64,000 nt of DNA from NCBI GenBank assembly GCA_026770705.1, contig JANJGN010000056.1, forward strand, positions 2,108,001 through 2,172,000, given 5' to 3'. Position numbers and translations under genes: made by a program. This DNA comes from Isurus oxyrinchus (lineage: Eukaryota). Shown here piece after piece: positions 1-64,000 of this stretch; the stretch's first letter is position 1; each line of letters starts with the position of its first letter. The notes below the pieces were generated by a model, which was not told where the DNA came from, did no database searches, and saw nothing but the letters and a program-made list of their open reading frames with translations.

Positions 1-240
1 TGTTCATAGCTACAGAAGTATATTCTTACAAATAATATTGCTTTTTATCTATCTATATATCTATCAATCTATGTATATATCTTGCTCTTTCACACACTCA
101 CTCTCTTTCTAGCACACATTGTCTTGTTCTCTCTCTCTCGCATGTTATCTCTCTCTTCCTACCACTCTTTCCACATGTCAATCTCTGTCCACTTATCTCT
201 CTGTCTATCTGGCTATCAGTTTGTCTATTGAACTATCTTG
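1..240. repeat. TC/TCTA-rich low-complexity simple repeat
   Basis: Runs of tctatc, ctctct and tatata visible directly. Confidence 0.6.
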
Positions 241-627
241 ATGATTGATTCCCCCGGCGCTTCGACAGGTGTGCACTCAAAACAAATCAAGGTGATATCA
301 TTTGTGAAGTTATACCAAGTCTAAACTGGACAATCGATTACCATGTTTTGTTTACAACGTCCGTTCAGGCGGGATAAATTAACTTTGCCCGCCTTTCCTT
401 GTCTTTAACACACTTGAACCTGTTCTCCACAAATGTAGAAATCACTGAATGAATTTTCAATTTGGGGTTGCCAAAGGTTTTTTTTATGTTCACAATTATA
501 TTTTAAAATACATATTTTCATGAGGTGGGGTTGTGTATAAATGGGCCAGAAGATACTGCTCTTTCCAAGTTGCCTTTGAGAAGGTTGTCAGTGGCCGTTC
601 CTTGTAATCCAGCTCCTTCAGGCTCAT

Positions 628-1125
628 GGAGAATTCAGATGACTGAGAAGCCCAATTCTGGACCTATATGTTCATCCGCCGTAGGGCTCGCTTTTGGCCC
701 ATTTTGGGTTTCTTCTGCTTCCTGTGCCTCTGCCCTTCCAATTCTCTGTCGAGTCGCTGAGCTGCAAACTGGTTTTAGCCTTGCTGGACCAGATGGTGCC
801 AGGCCGAGAGATCGGCAGCATTCTCAACCTGCTCACTGGTGTTAATGCCTCCGTGCTTTACGGCGACATTGAGCGTGCACTGCTAACTTTATATTTGTTC
901 GCCCTTTGGTCAAGGACTGCTCAGTGGCAGATGCAGCTGCTGGTAGTTACCCCTTTCCCGAAACATGTGTCCGGCGACCGCCATACATCTGCCGCGTTTA
1001 TACAGAATTTTAGCTGGTATCAAAGGTATCCAGATATCACAGCCTTGCACCTGTCGATAATCCTCCATCCGCACAGTGCCTGTCGCCTGAAGGAGGCCTG
1101 TGCACCGTGTAGTTTAGCATCAGGA
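628..1125 (-). mobile_element. Degenerate RTE-clade LINE, ORF C-terminal fragment
   Basis: Reverse complement of ~631-665 reads RSRIGLLSHL (RTE C-terminal CxSRIGLxSHxR motif). An AGH-like motif (WxGHVxRM position) lies near 960-980. Confidence 0.6.
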
Positions 1126-1129
1126 TTCC

Positions 1130-2010
1130 AGTGTGCTGGGCGGACGGTTCATATGGTGCAGGTGAGCCACAGGGCTGTTAGCAAGGGAGCATTATGACCC
1201 CATTCACTGTGACGAAGCTTCCAATCTCTGGGTTTCGCTTTTAGATTTGAGACAATCTGTCATGCAGCTTCCCGTGTTAACCTATTGAGTCCTGTGGAAT
1301 GTTGGCATTCTCCACATGAGTCCAATGGTGTTGCAGATAAAAAAACACAATAAAAAAAAACACCGTTTGATAGGCTTTGATCTTCCATCTGAGGGAAGCT
1401 CCACGTTTTTCTTCCAGAAGTCAGTGAGTGCAGCCTGCCCAATGCCGAACTCATTTATGTCAGGTCATTTTTTATTTGCTCATTGTTAGTTCTCTTGGAG
1501 AGCATGCTGCCGAGTTAGCAAACTTCCTCACAGAACAGAGGGGTGTTTTGTTCACAGCAGCTGTGGCTTCTTGGATCAAGTGACCAGCGGTGATTTGATA
1601 CAGCTTCTCTATCTGCAGATATACTGTTAATCGAAAGTGTTCTGAGTCAGCACGCAGCTGGATGTCTCCGTATTCTGCCCTATGAAAGCACAGTGGTCCA
1701 CGAATAAGACTTCACTCAGTCGCTGTTCAGTCACCTATGTACAAGGTTTTGCTCTTGGCTCTTTGCAAACGTTGGCGTTTGTCCTGAAATGAAAATGCAA
1801 ACCCATGTCAAGCTCTTCGAGTGCATAGTGGAGAATGGCTTCCAAGTATATGACAAACAGAGCTGAAGCCATGAACAGCGTCTTACTTAGCGCTGCAGGT
1901 CACTTGAAAGGGGTCCACACTGACGAACCACTTTGCATCACTCTGTTTATCAGGTCATCATCAAAAGCACAAATGACACAGATCCTCTTTTTCAACTTTT
2001 CAGGGAGGCC
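1130..2010 (-). mobile_element. Degenerate RTE-clade LINE, RT fragment
   Basis: Minus strand around 1830-1980 gives DDDLINRV...DPFKVT...ALFVIYLEAIL (RTE LHDDM...GVKQGCVIAPTLF region). The paralog at 30815-31895 retains HVVHMENADIPKAAL (GHVxRMxxxRIPK). Confidence 0.6.
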
Positions 2011-2014
2011 TCAT

Positions 2015-2250
2015 ATTCAAGATTGATTTGGATAGCTTATTGACGAATAATCGATATTGGGGTCATGAGGATGTATGTGTGTGTTTTCAGGGTGCAATGG
2101 AGGGGTAGGGTGTGTGACACCGGTTGGAGGAGTGCAGGCAGGAAAATGGAGCTGAGGCCACGATCAGGTAAAACCATTTTCTTTCAGAGCTGCAGCACAG
2201 ACTCAAGAGGGCGAATGCCCTACTCCTGCCCTTAATTCTTGTGATGTTGG
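2015..2250 (+). mobile_element. CR1-type LINE 3' end fragment
   Basis: gcaggcaggaaaatggagctgaggccacgatcag...gagggcgaatgccctactcctgccc resembles the elasmobranch CR1/HER1 3' UTR. Confidence 0.6.
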
Positions 2251-2299
2251 CCATGTATGAAATGCAGCATGAACCAACAGCTGGAGGCGACGACAATTC

Positions 2300-2830
2300 G
2301 GGTTCATTATAATGAGTGACTCAATAGGACAATGACATTCGGCAGAAGACATTTGAGGGCCAAGGGTTCAATGTTCAACGTGGAATATTCTCCCAGCATT
2401 GTACTCTAGTTATCATACAATTTTATAGAAAAAATCGTTTTTCAATCAGCCCAAACATCTCTCTGGATGGAGTATGTGAGTGGGTGCTGTAGGATGATTG
2501 GCTGCTGCAGGAATGGATATTGAGCGTTTATGGGACCGGAATCATCTTGAACACTTTATTTTGAAGTATTCTGGTTGAGAAAAGAAACTCCTTCTCCATA
2601 CAGCTTGTGTTACACATCACGTAATTAACCAAGACAAACCCTCCACGTCCTCTGCGTGTATTTATTACTTCCAGGTGGAAGGGCGCAAATTTCAATGCAA
2701 CGCCATGGATTGTAGGCCTAGTAACCAATGGAGTTGTCAGTGCCAGCGTAATCCATGGAACGATCAGTGCAGCATATGTCTTCCATCTGGGAGCTTGAAA
2801 GTCAATGACAAGGATCACACAGTGCCTTGT
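2300..2830 (-). mobile_element. Very degenerate LINE endonuclease fragment
   Basis: ORF 2528..2818(-) contains TRRGRGGFVLV, resembling the APE motif RxDRxxxRGGGV; weak evidence. Confidence 0.35.
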
Positions 2831-3049
2831 TGGAACATAGAATGAGACCAGAAACTCAAAACAATGGGGAACATCTGAAATTTCCCCATTTGGTCTGGAC
2901 GATCAGGAACATTGAGTTGCTAAGCTTCATTTTGATGTAAATTAGTGATGATTTTCCCCGCAACAGCGACTTGTGGTTTAATCTTTTCCTGCCCTGACCA
3001 CCTCCGATAATATTTACCCGTTCATCAAAACGTGCAGCCCCTTCCACTG

Positions 3050-3215
3050 GTTTGACCACAGACATCAGTCCAATATTGGACGTTTCACTTTGAAGTGGTT
3101 GCTTTCACAAGGAGAGAGACTGACGTAACCTGTTTGTTCAATGACTGAAGTTGATTTATTTCTTCAGGGAACATGAATGAGCTAATGGGGATTTAACTGT
3201 TGTATAAATAAGAGG
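3050..3215 (+). promoter_or_regulatory. Putative core promoter of GPCR copy A (TATA box TATAAATA at 3203-3210)
   Basis: Non-repetitive block that looks more conserved between copies than its flanks, with an identical TATAAATAAGAG in copy B (33101). Lies ~720 nt upstream of the acceptor-preceded first coding exon. Confidence 0.5.
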
Positions 3216-3234
3216 TTCTCTGAACGGATCATTT

Positions 3235-3358
3235 CATGTTCTCCGAAAGAATCACTGTTTCTGCTTCAATTAGCGCTTCTCACAGTAAATAGCCTTTGTT
3301 GCAATTTGTCAGATACGGGGCATTTACAAACCAATTGTCGAAGTTCTCGTTGTCTAAT
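3235..3358 (+). other. Putative non-coding first exon of GPCR copy A
   Basis: Starts ~25-30 nt after the TATA box and ends at a donor-like AAT|GTACGT (3359; GTATGT at 33257 in copy B). The first coding exon has a pyrimidine tract plus CAG acceptor at 3924, implying an upstream UTR exon. Confidence 0.4.
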
Positions 3359-3404
3359 GTACGTTTATTTTCACAAACTCAGGCTAACAATAGGAATTTC
3401 TCTT

Positions 3405-3690
3405 ATTCTATCCATTCATTGAATGTGAGCGAAGCTGGCGAGGCCAGCATTTATTGTCCATCCCTATTTGTCCTTGAAAAGATGGTAGTGAGATGCTTTT
3501 TTGAGCTGCTGTAGTGTGTGTTATAAGGGGGAGCTCCAGTACTTTGACACAGAGGCAGTGAAGGAACGGTGATATATTTCCAAATCCGTCGGTGAGGAGT
3601 TTGGAGAGGAGCTACTGGTGGTGGCTTTCTCATGTCTATGTTACCTTTGTCTTTCTAGGTGGAAGCGGACGTGGGTTTGGATGTTTATGT
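3405..3690 (-). mobile_element. CR1/L2-group LINE ('family A' here), 3' end
   Basis: ggccagcatttattgtccatccctatttgtccttg is the reverse complement of the family tail (caagggcaattagggatgggcaataaatgctggcc), also seen at 61075-61115. Confidence 0.75.
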
Positions 3691-3948
3691 ACAGGGCTTC
3701 ATGTCTGTAAAATGTAGCAGGTTTTCTCTCTTCCCTGTTACGAATGCTTTGGTGAGAGTTTTCCCCTTATATTCTGGGGTTAATTAATGTGGTATCTCCT
3801 TCCGAGTCTCGACAGTGATTTTACTTTGTTTATTTTAAGTTTCTGATATTAATTCAAAGGAGAAGGGTATGTTTGTAAGTTCCAGCTCACATCGTTCCAT
3901 TCCATCCTTCTTTACCCATCTCAGGAGGAAAGACAGCTTCTCATAAAG

Positions 3949-4018
3949 ATGGGAGAACTGATACTTCTCCAGATAGAAGCCATTTACTACCCGATTCTCG
4001 CAGCTGTTGGTGTACCTG
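3949..4018 (+). CDS. GPR139/GPR142-like class A GPCR, copy A, coding exon 1 (MGELILLQIEAIYYPILAAVGVP)
   Basis: Acceptor ccatctcag at 3924, ATG at 3949, TM1-start motif IYYPILAAVGVP and donor CTG|GTAAGA at 4019. Its 70 nt (phase 1) join exon 2 at 12956 in frame. Not in the ORF track. Confidence 0.9.
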
Positions 4019-4534
4019 GTAAGAGCCTAAACACAATCAGTGGACGTATAAATGAATATTGACTTTCTTCTCAAATGGTGTTGCTGGTAACGTGAAACTG
4101 TTCCTTTTCTGTTGGAGAGTTATCAAAGTTTAGGTGTCACGTTAACTGATGTCTTACTGTTGCTTCATCTTTCATGCATCATTCTAGAGTGTTGACACCG
4201 TATTTATTCTTTGGGGAATTTCTTGAATTTGGGTGCGCTCTGCAATAATTGTCATGACCAAGTGCAGACCGTCTTTAAACTTGGAGATAAGACGTGTCTA
4301 TGAAAATCAATGCAAGGGCAAATTCGCATTCTCCAGAATTCAGCTTGAACTATTTGAAAGTGTTTGCTCACGGTTTTCCCCTGTTTTCCAATATCGCAAG
4401 CAACAGGATCCCTGTCAAATCACGTACTTTTTAACAGCGATATTTTTACAAATCAGTGTGAAGTTACGAAATCTGGAAACTTGGCTGAATCACAATGCTG
4501 TGTGTGATTAAGACATTCCGAAGTCTTACTCACT

Positions 4535-4938
4535 TGTATATTGATACAAATGATTTTCAACAGCCTTTGTTCACGACCACGTTGATGGAATTACTTAAAG
4601 TAAGCGTGATTTGTGCTCTTTAAGCTTCCATAGACATAATGTTAACAATGACCGGATTGTATTATTTTGTGGATTTTAGCTGAGGTATAAATTTCGTTCA
4701 GGACACAGGGGGCTACAACAATGTTGCTCCTGGAAAAAGTGGAATTGAATCTTTTTACATTTTCCTCGTGAATCAATTTGACATCTTTTCTTAAAGGTTC
4801 TGCTTGTGGAAGTGCAGAATTAATTTACTAAGACATTGGAACATTAGCCGAGAACTTTGTTCTGAAGTCCTGGCGCCGGAAGCAAATCGTTAAACATCTA
4901 TCTCAGCACGGAGATTTCAACTGACTGAGCCATAAGTG
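4535..4938 (-). mobile_element. Degenerate tRNA-derived DeuSINE (SacSINE1-like)
   Basis: gaggtataaatttcgttcaggacacagggg...atctttttacatt...actgactgagccata matches the reverse of the Deu domain plus tRNA-head layout. Confidence 0.6.
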
Positions 4939-5159
4939 GCCCGATTTTGAAACACCTACGCACCCCAAGTAGTAATTTGGTTCTGCATATTCTGCTCCAT
5001 TCAATTTCTCGCCCTCCACTACCTGCTGATGTAAATCAAACTTGCAAGTACAATTGATTTGTATTGAGGATTGAAATTAGTTGGATTAAAGCATTTTCGG
5101 ACTCCCCTGTCTCTTTTTGAATCTCGCATTGCTAAGTGACATGCAGGTTCTGACAAAAG

Positions 5160-5665
5160 AGCATAGAGGCAGAGGCAGTGGGAGCACAAGTTAACAATTT
5201 GGCCACTTGAGCTTGTTCAACTACTCAATTATATCATGGCTGTAAACATGCATTCAATTCATTTCCTTGCACTATCGCATATCTCTGGACGCACTTAACA
5301 TTTAGAAAATGGTTCATCGCTCTGCCTTCAACATTCCCAATGACTGAGCCTCTGCCGCTGTTGGGAGAGATAATTTCAAACATTCGCTGCTCTCTGAGTG
5401 AAGAAATTCCCCCTCATATCGGCCCTAAATGCACACCTGTTATTCTGATACTGATTCTCATGATATTAGACACATCAGCCAGGGGCACATCCCTCCAACA
5501 TCTATAACATCGAACCCTGTAAGAACGGTCTATGATTCAGTGAGATCATTTCTCATTTGGCAAAGCTCCAGAAAGTATAGGTTCAGTCTCGTCAATGTCA
5601 CCACATTGGAATATCCCAGCTAACTCCCAGTAATTCAAGGACTTATCTGGTTAACAATCATTGTA
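5160..5665 (-). mobile_element. CR1-type LINE 3' fragment
   Basis: ggagcacaagttaacaatttggccacttgagcttg...ctctgagtgaagaaattcc is typical reverse-strand CR1 3' sequence. Confidence 0.65.
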
Positions 5666-5689
5666 GCACAGCTATAACAACAGCGCAAA

Positions 5690-6200
5690 ATCTCACGCCA
5701 AAAGGAGAATTTGGAATGCCTGTCCTGCACCACAACCATCACCATAATAATGCCACATGAAAATTGAGGAGTTGGAGATAGATTGGGTTTGGAATTGCAA
5801 ATTATGGTTGTGCACATCCCTGGTCTAGCATATGGCACAAATTGCCTAATGAATGCCCACTTTTATGTTGCTGATCAGATTGAAAACTACCCCATATCGC
5901 ACAAAGGTGGTGTCACATTATACGATGGAGGAACTTTCCAATGTGAAGGCCGACTACGTCTGCACAAGGAGCATGCGGTGGCCTATCCTATCATTCCTGT
6001 AATGGGCAGGTGCATATGTTGCTTGACGTTTGGTGAGGCGTGTTCATTTCGGTCTTTGCACCTTGTTGGTTCCCTGATCACCTTCCAAAGACCCAATCCA
6101 GCGGTTATATATCTGACTCGGCCTGATCGGCCGTTAGTGGTGCTACCGAACCTGTCTTGGTCATAGACGATGACAGCACCTGCATACAATAGTTTTTGTT
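5690..6200 (-). mobile_element. Family A LINE, endonuclease fragment
   Basis: ORF 5983..6216(-) contains FGSTTNGRSGRV...GLWKVIREPTR (APE domain QxVxxPTR motif). Confidence 0.7.
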
Positions 6201-6240
6201 TCTTGCCACTCACCAAAACTTCGTTTTATGCCCCACAAGA

Positions 6241-6537
6241 GTGCATAGGTTAAGCGTGAGGTGCAGGTAATTTAGGAGGGATCGGAGGAAAAACCTTTTT
6301 CCCCTGAGTTTGTTGAATGTCTCTAATGCGCTGCCTGGCAGGGTGGTAGAGACAGATTGCCACACATCCTTTAAAAAGTAACTGGATGAGCACTTGGCAC
6401 ATCAATACCTTCAAAGCTATGTGTCAATTTCTGGTAAATGTAATTAAGTAGTCAGGACAGGTGTTTTGCACATGCCAGTGCAGACTCGAAGGGCTGAAGT
6501 GCCTCTTGTGCACTGTGATTCTGTGATTCTATGATTC
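6241..6537 (+). mobile_element. CR1/HER1-type LINE 3' end
   Basis: Ends gaagggctgaagtgcctcttgtgcactgtgattctgtgattctatgattc, i.e. the CR1 (GATTCTRT)n terminal octamer. Confidence 0.85.
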
Positions 6538-6867
6538 GTCCATGGATGCTCATTCATTCATCATCTGAGGGGAACGGGAGGTGGTCAACATAAGGGAATA
6601 TTCAGTGCCCGTGTTTTACATAACGCCATGAGGTTGAATATAAGTTTCCCGTGCTCTTAGTGCTCTGAAAAATGGTGCTCACTGAACGGAGAGGCGTGGC
6701 CAAATGATATTTAGGAAAGCAACAATGGAATTGGGAGAAGCCTAAATTCCCGTTTTCGATGAAGTTATTTTCCTCAGGTGTTGGCTGATGGTTTAGATGA
6801 ACTTTAAAACCAGTAAGAATAGCTATTCGCTAGAGATAAACAGCTTGAATCATTAAAGCTAAGCATT

Positions 6868-8420
6868 AGTTGTCAAACAAGCAGCCTGATTTGCCGTGGA
6901 TTAGTTCAATATTGTTGAATATTATTGAAGCAGAACTCATCCAGAAAACTGTTGTTTATTCCAGTAGTTTCCTGAATTGTGCATTATAGATGGAGTGAAG
7001 GTTTTGCAGAGTCAGGCGGGTATGTCCTCGCCACGGAATTCCCAGTCCTGACCTGCGCTTCTAGTCACAGTTTCTAGTCAATGGTTTTTCCGTGGATCTT
7101 CAAAATGGAGAATTAAACGATGGTGATACCATTAAATATCTGTGAGAAATTGTTGGACACTTTTTTTTCGTAGGTGGTCATTTCCTGTCGGTTGTGTGTC
7201 TAATATGACTTGTCAGTTTTCAGCAGAATCCTCGATATTGCCCAGGTCTTGGTGGACACGGGCAAGATTTCTTCAGCATCTGTTGAGTCGCGAATGGTTT
7301 TGAAATTTAAACAATCATCAGCGGACACTCCTGCCACTCACTCTGCTACCATAAGACTTCCTCTGGGCATATGTTGCAAAGAAGTTAATTGATGAAGCAG
7401 ATTAAGGTGGTTTGACTCAGGACACTGCCCATAGGATCTCGTGCAGTGCTTTCATCGGGATGAGATGATTCACCTGAGAAACAAAACAAAAAAAGTCTTC
7501 TTTGTGATAGGTATGACAGCAATCAATGGAGATGCTTCCCCATTATGTTTATTGACCTGAATCCTGATATATCTCCTTCTTACCACAGAATGTCAAATGT
7601 TGTCTTGATGTAAATAACATCCGCTCTCCACTCCCCTCGTGAATTCAGCACTTTTGACCATGTTTGGTTTAAGGCCGAACCGAGAGTTGGAGCTCATACG
7701 AAGCAGAAAATGGTCGTCAGTGAGCATGTTGCTCGCTAGTACGTGGCGTTTGAAAGCAATGCCCGTGACCGATTCCATCAATATGTTCATGATGAAGAAT
7801 AGGGGATAAGGGGGTAATTATTGGTCCGATTTGACGAGTTTTGTTTTTGTGGATAGACCCAGCTGTGTGACTGCTTACATTTTCGCTTAGATGCCAGTGT
7901 TTTAGCTGTCCTATACCAGGTTATCTAGGAAGATTTATTCGGGAGCACTGATCACCCGGACGATTGCCGGTATCTGACAGGACCCATAGTCTCTGCATCA
8001 TCCCGTTCCTTCAGTCATTCCTTTAGATGAAGGGCAGTGAATCACATTAGCTCAAAATTGGCATCTGTGACGCTCTCATCCTCAGAAGGGGGACGGGATG
8101 ATTCACCCTCCCTTCATGTCAGTCTGAATATGGCAGCAAGTTCTTGAGCCATGTGTATGCACTGATGTGCTGCGCCCCACAATCATTGTCGATGTGGATG
8201 TTGCTGGGGTGTCCACCACCCTTGATTCGCTGCTCTGTCCAACATCATTCAAGATGGCATGAGCAGAGCTTCAGAGCTAAGTTAACGTTATTTGCTGGTT
8301 GGATCAATTAACCCTGTCAATCACATTCTGCATCCACTGCTCTGCATGCAAGTCGTCCTGTCTCACAATTCACCAGGTCAAAGCCCCGTTGTTAGGTATG
8401 ATTGCAGCAACTCCTGATAT
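6868..8420 (-). mobile_element. Family A LINE, RT region (intronic, antisense)
   Basis: Reverse-complement similarity to the RT region at 62650-63760 and 15450-16050. The paralog ORF 36632..36985(-) reads LPSIYNAQFRNVVE...IQGKAGCLIG. Confidence 0.75.
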
Positions 8421-8700
8421 ATGACAGGTGTCGGCAAAAGTAATCCTTTCGAGCACTTCACTTCGAAAGCCTGGAAGGATACGAGCAGAAGCGGCATGGG
8501 AACACTCTTATTGCAGAATCGTTTCCAAGTCACACCCCATACTGACTCCGAGACACATCAGCATTCCCTGAATGCCACTGGATCAAACACCTGTAAATCC
8601 ATCACTCGTAACACTGTGTGTGCAACCGCATCACATGGACAGCAAGAAGAATAATATCTGCTCTCGGAAAAATGCTGATCCTACCAATGATTCCCCAAAA
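8421..8700 (+). mobile_element. Family A LINE 3' end (sense), abutting the antisense RT piece
   Basis: gcctggaaggatacgagcagaagcggcatgggaacac...ccaagtcacaccccatactgact...aaatgctgatcctaccaatgattcccc parallels 16150-16450. Confidence 0.65.
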
Positions 8701-11539
8701 AGAAAGTGCTGCATAATGCCGGATCTATGAATGTGTTTGTCACTTGATACGAAAGGACGTTCCTGTATGTTTACTTTGTAGCACTAAACTAAGACAGACT
8801 GCAACATGCATGTTTTAATTCAAATCCTTTCGCAGTAGTCTGGTTCCCAACTGAGGATGTATATCTTCAATTCGTTCCTGAATACCTAAATCTGTAGCCG
8901 AAACGATGGGCTGGACATTTCTCCTCAAATTGCAGCTCAAACCTACACACTCACACTCCCCATCACCCCTCGCACCCACCCCGCTTACCACCCCCACTCC
9001 CCAGCATCACCCACCCCCATCGAAAATGTTGAATCGGCACAAATATCAGATACCTGCATCGAGTATAATGGTGTCGTGTACTTAGTTCTCCCCAATTGCA
9101 GATGGAGAATGGGTGGGTCAACCATTCTCAAGTTACTTATTAACAGGTTATTGAGCTTGTCAGCGAACCAATCGTATGTTGTCCTGTTTGGTGCATTGCA
9201 TTTGCTGTGGCTCGGATGAGAAAAATAAGTGTTTTTGTGCAGCTATTGTGAGACGGGCAAAGATCGGTGGGGAACTCCTGCCTCCAGGAGCATGATCGAA
9301 TGTAGCAGCAGATTGTGCTGGAGAAGATGGCTGCATCTTCAAGCTTTATTTCTCACTTTTTCGTTTCTTGCCTGAGCATTGAATGAAAAGTATTTTTCAA
9401 AAAAATGTCTGAGTATAGGTTGTTTTGAGCTTGTAGCCATAGCAACTCTCTGTTCGCAGCATTACACTCTGCTGCATGAGGTCCAGGCGTTCACTGCCGA
9501 TTGGATGCGGACACCATTTTGCATCTTTCATTGCCTCTTCCCCGGAATTGGATGGATTGACGAGGTGGAGGCCGCCTAAGGGAGGATGAGTGGGACAAGA
9601 GGGAGTAGGCCACTCATTTTGCATTTACCCAATATCACAATGCCGAAAAACGTGAAATCCAGTCTGATGCCTGCTTGATGTAACGTTGCTTTATGAACGT
9701 AAATCACGTTCAGCGTTTTTAACCTGCACCGGGTGTCTTGGCCTGTCTTTCTACTGTTAGTGTTGCTACCGAGTCTGCAGCAATGTGTCATAACCAAAAA
9801 CACTGTTCAGTGGATCTCACTCTGTTTTGCTTTAGCCAGAGCATTCACAACGTCCCTAAAATGAATTTGAACTTTAGGATCTGCATTGCATACAAATGAT
9901 GCCACAGATAAATGTTAATTTGTGCTTACATTACGAAGCAAACAACGCTCTTGAAGTGACATAGACTTAGGAAAGTGGCAGAAACTAAATCGCTCTGTAG
10001 TTCATCAGACTGGGGTATTTACAGAAACCACTCCAAGAGGCATATAGGTCAATGTGCATTGAACCTGCTCTATGTTTCTTTTCACAAATAGCAAATCAAT
10101 AAGAGAAGCAGATTGCATTTTCAGATAGCAATTGTGCAGCCTATATAAATGTTCAATTCTCGAGTTATTTGATCAGGGGCTTATGTGGATAATATACTTG
10201 ATATCTGTACACTTAATTTCACAGATAAAATGATGTATAATGGTTTGGATAATTCACCGTTGAATTCGTTAGAAAATTCTGTGGTTCATTCCTGGGGCAT
10301 TTCAATGTTTAATGTAGAAGAAACTTCTAGAAACATGTGGATAATTTATTGGATATTAGTTTTGATAATTAATTTGTTCCAACATTTGCTGCTTCAGTAT
10401 ATAATTGTTAAAATTACTGTCTTTTTCCTATTTTTAACTGTTTCCTTATTTACAGTTCTGTCAAGTACAGGTTCAAGTGCTAATAATCTGGTTAACCATC
10501 TCTGTTTAATTCAAAAAAGCGAATTGATATTTATGACTCTGAGTGAAAATTCATGCCATTGTAAGGATATCAATACTAGATTTGTTCAGGGAATAATTTG
10601 TTTATGATAAATGAACATAAATCTAACTTACAAGCTGATACAGAAATGTAAAATTCTGTTTATCTTTATCTGACTAATACCACTTTCTTTTTCCAAAGCT
10701 CATGTAAAAAATTAATGAACATCCTCAGGAATTAATATGATCCAAAATGTTAATTCAACACCCCGTTTATAGACATTGCTCCATTGCATTGATGTTTTCC
10801 CAAATACAAGTTTGCGGAAGCTACACTTTCTGTCTGCTCCAGGTTGCAAAGCCTTCAAAGCACTTAGTACTTCATTGAACTCATCCCTTCCTTGTGAGAA
10901 TGTGCATTTTATATTCCTGAATTTGGGCATCCTGAGTCTAACCAGAGATTTCATACGAAAATCTATTCTGTACCCTTGCAAGAGCCATGAAATCCTATCC
11001 TACACCATAGGCATCCGAACCACAAACACAATTTAGGAAGCGAACAATTACTTACTTTGGATATTAATTATTAGAGTTATTTAACTTGCTTTGAAATGCA
11101 GATAATAAATAAATGAACATGTGCATGAACTTAGTAAATGTATGGCAGCAATAAATAGGTTCATTGAGATTCAGTGAGAAACTCCATTCTTCAAAAATTC
11201 TACGGAGTTTTATTAGTTAAACAACAGAAACGTTGATGCAGGCACTAGTATCTGAGGCTCACGTCAATTTCGCTTGATTTATAAAGCTTATTGGATTTAA
11301 TCAGTAATTAGTAGAAATCTTTCAGTTTAGTCTTCTGTATAGTAACAGATCGTTGATTTAGATAGCTAATTCACAAAAATGTTCTTGCATTTTGAAAAAT
11401 AAATATGCATTTTACCAAATATTGCTAAAATTGAAGGATGGTATGATCCGAAACAATCTAAAATGAAAATAGCTGCAACGTATGATAATTTAACCATGCA
11501 TATGTTAGGAGTTAGATCATTATCATCAATTTTTCGACA

Positions 11540-12750
11540 CTTCATTGTTTTGCTCTTCTAATCATATATTAGACCTAAAAAAATCTATCTACTCAAATCG
11601 ATGGGCCCGTCACGGTCCATGTCGACTTGGAACTTTTGCCCTTGGTGTCCTGCAAGTGTCAGTGTTCAGCTTCACATTTCAAATCATTTCTCACAGATAT
11701 TGTGAATGACATGCAAGTGACTCCCTTATGCCCTTTCGGAAAAAAAAGTGCTTTGATATACAGCTCATCAATCAATGGGAACGTACCCCTGTCTCCCCAG
11801 AATAGATAGTTGATTTTAAACACACTGGAATCCCATCTTCGAATTGCTTACTACACTTTAACAATGTGTCTTGTATCGCTGCGAGTCCTATTGTCCCTGT
11901 TTTTTGCGATATCCATTCACTGCAATTTAAACTAGTCCGTCCAGAAAGAAGCGTGGTCCTGCACAATTCCCACTCTGCCTTCCCGTTGGCCAATAAATAT
12001 TTCACACTTAATCTGATACCTATGTCACTGTTCCCATTCGGCCATTAAACTACCCGCTTGATCAGCACCAAATATACACAGTCGGCAAAGAAATATTGCT
12101 TCACTTTTTTTCTGCAATGAATTTGCGATGCATTCACCTGACCTAAACCTTCACAATGCCCAGCCTGCATATTAATCTTCCATTACTGAGTTTGCCTTAA
12201 AAAAAAACCTGACTCATCTGCCCTCATCTCCTACCACAACGTTTCAATGAGAATCTGCATAAAAATGTCACCATGTTTTGATTCTCATTGGACCGGATCT
12301 GTGAAGTTTCCTGGGTAAACCCTTGTTCGGCCTCGTCTATGCTAGTGTTTCTTTGTAGCCCAGTGACCATTCTAACATATCCTGTGCAGTTAATATTCCA
12401 TCTTTACACTCCCAAGCGTTTAGAGTATGCCAATGCTGCTGGGCAACAATTTACGTACGAGCTGTGAGTCCTGTGTCACAGCAACCATTTCAAATACTTA
12501 CCGCATCCATAAAGCACGCAGCGCACATTGCACGACTACCTCTTCCAGAGTCTAACTCTGCTTTCCCAAGATTCCATTTTGCGTCTTTATTTCCCAAATG
12601 ATATTGCACCTTCACACATTAGTTGTCTCTTTACACCTCCTACTTACTATCTAAAGTTCAACATGCCGAGCCGTTTTTGTACCTTCAAATTGTCCACATC
12701 ACATTCTCGCTCAAGAAGCTCAATCGTTATTGCACACTAGTTGCCCAGTT
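11540..12750 (-). mobile_element. Old CR1-type LINE fragment
   Basis: Reverse-strand CR1-like C-terminal and RT segments, e.g. atttcaaatcatttctcaca and ttttttctgcaatgaatttg...attcacctg; heavily decayed. Confidence 0.5.
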
Positions 12751-12955
12751 TAAACTGATGATGTTCCTATCAAAAGAGGAATGATCATTTCCCTGTCCAC
12801 ATTTACTAAGTCCAATCCACATTTAGTATATGCTCATCTCGGGAAGCAGGTCCTGCATGTTTGGGTGAAATGCATGAGTCTTTGCTGCAACTGCAAGAGA
12901 AGTTGCCTTGTTCATCTGTGACGTCTATCTCCTTCTCTCTCTTCCTCACTTACAG

Positions 12956-13860
12956 GTAATGTTGTTGCGATTGTCATCCTTTCCAGAAGAAAGTGTGGTC
13001 TCTCCAAATGCATTACATGTTATATGATTGCAATGGCAGCGGCTGATCTCCTGTTTATTTGTACTGAAGTCATACTGAAGGAAATGCTGAATATTTATTT
13101 TCCGGATTCATTCTTGACCATGAGCACGGTATGCCATCTAATGGAGACATTGATTTATGTAGTCACTTCAGCCTCCGTCTGGTTGACATTGGTGTTCACC
13201 TTCGATCGTTTTGTGGCGATATGTTGTCTGGAACTGAGAAAAAAATATTGCACAGAGAAAACAGGTGTAGCTGTCATATCAGTAGTGAGTGTTTTGAGTT
13301 GTTTGACAAACATTCCCTGGTATTTTGCTTATGAATCTGCATATATAATTGGCAATGTACCTCGCGGTTGCAAACTAAAACAGACATTTTTCAGTTCTGC
13401 TGAATGGGCTGCATTTGATTTCTTTGTGCTAACTTTGACCCCACTTGTTCCATTCATTTTAATTTTGTTGCTAAATGTTTTGACGGTGAGACGTATTTTA
13501 GCCACCAGTAGAGTTCGCAGTGGTCTCAACGGTTGCTGCAATGGAGAGCATCACAATGATCCAGAGATAGAAAGACGAAGAAAGTCCATAATTTTACTCT
13601 TCAGTATAACCGGCAGCTTTATATTGCTTTGGACAACTCCAGTCGCATATGTTTTCTCTCTGCATACAACAATCATTTCATATTCTGGCACTAATGAACT
13701 TGGGTCAGTTGCAATCATGCTTGCGGTCCTCAGCTGCTGCACAAATACATTCATTTATGTGCTGACACAGTCTAGGTTTAGGGAGGAGCTGAAGAACGGA
13801 ATGCAATACTCTTTGAAACGGTGCGTAAAATTAGTCAAATTACAGCTGAAAACGAATTGA
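12956..13860 (+). CDS. GPR139/GPR142-like class A GPCR, copy A, coding exon 2 (spliced product 324 aa)
   Basis: Long pyrimidine tract plus tacAG at 12955, then an open frame GNVVAIVILSRRKCGLSKC...MAAADL (TM2), FTFDRFVAIC (TM3), IPW (TM4), ECL2 Cys, LVPF...LN (TM5), SFILLW (TM6), SCCTNTFIY (TM7), helix 8 FREEL, stop TGA at 13858-13860. Confidence 0.93.
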
Positions 13861-14015
13861 CATATGCAGGAGGACTTAAAAACTGTGCCTGAAGGGAGTC
13901 ACATTAGCAAAATACTTGAAGTGATGTATGCTGACTCTGGATAAAATTACATCCCAGGTGAAAATACTCTTTCATGGTGTAGTCTCAAATTGAACTCCTT
14001 TTCACTTTATTCTAT

Positions 14016-14367
14016 AATAAATGGTGGACTTGAGGCATGATGATAATAATAAAAAGAAAATTACTGAACAACCCTGGTTATAGTTGCAAGGTTTGAGAGT
14101 TTGAATTGTGATGCCAGTCTCTGATCGCATAGAGCTCATTGGAGCAGATGCTCTGATCAACAGTCCATACATCACAGGCTGGATCAAAATAACTCGAACA
14201 AGCGTAACATAGAAAAACAGCACAGATAACCTTCAATGTCTCTTCTGGGCCGAATAAGATATGGGGCAGTTTTCAGAACAGGTTTCATGAAACCTGGCTC
14301 CCCCCAAATATCCGACTGTTGCACAATGAGCTGCTACTCAGAGTTCCATATAAATCACATGATTAAA
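14016..14367 (+). terminator. Candidate polyadenylation signals of GPCR copy A
   Basis: AATAAA at 14016 and 14048 (not kept in copy B) and ATTAAA at 14362 (kept at 44645). Which one is used cannot be seen from sequence. Confidence 0.3.
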
Positions 14368-15433
14368 ACAAAGAATGCCTGGTGATCACGTGCTTTGTGA
14401 AAGACTGGGCATTGGCGCAATTGATCATATGGTAAATTTAAGACTCATTCCAACGATCTATCGGACTTAGAGACGGTTCCATATCTTGATTTCAAATTTC
14501 CCTACAATTCCTTTGCAAGCTTGCAAAACTCAAACTTAATTATTCACGAAGACAGGGACGGCCTCCTCCCCACATGCTCATACACAACAGTCTATGTTTC
14601 ATGTTTTCTGGTCTTTTCACACACACGGCCACCAAATGCTTGTTATCACAATTCACAGATGCTGTGGCGTCTGAAAATTATTAATTTGAAGTCCACTCAT
14701 CAAAACAACGAGTGAAGCTTCCACCAGATATCCGCACCAATTCCCAGCTATGAAACGTCCACTCGCTCATGGCCCAACCATAATCATCTTCCTTTCTATT
14801 CCTTTGTATTTTGTGCATGAACAAACATAATGTAATTCTTCTCTTCACATATTCTCATCATTTATTCCCATTCACTTAAACACAGATCGTAGATGCAACC
14901 ATATACAGGTTACAGCACGGAAAACAGAATTTGACCTGCCCTTTCCTTATTGGCTCCCTGAAGAGGATATGCATCGATCATCCACTCCTACTCCTTGACC
15001 ATGCTGTCTGGGTCATTCAGTTTTCTCAGATACTAACACAAAATCGCCTTAACCTTTCCTAGTTGACCAGTCTAATCATCCAGGGAAATGTTTGGCCACA
15101 AGAACGGCCAATTAAAATAGCAAATGGAACGTGCCGTTAGATAGAAACCTACACCTGCTGTCAAGGAATAAATGAACATTTAAAAAAAAAGATTCGGTCA
15201 TGGCATGAGGGTTATAGCTGGCAAGAAAAGCATTTATTGCCAAACGCCCATTGTTCTTACAGCAAAGTGAACGTGAACCACCATTTCGAACAGCTACAGT
15301 GATTGTGATATTTCGCAGACGATGCCTTTGGCCTGAATTACTAAATAACCACAAGTCGGCCACGCTAGCAATCTTTTCTAAATAGTTCCTCTGACCTTTT
15401 GGCACCTGCACTTTCCAAATATACACCCCGGCT

Positions 15434-16460
15434 GCTGAGCTCCCAGTCATTTTAGTTCCTGAGGGAACCTGATTTTCTCAGGGTAGTGACTGACGCACAA
15501 CAGTGTTTAGTTCTCTCTTCAAACATCTTTCCTCCATTGCAAAGTCAATAATGGAGATGTTCGCTGATGATGCACAATGCTCAACAGCATTCCCAACTCC
15601 TGATATAGTGAGGCAGCCTAGGCCAAACTCAGCATGTCCTGGACAATATACAGGCTTTGGCTGAAAATTGGCAAACATAATTCACACCATACATGTGCCA
15701 GGCAATCACTGTCTACAAAACAGATAATTTAACCAACGCCTGTTGACGTTCAATGGCATTAACGAATTTCCCACGAGCAGTGATTATCATTGACTGGAAA
15801 CTGAATTGGATTAGGCATATAAACACGATGTCTACAAATCCACTTCAGAGGCTAGGAATCCTGCGGAGAATAACACACCTTCCGGTTCCCCAAATCCTAT
15901 CCACCATCTTCAAGGCAAAATATAGGATTGTGATGCTCTACTCTCCACAGGCCAAGATGCTTGCTGCTCCAACAAAACTCAAGAAGCTTGACAGCATTAA
16001 GCAGAAAGAAACTGGTTGTTTGACACCACATCGACACACATTGAGTCCCTCCACAGCTGACGATCAATGGCAGCAGTGTGTGCCATCTACAAGAAGCACT
16101 TCAGCAATTCCCCAACACTCCTTAGGCAACACTTTCCAAACACACGACCGCTACCATCTAGTAGGATAAGGGGCAGCAGGCGACAGAGAGCACAAAAACC
16201 TCGAAGATTCCCACCATACACCCCCCCCCCCCCCAAACTACTTGCAACCCTGATTTCGAAATGTATTGCTGTTCCTTCTCTGTCGCTGGGTCTAAATACT
16301 GGAAATCCATCCCTAAGAGCACTGTGGGTGTACAAGTACACGAGGGACTACTGCTGTACAAGACGGCAGCTCTCCAACATCTTCACAAGGGTAAGTACTG
16401 ATTTGCAAGAAATTCTGTGCCAGCGATTGAAGCCAAAATCCCGTAATTGAATAACGAAAA
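15434..16460 (+). mobile_element. Family A LINE, 5'-truncated (RT C-terminal half to 3' tail)
   Basis: ctcagggtagtg (PQGS), atgttcgctgatgat (MFADD), ORF 15753 KLNWIRHIN...QRLGILRRI...LSTIFKA, and the tail at ~16380-16460. Confidence 0.85.
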
Positions 16461-16546
16461 TGTTGTCTATGTTGCTGCACAACTACTGCACTTTCCAGTT
16501 GTCCACTCCTAGAACGATGCTCTACCACAGTCACATCAATGTTCCA

Positions 16547-16800
16547 GCTTCTTATAAACCTCTGCTCTAGCTACTTAGCTCCCGCTCTTTTATTAAATCT
16601 CTGCTCTGGGGGAACAGCCACAGTTACTTTTTCAGTCTCTGTTTTGATTATCTAGCTCCAGCAATTTTTAAATCTCTCTTCTGGCAGCTCAGCTCCCGCT
16701 CAATTTAAGTCCCGGCATCGCAACTCTCTCCTCTTTTTTTAAAAAATACCACCTTTTGGTGCTCAGCCCCCCAGCTCTCTCTATTCAATGCTCTCACTGT
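16547..16800. repeat. Degenerate ~40-nt minisatellite (agctcccgctc-tttttaaatctct)
   Basis: The motifs ctcccgctc and ttaaatctct recur several times; paralog at 46795-47085. Confidence 0.6.
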
Positions 16801-16859
16801 CCAGCTACAGTACTAAACATATAACTAAATCTGACCTTACACCGAACATCCAACCCGGA

Positions 16860-17560
16860 ATTGGACACGGCTGAGTTTAATTGAGAATGATAACGGATTG
16901 GTAAAAGGCATGCCTTAAACTAAGAACATACTTGGAAAACAAAGTTTGCATTCTGATGTCATAGCAGGGAAAATCAAAGAAGACAATACAGGGGTTGTTG
17001 GCTGAAAAAGATTTGAGGTATTAATTGACAACTTAGCGCTGATAACGCTGATAAGAAACTTTAGGCTCATGATAGAAGGCATTAGCGGGGGGTGTCTATC
17101 CTACTGGATACAATTCGGTAACGCACCAAAACCAGAAAATTTTGGTAATCGTTTTGTTACAGTCTGGATGATTGCAGCTATTAGCTTTCCCCAATAATCT
17201 GTGTTGGACGGGTGTTGGTTTTGCTCTCTATAAACCAGCTGGATCTTGGAATATAGCACAACGTCTCAAACTGTGTTAATGATACACATATGGTGGTTGG
17301 ATGATAATCAGTCAGGATGATACGAATCCATTGCAATCGGACATGGAAAAAAGAGCAGAATTGGCAAGGAATTAGCAGATGCAATTTAATGCATTGCAGG
17401 GCAAAATGATACACTTTGGCAGAAGGGGTAGAGAGGGTCAAAGGAAGCAGAATGTCAATGTTGTAAAGAATGTGGCTGAAAAGAGTGACCAGGCTGCAGA
17501 TTCTTCGATATTTGAATGTGGTTGTCACAGCCATGCCTAGGCTATGGATAATTTTGGCAA
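16860..17560 (+). mobile_element. Old CR1-type LINE RT fragment
   Basis: ggattggtaaaaggc (HGFxKG), ttccccaa..tctgtgttgg (PQGSVLG) and tggcagatgcaatttaatg-like (WQMxFN) remnants. Confidence 0.6.
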
Positions 17561-17844
17561 ACACGCTTGGCACCGCACTTTGGGGGCAGGATGTGGGGTG
17601 CGCTGTGCTGACTTTTCAATGCGGGTGACCTTTCCTTTCTGTGTAAGATTGGGGGCGTCTGATTAGTTGACATAAATCTGCGGCCAAATTCATATTTAGA
17701 ATGCAATCAGTAGCACGTGCAGTGAGAGAAACAAGTGGATGAAATATTGCGCGGGTGAGGAGAAAAGGCAGGAAAACACGAGAAAATGAGAAAACACTGA
17801 AACGTTCTCTGGTTATTGAAGAATCAGAACTCCCCCACGATTCT

Positions 17845-18004
17845 GTTATTCAATTACGGGATTTTGGCTTTAATCGCTGGCACAGCATTTCTTGGAAATC
17901 AGTACTTACCCTTGTGAAGATGGTGGAGAGTTGCCTTCTTGTACAGCAGTAGTCCCTCGTGTACTTGTACACCTACAGTGCTCATAGGGATGGATTTCCA
18001 GGAT
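17845..18004 (-). repeat. Local inverted copy of 16299-16455 (copy A only)
   Basis: Reverse complement aligns to 16299-16455 with 8 mismatches in 157 nt and no gaps (hand count). Confidence 0.92.
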
Positions 18005-19225
18005 ACAGGAGGACGACAATTCTACGTTACCTCCTCCTCACCATTCTATCTGTTTTAGGTGCATGTAAACATGAAAGCATGAGTAAGAGTGAGCAACTCA
18101 CAACTGCATTATGGGTTAACTCCCGTGTTCACATTAAGATATCCTCCATCATATAATGTGGCTCTATGAGCGTGTTAAATGGAATAGACTTGTACTATGC
18201 TACCAACTGGAACATAGGCATCCATGAGGAGCCGTGGGAGAACAACGGCAGCAGCATTGTATATAACCACAATCTGTAACCCCTTGGGCCTGCACACACC
18301 TCACGTGGCAATTAATATCAAATTGTAGCTAAACTTTGGTTGTCAGAAGAGCATTGGCGGTGGGGGGTGAGGGTGTGATGTGGGATGCTGGCATGAGGGA
18401 ACACTGCCAGTCATTACTAAAAGTGAGATGAAATACTTTCATATACATGTTGCAAAGCTGCAACAAATGGAAACTTCCATTAGAAACATCCAAAGAAATA
18501 TGCGGTATGCAGATCAGAATGATCCCACCACAAACGGACCAGATGTTAAATGTTCAGTTTTTCCACATCCAGACATGAGTGACTGTGAACAAAACACAAG
18601 TAACTGAAGGCGGAGGCTGTGCAAACATCCACAACCTCATTGATGGGGGAGCTGAACACACGAGGGCTTACGACAAGGCAGAAATATTTGCAACAATTTC
18701 AACTATAAGTGGTGCGTCGATGATTCAAATAGGAAATACCTTTTGTCCCCAGTATCACAAATGCCAATCTTTAGCCTAATAAAGTCACTCGATGTGCTAT
18801 CAAGAGAATGCTGAAGGCATTGGATACTGCTAAGTGTCAGGACGCTGAAAAAACGCTGGCATATTATTGAGCTCGTGTGCTCCTGAGCTGGCCCAGCTGC
18901 TTCCAGCAGCTAAAACACGCGAATTTACCTGGAAGTGTAGATAGGTGCAATGGCCTTTTCTGTCCAGAAACTTAGGAAACAATCCAAGTAGATACAATGC
19001 GACCCCATTAATGTACTCACGATCATCAGAATAAAATTGTGTGGGGGTCGGGGGCGTTGACAATGCTAATTGACATTCCTTCAGCAGTAAATGGTTGGAT
19101 GATGCTCACTTTGGAATCTGCAAGGATCCCTTAGCTCCTGACCTAATTTTAAAACCGGGGCCACATATGTGCAAATCCGGTAAACTCAAGAGCTGCGGTA
19201 AGAGTAAATGCCCTTGATATCAAGG
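18005..19225 (+). mobile_element. Family A LINE, endonuclease C-terminus to RT N-terminus
   Basis: ORF 18579 GGGCANIHNLIDGGAEHTRAYDKAEIFATI matches 62600-62700. Ends at gcccttgatatcaagg (ALDIK). Confidence 0.75.
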
Positions 19226-19601
19226 GGAGATTATACCGCTCTTTCACTGCTGGGCTTGGCACACTCTGCCATGACTATACTCCAACATCCAGGCTGCTCT
19301 TTCTAGGTGGCTAAGAAATGAATTGTCAACAGAATGCTGGCATCTGTCAAATCGCCCAAAAAAACTGTCACTCCTCATGTTTTATTGCACCTCAATATTA
19401 TTTACCATTTGACAATCGATTTCATAGTAAGGTTATCGCTGCCTAAGACACATAAAGTTGGAACTGGAACAGCCCTTTGTGATTTACAAATGTATTACTG
19501 GATGCAGAAGCACAATTGGAAATCATAATGAAGTCATCAAGCAAAATGGTGACTTTCCTCCTGGCTGATTATAATTGTTCTGCCGTTTCTCTGCCTTGCA
19601 G

Positions 19602-20432
19602 TTAACTTGGTGACGACGGGAATTCTGTCGCAGGGTAAGTCTGGGCTCTCGGAATGTATCACTCGTTAACTGGTGGCCATGACAGGGGCGAATCGACTCA
19701 TCATCATCCTCGACATGATATTAACACACATTCCAATTGTTTTCCAGAAGCAGCTTCTTTTCCTGAAGTCGATTCCTGTGTTCAATATCCATACCGTTCT
19801 GATTTATGCAGCCAGTGTCCGAAACTGAAATGTAAATGTTGCACCGGAAAAACTGCGACTGTCGTCCTGGAAACAGTGACTGTGCTGATCTGCACAAAGA
19901 ACATGTTGTGGCATTTTATGGTAACAGGACTGTGCTGGGCAACGTCCCCTGGTTTTGTTAGGTACGCGGGGGTGTTTGGTTGTCGCGGTTCCAGCAGCAA
20001 TTGAGTTCACACCTGAAATTCTAAACCCCGTAGAGTACCATTTATCCTGATTCTGGTGCTCATTGTTTACACTGGCAGGCACATTTTAGTGAGCAGCTGA
20101 GCCAGGAAGAGACTCAGGCCTCACAAAAGTACGAAGAGACCCAGAGACCCAGGAATGTAAAGTTGAAAGAAAACCATTATTATGTTCATTGTACATTCAA
20201 CGAATTCCATCCTGTATGGCCAGTGCTATTGCTTTATTCTATAGGAACCAGATGTTATATTTGAGGTATCGATCTCTAATGACAGATGTGTTTGTGCTGG
20301 AATTGGATTTAATGCTGCAGCATCTTACTCCCTGCACAGGCACCTACCATCACCCAGGCTAGGTTCAGAGCCCAGTTCACGAATGTGTTCCACCATCCCT
20401 TTCCTCTAATTGTTCTTTTGCTAAACAATTGA
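19602..20432 (+). pseudogene. GPR139-like GPCR pseudogene (second subfamily), main exon, copy A
   Basis: Acceptor ccttgcAG at 19601, then NLVTTGILSQGKSGLSECITR*LVAMTGANRLIIILDMILTHIPIVF..., deleted TM3/DRF, NVPWFC*, RHILVSS*ARKRLR, DPGM*. Stops at 19667, 19959, 20098 and 20158 plus frameshifts; no exon 1 identified. Confidence 0.9.
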
Positions 20433-21049
20433 AAAGAACAGAACACTGCACAGGACAGACTCCCTGCGTGTTTCCCGGGTTTTCTGAGTTTATTCCACAT
20501 TTCTAGCTCGGAATTTGCTCTTGCACATTGGGAAAAGTTCTTCGGAGGCACCTGTCACAATGATGATGCAGTGGGTGTTGGTTGCCTCGCCATGGTGATA
20601 CAGGGGAGCGGGACTGACTTTTTGGAGACCAGATGAGGATCTGGGCTAGGAACTATAATGACAGTTCAGGTGGGGCAAGCGGCCACTACAGTGACCAAAC
20701 TTTAGCTTGTCCTCTTGCTTCGACAGCAGTGGCGGATCCTGTCTGATTTGTGAATATCACTGGCCGGCACAAACGTGCTGATCTATTGCAACAACAGATG
20801 CCTACCCACAAGCTGCCTCCATGACTAACGGGCGCAGTGGGATGGTTGTGTTTGAGTATTGCGCCAATACACTGCAGGAAGTAAAAAACTTACATTGATG
20901 GCAGGGGTGGTTTTGATATACCAGGTGCAGGAGATGATCATCGATGTGCTAATGATATAATGGGGCAGATGTTATACATAAGGCTGACAACCAAACTTGG
21001 GGCGATAAAGCATGATTTCCTGGCTGATGGCTGATGAACTTGATAGACC

Positions 21050-22100
21050 ACATGAAGCTTTTGATTTCTATTTTAGAGTGGAATAGTGTTGATACAACAG
21101 ACGCAAAGCTTGTTCATGGGAGACATACCAGTTTCACTAGGGAATGATTTACCAGGGGCAAAGGATGGAGAGAATAACGTTGGTGTAATTGTGGTGATGC
21201 ACATATCGAGGCATGTAGGGGTGAATGAGATACAAGTTATGCTGCGTTGAATGCTCACAATAAGGAGGTTCTCCAGATGGAGGGACTGATATGCCACGTA
21301 AACTAGTGAGATAGGGCGATATGTCAGGTAGATGGACGTAGATGAAGGAGGTTATGAAGCACAATCATTGGATCGTGATATATATCAGCAGCACCAGGAG
21401 AGGGGGATGGTTTGCCAGGATACTGTTGGAGGTATGGCTAGGGAGGAGAAAAAAGAACACCGGGAGTCGTATAATGGGCACAATGGGATGTGGATATATT
21501 CCTATACATTGGGATAAGTCTGGTTGCAGAACAGATCCAGAGATAAACTAGGCATGGGGCATAGTGTTTATTCATGCACAAAGTGGGTGAATAAGCAATA
21601 CGTAATGCAATGGAAGAGATGGTTGATATAAAAGGTTAACTGGCAGAGGGGTAAATATATATTACATGCTGCAGGGCAGGCAATGAGAAACAGGATTTTC
21701 CAGGGCAGAAGGAGTGTATACCAGGTACGCTGCGGGGGCTGGGGGCGGGGGAGTGTGGGGATATGCCAGGACCAATAGACGGGGAGTGATTTGTTCAGCT
21801 TGACACTGAAATAGGTGAAATATACCAAGCAAATCCGCGAAGAGGATGCATATCAGATACAATTGGGGCCCTGGGGGATATATTACAGGAAAAGCGGGGA
21901 GGAGAAGATATATACCATGAACACCGGGGGAGGGGCAGCTGCAGAAGATCCATGAGATGAACTTAAAGTGGTATACAATGAAAGGAGCGACGGGGGGAAT
22001 ATATCGCGGCCACAGTGGGGGAGTATGAGATTTTCGCCGGATGAACGGGAATTAAATTTTATCTCACTGGAGGGAGCGGTATGAAAGGGGGAGAGCAAGA
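21050..22100 (-). mobile_element. Very old non-LTR retroelement RT/C-terminal fragment (clade uncertain)
   Basis: Minus strand has SHGS...PPPVFMVYI followed by ILFAD, like PQGS-LGP-LF-IY and YADD; heavily decayed. Confidence 0.4.
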
Positions 22101-22544
22101 CCATGGCTGGTGATGGGCAGAGTAAATTCTCTCTATCTCTCCCTCTCTCATTCTCTCTCTCTCTCTCTTAAATATACGTTCAACCTCTTAAATAGTAAGT
22201 CTAATGCCTATAATAATGGTTATTGTTTCTGCATTTCAGCATTTGGCTAACTCAACTGACAAACTATTTATAAGCCTCCTTGATGATTATTTAATCACTA
22301 TGTGGTCAGGACTCTGAAACAACTGTTTCACTGTTCATGGAACTCGGACAAAAAACATCTCACTGAGCACCGTACATGGAGCAGTCAGATTTCAGGACCC
22401 GTCATTGTTTTACCTCTGTCAAGATCGCCATAGGACCTCCTGTCCCCTTGTCGGATGGAGCAGGGGATTACGGGATTCATGCAGTGATCCTGACAACTAC
22501 AGATGTAACATGAGACAGAGTCCGAAATGCAGCAGTGGAAGCCC

Positions 22545-23035
22545 TCGCATATTAGTATTGAATATAAACATAGTAAAACAACCAATGATGCTGCACCGAG
22601 CATTATATGGCAAAGTGACAACAACAAATCATATTGATATGACATATTTAACACAGTCACGTGGCTCAAGTTGCTTCAGATCAGCTCCACATAACAGAAC
22701 ATGACAACTGATCAAAGGGGTAGTCAAACGGGTCGGTCTTAAGAATTATCTTGAAGCAGAAAAGGGAGGCAGAGATTTGGAGCCGCGCTGGGGGTGGGGG
22801 GGTAAAGGGGGGGGGGGTGTTGCTGTGCGTGGCGGGGATTCCAGAGCATGAACTCTAGTCAACTGAAGGCAAGTTCAGTAATGTTGGAAACATCACATTC
22901 ACAGAGGATAATGCAGCCAGAAATAGACTACCACAGTTATCATGGTGTCTTAGGGGGGGAGGAGGAAATTACAGAGATAAGGAAGGGAAAACGAAGAGAC
23001 ATCACAGACGTCATAGTGACATTTATTCGCAAATG
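22545..23035 (-). mobile_element. L2-type LINE 3' fragment
   Basis: aacatagtaaaacaacc, ggattccagagc...ctgaaggca and gaaattacagagataaggaaggg match reverse-strand L2 3' sequence; the same family is in sense at 57880-58145. Confidence 0.6.
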
Positions 23036-24289
23036 ACCAACCAACCACAGATGAGTTGCTTTCCCTCGCCTCCTGTTTTTAAGCTCAAATATTCACTTTT
23101 AATTCAAAAAGAATTGGGGGTGTCACAGGTTATCAGATCGAGATGAGTGCGCAAAGTACAGAAAGTCCGAATAAGAACACCATGTTTTTTTTTCAGAATG
23201 CTCGCCTTTCAGAGAAAGAAAGAGATGAGAGGGTTCACTAAACACGTAGAATAAAAAGTTTTCCCAACATAATTTGCTTGTTTTTGCTTCAAAAGTAAAA
23301 AAAAATGCGTTATTCCACCATCTTGTTTCATGTGAACATCATTGTGGGTGGAATCTTTATTTAGCCTTCAGTGGTAACAGTGATTATTTCACCCTTTCCA
23401 CTCCCCCAGTAAAACTGACAGGAGGCGCTGTATATCAACAGATGCTTATTACCCTCTGCTTATTTTTGTTTAATCCTAGTTATTATTTCAATCTTGCTGC
23501 TCTGATCAAAGAGAGGAGGAGCGCACATGGGGACATTAATCTGCGTCAGAACCCGAGGAAGGGACTGATCTAGGCAGATACCATTGGTCCCATCATTATT
23601 TTTGCTCTCACCAACACATATCTTCATTGAAGCAGGGTGAAATGGAAAGGGCAGGAGAGGGGTTTGAACTTCTGGTTACAATGCGGCGCAATAACTCTTC
23701 AGATGTTTGCCTAGCAGAGACTTAATCAGGTTAATTGCATTCTGGTAAAAAAATGAGCAGCTTCTGTCTCACTCGGCCTCCCTTTCTTTCTCTCGCTCTC
23801 ACACACGCACATCTCTCATTTCTCTCTCTTTCTCTCAATTCTCTCCATCGTCTTATCTCGTTTGTTTACGCTGTGATAACATCGCCTTCACGATTTTCCA
23901 TGTTCCCGAATCCAACTCATCGACCTTTCCTGCGCAGTATTCTCGGGACTGGAGCTTTCTTAAAGGGAAAGTGGCCTGGACCAGGTAGTCAGTTCAAAAA
24001 TACGGGATAAAACAAACTGTAATCCAGGGAACTGAACTGTTTATAAATACACTGAAGGAATATACCATGCGAGGATTTATGGCTCTGTTTAGAGTGTGCA
24101 ACACAGAAAGGTATGCAGACACAGGGATCTGATGCATGGTGTGTGGCCTTACCGTTCTCCAAGCAGTGAAATGCATGTAACTATTCATAAATAAAGCGGT
24201 GGAATTGATTCGGAGAGAACTCGCACAGTTGGACACTCTCAGAAACATTAACGTTTACATAAGTCCAGCAAACTTCCAATTAAAGGAAA

Positions 24290-24570
24290 TCCGGAACGGA
24301 AATCCTGGCATAATATTCCCACTAATTGTGTTAATGGAACAATTGGATTGTCTCTAAAAATCTGGATTTGTAATGCCATATGGTGGAGGAAATATTTCGG
24401 CCTCACACTGCCCGACCTACAAGTTATTCCAGTCCCACGGTAACATGCTTGACTCTTAACTGCCCTTAGAAATGGGCGAGAAAATAATCAGTTTTATAAA
24501 GACGCTGCAGAAAAGAAGAATAAGGATGAAATCGTACTGCCTATCCAGCTTGAACCGAGGGACTGCTCGG
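24290..24570 (+). mobile_element. Old copy of the family A 5' region / related SINE body
   Basis: cctacaagttattccagtcccacggtaacatgcttgactcttaactgcccttagaaatgg parallels 62140-62200. Confidence 0.55.
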
Positions 24571-25399
24571 CACCAGCTTCTCTAGTGCAATCATAGATCA
24601 GCAGCAAAAGCAGGTCTTGGCTGTGATGGTCACCGCCGATGAACGAAGAGGGAAAAGTGCAGTTAAACCAACCCTGCAGTCGAGCCTCAGTCACATCTGG
24701 GGTCCAACACGAAAACAAAAGTGCTGACCGTTGTTTTATTCCAGCTTGCGGAAGCTCACAGTCTTAATGAATAATTACCAACGTGGTAGAGCGAAATATT
24801 CAATCTGCCTAAATTGTAACATAAACAATGCAAAGAACGTTAAGGAGTTCTGTCCTTCACAGGCCTGGATGGTCCAACGTTGAAATACAGAGGAAACGAA
24901 TACAAAAAGTCAACCTGCCTTTACCTTTAAGGTTACATATCTGGAATAAGTAGCAAGTTGTTTATTTACTTTTAAATAATCATGAATTATATAAATGCAT
25001 CTAGTTCTCTGACGATTATTAAGGAAGAATTTAACAGGCCTAGCTGGTATGTAGCACAGGGACGGCAACAATTCCATTAACATTTCACTGTCCGCTGGTA
25101 AAGTGGCCCCGATGTCTACTCGGCCGAAAACACATATTCGAAAGAATTGCTGAACTCCTGACTTTTGAGAGCGACGAAATTCTAAATGTCTTAAGGGTTC
25201 ATGTGCTTTTAAAATAAAATGTTATTTGTTATATTTACAATTAATTTATTATTAATCTTGACTTTTTTCGTTTGACCTCTTCCCCTCAGTGCAATGTGCC
25301 TTCTCATTCTACCAACAGAAATCCTTGTGCGACCGGATGGAGCAGGTTTCCAAGGCTGATGAGCTTTTTTTTCGGTTTATTCTCTTTCTCTAAACTCCA

Positions 25400-26580
25400 G
25401 CAGGAAGGTATTTTTTAAGGAACTGAAAGCAGAAAATGTAGGAATTCATGTTCCAATCAGGCAGTGCACATGATTTTCTGAAATGACAATCGTGTATCAA
25501 GTTATTAGTTATTTGAGGATGTAACAAGGACGATGAGGAAATAAGGACGATAAAATGCAGTTTTATTTTAAATTACCTAAACATATCAGATACGTTTCCT
25601 CCTAAAAAAAAATGAATCCACATGTTACATCGTCATGGGTTTAGGGTAACTTAACATCATGACTATCGGGCGGCTTAACAGGAAACAGAATCGATATAAC
25701 TGGCTCGTTTTTAAGTTGACGAACTATATCTAGACGGGTGAGGGTACCTTGGGTTCAGTACTGTGGCCTCAAGTTTACCCAAACCGTTTTATAATGTTGA
25801 CTTGGAAAAAGAAATGGAGTGCACTGCGGTCAACTTTACTGGCGATATTAATGTGCATTGAAAAATAATTGTGATACCGTTGCAAAGACTCTGCAAAGAT
25901 AAATGTTAAGTGTTTGTTCAAAAATAATAAAAACACGTTGCAGGAACCTATAGGAAATTGTCTGATCGTCATTTTGGTGGTATAATAGAGGCTGAAGATT
26001 TGAAGGTAGGGATAGAATTCTGTCTTTTGCAGCAGAAGTTCTCCAGATTTTCTCGAACATGAATCATGAAGAGTTAGCATACCGGTACAGGAAGCGAAAA
26101 GTAAGGCATATAAAATATTAGCCTTCACTGGATGGTGGGTGATGTATACAAGTAGGGATTCCTTGCTGCTGCAAAATGTTGGTGGTGTCTTGTGCGGTTA
26201 AGCTCTCCTTATTTAAGTGGCATTGCAAATGCGTTAGGCACACTTCATAGATGGATCACACGACTGCTTCCTGGTATGAAAAGCTTGTCTTATGAGGAAA
26301 GGTCTGTTCATTGGGCCACTGCTCATGAGAATTTGGAAAGGTGGGAAGAGATATTCTTGAAACCTATATGGTTCTGGGGCGACTTTATCAGTTTAGATGT
26401 TGAGAGGATGCTTATCTAGTGGTGGAGTCTATAACTAGGGGAAATGTTTCATGTTAAAAAGGCTCCCTTCCAAACCAGAGAATATGGGGAACTTCATTTG
26501 TCAGGGGGCCAGCGCTATTTGGAATTCATTGTTACAAAGAACAAACAACAGTAGACTTAGGTCCTTAAATAATTTCTCGA
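25400..26580 (+). mobile_element. Old CR1-type LINE (RT to 3' region)
   Basis: aatcaggcagtgcacatgattttctg (IRQSQHGF), gggttcagtactgtggcctca (GSVLGP), ttgtcttatgaggaaagg (LSYEER). Confidence 0.7.
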
Positions 26581-26617
26581 AATACTGGGGATAGTCTGCA
26601 GTAATATCAAACCAAGA

Positions 26618-26828
26618 ATTCGTTGTCACAGAAGGGTGTGGAGGCCAGCTCATTGGGAATATTTCAGGTCGAGGTAGATAAGTTCTTGATTGTTCAGGGG
26701 ATCAAAGGTTACCGGGAGAAGGCCGGAGAATGCGGGTGAGAAACCAATCAGCCATGATTGAATGGCGGACAAGACTCGATGGGCCGAATGGCCTAATTTA
26801 TGCTCCTTTGTCTTATGGTCTTATGGTC
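26618..26828 (+). mobile_element. Younger CR1/HER1-type LINE 3' end
   Basis: atcagccatgattgaatggcgg...gatgggccgaatggcctaatt with terminal repeat tcttatggtcttatggtc. Confidence 0.85.
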
Positions 26829-28029
26829 TCCCTGTTCCCCGAGCTGCAACAAATTTTAAAAGAGTTTCAACAGCAAGAACATTGCCCAATTCTACCAAAC
26901 CTTTTAGTTTAGATTAGCGGAATAAGAACATCAGGCTTGGTAACTTAACATGTGTTATGACACAACATTATTAAAGGCTGAGCTGGTTAAAGACACAGAG
27001 GGCAAATTTAAACAAATGTCATAACCTGTCTTTTCAAATCGTATGCTTTGTGTTCTTGCTCTAAATTCAGGGGTAAAACCATTGGTTCGCGACAGGTCCT
27101 CTAACAGACTAAATGAGACATTTATTAGTTTGCAATAAATTAAGCATGTACACGTGGCTAGAATTTACTATCATCGTAACATTTTTGAAAAAAATGCCAA
27201 GTAATTCTCCACCAAGGCAACAATATTTAATAGACTTAGCCAGATACCAGGCAAAGCATTTACCCCTTACAAATTCAAAACAAGGTTCCTTTCAATCTCT
27301 TTGCTTTGCACACTGTTGAGGCTTACAGCTGTTTGATGTTAGATGCTTCAGCTTTTCACACCCAAGCTCCCTTCTAAGCTTTCTTTGAATGTAAATTCTC
27401 AGTGAATTACCAGGCCCTTTGGGCATGACCTCTTCCAACAATAAAACCCATATCATTGCACCAACTCTTTTAGTAATATAAATATTGTCTGGTGTCTCCT
27501 GGCAAGGTGAAAGATTTCACTCCCCTCTTGAATGCTCCATTCAAGTACATGCAAATGCAACTTTACCTCTGTTTACTTCTCAACAATAGTATACACCAAA
27601 GAACCGAGAGTTCATGGTCTTAATCCAACTGAACAACAGAGTGGCTCACCCACAGGCTAAGCCTCTACTTGGAGATAAAATCTGATGCTTTGTTGCAAAA
27701 CCTGCATTTTATGTTTGTAAAGAATACTTTAACTCCTAAGTGAAAGTAAGAAAGAATTTTGGAAGGAAGAACAATTGAAGTCAACATTATGATGTTATTA
27801 CAGCTCTGAGATGTGAAGCTCAAGTTCAAGTTGCAATGTGGTGGAAGATAAAACAGCAAATTAAACGAATTATTATTTTAATTGCATCTCGTGTGCTGCT
27901 GCAGGAAGAAGGATACAGTTCCAGAACGCAAACAGGTATCTCAGCATGAAACCGTGGGTATAATTATGTGACAACATTACAGGGACTTTGAATCGGTGGA
28001 TTAAAATAATTCAAGGTGAGAATTCATAA

Positions 28030-28540
28030 CAGAATCAGATAGGGAGAACAAGCTAGGTGGATTCTGCGTAGGACAGTGACAATTGAGAAGAGGATTGCGC
28101 GTTTGGATTGCTGCTGGAAATCGGATGCAGTGTGTCTGTTTTCTGAAGGGACCTCGGGCCGAACTGTTCTGAGTAAAGCTATTTCATCTACACCTCAGAA
28201 ATAGGGATTGATGTGAAGCACTTTATCTTACACCCTGAGAGCAGAGAGTGTACTTGTTGCAACGGGAATTGGAGTAGAGGAATGAAGAAGCTTTGAAAGG
28301 TCTGCACAGTGTTTTGTTGACACGACACTTCGACTTTTGACCGCAGTTTTTGTCTTAACATTGAAGAGAAGAAACGCAATCTTCGGAGGTGGTAGAGAGA
28401 AGGTTCACAAAACGGGTGCCTGGAAATTGCAGGGAATGGAATTCAACCCCAAGATATGCCACGCTAGTAAGCAACGGCGGCGCAGGCTCGAAGGAGCATT
28501 TGATCCACCACATTCTCCAATTTCTTGTGTTTTTGTGACT
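28030..28540 (+). mobile_element. Degenerate CR1-type fragment
   Basis: ggacctcgggcc, agagagaaggttcaca and a 3'-UTR-like gcgcaggctcgaaggagc...ttctccaatttcttgtgt. Confidence 0.45.
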
Positions 28541-28689
28541 ATCCAACATTGAAATTTACATCTCACCTGAAGTATCAGTGACCTATTAATGTTTGAATTA
28601 TGTTGAGTTTGGGTCCATCGCAGCAATGCAACTATTTTTTTTTAAGATGTTCGGATTATTTATTTTGCTATCATGAATATCCAAATATT

Positions 28690-29830
28690 CTGTACGGTCA
28701 TCGTACCACCGGAGCTCCCTTCATGTCGCTCACTGACAAATGCTGCCTTGACATCAAGACACGTCATTATCATCGCAGCTCCTGAGTTCAGCCTTTTTGT
28801 ATGTGATACACGCAAAGCTGTAATGAAGCCATTAGACGAATGGCTCTGGCGGACCTCCATCCGTTTATCAATGAACTGGTGGTGTTATGTAACTGCCGCT
28901 TAATACCAAAATGACAACTTCCATTTTATTGCTTATGACCAAGGCCAGATTAATGGACGGGTATTTGCCAGGGTTATATTTCTCATGCTACTTGCGTAGG
29001 GCACACACTGGGGCACTTTTTCCACATGTTGGGTAGCATGTGCTTTTGGTATGTCTGCGCTGATGTTTTTGGCCTCCGGTTTCGTCTGGCTATAGAGCCC
29101 GAATGTTCAATAAAATTGCCGGGATTGTGTCACCCCTACAGCTAATGCTGTTTCCAGTCTTTTCAGCCATTTCCTGCGATTTTACCAAGTAAATCAAATA
29201 TTCTACAACCTGATGGAAACAGAATTAACATGTTGAGTGCGGATTCTCTCCGCAGAATCTGCCAAAACTTTTGAGGTTTTCCAGCCTAACTTGTGTTTAT
29301 TTCAGATTTCCATTATGAACAATATTTTGTTTTTTATATTCAGTCTGACGTCTGTGATGTTAGGGACATTAGGAGGATGAAGCATTAACAATCCTGACAC
29401 ACACGAGCTGCAAATGTTTCAGCCTTGTCGATTGTACTGAGGTCGTTTGGCTCCCAACATAGCCAGTGGGAATACTTTTGAAGCCTCCTCCTCCTGAAAG
29501 TTGTCTTTCTGGCACTATCAAAAGCCGCTGGATGCGACGGGGACTCAAGGTTTGATTCGGTGCACTGTCTGTGGGAGGTGTTAGCATTGTTGCAGTTTTA
29601 TTCCGTTGTCTAAAATGCAGGTAATGGTGTGTTGAATATGCACGACCTTCCGCTGTGTGGTATATTTGGTGCTGCTCTTTTACTGCTACCTGCACTCTTC
29701 ATTTTATCTGTGTTAATCCCGCGGTGGACATTTCAGTAGAATGAGGAATATGCCGCGGCATGAGTTTAAGGAGTGCAATTGAATATAATTCTGCTGCGAC
29801 CTGAGATCTGCAGCTTCTCCCAGATTTCCT
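28690..29830 (-). mobile_element. Old family A LINE RT fragment, interrupted at ~29196-29340
   Basis: aaatgctgccttgacatcaag is near the reverse complement of ALDIKAAF. The 3' side shows agtctgacgtctgtgatgttaggga. Confidence 0.55.
29196..29340. mobile_element. Short non-autonomous interspersed element (same family as 37354-37464)
   Basis: ctctccgcagaatctgcc...ttttccagc...gtttatttcagatttcc...attttgttttt is shared with 37354-37464. Confidence 0.55.
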
Positions 29831-30139
29831 GATTTAATTACAAGGTCTGTTCAGCATCTCTGTCAATAAGCTCATGGCAATGCTACAAAACCAGATGGAG
29901 GGCATTGTTAATGTGAAGTTGTAAGAAAGTAATGCAAAGCGGTTAGGAGATTCACTTGTAATCTTAAAAAGTTAAATATGGTTATGCTTAATTGTTAAAT
30001 TGCACATGACGATCAATACCAAAAAAGGAGTTACAATTAAGCTTTAATTATCAATTACAGTTCAACTACTAGCAGTAAATCTGACAAAGTGTGCATGCCA
30101 ATCTTTACATTCTCTTCATGTTTATTTGCTATTACCCTA

Positions 30140-30795
30140 ATTTAGCAGGAACTCTAAAGTTATGCAGTAATGATGTTTTATTAAAGTTGAGCAGAACGTT
30201 GCCGATATCACATATAAAGAACGGTGCACAGTTTTGGTCTCCAACTTTAAGAAAGGATATCAATTACTTAGAATCAGTTGAGGTAGCGTTCATTCTGCAG
30301 ACACCTGGGAGGCTGAGTTGGTGGAGGTTGGTGGTTGTCTGGGTTTTATCAAATTCGGAAAGATTGGATAACCGTTTTCAATTGGAGTCTGGAAAAAGAG
30401 AGGTGCTTTGATTGAAATAGGATGGATCCTGAGGGAATCACCATAGTATTTGCAATGAGAATGTTTCCCTTGTCGTGGAGTTTGGGCCAAAGGGAGAAAA
30501 GTTTTCAAGTTGTGGGTCTCCCGTTTGAAGGGGAAGTGGAAGCGATTTATTTCAGTCACAGGGTTGAAGGGCTTTGGAACTCTCTTCCCACAAGTGCTGC
30601 GTAGGGAAGCTGATTGGATATGTTTCAGGCAGAGACAGATATATCCTTGGGTACCAAGGGTGTCAAATGTTATTGGAGTTGGGCGGAATGCTGAATTGCG
30701 TCCACAATCAGATGAGCCATAATGTTATTGAATGGTGGGGCTGGCTGGAGGAGCCGGATTCTCTAATTCTGCTCTCGATTTATATTTATATTTTT
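30140..30795 (+). mobile_element. CR1-type LINE C-terminal region and 3' UTR
   Basis: ORF 30091 AQFWSPTLRKDINYLESV and ORF 30422 FSHRVEGLWNSLP are hallmark CR1 C-terminal motifs. Confidence 0.85.
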
Positions 30796-30814
30796 TCCAT
30801 TAGCCTGTGCAGCT

Positions 30815-31895
30815 TTATCTGCGCCTGGCGTTGGCCTCATATGGTTCTGGTACGCTACAGGGGTGTTGGCAAGGGGGAATCAGGAGCCCATACATTGGGA
30901 CCCAGCTTCCGATCTCTGTGTTTGGCTTTGAGATTTGAAACATCCTGTCGTGCAGCTTCCTGTGTTCACCTAATGCGGCCTTTGGTATGTCGGCATTCTC
31001 CATATGAACCACATGACTGACCTAGGGAAGCGGGGCTCTAATGACCATGTTATCGATGCTCAGTACGCTGCACTTTGCAAGAATATTTGTGTGTGGGAAT
31101 CGGTCCTGCCACTTACCGTTGGAAATGGATTACAGACAGTGAAATTGGAATGTTTTCACAAGGTTTCAATGAGGCTGATCAATGTTGCATATCTCGCACT
31201 GACAAGAATTTAGATAAAAAAAAACACGGCCTGACAGGCTTTGATCTTCCATCTGAGAGGAGCTCCATGTTTTTCTTTCAGAAGACAGTGAGTGCAGCCT
31301 GCTAAATGCCGAACTTGCTTTTGTCAGGCGATGTTTAATTTGCTCATTCAGTTAGTTCTCTTGGAGAACATGCTGCCAAGTTAGCAACTTTCCGCACTGA
31401 ACAGTTGGGTTTTTCGTTCAGAGTGGCTGTGGCATCTTGGATCAGGTGACCAGCAGCGAATTGATACAGCTTCTCCATCTGTGGATATATTATTAATCGA
31501 ACGTGTTCTGAGTCCACAGCAAAGCGCTCAGCATGCAGCTGGATCTCTCCGGATTCTGCCCTATGCGAGCGCAGTAGTCCGTGAATAAGGCTTCACTCAG
31601 TCGCTGTTCAGTGACCTATGTGCAAGGTTTTACTCTTGGCCGTTTGGCAACGTTGCTGTTTGTCCTGAAATCGTTATGTAAGCCTGTGCCAAACTCTTTG
31701 AGTGTAAACTGGATAATGGCCGGCAAGTATATGACAAATAGAGCTGAAGCCATGACAGAGACTTACTTGGCAACGCAAGTCACATGAAAGGGGTCCACAC
31801 TGTCGAACCGCCTTGCGTCACTCTGATTATCAGGTCATCGTCAAAAGAGCAAATGGCATTGATCATTTTCTTCATCTTTTTCAGCGTGACTTCAT
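30815..31895 (-). mobile_element. Degenerate RTE-clade LINE (paralog of 1130-2010)
   Basis: ORF 30815..31012(-) VHMENADIPKAAL. About 180 nt near 31010-31190 are absent from copy A. Confidence 0.6.
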
Positions 31896-32947
31896 ATTCC
31901 AGACACGTTTGGATAGTTCATTGACCAATAAAGGGTATTGAGGTCATGAGGACGTATGTGTGTGTTTTGTGGAGGGTGTGGAGGGGCGGGTGTGCGACGC
32001 AGGTTGGAGAAGTACAGGCAGGAAAATGGAGCTGAGGCCACGATCAGGTAAACCATTTTCTTTTCGAGTTGCAGAAGAGACTCAAGAGGCCGAATGAGCT
32101 ACCCCTGCCCTTAATTCTTGTGATTTTGGTGTTGTATGAAATGCAGCGCAAACCAACAGCCGGAGGTGATGGCGATTCTGCCTCATTATAATGAGTGATT
32201 CCATCGGCCAATGATTGTTGGCAGAAGACATCTGAGGGTCAGGAGTTAAATGTTTAGCTTGGAATATTCCCCCAGCTTTGTACTCGAATTAACCTATTAT
32301 TTTATTCAAAACATTGTTTTTCAATCAGCCCCAACAACTCTCTGGACGTAATATGTGAGTGGGTGGAATAGACTGATTTGCTGTCGGGGGGCGGGGGGGG
32401 GGGGTGGGGGGGATGGTTATTGACCATTTATAGGTTTGGAAACGTCTGGAAAGAATTATTTTGAAATTTTCTGGTTGAGAAAACAAATGCCTTCTCCATA
32501 CAGATCATGTTACACCTCTCATAATCACCAGCACGAACCCTCCATGTCCTCTGGTTGCATTTTTAATTTGCAGGCGGAATGGTGCAAATTTCTGGGCAAC
32601 GCCATAGAATGTAGGCCCAGTCACCGACGGAGGTATCAGTGCCAGTGTAATCCAGGAACAATCTGGGCAGCGTATGTCTTCCCTCTGGGAGCTTGAATGT
32701 CAAAAACAAGGATCACACACGTGCCTTGTTGGAACATAGAATGGATCCAGAAACACAAAACAGTGGGGAACATCAGAAATGTGCCCCCTACTTAGGGAGG
32801 TTCAGAACCATTGTGTTGCTAAGATTCATTTTGTGTAAATTAGTGACGAGTAATCCCGCAACAACCCCTAGTGGCTTAATTATTTCCCGCTCTGACCATC
32901 TCCGATAATATTTATCCATTGATCGCTATCATGCAGCCCCTTCAATT

Positions 32948-33112
32948 GGTTTGACCACAGACATCAGTCCAAAATTTGATGTTTCACTTTGTAGTGGTTG
33001 CTTTCACAAGGGAGTGACTGACATAACCTGTTTGTTCAATGACTGAAACTGATTTATTTCTTCAGGGAACATGAATGAGCTAATGAGGATTTATCTGTTG
33101 TATAAATAAGAG
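32948..33112 (+). promoter_or_regulatory. Putative core promoter of GPCR copy B (TATAAATA at 33101-33108)
   Basis: Conserved counterpart of 3050-3215; donor-like AAT|GTATGT at 33257. Confidence 0.5.
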
Positions 33113-33300
33113 TTTCTCTGAACGGATCATTTCATCTTCTCCAAAAGACTCAGTGTTTCTGCTTCAGTTAGCGCTTCTCACAGCGAATAGCGTTTGTTTC
33201 ACTTTGTCAGATACGGGACACTTACAAACCCATTCTCGAAGTTATCGTTGTCTAATGTATGTTTATTTACATACTCTCAGGCTAAAAATGATAATCTCTC

Positions 33301-33590
33301 TTATTCTATCCATTCATTGAATGTGGGCGACGCTGGCGAGGACAGCATTTATTGCCTTCCCTAATTGCCCTTGAAAAGATGGTAGTGAGATGCATTTTTG
33401 AGCTGCTGTAGTCTGTGTTATAACGGGGAGGTCCAGTACATTGACGCAGAAGCAGTGAAGAAATGGAGATATCTTTCCAAATCAGGGCGGTGAGTGGTTT
33501 GGAGAGCAGCTACTAGATGGTGGCGTTCCCAAGTCTATGTTACTCTTGTCTTTCTAGGGAGTAGCGGAAGTGGGTTTGGAAGTTTATGTA
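33301..33590 (-). mobile_element. Family A LINE 3' end (paralog of 3405-3690)
   Basis: gtgggcgacgctggcgaggacagcatttattgccttccctaattgcccttg tail. Confidence 0.75.
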
Positions 33591-33844
33591 CAGGACTTCA
33601 TGTCTGTAAAATATAGCAGCTTATCTCTCTTCCATGTTACAAATGCTTTGCTGCCAGTTTTACCTTGATATTTTGGGTTTAATTAATGTGGTATCTCCTT
33701 CTGAGTATCGACAGTGATTTTACTTTATTTATTTTATGTTTCTGAAATTAATTCAAAGGTGACGGGGGTTTGTAGTTTCCAGCTCACATCGTTCCATTCC
33801 ATCCTGTTTACCCATCTCAGGAGGAAAGACAGATTCTCATAAAG

Positions 33845-33914
33845 ATGGGAGACCTGATAATTCACAAGATAAAGGCCATTTACTACCCTATTCTCGCAGC
33901 TGTTGGTGTACCAG
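33845..33914 (+). CDS. GPR139/GPR142-like class A GPCR, copy B, coding exon 1 (MGDLIIHKIKAIYYPILAAVGVP)
   Basis: Acceptor ccatctcag at 33820, ATG at 33845, donor CAG|GTAAGA at 33915; 70 nt, phase 1. Confidence 0.9.
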
Positions 33915-34429
33915 GTAAGAGCCTAAATACAATCAGTGGACGTATAACTGGATATTGACTTTGTACTCAAAAGGCGTTTCTGGTAACGTGAAATAGTTCG
34001 TTTTCTGTTGGAGAGTTATCAAAGATTAGGTGTCACGTTACATGACTTCTTAAGGTTGCTTTATGTGTCACGCAGCTTTCTACAGTGTTGACCATCTTCA
34101 TTCTTTGGGGAATTTCTTGAATTTGGGTGGGGTTCTGCAATAATTGTCATAACCAAGTTCAGACCGTGTTTAAAATTGGAGGTAATTGGAGGTATGGAAA
34201 TCATTGCAGGGGCAAATTCGCATTCTGCAGAATTCGGTTGCACTTATTGAAAGTGTTTGCTCACGGTTTTCACCTGTTTTCCAATATCGCAAGCAACAAA
34301 TTCCCTTTCAAATCACCTAATTTTTCATAGCGATAGTTTTGCAAATCAGTGTGAAATGATGATATCTGTAAGCTTGGCTGAAACACAATGCTGTCTGCGC
34401 TTAAGACATTCCGATGTCTGACTCACTTG

Positions 34430-34830
34430 TATATTGATAGACATGAATTTGAACAGCCTTTGTCCATGACCACATTGATGGATTTACTTAAAGTAAGCGT
34501 GATCGTCGATTTGTGCTCGGGAAGCTTCCATTGACAACATGTTGACAATGACCGGATTTTTCATTTGGTGATTTTAGCAGAGGTAGAAATATCGGTCAGG
34601 ACATAACTGGCTATAACAATCTTGTTCCTCGAATAAGTGGAATTGAATCTTCTACATTTTCCTCGTCAATCGTGAATCTGTTCTTAAAGGTTCTACTTGC
34701 GATAGTGCAGAATTACTTCACTAAGAGATTGGACCATGAGCTGAGAACTTTGTTCTGAATTTCTGGTGCCGGAAGTAAATCGTTAAACATCTATCTCAGC
34801 ACGGAGATTTCAACTGACTGAGCCATAAGT
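34430..34830 (-). mobile_element. Degenerate DeuSINE (paralog of 4535-4938)
   Basis: Colinear with the copy A element. Confidence 0.55.
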
Positions 34831-35039
34831 GGTCTGATTTTGAAACACCTACGAACCCCGAATAGTTTCTGGTTCTTATTATTCTGCCCCATTTAGTTTC
34901 TCGCCCTCCACTACCTGCTGGTCTAGATGAAACTTCCAAATCTAACTGATTTACAGGAAGAATTGAATTGAGTTGGTTTAAACGATTTTCGGACTCCCCT
35001 GTCTCTTTGTGAATCTCGCATTGCTAAGTGACAAAAGGA

Positions 35040-36040
35040 CATAGATTCATAGGCAATGGGAGCAGAAGTTAGAAAGGTGGCCGCTCGCGCTTGCTCCACT
35101 ATTCAACTATATTATGGCTGTAATCATGCCTTCATGTCATTCCCTTGTACTATCTCATATCTCTGGGCGCAGTTAATATTTAGAAATTGGTTCATTGCAC
35201 TGCCTTCAACATACCCAATGACTGAGCCTCTGCCGCTGTTGCGGGAGATAATGTCAAACATTCGCTGCTCTCTGAGTGAAGGAATATCTGCAGTAAATGC
35301 ACATCTGTTATTTTGAAATTGTTTCTCATGATATTAGACATCCACGCCAGCGAAACATCCCTCCATCATAGATAACATCGAACACTGTAAGAATGGTGTA
35401 TGTTTCAGTGAGATCAATTCTCATTTGGCAAAGCTCCAGAGAGCAGAGAGTCAGCCTCGTCAATGTCTCCACATTGGAAAATCGCAGCTAATTCCCAGTA
35501 ATCCAAGGAATTCTCTGGTTAATTCTCTGTCGCACAGTGACAACAGCGAACACCAAAAGGAGAAATTGGAATTCTTGTCCAGCACCACAACCATCACCAT
35601 AATAATTCCGCATGGAAATTGAGGAGTTGGAGATAGGTTGGGCTTGGAATTCCAAATTATGGTTGTGCACATCCCTGCTCCAGCTGATGGCCCAATGTGT
35701 CTGGTGAATGCCCACATTGGTGTTGCTGATCTGCTTGAAATCTACCCGTATCGCACAACGGTAGTGTCACACTATACCATGGAGGAACATTCCAACGTGA
35801 AGGCCGGCTAAGTCTGCACAAGGAACGTGAGGTGTTCTATCCTATCAATCCTGTAATGGGCAGGTGCATATGCTGCTTGAAGGTTGGCGAGGCTAGTTCA
35901 TTTCGGGCTTTGCACCTTGTTGGTTCCCTGATCACCTGCAAAAGAGCCAGTCTAGCAGTTATCTGTCGGAGTCAGCCTGATCGGCCATTAGTGGTGCTAC
36001 CGATCCTGTCTTGGTCATAGACATTGACGTCCTCTGCGTC
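35040..36040 (-). mobile_element. CR1 3' fragment (35040-35535) plus family A endonuclease fragment (35550-36040)
   Basis: Paralogs of 5160-5665 and 5690-6200. Confidence 0.6.
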
Positions 36041-36094
36041 CAATAGTTTTTGTTTCTGGCCACTCCCTAAAACTGTGTTTTTTGCCCCACAAGC

Positions 36095-36391
36095 GTGCAT
36101 AAGTTAAATGTGAGGAGCAAGAGGTTTAGGAGGAATTTGAGAAAAAGCATTTTTACCCAGGGAGAGGTGACTGTCTGGAATGCGCTGCCTGGGAGGATGT
36201 TGGAGGCGGGTTGCCTCACATCCTTTAAAAAGTGCCGGTATAAGCACTTGGCTTGTCGTAACATTCATGGCTATGGTCCAAGTGCTTGTCAATGTTATTA
36301 CATATGTATTTCAGGTGTTTCTCACTTGTCGGTGAAGACTCATTGGGCCAAAGAGACTCTTCCGCACTATGATTCTGTGATTCTATGATTC
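36095..36391 (+). mobile_element. CR1/HER1-type LINE 3' end
   Basis: ORF 36095 RFRRNLRKSIFTQGEVTVWNALP; terminal gattctgtgattctatgattc. Confidence 0.85.
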
Positions 36392-36717
36392 GTCCATGGA
36401 TGCTCATTCAGTCATGATCTTAGAGGAAGGGGAGGTGGTCAACATAAACGAATATTTATTGCCCGTGTTTTACATAATGCCAGGAGGTTTCGCATAAGTA
36501 CCATGTGCTCTTAATGCTCTGGAAAATGGTGCACAGTGCACGGAGGGGCGTGGCAAAATGGTATTTAGGAAAGCAAGATTGCAATTGTGCGAAGCCTAAA
36601 AAGCCATTTTTGATGAAGTTATTTTGCTAAGTTATTGGTTGATGATTTTTATGATCTTAAAATCAGTAAGAATAACTATTCGGTAAAGATAAACAGCTTG
36701 AATCATTAAAGCTAAGG

Positions 36718-38400
36718 ACTGGTTGCCAATCAAGCAGCCGGCTTTGCCCTGGATTAGGTCAATATTGTTGAATGTTATTGAAGCGGAACTCATGCAGAAA
36801 ACTGTTGTGTTTTCCACTACATTCCTGAATTGTGCATTGTAGATGGAGGGAAGGTTTTGGATATTTAGGGGGTGATGTCCTCGTGACAGAATTGTGAGCT
36901 TCCGACCTGCCCTTCCAGTCACAGTTTCTAGACGATGGTTTTTCCATCGATGTAAAAATCGGGAATTAAACGATGGAAATATCATTAAATGTCTAGGAGA
37001 ATTGGTTGGATACTCTGTTTTTGTAGGTGATATATGCCTGTCAGTTGTGTGGTGCTAACATGACTTGTCAGTTTTCATCAGAAGCCTGGATATTGCCCAG
37101 GACGTGATGCACACGGGCAAGATTCCTTCAGTATCTTTTAAGTTGCGAATGTTGTTGAACTTTGAACAATCGTCAGCGGACACTACCCCAACCCCCGTCC
37201 CCCACCGCAAACCTTCCTCTGGGAATATGATGCAGAGAAGTCAATTAATGAAGCAGCTCAGGTTGGTTTGGCTCAGGATATTGCCCATAGGATCTCGTGC
37301 AGTGATGTCGTCGGAATGAGTTGATTCACCTTCAAAACAAAACAAAATATAAATCTCGAAACGTCAACTCTTCTCTTCTCCGCCGATGCTGACAGATGCG
37401 CTGAGTTTTTCCAGCTAATTATGTTTCTGTTTTATATTTCCAACATCCGCAGTTTTTTGTTTTTAAAACATAAACCTTCTTTTGTGATACGTATGGCTGC
37501 AATCAATGTGTAGGTCCCCCATTATTTTTATTGACCCCAATCCTGATATATCTCCTTGACAAAACATTATGTGAAATGTTATCTTCATGTAAACAGGAGC
37601 CGCTCTCTAATCACCTCATGAATTCAGCGCTTTTGGCCATGTTTGGTTTAAGGCCGAACCGAGAGCTGGAGCTCGTATGAAGCAAAAAATGGTCACCAGT
37701 GAGCAGGTTACTTCCGAATACGTGGCGATTGAAAGCAATGCCCATGACGCATTCCATCACTTTGTTCATGATGATCATTAGGCACATTTGGTGGTAATTT
37801 GATTGTTTGGATTTGACGTGTTTTGTTTTTGTGGATAGGCCCAGCTATGCAACTGCTCAGCTTTTCGCGTGCATGCCAGTGTTTTAGCTGTACTATACCA
37901 GGTTCTCTAGGAAGGTTTATTCAGGAGCACTAATCTCCCGTACAATTGCTGGTATCCGACAGCACCCATAGTCTCTTCATCATGCAGTTCCTTCAGTCAT
38001 TCCTTCACCTCAAGTGTTGTGACCCACATTGGCTCAAAACTGGCTTCTGTGTTGCTCTCATCCACAGAAGGGGGCCGGGATGATGCATCCACCAGTCACG
38101 TCAGTCTGAATATGGTGGCAAGTTCTTCAGCCATGTATATGCACTGATATGCTGTGCTCCACAATCATTGCCGATGTGTTTATTGGTGGTGTCCGCCACC
38201 ATTGAGTCATGGAATTTTCCAACAACATTGAAGATGACATGAGCAGAACTTCAGAGCTAAGTTAACGTTATTTTCTGGTGGGATTAATTAGACCTGTCAA
38301 CTGCATGCTGCATCCGCTGCTTTGCATGCAAGTTGTCCTGTCTTGCAATTCACCAGGTCAAAGCCGTGTTGTTGGGTATGATTGCTGCTGCTCCTGATAT
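36718..38400 (-). mobile_element. Family A LINE RT region (paralog of 6868-8420), followed by a sense 3' end at 38401-38685
   Basis: ORF 36632..36985(-) LPSIYNAQFRNVVE...IDLIQGKAGCLIG. Confidence 0.75.
37354..37464. mobile_element. Copy-B-specific short insertion with apparent target-site duplication
   Basis: Absent at the matching site in copy A (~7480-7495). Flanked by aaaatataaa (37344-37353) and aaaacataaa (37465-37474). Confidence 0.7.
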
Positions 38401-41400
38401 ATGACAGATGTGAACAAAAGGCATCCGTTCGAGCACTTCACTTCGGAGGCCTGGAACGGCAAGAGCAGAAGTGGCCTGGGAATACTATTATTGCAAAATC
38501 ATTTCCAAGTCACACCATATCCTTACTTGGAGATACATCAGCATTCCCTGACTGCCAGTGAATCAAATTCCTGTAAACACATCGCTCGAAACACTGTTTG
38601 TGCACCCGCATCACATGGACAGCAAGAAGAAGAATATGTGATATCGGAAAAAAATACTAATCTTGCCAATGATTCCCACGAAAAGAAAGTGCTGCATAAT
38701 GCCGAATCTATGAATGTTTCTTTGTCATTTGATAATGAAAGGACGTCCCTGTGTTTTTACTTTGTGATAGTAAACTAAGGTGAACTATAAGGTGCATGTT
38801 TTAATTCAAATCCTTTGCAATAATCCGCTTATCAACTGAGGACATGTGTCATCATTTCATGTCTGAATGCCTACATCTGCAGCCAAAACGATTGGCTGTA
38901 ATTTTCATCACCAAATCGCACGCCGAACCCCCACCCTCACACTTCCTATCACCACTCGCACCCACCCGGCCACCACAACCCCCTCCACCGCATCACCCAC
39001 CCGCCTCAAAATAGTCAAAGTTCCAACGTAGATAAATTACATGCAGCGGGTAAAATGATTTTGCGTTCTTAATTCTCCCCATTTACAGATGGAGAACGGG
39101 CGGGTCCACCTTTCTCAGGTTACTAATTAACAGGGTATTGAGCTTGTGAGTGAACCAATCGTATGTTCCCCTGTTTGGTGCATTGCATTTGCTGTGGCTC
39201 AGGCGAGAAAAGTAATTTGTTTAGTGCAGCTACTGTGAGACGGCAAATTGTCGGAAAGGAACTCCTGCCTCCAGTAGCATCATCGAATAAAACAGCATAT
39301 TGTGCTGGGGAAGATGGCAGCATCTTCATGGTTTTTATCTCACTTTTTTGTTTCTTGACTGGACTTTCAATGAAAAATATTTTTCGAAAAAAATTCTGAG
39401 AGTAGGTTGTCTTGAGCTTGTAGCCAGACCGACTCTCTGTTCATAGCATTACACTCTGCCGCATGAGGTTCAGGCATTCACTGCCGACTGGACTTGGACA
39501 CCATTTTGCATCACTCATTGCCTCTTCCGCGGAATTGGATGAGTTGAGGAGGTAGAGGCCGTCTAAGGGAGGGTGAGTGGGACAAGATGGAGCAGACATC
39601 TCATTTTGCATTTCGCCAATCTCACGTTTCCGCAAAATGTAAAATCCAGTCTGATGCCTACTTAATGTAATGTTCCTTTAGGGACCTAAGTCACTTTTCG
39701 CGTTTTTAACCTGCAGCGGGGGAACTTCTCCTGCATTTCTACTGTAACTGTTGCCACCTAGTCTGCAGCAATGTGTCATAACCAAAAAACACTGTTCAAT
39801 GGATTTCACTCTGTGTTACATGAGCCAGAGCATTCACAACGTCCCTGAAATGAATTGGAGCTTCAGAATCTGCTTTACATACAAACGATGCCACAGAAAA
39901 TTGTTATTTTGTGCTTACATTACGAAGCAAACATGACTCTTGAACTGATACGGAGTTAGGAAAGTGGCAGAATTTCCATCGCTCTGTCGTTCATCAGACT
40001 GGGGTATTTACGGGAACGACACCAAGAGGCAAATTAATCAAAGTGCACTGAACCTGTTCTATGTTTCTTTTCACAAACAGCAAATCAGTAACACGTGAGA
40101 AGCAGATTGCTTTTGCAGAGAGCAATTCCTCAGCATATATACATGTTCACTTCTCCACTTAATTTATCAGGCGTTTATATGGATAATATACTTGATATTT
40201 GTATATTTAATTTGAAAGATAAAATACTGAATAATGGTTTCTATAGTTCACTATTAAATTCGGTAGAGGATTGCGTGGTTCATTCGTGGGGCATTTCAAT
40301 GGTTAATTTGGAGGAAATTTCTGGAAACTTGTTGTTAATGTATTGGATAGTAGTTTTGAAAATTAATTTGCTCAAACATTGGCGGCTTCATTATATAATT
40401 ACGTACATTACTCTCTTTTTCCTGTTTTAATAATTTCCTTATTTACAGATCTGGCCAGTACAGCTTTATGTGCTGATAATTTCGTTAAATATGTTTGTCT
40501 AGCTCAATAAAGCGAATTGATAATTAGGACTCTCAGTGAAAATTAATGACATTGTAGTGAAATAAATACTAGATTTGCTCAGGGAATAATAGGTATAGGG
40601 TTAATGAAGGTAAACTTTATTTTTGACGTTTCTTTTGGGCTGTAAATAAGTCAAAACGGCTTTGATTTTCTAATGTTTCCCTCGCTTTCCAATGCAGCCT
40701 ACGTGATCAAAAGAAAATCAACCTTCAACTTATATACATTACCTAGCGTTTTCAAGGCTGTTTGTGATTATCTCTGACAGTTCTCATCAAGTCAATCAAA
40801 GTTTGACGCTTACATTCGAATTAGAACATTGTGAATGGGAGGCAGCAGCTGCCAACTGGCCTGTGTTTGTCACCTTATAAAGATTATTTTTGTGTGGTCA
40901 GAGCTTGCCAACTTACAAGCTGATACAGGAATGGGAAATTCTGTTTGACTTTATCCGACTAATACAACTTACTTTTTTCAAAGTTCATGCAAATAATTAC
41001 TCAACATCTTCAGGAATTAAGATGATCCAAAATGATATTTCACCACCCCTTTTATAGACATTGCTCCATTGCAATGATGTTTTCCTAAATACAAGTTTGC
41101 AAAAACTACACTTTCAGTCTGCTTCAGGTTGCAAATCCTTGAAAGCACTTGGTACTTCAGTGAACTCTCTATTCACTCATACTTCGATTGTGAGAATGTG
41201 CATTTTCCATTCCTTAATCTGGGCATCCTGCGTCTGAACGGAAATTTCAGCCGAAAAGCTATTCTGCACCATTGCAAGAGCCAGCAAATCCTATCCGACA
41301 TGATAAGTACCAGAAGTACAAACAAAATTTCAGAAGCCAACCAGTTACGTTTCATATTAATTGAGACTAGAGTTATTTAAATTGCTTTGAAATGCAGATT

Positions 41401-41849
41401 AAAAATAAATAACCGTGTTAATTAAGTTATTAAATGTATGGCAGGAACAAATTGGTTCATTGCAATTCACTGAGAAACTCTTCTTCAAAATTCAACGGAG
41501 TTTTAGTAGTTTAGTTGAACAAAAGAGACCTTGTTGCAGCCATGATTATCCGAGGCTCACGTCAATTTCGTATGATTTATAAAGATTATTGGATTTAATC
41601 ACTAGTAAGTAGAAATGCTTCATTTAATCTTCAATATGATAACACAACTGTGAATTCCATGGCTAATTAACAAAAATGTTCTTGCATTTTGAAAAAGAAA
41701 TATTTATTTTACCAAATAATGCTAACATTCTAGGATGTTATGATGCAAACCAATCTGAAATACAAATAGATGCAAGGTATGTTAATTTAACTATGCATAT
41801 GTTAGGATTTAGCTCTTTATCATCGGGTAATACACACTTTGTTGTTTTC

Positions 41850-43020
41850 CTCTTCTAATCATATAATACACCTAAAATAATCTATCTACTCAAATCGATG
41901 TGCCTATCACAGTCCATGTCGACCTGGAACTTTTACACTTGGTGTCCTACGAGGGTCGGTGTTCAGCTTCACATTTCAATTCATTTCTCATGGTTACTGT
42001 GAATGAAACGCAAGTGACTCCCTTATACCCTCTCGGAAACTAAGTGCCTCCATCAACATCCGATCAATAAATGGGAACGTTCTCCTGTCTCCTCAGAATA
42101 GATAGTTGATTTTAACTATTGAAATCACATCTTCGAATTGCTAGCTCACCACACATTACCAACAATGTGTCTTGCATCGCTGTGATTCCTATTGTACCTG
42201 CATTTTGCGATATCCATTCATTACACTTTAAAACTAGTCATTCCAGAAAGAAGCGTTGCGTTGCGCCTTCCCGATGGCCAATAAATATTGCACACTTAAC
42301 CTGATAGCAATGTCACCGTTCCCATTCGGCCACTCAACTGCCGCCTTGATCAGCATCAACTATACCCAGTCGGCAAAGCAATATTGGTTCACTTTGTCTG
42401 CAATGAATTAGCGCTGCATTCACCTGATTATACCTTCACAGTGCCCAGCCTGCATATTAATCTTTCATTACTGAGTCTGCCTTAAAACATCTGACTCATC
42501 AGCCCTCATCCGTTACCACAACGTTTCACTACGAATCTGCATAAATATGTCACCTTGTTTTGATGGTCATTAGACGGCATCTGTGTGGACTCCTGGGTAA
42601 ACGTTTATACGGCCTCGTCTATGCTAGTGTTTCTTTGTAGCTCAGTGACCATTCTAACAGGCCCTGTGCAACTACTATTCCATCTTTACACTCCAATCGT
42701 TTCAGAGTATATCCATGCTGCCGGCCAGGATTTTAACTTCGAGCTGTCAGGCCTGTTGCGCAGTAACCCTTCCAAAAACTTATCACATCTATAAACCACG
42801 CAGCACACATTGCAGCACTACCTCTTGCAGAGTATAACTCTACTTAGCCCATTTTGCAGCTTCATTTCCCAATTTATATTTCATCCTCACACATGAATTA
42901 TCTCTTTACAACCCCAATTTAATATTTAAAGTTCAACATTCCCAGCCGTTCTTGTACCATAAAATTGTCCAGAACAGATTCTCCCTCCAAATGCTCGATC
43001 GTTGTTGCAAAGTAGTTGCC
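41850..43020 (-). mobile_element. Old CR1-type fragment (paralog of 11540-12750)
   Basis: Colinear with copy A. Confidence 0.5.
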
Positions 43021-43234
43021 CCCAGTTTAAATTGACGATGTTCCTATCAAAAGAGGAATGAACAATTCCCTGTCCACATGTACTAAGTCCAATCCACATT
43101 TAGTACATGCTCGTCTCGGGAAGCAGGCCCTGCATGTTTGGGTAAAATGCATGAGCCTTTTCTGTAACTGCAAGAGAAGTTGCCTTGTTCATCTGTGACG
43201 TCTATCTCCTTCTCTCTCTATCCCTCACTTACAG

Positions 43235-44142
43235 CTAATGTTGTTGCGATTGTGATCCTTTCCAGAAGAAAGTGTGGACTTTCCAAATGCATTACACTCT
43301 ATATGATGGCCATGGCAGTGGCTGATTTCCTGTTTATTTGTACTGAAGTCATACTGAAGGAGATGCTGGGTGTTTATTTTCCGGATTCATTCTTGACAAT
43401 GAGCACGGTGTGCCATCTAACTGAGACGTTGATTTGTATATTCACATCAGCCGCTGTATGGTTAACAGTGGCGTTCACCTTCGATCGTTTTGTGGCGATA
43501 TGTTGTCAGGAGCTGAAAAAAAAATATTGTACAGAGACAACAGGCGCAGCTGTCATATCAGTAGTGAGTGTTTTGAGTTCTTTGACAAACATTCCCTGGT
43601 ATTTTGCGTATGAACCTGCATATATAATTGGCAATGTATCTCGCGGTTGCTTCCTAAAACCGACATTTTTCATTTATGCTGAATGGGCTGCATTTGATTG
43701 GTTTACCCTTACTTTGACCCCATTTGTTCCCTTCATTTTAATTTTGTTGATAAATGTTTTGACGGTGAGACGTATTTTAGCCGCCAGTAAAGTTCGCAGG
43801 GGTCTCCGCAGTTGCTACAATGGAGAGCATCACAACGATCCAGAGACTGAAAGCCGAAGAAAGTCCATCATTTTACTGTTCAGTATAACCGGCAGCTTTA
43901 TGTTGTTCTGGGCAGCTCCGGTTTTATTTTATTTTATCACCCTGCGTACAGCAATCATTTCATATTCTGGCACTAATGAACTTGAGTCATTGGGATTCAT
44001 GCTTGGGCTCCTCAGTTGCTGCACAAATACATTCATTTATGTGCTGACACAGTCTAAGTTTAGGGAGGAGCTGAAGAAAGGAATGCTGTGCCTTATGGAA
44101 TGGTGCGTAAAATTAGTCAAATTACAGCTGAAAACCAATTGA
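43235..44142 (+). CDS. GPR139/GPR142-like class A GPCR, copy B, coding exon 2 (spliced product 325 aa)
   Basis: Pyrimidine tract plus tacAG at 43234. ANVVAIVILSRRKCGLSKC, MAVADF, FTFDRFVAIC, IPW, SFMLFW, SCCTNTFIY, FREEL, stop at 44140-44142. The first ~18 aa of track ORF 43180 are intron read-through. Confidence 0.93.
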
Positions 44143-45704
44143 CATATGCAGGAGGACAGAAACATCGTGCTTGAAGGGACTAACATTAGCAAAATACTTG
44201 AAGCAATTTATGGCCACTCTGGACAAAATTATATCCCGCCTAAAAATACTCCTTTATAGTATGGAGTCAAATTGAACTCCTTTTCACAGTATACTGTAAA
44301 CAATGGTGAACATGAGGTGTGATGACAATAATACAAGAAAATTATTGAACAGCCCGTGTTATTATTGCAGACTTTGAGAGGATGAATTGTGATGCCCGGT
44401 TCTGTAACAATAGAGCTCCTTACAACAGTTGCTCTGGACAGCAAAAGAACACCCCAAACATCACCAGAAGTATCACAATAACTCGAACAAGTGTAACTTA
44501 GAAAAACGTCACAAATACTCTTCAATGTCTCTTCTGGGTCGAATAATGGCGGTTTTCAGAACAGGTTTCAGGAAACCTGGCACCCTCGAAATATCGGACT
44601 GTTGCACAATGAGCTGCTGCTCAGAGTTCCATATACCTCACACGATTAAAACAAGTAACGCCTGGCCATCAAGTGCTTTGAAAAAGACCGGGCATTGGCG
44701 TAATTGTCACATGGTACATTTTATCACTCATTCGCAAGATCAATAGGACTTAGAGACGGTTCCATATCTTGGCTTCGGATTTCCTTACGATTTCTTTGAA
44801 AGCTTGCATAGCTCAAACTTAATTATTCACGAACATAGGAGCTGCCACCTCTCCACATGCTCATTCACAACAGTCTGTGTTTCACGTTTTCTGGTCCTTT
44901 CTCACACACGGCCAGCAAATGGTTGTTACCACAATTCACAGATGCTGTGGCGATTGAAAATTATTAACTTGAAATCCACTCATCAAAATAACGAGTGAAG
45001 CTTCAAACAGATATCCTCTCCAATTCCAGGCTATGAAACATCCACTCGCTCATGGCGCTACCTTAAACATCTTCCTTTGTATTCCTATGTATTTTGAATG
45101 TGATCAAAAAATTCTATTCTTCTTTTCACATATTCTTCTCGTTTAATCTCTTTTACTTTACTTAAACACAGTTCGTAGAATGCAACCATATACTTTTTAG
45201 AACAAAGAGCAGATAAGTTGACCTACTCTTTCTTTATTGGGTCTCTGAAGCGACGATGCAGCCTTCTCCTTGTGCATGCTGTCTGGATCATTCGGTTTTC
45301 TCAGATACTAACACAAAATCGCCTTGACCTTTCCTAGTTGACCAGCCTAATCATCCGGGAAAATGGTTGGCCAGAAGAACGGCCAATTAAAATGGCAAAT
45401 GTACACTAGCGTTAGATACAAACTTGCACCCGCCATCACGGAATAAATTATCATTAAAAAAAATGATTTGGTCATTGCATGAGGCGCACAGCAAGAAAAC
45501 GATTTATTGAAAACCTCTCATTGCTCTTACAGCAAAGTGAACGTGAACCGCCTTTTCGAGCAGCTACAGTGAATGTGATATATTCGAGCAGGATACTTAG
45601 GACTTGACTTAATAAATACCCACACCGACAGCTAGGCTAGCACTCTTTTCCAAATAGTTGCTCTTTGACAGTTTTGCACCTCCACTTTCTAATTATCAAC
45701 CCTA

Positions 45705-46710
45705 GCTGCTGAGCTCCCAGTCCTTTTAGTTCCTTGGGGAACCTGAGTTCCTCAGGGTTGTGACTGAGGCCCAACCATGTTTAGCTCCATCATCAAGGAT
45801 CAGCACTCCATTGCAAAGTCAGGAATGGGGATGTTCGTTGATGATGCACAATACTCAACACATTTCCAGATTCCTGAGATAATGAGGCAGCCCATGGCCC
45901 AATGAAGCATATTCTGGACAATGTATTGTCTTTGGCTGACAATTGGCAAACAACGTTCATACCAGACAAGTGCCAGGAAATGACCGTCTCCAAAAGAGTT
46001 AATCTAAACAATACCTGTTTTCGCTCAATGGCATTGACAAATGTCCCACGATCAGCATTGTAACTGTTATCACTGACCGGAAAGTGAACTGGATTAGGCG
46101 TATAAACACGATGTCTAATAATCCACTTCAGAGGCGACAAGTAACACACTTCCTGGTTCCCAAAATCCTATCGACAATCTTCAAGGGAAAAGAAAGGATT
46201 GTGATGCTATATTCTCCACTTGCCTAAATACGTGCAGCTCTAACAAAACCCAAGAAGCTTGACAGCATCAAGGACAAAGCAGCCGCTTGATGGACACTAC
46301 ACCGACACACATTTTGTTCCTCCACCGCCGATGAACAATGGCAGCAGTCCGTGCCACCTATAAGAAGCAATTCAGGGATACATGAAGGCTCCTTAGGCAG
46401 CACTTTCCAAACTCACAACCGGTACCACCTAGCAGGATAAGGGGCAGCAGGTTACCGGGAACACCAATACCTGGAAGATCACCCTCAAGCTATTCGCAAC
46501 TCTGATTTGGAAATATATCGCTGTGCCTTCAATATCATGTGTCAAAATCCTGGAAATCCATCCCTATCAGCACTGTGGGTGTACGGGCACAGCAGGGACT
46601 GCTGTGGTTCATGAAGCAGCTCATCGCCATCTTCACAAGCATAACTATTTATCGGCAAGAAATGATGTGCCAGCGATTGAAGCCAAAATAACATATATGA
46701 ATAATAAAAA
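45705..46710 (+). mobile_element. Family A LINE RT to 3' tail (paralog of 15434-16460)
   Basis: gagttcctcagggttgtg (VPQG), gggatgttcgttgatgat (MFVDD), caaggacaaagcagccgcttga. Confidence 0.85.
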
Positions 46711-46794
46711 AGTTGACTATGTGGCTCCACAACTTCTGCGCTTTCATATTCTCCACTCTGAGAACCATGCTCTACCACAGTCACATCAATGTTC

Positions 46795-47085
46795 CAGCTT
46801 CCTCTGACACTCTGCTCTAGCTACTTACCTCCTGCTCTTTTATTAAATCTCTGCTCTGGGAGAACAGCCCGTGTAACCTTTCAGTCGGTGCTTTGATTAT
46901 CTCGCTCCCGATCTTTCTACTTCTCTCCTCTGACAGCTCAGATACCGCTCTTTTTAAATCTCTCCTCTCACAGCCCAGTTCCCGCTCAATTTAAGTCCCG
47001 ATGTCTCAACCCACCGCTCTTTTTAAAAATACCACCTGTTGCCGCTCAGCCTCCATCTCTCTCTAATTCAGTTCTCTCACTGTTC
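46795..47085. repeat. Degenerate ~40-nt minisatellite (paralog of 16547-16800)
   Basis: Recurrent ccgctctttttaaatctctc. Confidence 0.6.
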
Positions 47086-47149
47086 AGCTGCAGTACCAAG
47101 AATATAACTAAATATGACTTTACAGCCAAGCGTCCAGCCCGGAATTGGA

Positions 47150-47830
47150 GACAGCTGAGATTAATTGAGAATGATCACGGATTTGTAAAAGGCATCCCTT
47201 TGACTAAGTACATCCTGGAACAACATAGTTTGCAATCTAATGTCACAACTGGGAAAATTAAGGATGATAATACAGGAGTGGTTGGCTAACTGGATTTTGA
47301 GGTATTAATTGACAACCTACTGCAGATAGAGCTGGTAAGAAAATTTAGGCTTATGAAAGAGGGCAGAAGCGGGGTGTCTCTATCCAATTGGATACATTTC
47401 GGTAACACACCGAAAACATAAACTGTTGGTAATCGTTTTGTTTCAGTCTGCATGAAGTTAGCCACTGGTTTTCCCCAAGAATCTATGTTGGGCTGGAGTT
47501 CGTTTTGCTGTCAATAAACCAGTTGGATCTTAGAATACAGCACAACGTCTCAAACCGTGTGAATTATACACACAAAGTGGGCTGGGTGTTAACCAGTGAG
47601 GATGATACGAATCCATTGCAATTGGACACGGAGAAACGAGCAGAATTGGCAGGGAATTAGCAGATGCAATTAGATGCATTGCAGGGTAAAATAATTAATG
47701 TTGGCTGATGGGGTAGAGAGGGGTAATGGAAGCAGAATGACACTGTTAGAAAGAATGTGACTGAATAGGGTGAGCAGGGGGACAAGCTTCGATATCTGAA
47801 TGTGGTGGACACAGCCATGCTGAGGGTATG
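47150..47830 (+). mobile_element. Old CR1 RT fragment (paralog of 16860-17560)
   Basis: cacggatttgtaaaaggc (HGFVKG), actggttttccccaagaatctatgttgggc (GFPQESMLG). Confidence 0.65.
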
Positions 47831-48104
47831 GCTCATCGTGGTGAAGGCGACTGGCACCGCACTTTGGGGGTGGGGGGAGGGGGGGTGATGTGGGGCGCGC
47901 TGTGCTGACTTTTGAATGTGGCGACCTTTCCTTTCTGGGTAAGATTGGAGGAGTCTGTCTAACTGAGGTAGATGAGTGACCCTATTCGTATTTAGAATGC
48001 AATGGCTTCCACGTGCAGTGACAGATAGAAACAGAGGAAATATCGCTCGGATGTGGAAAAAAAAGGCAGAAAAAAATGAGAAAATGATAAGAACCTGAAA
48101 CGTT

Positions 48105-49505
48105 CTCTGTTTACCTGAAGAGTCAGAGCTCCATCAAGTTGAGGACCAATTGGAAGAAGCTTTGAGGATGTCAAGGACACGATCTGCAATCTGCTTGAGG
48201 AACTTCATGCACTTCATCAAGCGTGGCTCAGTCACCCTATTACTTTCCAAACTGGCTGGCTCATAAATCACTTTGCTGCTGGACTGGCTCAGTAGCAGCT
48301 GGTGTGGGAACCAGCAAAAAGGAACACAAATCTTCGTTACCTTCTCCTCACCAATTTTTCTGTTTTAGATGCATGTAAACATGAAAGCATAAGTAAGAGT
48401 TAGCACCTCACAATTGTATTGGGGACTAACTCCCATGCTCACACTGAGATATCCTCCATCCTATAACGTGACTCTATGAGCGCGTTAAATGGAATAGTTA
48501 TACTATTCTACCAACTGGAAAATGGCATCCATTATGTGCCGTGGGAGAACAATGGCAGCAGCATTGTATATAACCACAAACTGTAATCCCTTGAACCTGC
48601 ATAAACCTCACGTTGCAATTAATATCAAACTGTAGCTAAACACTGCTTGTCAGAAGAATGCGGGCAGTGGGGGGTGAGAGTCTGATGTGGGATGCTGGCA
48701 TTTGGGAACACTGCCAGACATTTCTTAACGTGAATTGAAATACTTTCAAAAACACGCTGCAAAGCTGCAACAAATTGAAACTTAATTTACAAACATCCAA
48801 AGAACCATGTGATATGCTGACCAAAATGATCCCAAAATAAACGGACCAGATGTTAAATCATCAGTTTTTCCACATGAGTGAGTATGAATAAAAACACAGC
48901 GAACTGAAGGTGGAGGCTGCACAAACATTCCCAACCTCATTGATGGGGGAGCTGAACACATGACCGCATATGACATGGCAGAAATATTTGCAAAAATTCC
49001 AACCAAAGGTCGCGCATGGATGATCCAAATAGGCAACACGTTTTGTCCACAGTATCACAAATGCCAGTCTTCAGCCAGATAAAATCACTCTACGTGCTAT
49101 CAAGAGAATGCTGAAGGCACTGGATACTGCTAAGAGTAAGGACCCTGAAAAACCGCTGGCATATTACGGAGGACGTTTGCTTCCCAGCGGCTAAAACACT
49201 CGAATTTACCTGGAAATGTAGACAAGTGCTCTGGTTTGTTCAGTCCACTAATTTAAAAAGCAATCCAAGTCGACAAAATACGACCCCATTAAGGTACTCT
49301 CGATCATCTGAAGAAAATGCTGGTGGAGGCCGTTGACAATGTTTCCAATTGACATTAATTCAGCAATAAATTGTTCGCTGATGCTCAGTTTGGAATCTGC
49401 AAGGATCCCTCAGCTGCTGACCTAGTTTCAAACCCGGAGGCACATATGCGCAAATGAGGTAAACTCTTGAGGTGAGAGTGAGAGTGACCGCCTTTGGAAT
49501 CAAGG
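48105..49505 (+). mobile_element. Family A LINE endonuclease to RT N-terminus (paralog of 18005-19225, longer at the 5' side)
   Basis: ttggaagaagctttgagg (LEEALR), ggaacttcatgcacttcatcaagcgtggctc (GDFN-HHQEWL region), gtgagagtgaccgcctttggaatcaagg (VRVTAFGIK). Confidence 0.75.
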
Positions 49506-49881
49506 CGAGAATTTACCGTTCTTTCACTGCTGGCCTTGTTCCACTCTGCCATGACTATGTTCCCACATCCAGGCTGCTCTTTTTAGGTGGCCAGGAAATG
49601 AATTGTCAGCGGAATGCTGGCATTTATCAAACCGCCCAAAAACCTGTGACTCCACATGTTGTATTGCACCTCAATATTATTTACCGTTTGACAATCGATT
49701 TCATAGTCATGTTATCGCTACCTAAGAAACATAAAGTTGGAACTGGTAAAATTATGTATGATTTGCAAATGTATTACTGGATGTAATAGCACATTTGGAA
49801 ATCATAAGGAAGTCATCAAGCAAACTGGTAACTTTGCTTCTTGTCTGATTACAATTGTTCTTCCGATTCTCTGCCTTGTAG

Positions 49882-50763
49882 CTAAATTGGTGACGACAGA
49901 ATTCTGTCGCGGGGTAAGTCTGGGCTATCGAAATGTATCACTCGCTACCTGGTGGCCATGACAGGGGCGCATCGACTCGTCATTATCCTCGACATGATAT
50001 TACCACACATTCCAATTGTTTTCCAGAAGCAGCTTCATTTCCTGAAGTACATTACTGTGTGTAATAGCTATGCCGTTCTGAGTTATGCAGCCACTAACTG
50101 TTCTGTCTGGTTCACTGTAACGTTCACTTTTAATCGATTTACAGCCATCTGTTGCCGGAAACTTAAATGTAAATATCGCACCAGAAAAACTGCGACTGTC
50201 GCCCTGGGAACAGGGACTGGTCTGAGCTGCACAAAGAGCATGTTGTGGTATGTTATGGTAACAGGCCTGTGCTGAGGAACGTCCCCTGGTTTCGTTAGTT
50301 ACGCGGGGGTTCTTGGTTGTCTCAGATCTGAGTAGCAATGGTGTTCACACATGGAATTCGAAATCCAGTAGTACCATTTACCCTGATTCTGGTGGTCATT
50401 GTTGACACGGTCAGACACATTTTAGTGAGCAGCTGAGCCAGGAAGAGACTCAGGCCTCACAACACTGGGAAGATCCCCAGAGACCCAGGAATGTAAAGTC
50501 GAAAGAAAACCATTATTATATACTTTGCAATTTCAGCGAATTCCATCTTGTTATGGTCAGTGTTAATGCTTTATTCTATATGGACCGGATGTAATATTTG
50601 GGGTATCGATCTCTAATGACAGATGTGCTGGTGCTGGAATTGGGTTTAATGCTGCAGCATCTTAGTTGCTGCACGGACACTTGCCATCACCAGGTTCAGA
50701 GCACAGTCAAGAATGTATTCAAACATCGCTTTCTTCTAATTGTTCAGTTCACTAAACAATTGA
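49882..50763 (+). pseudogene. GPR139-like GPCR pseudogene (second subfamily), main exon, copy B
   Basis: Acceptor ccttgtAG at 49881 and a 1-nt frameshift near 49898. ORF 49952 reads ...YAATNCSVWFTVTFTFNRFTAICCRKLKCKY. Stops at 50296, 50434 and 50494; TM7 remnant LELGLMLQHLSCCTDT in ORF 50598. Confidence 0.9.
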
Positions 50764-51399
50764 ACAGAACAGAACACTGCACAGAACCTACTCACTGAGC
50801 GCTTCCGGGTTTTTCTGAGTTTATTCCATATTTTAGCTTGGAATTTGCTCTTGCACTTTCGGAAAAGACCATCAGAGGCGCCTGTCACAATGATGATGCA
50901 CTGGATGTTTGCTGCCTCGCAATGGTGATAGAGTGGAGCAGGACTGTCTTTTTGGAGACCAGATGAGGATCTGGGCTAGTAGCTATGATGACAGAGCCGG
51001 TGGCAACACCTGCACTACAGTGACCAAACATTAACGTGTCCTGTTCCTTCGAAAGCCGTGGTGGGCCCTGGCTGATTCGTGGATATCACTGGCCGCCACA
51101 AACCTGCTGCTCCATTGCAACAACACCTGCCTGCCCACAAGCTGTCTCCATGACTAACGGGCGCACCTGTTTCCGGGTGGTTGAGTATTGCGCCAAGTAC
51201 ATTGCAGGATGTGAAAAACTTACATTGACCACAATGGTAGATTTGATGTAGCAGGTACAAGCGATGAGCATGGGGGTGGTAATGCTATAATGGTGCAGAT
51301 GTTATATACCAGGTTGACAAGCAAATATAGGATTATACCTCATGTTTACCTGGCTGATGGCTGATATACCTGATAGACCAGAGGAGGGTTTCGATTTCT

Positions 51400-52430
51400 A
51401 ATGTAGAGTGGAAAAGTGCGGATACATCAGATGCGAATCTTGTCTGGGGAGGCATGCCAGATTCACTGGGGAATGAGATAGCAGGGAAAATGGTGGAGGG
51501 AAAACCTTTGTTGAATTGTGGTGATGCACAAATGGAGCGAGGTAGGGGTGAATGAGATACAAGTTATGCTTCGTTGAATGCTCAAAATAAGGAGGTTCTA
51601 CATATGGAGGGACTGAAATGCCTCATAAACTGGCGAGCTGGAGCGATATATAAAGTACATGGAAGTAGAGGAAGGAGGTACTGGAGAACAATCAGTGGAG
51701 TGTGATATTTACCAGCAGCACAAGGAGAGGAGCTTGGTGTGCCAGGAACTGGTTCAGGTGTGGATAGGGAGGAGAGCCAAGTACACTGGGAGAGCTATAA
51801 AGTACACAATGGGCTGTGGAGATATTCCTGTACTGTGGGTACAGTCTGGTTGCCGAACAGATTGAGAGATAAACTAGGCATGGGGCCTGGCGTTTTTTTG
51901 TGTGCAAAGTGGCGGAAAAATTTATAAGTGAAGCAAATGAAGATGAAGTTGATATAAAAGGTAAACTGGCAGAGGGGTAAATATATAATACGTCCTGCAG
52001 GGCAGGAAAAGAAGAACAAGATTTTCCAGGGAAGGAGCAGATGCATACCAGGTACGCTGCGGGGGCTGGGAGTGGGGGAGTGTGGGGATATGCTAACTCC
52101 AATGGACGGGGAGTGATTTGTGCGGCTTGACTCGGGAATGGGTGAAATATGCGAGGCAAATCAGCGAAGAGGATGTATATCAGCTACAACTGGGGGCATG
52201 GGTGATATATTACAGGAAAAGCGGGGAGGAGTAGATATATACCATGATCACCGGGGGAGGAGCAGCTGCAGAGGTTCTATTAGATGATCGTCTCCGATGA
52301 AAGCAGCGAGGGGGGTATATATTCCGGCTACACTGGGGAAGTATGAGATTTACATCGGACGATTGGGAATTACCAATTTTCTCTCTGGAGGGTGCGCTAT
52401 GAACCGATTCTCGGGGGAGGGGAAGATCAT
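51400..52430 (-). mobile_element. Very old non-LTR fragment (paralog of 21050-22100)
   Basis: Colinear; PPPVIMVYI and LFAD remnants. Confidence 0.4.
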
Positions 52431-52884
52431 GACGGGTGACAGACATCGTAAATCCTTTCTCCCTCTCTCTCTCTCACTCTCTCGCATTCCATCTCACTCA
52501 TAAAGATAGTTCAGCGTCTTAAATAGTCAGTCAAATATCTATAATAATCGTTATTGTTTCTGCATTTCAGCATTTTGCTAAGTTCAACTGAGAAATTATT
52601 TTATAAACCTCCTTGATGATTATTTAATCTCTAAGTGTTCAGGAATCTGCAACATCTGTTTCACTGTTTATGGAAATCCGACAAAATAATTCCCAATGAG
52701 CACCAAACATGGAGCAGGGAGATATCAGGACCCATCATGGTTTTAGCTCTGTCAAGATTGGCACAAGACCTCCTGTCATATTGTCGATGAGTGATGGAGG
52801 CAGGGGATTACGGGATTCATTCAGTGATCCTGACAACCACACATGTAACATGACACAGAGTCTGAAATGCAGCAATGGAAGCCC

Positions 52885-53330
52885 TCGCGCATTAGTATTG
52901 AATATAAACATAGTAAAACAACCAAAGATGCTGCACAGAGCATTATATGACAAAGTGACATATACATAGGGCACATTTAGCACAATCCCATGGCCCAAGT
53001 TGCTTCAGCTAAGCTCCACAGAACAGAACTTGACAACTGTTCAAAGCATTCTTCAAAGTGGTTGGCCATAAGAATTATCTTAAAGGCGGAAGGAGGGCCG
53101 AGGTCTGGAGTGGTGCTGGGAGGGATTCCAAAGCATGGACTGTAAGCAACTGACGGCAAGTTCAGCAGTGGTGGAAAAATCACAGTTGGGAAGGTTCACG
53201 CAGCCAGAATTATATGACCACAGATATCACAGTAACTTGTGAGGGAGGAAGAAATTACAGCGATAGGGAAGGGAAAGCCACGAAGAGACATCACAGATGT
53301 CATTATGACGTTTTGTTTGCAACTGACCAA
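52885..53330 (-). mobile_element. L2-type 3' fragment (paralog of 22545-23035)
   Basis: tcttaaaggcggaaggaggg...gggagggattccaaagc...ttacagcgatagggaaggg. Confidence 0.6.
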
Positions 53331-54589
53331 GGAGCGAATGATTAGAAGGTTTCCCTCGCCTCCTGCTTATTAGCACAAATATTATTGACTTTTAATGAAG
53401 CAAGAACTGGAGGTGTCACAGGTTCTCAGATCGAGGTGAGGGTGCAAAGTACAGAAAATCCGAATTAGAACACTATGTTTTTCTAAAAAGAATGCTCGCC
53501 TTTCAGAGATAATAGACATGGGACTGATCACTAAACACACAGAAAAAACAGCTTTCCGAAATAATTTGCTTGGTTTTGCTTTAAAAGAAAAAAAATGCGC
53601 ATTATTACATCGATCTTGTTTAATGTGAACACCTTTGTGGGCTGAAGCTTTATTTAGCTTTTAGTGGTAACAGTGATTATTTCACCCTTTCTCCTCCCCC
53701 AAGGAAACTGACAGGAGGCGCTTTAAATCAGCAGATGCTTTTTACCCTCTGCTTATCTTTCTCTAAGCCTATTTATTTTTTTAATCTTGTTGCTCTGATC
53801 AAAGCGATAGGGCGAGGAGTAGAGAGGAAGGGAATATTAATCTGCGTCAAAAACCCAGGAAGGGACGGATTTATGTAGACAGTATTGCTTCCATTATTAT
53901 TTTTACTGTAGCCAACACATACCCTCAGTGAAAGGAGAGTGAAATGGAAAGGGCAGGAGCGGGATCTGAACCTGTGGCTACAAAGCGGTGCAATAACTCT
54001 TCAGATCTTTGCCGAGCAGAGACTTAATGAGGTTAGTTACAGTCTGGTAAAAAATCAGCAGCTTCTCTGTCTCGGCCTCTCTTTCTTTCTCTCTCTCTCG
54101 CAGACACACAGACCTCTCATCTCTCTCTTGCGTTCATTTCTCTCTCTCTCTCTTATCTCGTTTGTCTTCCCTGAAATAACATCGCCTTCACGTTTTTTCC
54201 ATGTTCCCGAATCCACCTCATCCATCTATCCTGCGCAGTATTCTCGGGACTGGAGCATTAGAAAGGGGAAAGTTACCTGGACACGGTAGTCAGTTCAAAA
54301 AAACTGGATAAAGCAAACTCTAACGCAGGGAACTGATCTGTTAGTAAACACAGAGAAGTGAAATACCTTGGGATGCCTTATGGCTCTTGTTGGAGTGCAT
54401 AACACAGAAATGTATGCAGTCACAGGGAGCACGGTGTCAGGCTTACTGTTCTCCAGGCAGTGAAATTCATGTAACTATTCATAACTGAAGCGTTGGAGTT
54501 GTCCCAGAGAGAACTCACACATTTGGACACTCTCAGAAACATTAGAGTTTTTATAAGCAAGGAAAGCTTCCAAATGTATGAAATCAGGA

Positions 54590-54870
54590 AATAAATCCTC
54601 GCATAATATTCCCACCAATTGGGACAATGGATCTATTGGATTGTCTTTAAAAATCTAGTTCTGTAATGTCATTTAAGGGAAGAAATATTTCGCCTTCACA
54701 CTGTTCGCCTACAAGTGATTCCAATCTCATGGTAACGTGGTTGACTCTTAACTGCCCTTTGAAATGGCCGAGCAAATAATCAGCTTTATAAACACGCTGC
54801 AGATAAGTGGAATAAGGGTGAAATGGAACTGCCTACCCAGCTTGAACCGAGGGACTGCTCAGCACCCAAA
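54590..54870 (+). mobile_element. Old family A 5' region / SINE body (paralog of 24290-24570)
   Basis: gtggttgactcttaactgccctttgaaatggccgagcaa. Confidence 0.6.
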
Positions 54871-55689
54871 TCTCTGGTAAAATTATAGATCAGCAACAAA
54901 AGCAGATCATGCTGCGATGGTCACCACCGATGAATGACGAGGGCAAAGTACAATTAAACCAGTCGCGACTCAGTTACATTTGGGGACAAACAGAAATCCT
55001 GATCGTAATTGTATACCAGTTTGTTCAATCTTACGAAGTTAATAAGTATGTACCTACCTGGTAAAGTTACAAATTCAATCTGCCTAAATAGTAACACTGA
55101 CCATAGACGTTGCGCAGAACGTTATGGAATTGTGTCCTTCACAGGCCTGGATGAGTCCAACGTGGAAATACAAAGGAAATGAATCCGAAAAATCCACCTG
55201 CCTTTGTTTTTAACGTTACATATCTGGAATAAGTAGCAAGTTAATTTTTTTTTTTAAAAAGTAATCATGAATTATTTAAATCCATCTAGTTCCCTGGCGA
55301 TTGTTATGGAAGACTTTAACAGGACTAGATGGCATATGACACAGGGCCCACAACAATGCAATTAACATTTAACTGTCCGCTGGAAAACTGGTCCGGAGGT
55401 CTGCACAGCCGAGAAGACATATACAAAATATTTACTGAACTCATGATTTTTGCGACTGATTAAGTTCTAAATGTCTTAAGCGTTAACGTTCTTTTAAAAT
55501 AAAATAATATTTGTTGCATTTACAGTTAATTAAACATTAATCTTGACTTTTTTTCGTTTCATTTTATTCTCTCAGTGCAAGGTGTCCACTTATAGTACCC
55601 ACAGAAATTGTTCCGCGACGAGATTGAGCAAGTTACCGCGACTGATGAATTCTTTTTCTGTTTGTTCTCTTCTTCCAACCACCAGCAGG

Positions 55690-56668
55690 AAGGCATTTTT
55701 AAGGAACTGATCGCAGAAGATGTAGGAATTCATGATCCAGTGAGACAGAGTGAACATGATTTTCTGAAATCACAATCGTGCACAAATTTATTCCTGTTGT
55801 TTCAGGATGTAACAAGCAGGATGAGGAAAGAGGACTTTTGGATGCAGGTTTAATTCGAATTACTAAAACGTATCTGATACGTTTTCAAGAGAAAAAACGT
55901 TATTACACATGCTACATCGTCATGGTTTCAGTGGAACATTGCATCATGTCTATCGGGTGGCTTAACAGTGAAAAGAGTCGACAGCTTTGGCCTGAGGCAA
56001 AGCTGGCAAACTTTATCTATAGGGGTGAGGGTGCTATAGGGCTCAGTCCAATGGCCTCATGTTTACCCAAATCGTTTTACAATGTTGACTTGGATAAAGA
56101 AATAGAGTGCAGTGTGGTGAACTTTACTGACGATTTAAACGTGCATTCCAAAATAATTTTGAATCCATTGCGAAGAGTCTGCAACAAATGTTAAGTGCTT
56201 GTGCAAAAATAATAAAAATCAGGTTGCAGGGGAACAGAGGTGAATTTCACATTGTCACTTTGGTAGGGATAATAGAGGCTGAAGATTTAAAGGTGAATAT
56301 AGAGTTCTGTCTGCTGCAGCAGAAGGGCTTTAGTTGTTCTGGAATACGAATCGTGAAGAGTTAGCATACAGGTAGAGTAGGTAGAAAGACCTGGATATTA
56401 TTGTAAAATGAATTGTATATAAAAAAAGGATAGTTTCCTTTTTATCCACAAGTTGTTGTAACCGGAAATGCACAGATTTAATGGGAGGTGGAAGTAAATT
56501 CAATAACACCTTTAAAAAAGTTTAATTGTAAAAATACTTGAAGGTGAATGGTTTGTCGGGTGGTGCATGTCGAGCAGGTTGGAAAGAGGTGTGATCGGAT
56601 AGTGCTGTCAGAGAGATGTCACAGGCACTGTTGTACAATTGCCTGCTCTGCTGTATGTTTCCTTCGTT
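55690..56668 (+). mobile_element. Old CR1-type LINE; homology to copy A ends at ~56374, followed by a different CR1-like 3' end
   Basis: ORF 55608 VRQSEHDFLKSQSCTNL...FQDVT and ORF 55778 VVNFTDD. Confidence 0.65.
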
Positions 56669-57879
56669 AATCATGGACAGTAATTCTCTAAATGGCCTCC
56701 AGTGGAAACATGACTGAAATTGGAGCTTTTGTTTATGAATAAACGACTTGGTTTGGTGACTCGTGTAATCTTTGATTCCAGTGGCTGTTGGACTTAGTTA
56801 ATGAACTGTACATTCACCAAGGGAAAATTGTGCCACTACCCACGGTTGGTGTTTGATTGGTGAACACAGAATACTGCCCGAGTTCATAAAAGGACTTATA
56901 TGCTCCATTCATTTGATTGTTTCTATGAGCAACTGAGTGTAAGCTTGGGAAAGCACTGCTCTTGCTCCTTGGTGTCCTGATACTGATGAATCCGTTTAAT
57001 ACTGTACCCATGTGCTTTGCTCATGTTTTCGAAGGCCAGTATATTTCGAGGTAGTCAATATCTAGAACCATTCATAAGAACAGGATGAGGTAATTTCCCC
57101 CCTCATATTTGTTTCCAGAATTGGTTCATTGCTGATGAGCACCCTAACTTCACCAAAGTTCATTAGCACTGCAACTCTCAATATATTTTTTAACCTGAGA
57201 AAAACTCTATTAATCTCAGTGATGCGTTTTTTGTAAAATAAAGGACTTTGCTTATCTTTAAGTTATCCCAATAACTTCAGCTTTTACTTCTCCTGCAATG
57301 AACTGCACTTGCCAGCACCTATTCCCAATTCTCATCTGCATGGAGCTTCACGGCTAAATCACCTAACAATACAGGGTTACTTTTTTAAACCTTTATAGCA
57401 ACAAGTTCTGTCTCACCAACATATTCCTGCGCTCCCTAGGTTTCCTCTTGATTGCTTGCTTCAGCTTGTTTATTTGACATCACATAGCGAACGTAAAGTC
57501 ATGTGCCCCCAGTTTAATACTGGGAAGACTTAAGCCATGATTTCCAAACAACGGACTACAGTTTATTGCCTTGCTTCCAATGACTGCCCTGTCCCAATTG
57601 TTTGTGTGAAGTGAAGTGACACTGTTTTCAGCGTTGGTGAAGTAATTCCTTCCAAGATATGACTCCTGCCACATAAATTTGTTATTCTTATAAATAAGCT
57701 GTTCCAGTCTGTAACATCCCCTGACTATCGGTGTTCAGTCGTCAGCTGTTGAAATCTTCAATCAGGCAATATTTAAATTTGGAACTGAATATTCCCACGG
57801 ATTGTTTGCTGGTCCCACACATACAGACCTCCATAAATTAAAGGCCATATTTTTTTTGTGGTCCATATCCTGAGTCCAA

Positions 57880-58145
57880 ACATTAAGATTATTCGTTGAG
57901 AATTTTGTGCTCATTGACATATGTTTGTTCACAGTTAATAAATGTTTGGATTTTAAAACGCTCAGCCTTGTTTTCAAATGCCTCCAAGGCCTTATTATTT
58001 TTCTATCTCCTTAATTTCCTCCAGCTTCAGAATTCACTAAATCTCTGCACTCCGATAAATGAGGGTACGAGTGCATCGCCTTTTTTAATTGATCCAGTTT
58101 TGGCCGCCGTGCCAACAGCTGCGCGGCCTAGAGTTCTGGAATTAG
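57880..58145 (+). mobile_element. L2-type LINE C-terminal fragment
   Basis: gattttaaaacgctcagccttgttttcaaatgcctccaaggcctt (FKxLxLVFKxLxGL) and ggccgccgtgccaacagctgcgcggcctagagttctggaatt (GxRAFS...LWN). Confidence 0.7.
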
Positions 58146-58199
58146 CACGGAATTAGCATGAAAATATGGGACTTGGGGAGATAGACTGCGAGTTTCTTC

Positions 58200-59753
58200 A
58201 GCAAATTGATGTAGGGAGTGGCGAGATATTGGAGGTGTTGGCCAGCTTAAAAGTGGGCAAAACTCAAGGTACGGATTCTTATGTCCCAGGCTGCTGAGGG
58301 AGACAATGGAAGAAATCGCAGGCGCTCTTCACGAAATTATGAATTCCTATATTGCCACGGTGAAGTTGCCAGAGGACCAGAGAACAGCTAATGTGGTTCC
58401 GCTATTTTAGAAGGGTTTTAGTGTTAAGCAAGGGAATGACAGACCAGTGGGTCTCAAGTCAGTGGTAGGGAAACTCATGGAGTAAATTCCGAAGTAGAGA
58501 ATCTATCTCAGCGTGGAGAGGCAAGGTTTGATCTGGGATAGTCAGGATGTCTTTGTCAGGGGGTGTCATTCCCAACGAATTTGATTGGATTTTTTGAGGA
58601 GTTAAACAGTTGTTTAGATGAGGGTAGTGCAGTTGATGCAGTTTAGATGCATTTCTGCAAAGCCTTTGACACGGCCCCACATGGGAGAATTAAAAAGATG
58701 GCAAATGCACATGGGATACAGAGCGATTTGATAAGGTAGATTCAAAATTGCCTCAGTTGTAGGAGGTAGAGTGTGACACAGAAGGATGCTGTAGTGACTG
58801 GATGCCATGTCCAGTGGCATACCACAGGGAGATGTGCTGGGTCCCCTAATATTCGTCATTTATATAAAGGACATAGATGACTATGTGGCAAGTAGGATAA
58901 TTACATTTGTGGATTACACAATGGCTGACCGAATGTTTTAAGTGAGGTTTGTTGTCTATGCTATGGGATGATAGAGATGTGATGATCAAACGGGCAGCTA
59001 AGTGGCAGGTGGAATTTAAGACTGAAAAGTGTGAGGGAATACACTTTGGAAGGGGTAATTTGACAAGGAAGTAGTCAATAAACGGCACAACAATAGGAAA
59101 TACTGAGCAACCATTGGACCTTGGCGTGTGTGTCCATATCTGAAGGCGGAATGGACAGTTCGGGTTGTGGTGATAAAGGCACATGGGACACTTGCCTTTA
59201 TCATTCGAGTCATAGGTTACAGAAGTAGGGAGGTCATGCTGGATGCTGGGTGCAGTTCTGGTCCCCATTTTTAGGAAGGAGGTGATTACACTGGAGGGGT
59301 GCAGGGTAGATTCAAGAGGATGTTGCCTGGGATGAAACATTCAAGTTATAAAGAGAATAGGATAGACTTGGGATATTTTCGTTGGAGCAGAGAAGACTGA
59401 GGGCCGAGCAGATCAAGGTGTATATGATTACGAGGCGACTGGATTCTTAGTTGAACTACCAGTCAAGAGGGGGCATCAGTACAAGATGAGGGACAGGTGG
59501 TTTAGTGGTGATTGAGGAAAAGTTTTTTTTTTATCGTGTGGAAGGAACTGCCTGGAGGGGTGCTGGAGGCATTTTCCCTCACATCATTTAAAAAGCACCA
59601 GGATAAGCACATGGCACGTCACAATGTTCAAGGTTATGTGCCAAGTGCTGGAAAATGTGATCAGGTAGGGAGGTCAGTTTTCTTTCCACATGTCGCTGCA
59701 AACTCGATGGGCCGAAGGGCCTCTTCTACACTGCCTGATTCTGTGATTCTGAT
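58200..59753 (+). mobile_element. CR1/HER1-type LINE, RT domain to 3' tail (5'-truncated, decayed)
   Basis: ANVVPLF, RPVGLKSVVGKLME, KAFD, SGIPQGDVLGPLIFVIYIKDID, VWKELP motifs; terminal gattctgtgattctgatt. Confidence 0.9.
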
Positions 59754-59769
59754 TGTACCAATTTTTCAG

Positions 59770-60160
59770 TGTATGTGACAGAGCGAGTGTGTCAGCGGGT
59801 ATGTGAGGCAGGGAGCGAGTGGGTCCACTGTTTCTGAGAGACAGAGGGGCTTTCAGTATGTGTGAGGCAGAGGGCGAATATCAGTGTGCGTGTGACGTGG
59901 AAAGCGAGTGTGTCCATTGTGTGGGAGAGAGGGAGAGCGAGTATCACTCTGTCTCTGAGACAGAGAGCGAATATTGATGTGTGTGTGAGACAGAGAGCAA
60001 GCATATCAACATTTGTGAGAGACAGAGCGAGTGTGTCAGTTTGTGTGAGAGACAAAGATTGAGTGTGTGTGTGTCAGTGTTTGTGTGTAAGAGAGTGAGC
60101 GAGTGTGACCGGGTAAATGGGAGACAGAGAGCGTGTGTCTCCAATGTCTGTGTGTGAGAC
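59770..60160. repeat. GA/GT-rich minisatellite (~30-nt unit gtgtgtgagacagagagcgagtgtgtca)
   Basis: gagacagag(a)gcga recurs about every 30 nt. Confidence 0.8.
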
Positions 60161-60400
60161 ATGGTGTGCGGAATTGGGGTGGGTGCAATGGATGCTGAGG
60201 GAGAGAGGGCTGGAACCTCCTGCTGTTTGGGTGTGAGCAATAACAGGCCCCGAATTAACTGACAATCCTGCAGAAGGAGTGGAGACAATTTATGAAGGTG
60301 TCTTGGTATTGAGTACACTCAGATTGTGTGAGCACCTGCTGAATGGGGTCTCTGATCTCGCTGCAATTTTTCAACGAGATCTCCGGTTCCATCCGTGAAC
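60150..60400 (-). pseudogene. Possible decayed RING-finger (TRIM-like) exon
   Basis: Minus strand has acceptor caacAG at 60401, ATG at 60392, then MEPEISLKNCSEIRDPIQQVLTQSECTQYQDTFINCLHSFCR. CLHSFC is a RING C-H-C core, but other ligands need substitutions or frameshifts. Confidence 0.3.
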
Positions 60401-60449
60401 CTGTTGACAGAGCAGTCGATGGAATTAAAAGATTGCGTGTTTCTGCAGG

Positions 60450-60900
60450 ACCCCACGGAGCACACACGACCACCCCACCCCTCAGAGTCCACATGCACCC
60501 CTACCCCAGGGACCACACGCCCCCAGCATCCCCAGAAACACACGCCCCCCAACCCACACCGTGACCACACTCACCCCGCACCCCAGAACCAGAACTCCAC
60601 ACCCCTAGCAATGGGGACCGCACTCCCCTACACAGCCCACGAACACACGCCACAGCACCCAGGAAACACAAGCCCTCCCACCAAACTGGAGCCACAAACT
60701 CCCACCCCCACCATTGGACCACCCGCCCCATCCACAGCGTTATCACAAGACATATGACGCCCCCACCCCAGGACCACACCCCCCCCCCCCCCCACCCTGG
60801 GCACGACACGCACCACTAACCTGGGGAACACCCGCACCCCACCTATGGGACCACTCGCCACCACACCCCCACCACCCCAGAACACAAGCCCTCCCTCCAG
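60450..60900. repeat. C/A-rich low-complexity tandem repeat (ccacacnccccc); G-rich on minus strand
   Basis: Recurrent gaccacac..ccc and caccccag motifs, with a long C run at ~60779-60793. Confidence 0.75.
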
Positions 60901-61049
60901 CCTGAGAATTGTGGAACTGTTTCAGGAACATGTTCAGTGCTGGGACAGGGGGCACCGAGGAAGCAGAATTTCTGCACGGCATAAATCAGCAAAACAGCTT
61001 GGTGATCATGGAAAGAAAACCTGTTTGCTCAGTCTCTTTCCTCTCTCCT

Positions 61050-61488
61050 TCTATAGGGTGTGGGCTTTGCTGGCTGGGCTAGCATTTATTGTCCATACCT
61101 AATTGGCCCTTTGAGAAGGTGGTGATCAGCTGGTTTCTTGAGCCGCTGCTGTCAATGTTGTAAAGGTGTTCCCACAGTGTTGTTATTTTGGGCCGTGCTG
61201 TCCAAAGAGCTTTGGGGAGTTGCTGCAGTACAGTTATAGATGGTCCACGCTGCTGCTACTGAGCGTCTGCGGTGGAGGGAGTGAATATTTGTGGATGTGG
61301 TGCCAATCCAGCGGGACTGCTTTGTCCTGGATGGTGTTTAGCTTCCTGAGCATTGCGGGAGCTGCACTTATCCAGGCAAATGTAGAATATTCCATCACAC
61401 TCCTGACGTGTGCTCTGCAGATGATGGACAACCTTTGGCGAGTCAGGAGGTGAGTTATGCACCACTGGTTTCCTAGCTTCTAACCTGT
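61050..61488 (-). mobile_element. Family A LINE 3' fragment with internal deletion
   Basis: ORF 61234..61431(-) RAHVRSVMEYSTFAWISAAPAMLRKLNTIQDKA; tail ctagcatttattgtccatacctaattggccc. Confidence 0.85.
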
Positions 61489-61489
61489 G

Positions 61490-61665
61490 GATGGATAGGT
61501 ATTGGCCCCGAGAAACGGATGAGATCTCACACCATGTTCTGGCATGAGTTGGCAAGGGATATTTCACTTCCACCCGAGAAGGAGCATGACAGCCTCATTT
61601 TAATATCTCATTAGCAATCTCTCAGCTCTGACTCTCCAACAGTGCAGCACTCCCACAGTACTTTC
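61490..61665 (-). mobile_element. DeuSINE (SacSINE1-like) fragment
   Basis: ggataggtattggcccc...gggatatttcacttccacccgagaagg...ttaatatctcat...ctccaacagtgcagcactccc follows the reverse Deu-domain layout. Confidence 0.65.
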
Positions 61666-61864
61666 CCTATCGAAAGTCCGTTGCTAACTCAGACCTCACC
61701 CTCTGGCCATGCAGCGCACCCTCAGCACTGGCCCTCTGTTAGTGCGGCACCCGCTTAGCACCGACCATCCGTGAATGCTGCGGCAGCTCAGCACTGACCC
61801 ACCAACAGTATGGCACTCCCTCAGCACTGCCCCTGTGACAGTGCGGCGTGCCCTAAGCACTGAC
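61640..61864. repeat. 33-nt minisatellite, ~7 units (cagtgcggcactccctcagcactgaccctctga-like)
   Basis: Units start at about 61640, 61674, 61707, 61740, 61773, 61806 and 61839. Confidence 0.85.
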
Positions 61865-62000
61865 TGTATTCGCACTGTGTACTGCTAGCATGCTGAATCT
61901 CCCTTTCTATCCCGCTATTTATCTGCCCCATCATTTCTCCCACTCTCCACCTCTGCCCCATTCTCTCTCTGTCTATCTGTCCGTGTCACACATTTTCACG

Positions 62001-63804
62001 TGTAGTGGTCTTGTCACTGGCAGTCTCAAGACCCAGGGCAATGTTCGGAAGACCCGGGTTCGAATCCCAGGTGAGGATGGCAGCACTTGAAGAAAATTGA
62101 AATGCAAATGATGGGAATCTGCTGCCCTCACCTGATCTGGACGACATGTGTCTCCAGACCCACAGCAATGTTCTCATTCATAACTGCTCTCTGAAAACTC
62201 CTCGCAAGATGCTCAATTGTATCAAACCACTACAAAGTCACAACAAAGGAACGAAATGAGATGGACAACCCGGATCGATCAAGGCACCAGAAACGACGAC
62301 AGGAATCTCAGCCCTGTTGGCCATGAAAGGCCCTCCTGACAAACATCAGAATATTATTTCCAAAATTGGGGAGAATTTTCTCACAGACTAGTCAAGCAAC
62401 AGCCTGACGTACTCACACTCACAGAATCACAAGTTACAGATCATTTCCTAGACACCACCATCAACATCCTGGCCACTGGCACGACAGGCCCAGAATAGGC
62501 GACGGCTCACTGGTAAACGGTCGGGAGGGATTTGACCTGCAAGTCCTCAGCATCAACTCTGGCTCCAGGGAATCACATAGCATCAGGTCAAATATGGAAG
62601 CGGGGGATCCAAAAAATATCCCCTTCCTCCTTGAGGGGCTCCCCAGCACATGTGTGCAAAATATAAGGCTGAAGGTTTTGATCCAATCGTCAGCCAAAAT
62701 TGCCAAGTGGATCATCCATCTCGGCCTCCTCCAGAGTTCCTCAGCATCACAGATGCCAGTCCCCTGCCAATTCCATTCACTCCACATGATATCAAGAAAA
62801 GGCTGGAGGCACTCAATAGGGGAAAGTCTGTGGGCCCTGACAAAACTATGGGAATAGCTTTTGCTCCAAAATTGGCCGCGCTGTTATCCATCTGTTCCAA
62901 TACAGCTATACCACTGGCATCTCGCCAGCCATGTGGAGAATGCTCAGACGTTTCCTGTCCACAAAAAGCAGGAGAAACCCAAACCGGCCAATTACTGCCC
63001 TATCAGTCTACTCTTCATTATCAGTAAAGTGATGAAAGGGGTCATCAACAGTGCTATCAAGCTGCACTTGCTTTGTGAGAACCTGCTCACTATCACTCAG
63101 TTGGGGCTCGGCCAGGGTTACTCAGCTCCTGCCCGCATTAGAGCTTGGTTCAAACATGAATGCAAGAGCAGAATACCTGATGTGATGTGAGTTTGACTGC
63201 CCTTCACATCATGGCAGCATTTAACCGAGACTGGCATCAAGGAGCCCTTGGAAAACTGATGTCATTGGGAATCAGGAGCAAAATTCCGCCGGTTGGAGTC
63301 ATAGCCAGCCCAAAGGAAGATGGCTGTGGTTATTGGAGATCAGTCATCTCAGCTCCAGGACATCACTGCAGGAGTTCCTCATGTTAGTCTCCTGGGCCCA
63401 ACCATCTGCTTCATCATTGACCTTCCTTCCAGCATGAGGTCAGAAGTGGGAAGGTTTGCTGAAGATTTCACAAGCATTCGCGACTGCTCACATAATGAAG
63501 CAGTCCGTGTCCAAATGAAGCAAGACCTGCGCAATATCCAGGCTTGAGCTGACACGTGGCAAGGAACATTCGCAACAAACAAGAGTCAGGCAATAACTAT
63601 CTTCAACAAGAGTTAATCCAATCATTGCCCCTTTTCTTCAGTGCCTTGAACACTGCTGAATCCCCACTATCAACATCCTGGGGGGTCCGATTGATAAGAA
63701 ACTGAACTGGACTAGCCATAAAAATGAAATGGCCAAAAGAGTAGGTTAGAGGCTGGGAATACTGGAGCGATGCCCACATGCCATCAGTGAATTGAAAGGA
63801 AAAA
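62001..63804 (+). mobile_element. Family A LINE with tRNA-like 5' head, EN start, RT and 3' tail; internally deleted
   Basis: B box GGTTCGAATCC at 62057-62067; SHRLVKQQPDVLTLTES (APE motif) at ~62380-62430; NYCPISLLFIISKVM, AAFNRDWH, GVPHVSLLGP and FAED; tail agcgatgcccacatgcc...gaaaaa. Confidence 0.88.
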
Positions 63805-63809
63805 TGAAT

Positions 63810-64000
63810 CTCTCACCCAGCTTCTCTCTCTCTCTGTGTCCCGGTCGCTGTATCTGGACCTCTGACCCATTCATTCACCATATCTGTCCCGTTCGTTCTT
63901 TCTGACCTGCCCGCTGACTGTATATCTGCCCTGTTCTCTCTCCCTGTCCAGCTCAGTGTATTTACCTATGACTCATGCACCCTCGTTCCGTCCTGCTCAC
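63810..64000. repeat. Pyrimidine-rich low-complexity tract (continues the tract at 61895-61985)
   Basis: tctctc, tatctg and ctgacc motifs on both sides of the LINE. Confidence 0.55.

What the first reader, a model, noticed from the sequence alone, without database searches (positions are those of the whole stretch)
3949..50763. Birth-and-death cluster of GPR139/GPR142-like receptors: candidate unrecognised chemosensory (or immune) receptor repertoire of cartilaginous fish
Seen: four related class-A GPCR loci within 47 kb, all on the same strand; two are intact and two are dead, from two distinct subfamilies, multiplied by segmental duplication. Established: mammalian GPR139 and GPR142 are single-copy receptors activated by aromatic amino acids (L-Trp/L-Phe). 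Sharks have very few canonical OR/TAAR/V1R genes yet respond to amino acids. Tandem expansion, pseudogenes, short N-termini and variable pockets are the usual signature of chemosensory repertoires. Inference: this is one tile of a lineage-expanded orphan family that may act as an additional amino-acid or peptide sensing system. Tissue and ligand cannot be read from DNA.
Basis: partly seen in the sequence, partly recalled or inferred. Interest (0 to 1): 0.85.

Follow-up and report, generated by a model that had tools for sequence, protein, structure and literature searches.

The report
Duplicated shark GPR139-like receptor genes
A stretch of shark DNA was copied in tandem, giving two working and two dead copies of a receptor gene family that has grown very large in sharks and rays and whose ligands and tissues are still unknown.

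Summary
A ~25-kb segment (1149-26090) is repeated in tandem at 30837-56377, ~81% identical. Each unit carries an intact class-A GPCR gene of two coding exons split by a ~9-kb intron: A1 (3949-4018 + 12956-13860, 324 aa) and A2 (33845-33914 + 43235-44142, 325 aa). Each also carries a dead locus of another subfamily, B1 and B2.

B1 and B2 share two stop codons, so they record one death copied as a passenger, not two deaths.

The genes belong to a clade annotated "probable GPR139" in many elasmobranch species. I found no paper describing it. Human GPR139 is its nearest solved structure. In my tree the clade is separate from a conserved single-copy GPR139-like gene that sharks also keep, and sister to a small salamander group. 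Canonical GPR139/142 could not be added.

Across 62 members the intracellular half is conserved and the pocket half is hypervariable. The GPR139 agonist-contact positions rank among the most variable, so aromatic-amino-acid sensing cannot be inferred by homology.

No RNA data were obtainable, so the chemosensory or immune role is untested. The scan had already flagged this family on other DNA of this genome (e.g. s1-864206).

The parts
1149..26090 (.). Unit 1 of the tandem segmental duplication
   Evidence: blastn of the window against itself: five collinear blocks, 24733 bases aligned to 30837-56377 at about 81% identity; repeat families at 29.9-30.3 kb spacing
30837..56377 (.). Unit 2 of the tandem segmental duplication
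   Evidence: non-coding mismatch 0.166-0.187, 6-9 gap events per kb
3050..3250 (+). Candidate core promoter of A1: O/E-like site at 3161, homeodomain-type CTAATGG at 3183, TATAAATA at 3203-3210. The copy for A2 has its TATA at 33101.
   Evidence: 93.5% identical between units against about 83% background. Alignment read. Motif scan: 3 of 34 TATAAA sites on the + strand have both other motifs within 110 bp; two of these are A1 and A2. Inferred; no transcript data.
3949..4018 (+). A1 coding exon 1 (23 codons + 1 base; MGELILLQIEAIYYPILAAVGVP), followed by a GTAAGA donor
   Evidence: N-terminal HMM E 2.7e-13; 20 of 23 residues equal to the N-terminus of Cetorhinus P0002
4019..12955 (+). A1 intron (phase 1, 8.9 kb), holds a LINE-like fragment at 6331-6530
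12750..12955 (+). Last ~200 bases of the A1 intron, more conserved between units (93.5%) than the exon that follows. The counterpart in unit 2 is about 43030-43234. Unexplained.
12956..13860 (+). A1 coding exon 2 (2 bases + 300 codons + stop). With exon 1 the product is 324 aa.
19571..20426 (+). B1 pseudogene (other subfamily). Stops at 19667, 20098, 20158 and 20164; a 58-base deletion removes the DRY region; frame changes.
33845..33914 (+). A2 coding exon 1 (MGDLIIHKIKAIYYPILAAVGVP + 1 base), same donor as A1
   Evidence: E 1.5e-13
33915..43234 (+). A2 intron (9.3 kb)
43235..44142 (+). A2 coding exon 2 (2 bases + 301 codons + stop). With exon 1 the product is 325 aa. This is the faster-evolving copy.
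49901..50756 (+). B2 pseudogene. The stops at 50434 and 50494 are shared with B1. It also has a 1-base deletion in TM1 and three reading frames.

Best explanation
Shown:
- A ~25-kb segment was duplicated in tandem long ago. Neutral divergence between the copies is about 0.19 substitutions per site.
- The segment already carried one live receptor gene (A) and one dead relative (B).
- Both A copies have stayed open and are still constrained. A2 has changed about twice as fast as A1.
- A1 and A2 encode class-A GPCRs with almost no extracellular N-terminus.
- They belong to an elasmobranch-wide, greatly expanded clade related to GPR139.

Inferred mechanism:
- A small ligand binds in the transmembrane pocket. 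The receptor then activates a G protein through an intracellular face that is nearly the same in all members.
- The pocket differs from member to member. The family therefore works as a repertoire of many ligand specificities feeding one signalling route, in the way of ORs, TAARs, MRGPRs or FPRs.

Not shown: which cells use the receptors (nose, taste or solitary chemosensory cells, leukocytes, neurons) and what the ligands are.
For: Gene structure and intactness.

Selection on the ORFs:
- Exon 2 has 1 gap event, in frame, against 6-9 per kb in the flanks.
- In a neutral simulation both ORFs stayed free of stops in 462 of 20000 runs with the observed 103 substitutions, and in 104 of 20000 at the flank rate. 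The chance of no frameshift is about 0.006-0.013.
- dN/dS of the intracellular half is 0.43 (bootstrap 0.24-0.84; 0.2% of replicates above 1). For the pocket half it is 0.78 (0.43-1.57).

Repertoire pattern across 62 members:
- Mean entropy is 1.63 bits at 122 outer positions against 0.69 at 159 inner positions (p 8e-17).
- 38 of the 45 most variable positions are outer.
- Positions 3.29, 3.32, 3.33, 6.51, 7x35 and 7x38 lie at the 95th-99th percentile of variability.

Expansion. All 10 deep-branching representatives looked up are elasmobranch.

Clade:
- Family monophyletic 98/97.
- Sister to a salamander group 96/99.
- Separate from the conserved coelacanth-type gene (100/99).
- A1 and A2 are sisters (100/98), with Cetorhinus P0002 next (100/100).
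Against: - No transcript evidence. The exon 1-exon 2 splice and the promoter are inferred from sequence only.
- Overall dN/dS is 0.60-0.77, and differences are nearly even over codon positions (31/32/41), so constraint is weak.
- A2 departs from 15 of 111 family-conserved residues and A1 from 11, against a median of 3 and a maximum of 11 in the other members. One copy may be on its way out.
- The dead B locus also shows lower divergence (0.130) than its flanks. Low divergence alone is therefore not proof of selection.
Confidence: 0.65

Rival explanations
1. One reading: the family is specifically a chemosensory (olfactory, taste or solitary-cell) receptor repertoire, detecting amino acids or peptides in water.
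For: - Large tandem expansion with pseudogenes.
- Pocket-focused variability with a conserved signalling face.
- A TATA promoter with homeodomain-type and O/E-like sites upstream of both A genes. Other agents noted the same on other windows (s1-870781, s1-871174; not checked here).
- Canonical OR, TAAR and ORA repertoires of sharks are tiny (PMC11979771 and PMC6368271, passages).
Against: - No expression data.
- GPR139's L-Trp/L-Phe contact residues are not kept, apart from W6x48.
- V2Rs already serve as the main shark olfactory family and as likely amino-acid receptors (PMC6368271).
- The catshark sensory-organ paper holds no occurrence of 'GPR139' (listing). Its supplements, which may hold expression values, were closed.
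- The promoter is one independent observation here, because A1 and A2 are copies.
- The coding region is split by a 9-kb intron, unlike OR, TAAR and V1R genes.
Confidence: 0.3
2. The family is a non-sensory repertoire. Either it consists of leukocyte or other immune receptors (as with FPRs, chemokine receptors and MRGPRs), or of neuronal or endocrine peptide receptors that diversified along with their ligands.
For: - GPR139/142 are the deuterostome sister of protostome receptors for amidated aromatic peptides (PMC8557429, passages). Lineage expansions of such receptors occur; for example, the listing includes a Lymnaea genome paper on an expansion of FMRFamide-like receptors.
- After GPR139 and the PrRP receptor, the family profile next matches angiotensin, chemokine and other peptide receptors.
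- An unchecked note places family members among antigen-receptor segments elsewhere in this genome (s1-900691).
- One catshark gene model fuses a member to an integrin alpha-X-like gene.
Against: - Nothing in this window points to immune or neuronal use.
- Scores to chemokine receptors are generic class-A similarity, 16-25 bits below GPR139.
- Peptide receptor families with a hundred or more members would need as many ligands, and none are known in elasmobranchs.
Confidence: 0.25
3. The cluster is evolutionary debris. A1 and/or A2 are no longer functional and merely have not yet been hit by a disabling mutation. The family's size reflects neutral segmental duplication.
For: - dN/dS is 0.60-0.77, with near-equal differences over codon positions.
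- A2 carries 29 derived changes against 13 in A1, and 7 private departures from conserved residues.
- Half of the loci in the window are dead.
- No RNA found.
Against: - Joint chance of both ORFs escaping stops is about 0.02, and of escaping frameshifts about 0.01, over this divergence.
- Inner-half dN/dS is 0.43, below 1 in 99.8% of bootstraps.
- All hallmark residues are kept in both copies (N1.50, D2.50, C3.25 and the ECL2 Cys, DRF, W6.48, N7.49, Y7.53).
- Exon 1, both splice sites and the promoter block are also conserved.
Confidence: 0.1

Closest known systems
Human GPR139 (solved structures 7vug and 9m42) and its paralogue GPR142
   Same: - Best match among all solved GPCR sequences: single sequence 39.2 bits, E 5e-9; family profile 69.8 bits, E 2e-18, against 53.9 for the next receptor.
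- A very similar TM1 motif (YY..L...G.PxN....IILS).
- A DRY-type motif and W6x48.
- Both lack the proline of NPxxY (NTxIY here, NFFLY in GPR139), read from the alignment.
   Different: - Only about 25% identical.
- Many copies instead of one.
- N-terminus of a few residues.
- P6.50 absent or shifted.
- Agonist-contact residues F3x33, H5x43, R6x51 and N7x38 (PMC5430874) are replaced and variable: C/Y, T/V, P/P and F/I in A2/A1.
- Not shown to be in one clade with canonical GPR139/142.
Conserved single-copy 'GPR139-like' gene of jawed vertebrates (coelacanth P0225 type). It may correspond to the GPR210A/B orphans that PMC6504862 files under GPR139/GPR142; that correspondence is not checked.
   Same: It is GPR139-related (70.4 bits to human GPR139) and about 33% identical to A2. 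It lies in the same starred clade as the shark family relative to the protostome outgroups.
   Different: It is found at 46-66% identity to the coelacanth protein in sharks, sturgeon, bichir, teleosts, amphibians, turtles and squamates. It forms its own clade (100/99), which includes shark orthologues. The expanded family is therefore not its orthologue.
Salamander 'probable GPR139' group (P0211: Pleurodeles, Ambystoma, Lissotriton)
   Same: Sister to the elasmobranch family in the careful tree (96/99). 34% identical to A2.
   Different: One cluster of 5 sequences from 3 species, with no sign of expansion. It sits on a long branch (1.33), so its placement should be retested.
Vertebrate chemoreceptor and other repertoire GPCR families (OR, TAAR, V1R/ORA; MRGPR, FPR)
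   Same: Works like them in pattern: lineage-specific tandem expansion, pseudogenes, variability concentrated in the pocket, and a conserved signalling face.
   Different: Not homologous to any of them beyond class A. The coding sequence is split by a long intron. Expression is unknown.

Membership tests
Class A (rhodopsin-like) GPCR, Pfam PF00001 | Significant match to 7tm_1 above the gathering score | tested here: met
   71.6 bits (A2) and 71.3 bits (A1) against a cut-off of 30.5. The B2 piece reaches only 18.2 bits; the B1 piece gave no hit.
Class A (rhodopsin-like) GPCR, Pfam PF00001 | Hallmark residues: N1.50, D2.50, the C3.25-ECL2 Cys pair, D/ERY, W6.48, NPxxY | tested here: met
   All present in A1 and A2, except that DRY reads DRF and NPxxY reads NTFIY. 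The numbering is recalled generic numbering anchored on the GPR139 alignment.
GPR139/GPR142 group | GPR139 is the closest characterised receptor | tested here: met
   Top hit in the PDB sequence search for the single protein and for the 64-row profile, with margins of 6.7 and 15.9 bits over the PrRP receptor.
GPR139/GPR142 group | Falls inside the clade of canonical GPR139 + GPR142 in a phylogeny | not testable with these tools
   No canonical vertebrate GPR139/142 sequence could be fetched: they rank below the best 150, and one search returned only amphioxus proteins. Indirect evidence: the family sits with amphioxus 'GPR139' proteins against two protostome rows (100/99), and PMC8557429 (passage) groups Branchiostoma sequences with human GPR139/142.
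GPR139/GPR142 group | Conserved aromatic-agonist pocket (F3x33, H5x43, W6x48, R6x51, N7x38; PMC5430874) | tested here: not met
   Only W6x48 is kept. The other positions are C/Y, T/V, P/P and F/I in A2/A1. Across the family they sit at the 88th-99th percentile of variability.
GPR139/GPR142 group | Single-copy, conserved gene | tested here: not met
   At least 50 and 47 distinct 90%-identity clusters in two shark species among the best 120 hits (hand count). 101 clusters at 50% identity with E<=1e-30.
Chemosensory receptor repertoire (functional class) | Lineage-specific tandem expansion with pseudogenes | tested here: met
   In this window there is one duplication event and one death event.
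Chemosensory receptor repertoire (functional class) | Sequence variability concentrated at ligand-contact positions | tested here: met
   1.63 against 0.69 bits, p 8e-17; 38 of the top 45 variable positions are outer. Between A1 and A2, 31 of 123 outer positions differ against 24 of 159 inner positions (Fisher p 0.025).
Chemosensory receptor repertoire (functional class) | Expression in sensory cells, typically one receptor per cell | not testable with these tools
   No RNA run was listed as holding the stretch. 0 contigs were laid from the 4 runs laid. Supplements of PMC11979771 were closed.
Chemosensory receptor repertoire (functional class) | Homology to OR, TAAR, V1R, V2R, T1R or T2R | tested here: not met
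   None of these appears in the 60 listed rows of 137 PDB matches. The best matches are GPR139 and peptide receptors.

The most novel reading that the evidence does not exclude
The elasmobranch GPR139-like clade is a previously undescribed vertebrate chemoreceptor family. It would descend from a peptide/amino-acid receptor lineage and be expressed in sparse subsets of sensory cells. That would explain how sharks and rays detect a wide odour space with almost no OR, TAAR or ORA genes.
Probability: 0.3. Interest if true: 0.85.

Novelty: new variant of a known kind. Interest (0 to 1): 0.55.

Why it matters
Sharks and rays are noted for chemical sensing yet have very small canonical odorant-receptor repertoires. 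A receptor clade with scores of members per genome is an obvious and directly testable candidate for missing sensory or immune recognition capacity. It has a hypervariable pocket and a conserved signalling face, it is annotated only by an automatic name, and it is absent from the papers I could search.

This window adds three things to the family picture:
- A clean gene model: a short first coding exon, a phase-1 intron of about 9 kb, and a candidate TATA promoter.
- A dated example of how the family grows (segmental duplication with a dead passenger), with evidence that both daughters stayed under selection.
- The caution that GPR139's amino-acid pocket is not conserved.

The family itself was already flagged by this scan on other windows, so the window is a further instance and not a first sighting.

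Tried and rejected
1. B loci as intronless retrocopies. The family HMM matched across the A-type intron site in B1, and the upstream translation looked hydrophobic, so I first took B for an intronless copy. I rejected this. B1 has a pyrimidine tract plus CAG exactly where A has its acceptor, in the same phase, so the "N-terminal" match is probably translated intron. No exon 1 for B was found.

2. A1 and A2 lacking a start codon. I first thought the exon-2 ORFs lacked a start, because the first ATG would remove TM1. Finding exon 1 about 9 kb upstream resolved this.

3. Gene conversion as the cause of low exon-2 divergence. This is not needed, because dS (0.15-0.18) is close to the flank divergence (0.19). 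It is not excluded for the conserved 200 bases before exon 2.

4. Expression. The look-up of sequencing runs listed 5 runs of the same species label, none holding the stretch. Read laying on 4 of them laid 0 contigs. This is no evidence either way.

5. Canonical GPR139/142 for the tree.

6. Other content of the window. Pfam on 10 other ORFs gave 0 families. NCBIfam gave 0. Rfam gave 0. TRF gave two small arrays.

7. Literature. Searches found no paper describing the elasmobranch expansion. PMC12208981 gave 0 matches for exon, paralog, duplicat and related terms. The preprint 10.1101/2024.11.25.625254 has no mention of GPR139 or sharks.

8. Trees.
- (quick, 64 rows) had long-branch warnings.
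- For some searches (47 rows) I left out P0057, P0090, P0109, P0144, P0174, P0190, P0271, P0289, P0244, P0343, P0321, P0256, P0259, P0265, P0250, P0260, P0264, P0267 and the B2 piece. I added P0401 and P0404.
- One search did not finish the careful search. One search completed it.

Full report
WHAT IS IN THE WINDOW

The 64-kb window has no N and only two long ORFs that resemble each other: 13024-13860 and 43180-44142. Repeat finding and a self-blastn show one segment present twice in tandem. Segment 1149-26090 aligns to 30837-56377 in five collinear blocks, with 24733 bases at about 81% identity.

A family HMM was built from 81 of the 120 homologues (those of 305-345 aa) and run against every six-frame piece of the window. 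It gave 15 hits at E<=1. Thirteen are on the + strand and belong to four loci. Two minus-strand hits (E 0.17 and 0.95) I treat as noise.

GENE MODELS

The long ORFs begin without an ATG that could precede TM1. In other species the family starts with MG.........IYYP..A..GVP-VN.

That N-terminus is encoded about 9 kb upstream. Bases 3949-4018 read MGELILLQIEAIYYPILAAVGVP plus one base and are followed by GTAAGA. Bases 33845-33914 read MGDLIIHKIKAIYYPILAAVGVP with the same donor. An HMM of the N-terminus alone finds these two places at E 2.7e-13 and 1.5e-13 and nothing else better than E 0.81. In A1, 20 of 23 residues equal the N-terminus of the Cetorhinus protein P0002.

Exon 2 follows a pyrimidine tract and CACTTACAG, at 12956 in A1 and 43235 in A2. 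The phase-1 junction makes a Gly or Ala codon just before the TM1 asparagine. The products would be 324 and 325 aa, the modal length of the family.

The splice is inferred, not observed. Two gene models of other species switch to a different N-terminus exactly at this junction (P0007 and P0099). That suggests the intron position is general in the family.

A block 700-900 bases upstream of the ATG is 93.5% identical between units against about 83% background. It holds TATAAATA (3203-3210), a CTAATGG homeodomain-type site and an O/E-like site. It is a plausible promoter. Because A1 and A2 are copies, it counts as a single observation.

THE DEAD LOCI

B1 (19571-20426) and B2 (49901-50756) match family members in two to three frames each.
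- Both carry TGA at 20098/50434 and TAA at 20158/50494.
- B1 also has stops at 19667 and 20164 and a 58-base deletion that removes the DRY region.
- B2 also has a 1-base deletion in TM1.

The shared stops mean B was dead before the segment was copied. The window therefore records one birth (the duplication) and one earlier death.

B belongs to another subfamily. It is 44% identical to A2 over 117 aa. Its best match among the 120 homologues is 61% (P0013/P0015). It branches elsewhere in the family tree.

ARE A1 AND A2 ALIVE?

Divergence between the two units:

| Region | Mismatch | Gap events |
|---|---|---|
| Non-coding DNA | 0.166-0.187 | 6-9 per kb |
| Exon 2 | 0.114 | 1, in frame |

- In a neutral simulation both ORFs stayed open in 462 of 20000 runs at the observed 103 substitutions, and in 104 of 20000 at the flank rate.
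- The chance of no frameshift is about 0.006-0.013. Of the 142 flank gap events, 14 are multiples of three.
- Overall dN/dS is 0.60-0.77.
- Split by region, the intracellular half gives 0.43 (bootstrap 0.24-0.84) and the pocket half 0.78 (0.43-1.57). TM6-ECL3-TM7 gives 1.1 on 34 codons.

Both genes have therefore been kept. The constraint is weak, and positive selection is not demonstrated.

Polarised with P0002, A2 carries 29 derived changes, A1 carries 13, and 18 are ambiguous. A2 departs from 15 and A1 from 11 of 111 family-conserved residues; the other members have a median of 3 and a maximum of 11. Eight of these departures are shared by the two copies and are conservative.

Two cautions apply. 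The dead B locus also shows reduced divergence (0.130). The flank ts/tv of 0.8 suggests some alignment noise.

THE FAMILY

All of the best 120 proteins (of 2005 with E<=1e-3 among 8000 scored) are from 11 elasmobranch species, mostly named "probable G-protein coupled receptor 139". By my hand count 50 are from Heptranchias perlo and 47 from Heterodontus francisci.

An exhaustive search of 1.84 billion representatives gave 101 clusters at E<=1e-30. Ten deep-branching clusters that I looked up are all sharks, skates or rays. No holocephalan was seen among the names I examined.

Other notes of this scan mention the family 142 times in this genome (unchecked leads).

RELATION TO GPR139

Human GPR139 is the best solved match for A2 (39.2 bits; next is the PrRP receptor at 32.5). 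It is also the best match for the 64-row family profile (69.8 against 53.9 bits).

Scores against human GPR139:

| Query | Bits |
|---|---|
| A2 | 39 |
| Salamander protein P0211 | 53 |
| Coelacanth protein P0225 | 70 |
| Amphioxus P0247 | 101 |

P0225 represents a conserved, apparently single-copy gene. It is found at 46-66% identity to the coelacanth protein in sharks, sturgeon, bichir, teleosts, amphibians, turtles and squamates.

In the careful tree (47 rows):
- The elasmobranch family is monophyletic (98/97).
- It is sister to the salamander group (96/99).
- The coelacanth-type gene forms its own clade with shark orthologues inside (100/99).
- Amphioxus "GPR139" proteins lie outside these groups, and two protostome rows root the tree.
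- The join of the coelacanth type with the other two groups is weak (76/60).

Canonical GPR139/142 are missing from the tree because no tool could deliver them.

PMC8557429 (passages) places human and Branchiostoma GPR139/142 together as sister of protostome MIP, proctolin, myosuppressin and FMRFamide-type receptors. PMC6504862 (passages) lists extra fish and coelacanth orphans, GPR210A/B, under GPR139/GPR142.

My reading is that the family lies within the wider GPR139-related group but is not an expansion of GPR139 or GPR142 themselves.

THE POCKET

I used the printed alignments to GPR139 and the residue numbers of PMC5430874 (abstract and passages). The residues important for L-Trp, L-Phe and surrogate agonists map as follows:

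| GPR139 residue | A2 | A1 |
|---|---|---|
| F109 (3x33) | C | Y |
| H187 (5x43) | T | V |
| W241 (6x48) | W | W |
| R244 (6x51) | P | P |
| N271 (7x38) | F | I |

Across 62 family members the outer half of the bundle and the extracellular loops have a mean entropy of 1.63 bits, against 0.69 for the inner half (p 8e-17). Of the 45 most variable positions, 38 are outer. Positions 3.29, 3.32, 3.33, 6.51, 7x35 and 7x38 sit at the 95th-99th percentile.

Sites that differ between A1 and A2 are the family's variable sites (p 4e-5). They are modestly enriched in the outer part (31 of 123 against 24 of 159, p 0.025). This partly supports the companion note s1-898033.

The outer/inner boundaries are my own, from recalled generic numbering, and no structure model was available.

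The pattern fits a repertoire of ligand specificities that shares one signalling face. It gives no reason to expect aromatic amino acids as ligands.

FUNCTION

No RNA run holding the stretch was listed. Nothing could be laid from the four runs I laid. Tissue is therefore unknown.

The shark literature I could read gives V2Rs as the main olfactory family and does not mention this clade (PMC11979771 and PMC6368271, passages). Seven literature searches found no description of the expansion. Supplementary expression tables that might settle the matter were closed.

VERDICT

The amino-acid part is weakened by the non-conserved pocket. The family was already flagged by this scan elsewhere in the same genome.

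Noticed in passing
window 12750-12955 and about 43030-43234: The last ~200 bases of the intron before exon 2 are 93.5% identical between the two units. That is more conserved than the exon (88.6%) and the background (~83%). It could be a splicing or regulatory element, or a conversion tract.
   Followed up: partly
window 3050-3250 and 32948-33150: A conserved block with an O/E-like site, a CTAATGG homeodomain-type site and TATAAATA lies 740 bases upstream of the ATG. An acceptor-like site (…CCCATCTCAG) lies 24 bases before the ATG, so there may be a non-coding leader exon.
   Followed up: partly
window 6331-6530, 36173-36384, 59536-59750: A dispersed repeat, 73-77% alike, whose translation carries a ...WNALPG..LEA..L..FKK... 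motif. I recall this motif from LINE-type elements of fishes. Two copies sit in the A1 and A2 introns at matching places. Pfam gave no hit for the ORF at 36095-36388.
   Followed up: partly
window 59800-62000: A G+C-rich stretch (0.54) with overlapping open frames on both strands that translate to Pro/Gly/His/Thr-rich low-complexity peptides, plus a 30-base tandem array at 59933-59998. No Pfam or Rfam match.
   Followed up: partly
window 19571-20426 vs 49901-50756: The dead B loci differ by only 0.130 per site against 0.18-0.19 in their flanks, although they were dead before the duplication. This could be regional rate variation, conversion, or alignment noise in the flanks.
   Followed up: no
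proteins P0225, P0283-P0400: A conserved, apparently single-copy GPR139-like gene is present from sharks to squamates and turtles. No mammal or bird appears among the 120 listed hits. Some models are fused to TMEM183A, so it may lie next to that gene. It may be the GPR210 of PMC6504862.
   Followed up: partly
proteins P0211, P0269-P0272: Salamanders (Pleurodeles, Ambystoma, Lissotriton) keep a long-branch GPR139-like gene that comes out as sister of the whole elasmobranch expansion.
   Followed up: partly
proteins P0189, P0204: Some gene models fuse a family member to unrelated neighbours: a 'sodium channel alpha-like' model of 1244 aa in Mustelus and an 'integrin alpha-X-like' model of 790 aa in Scyliorhinus canicula. 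Many representatives carry 25-260 extra N-terminal residues. These are probably annotation run-ons across the long first intron.
   Followed up: no
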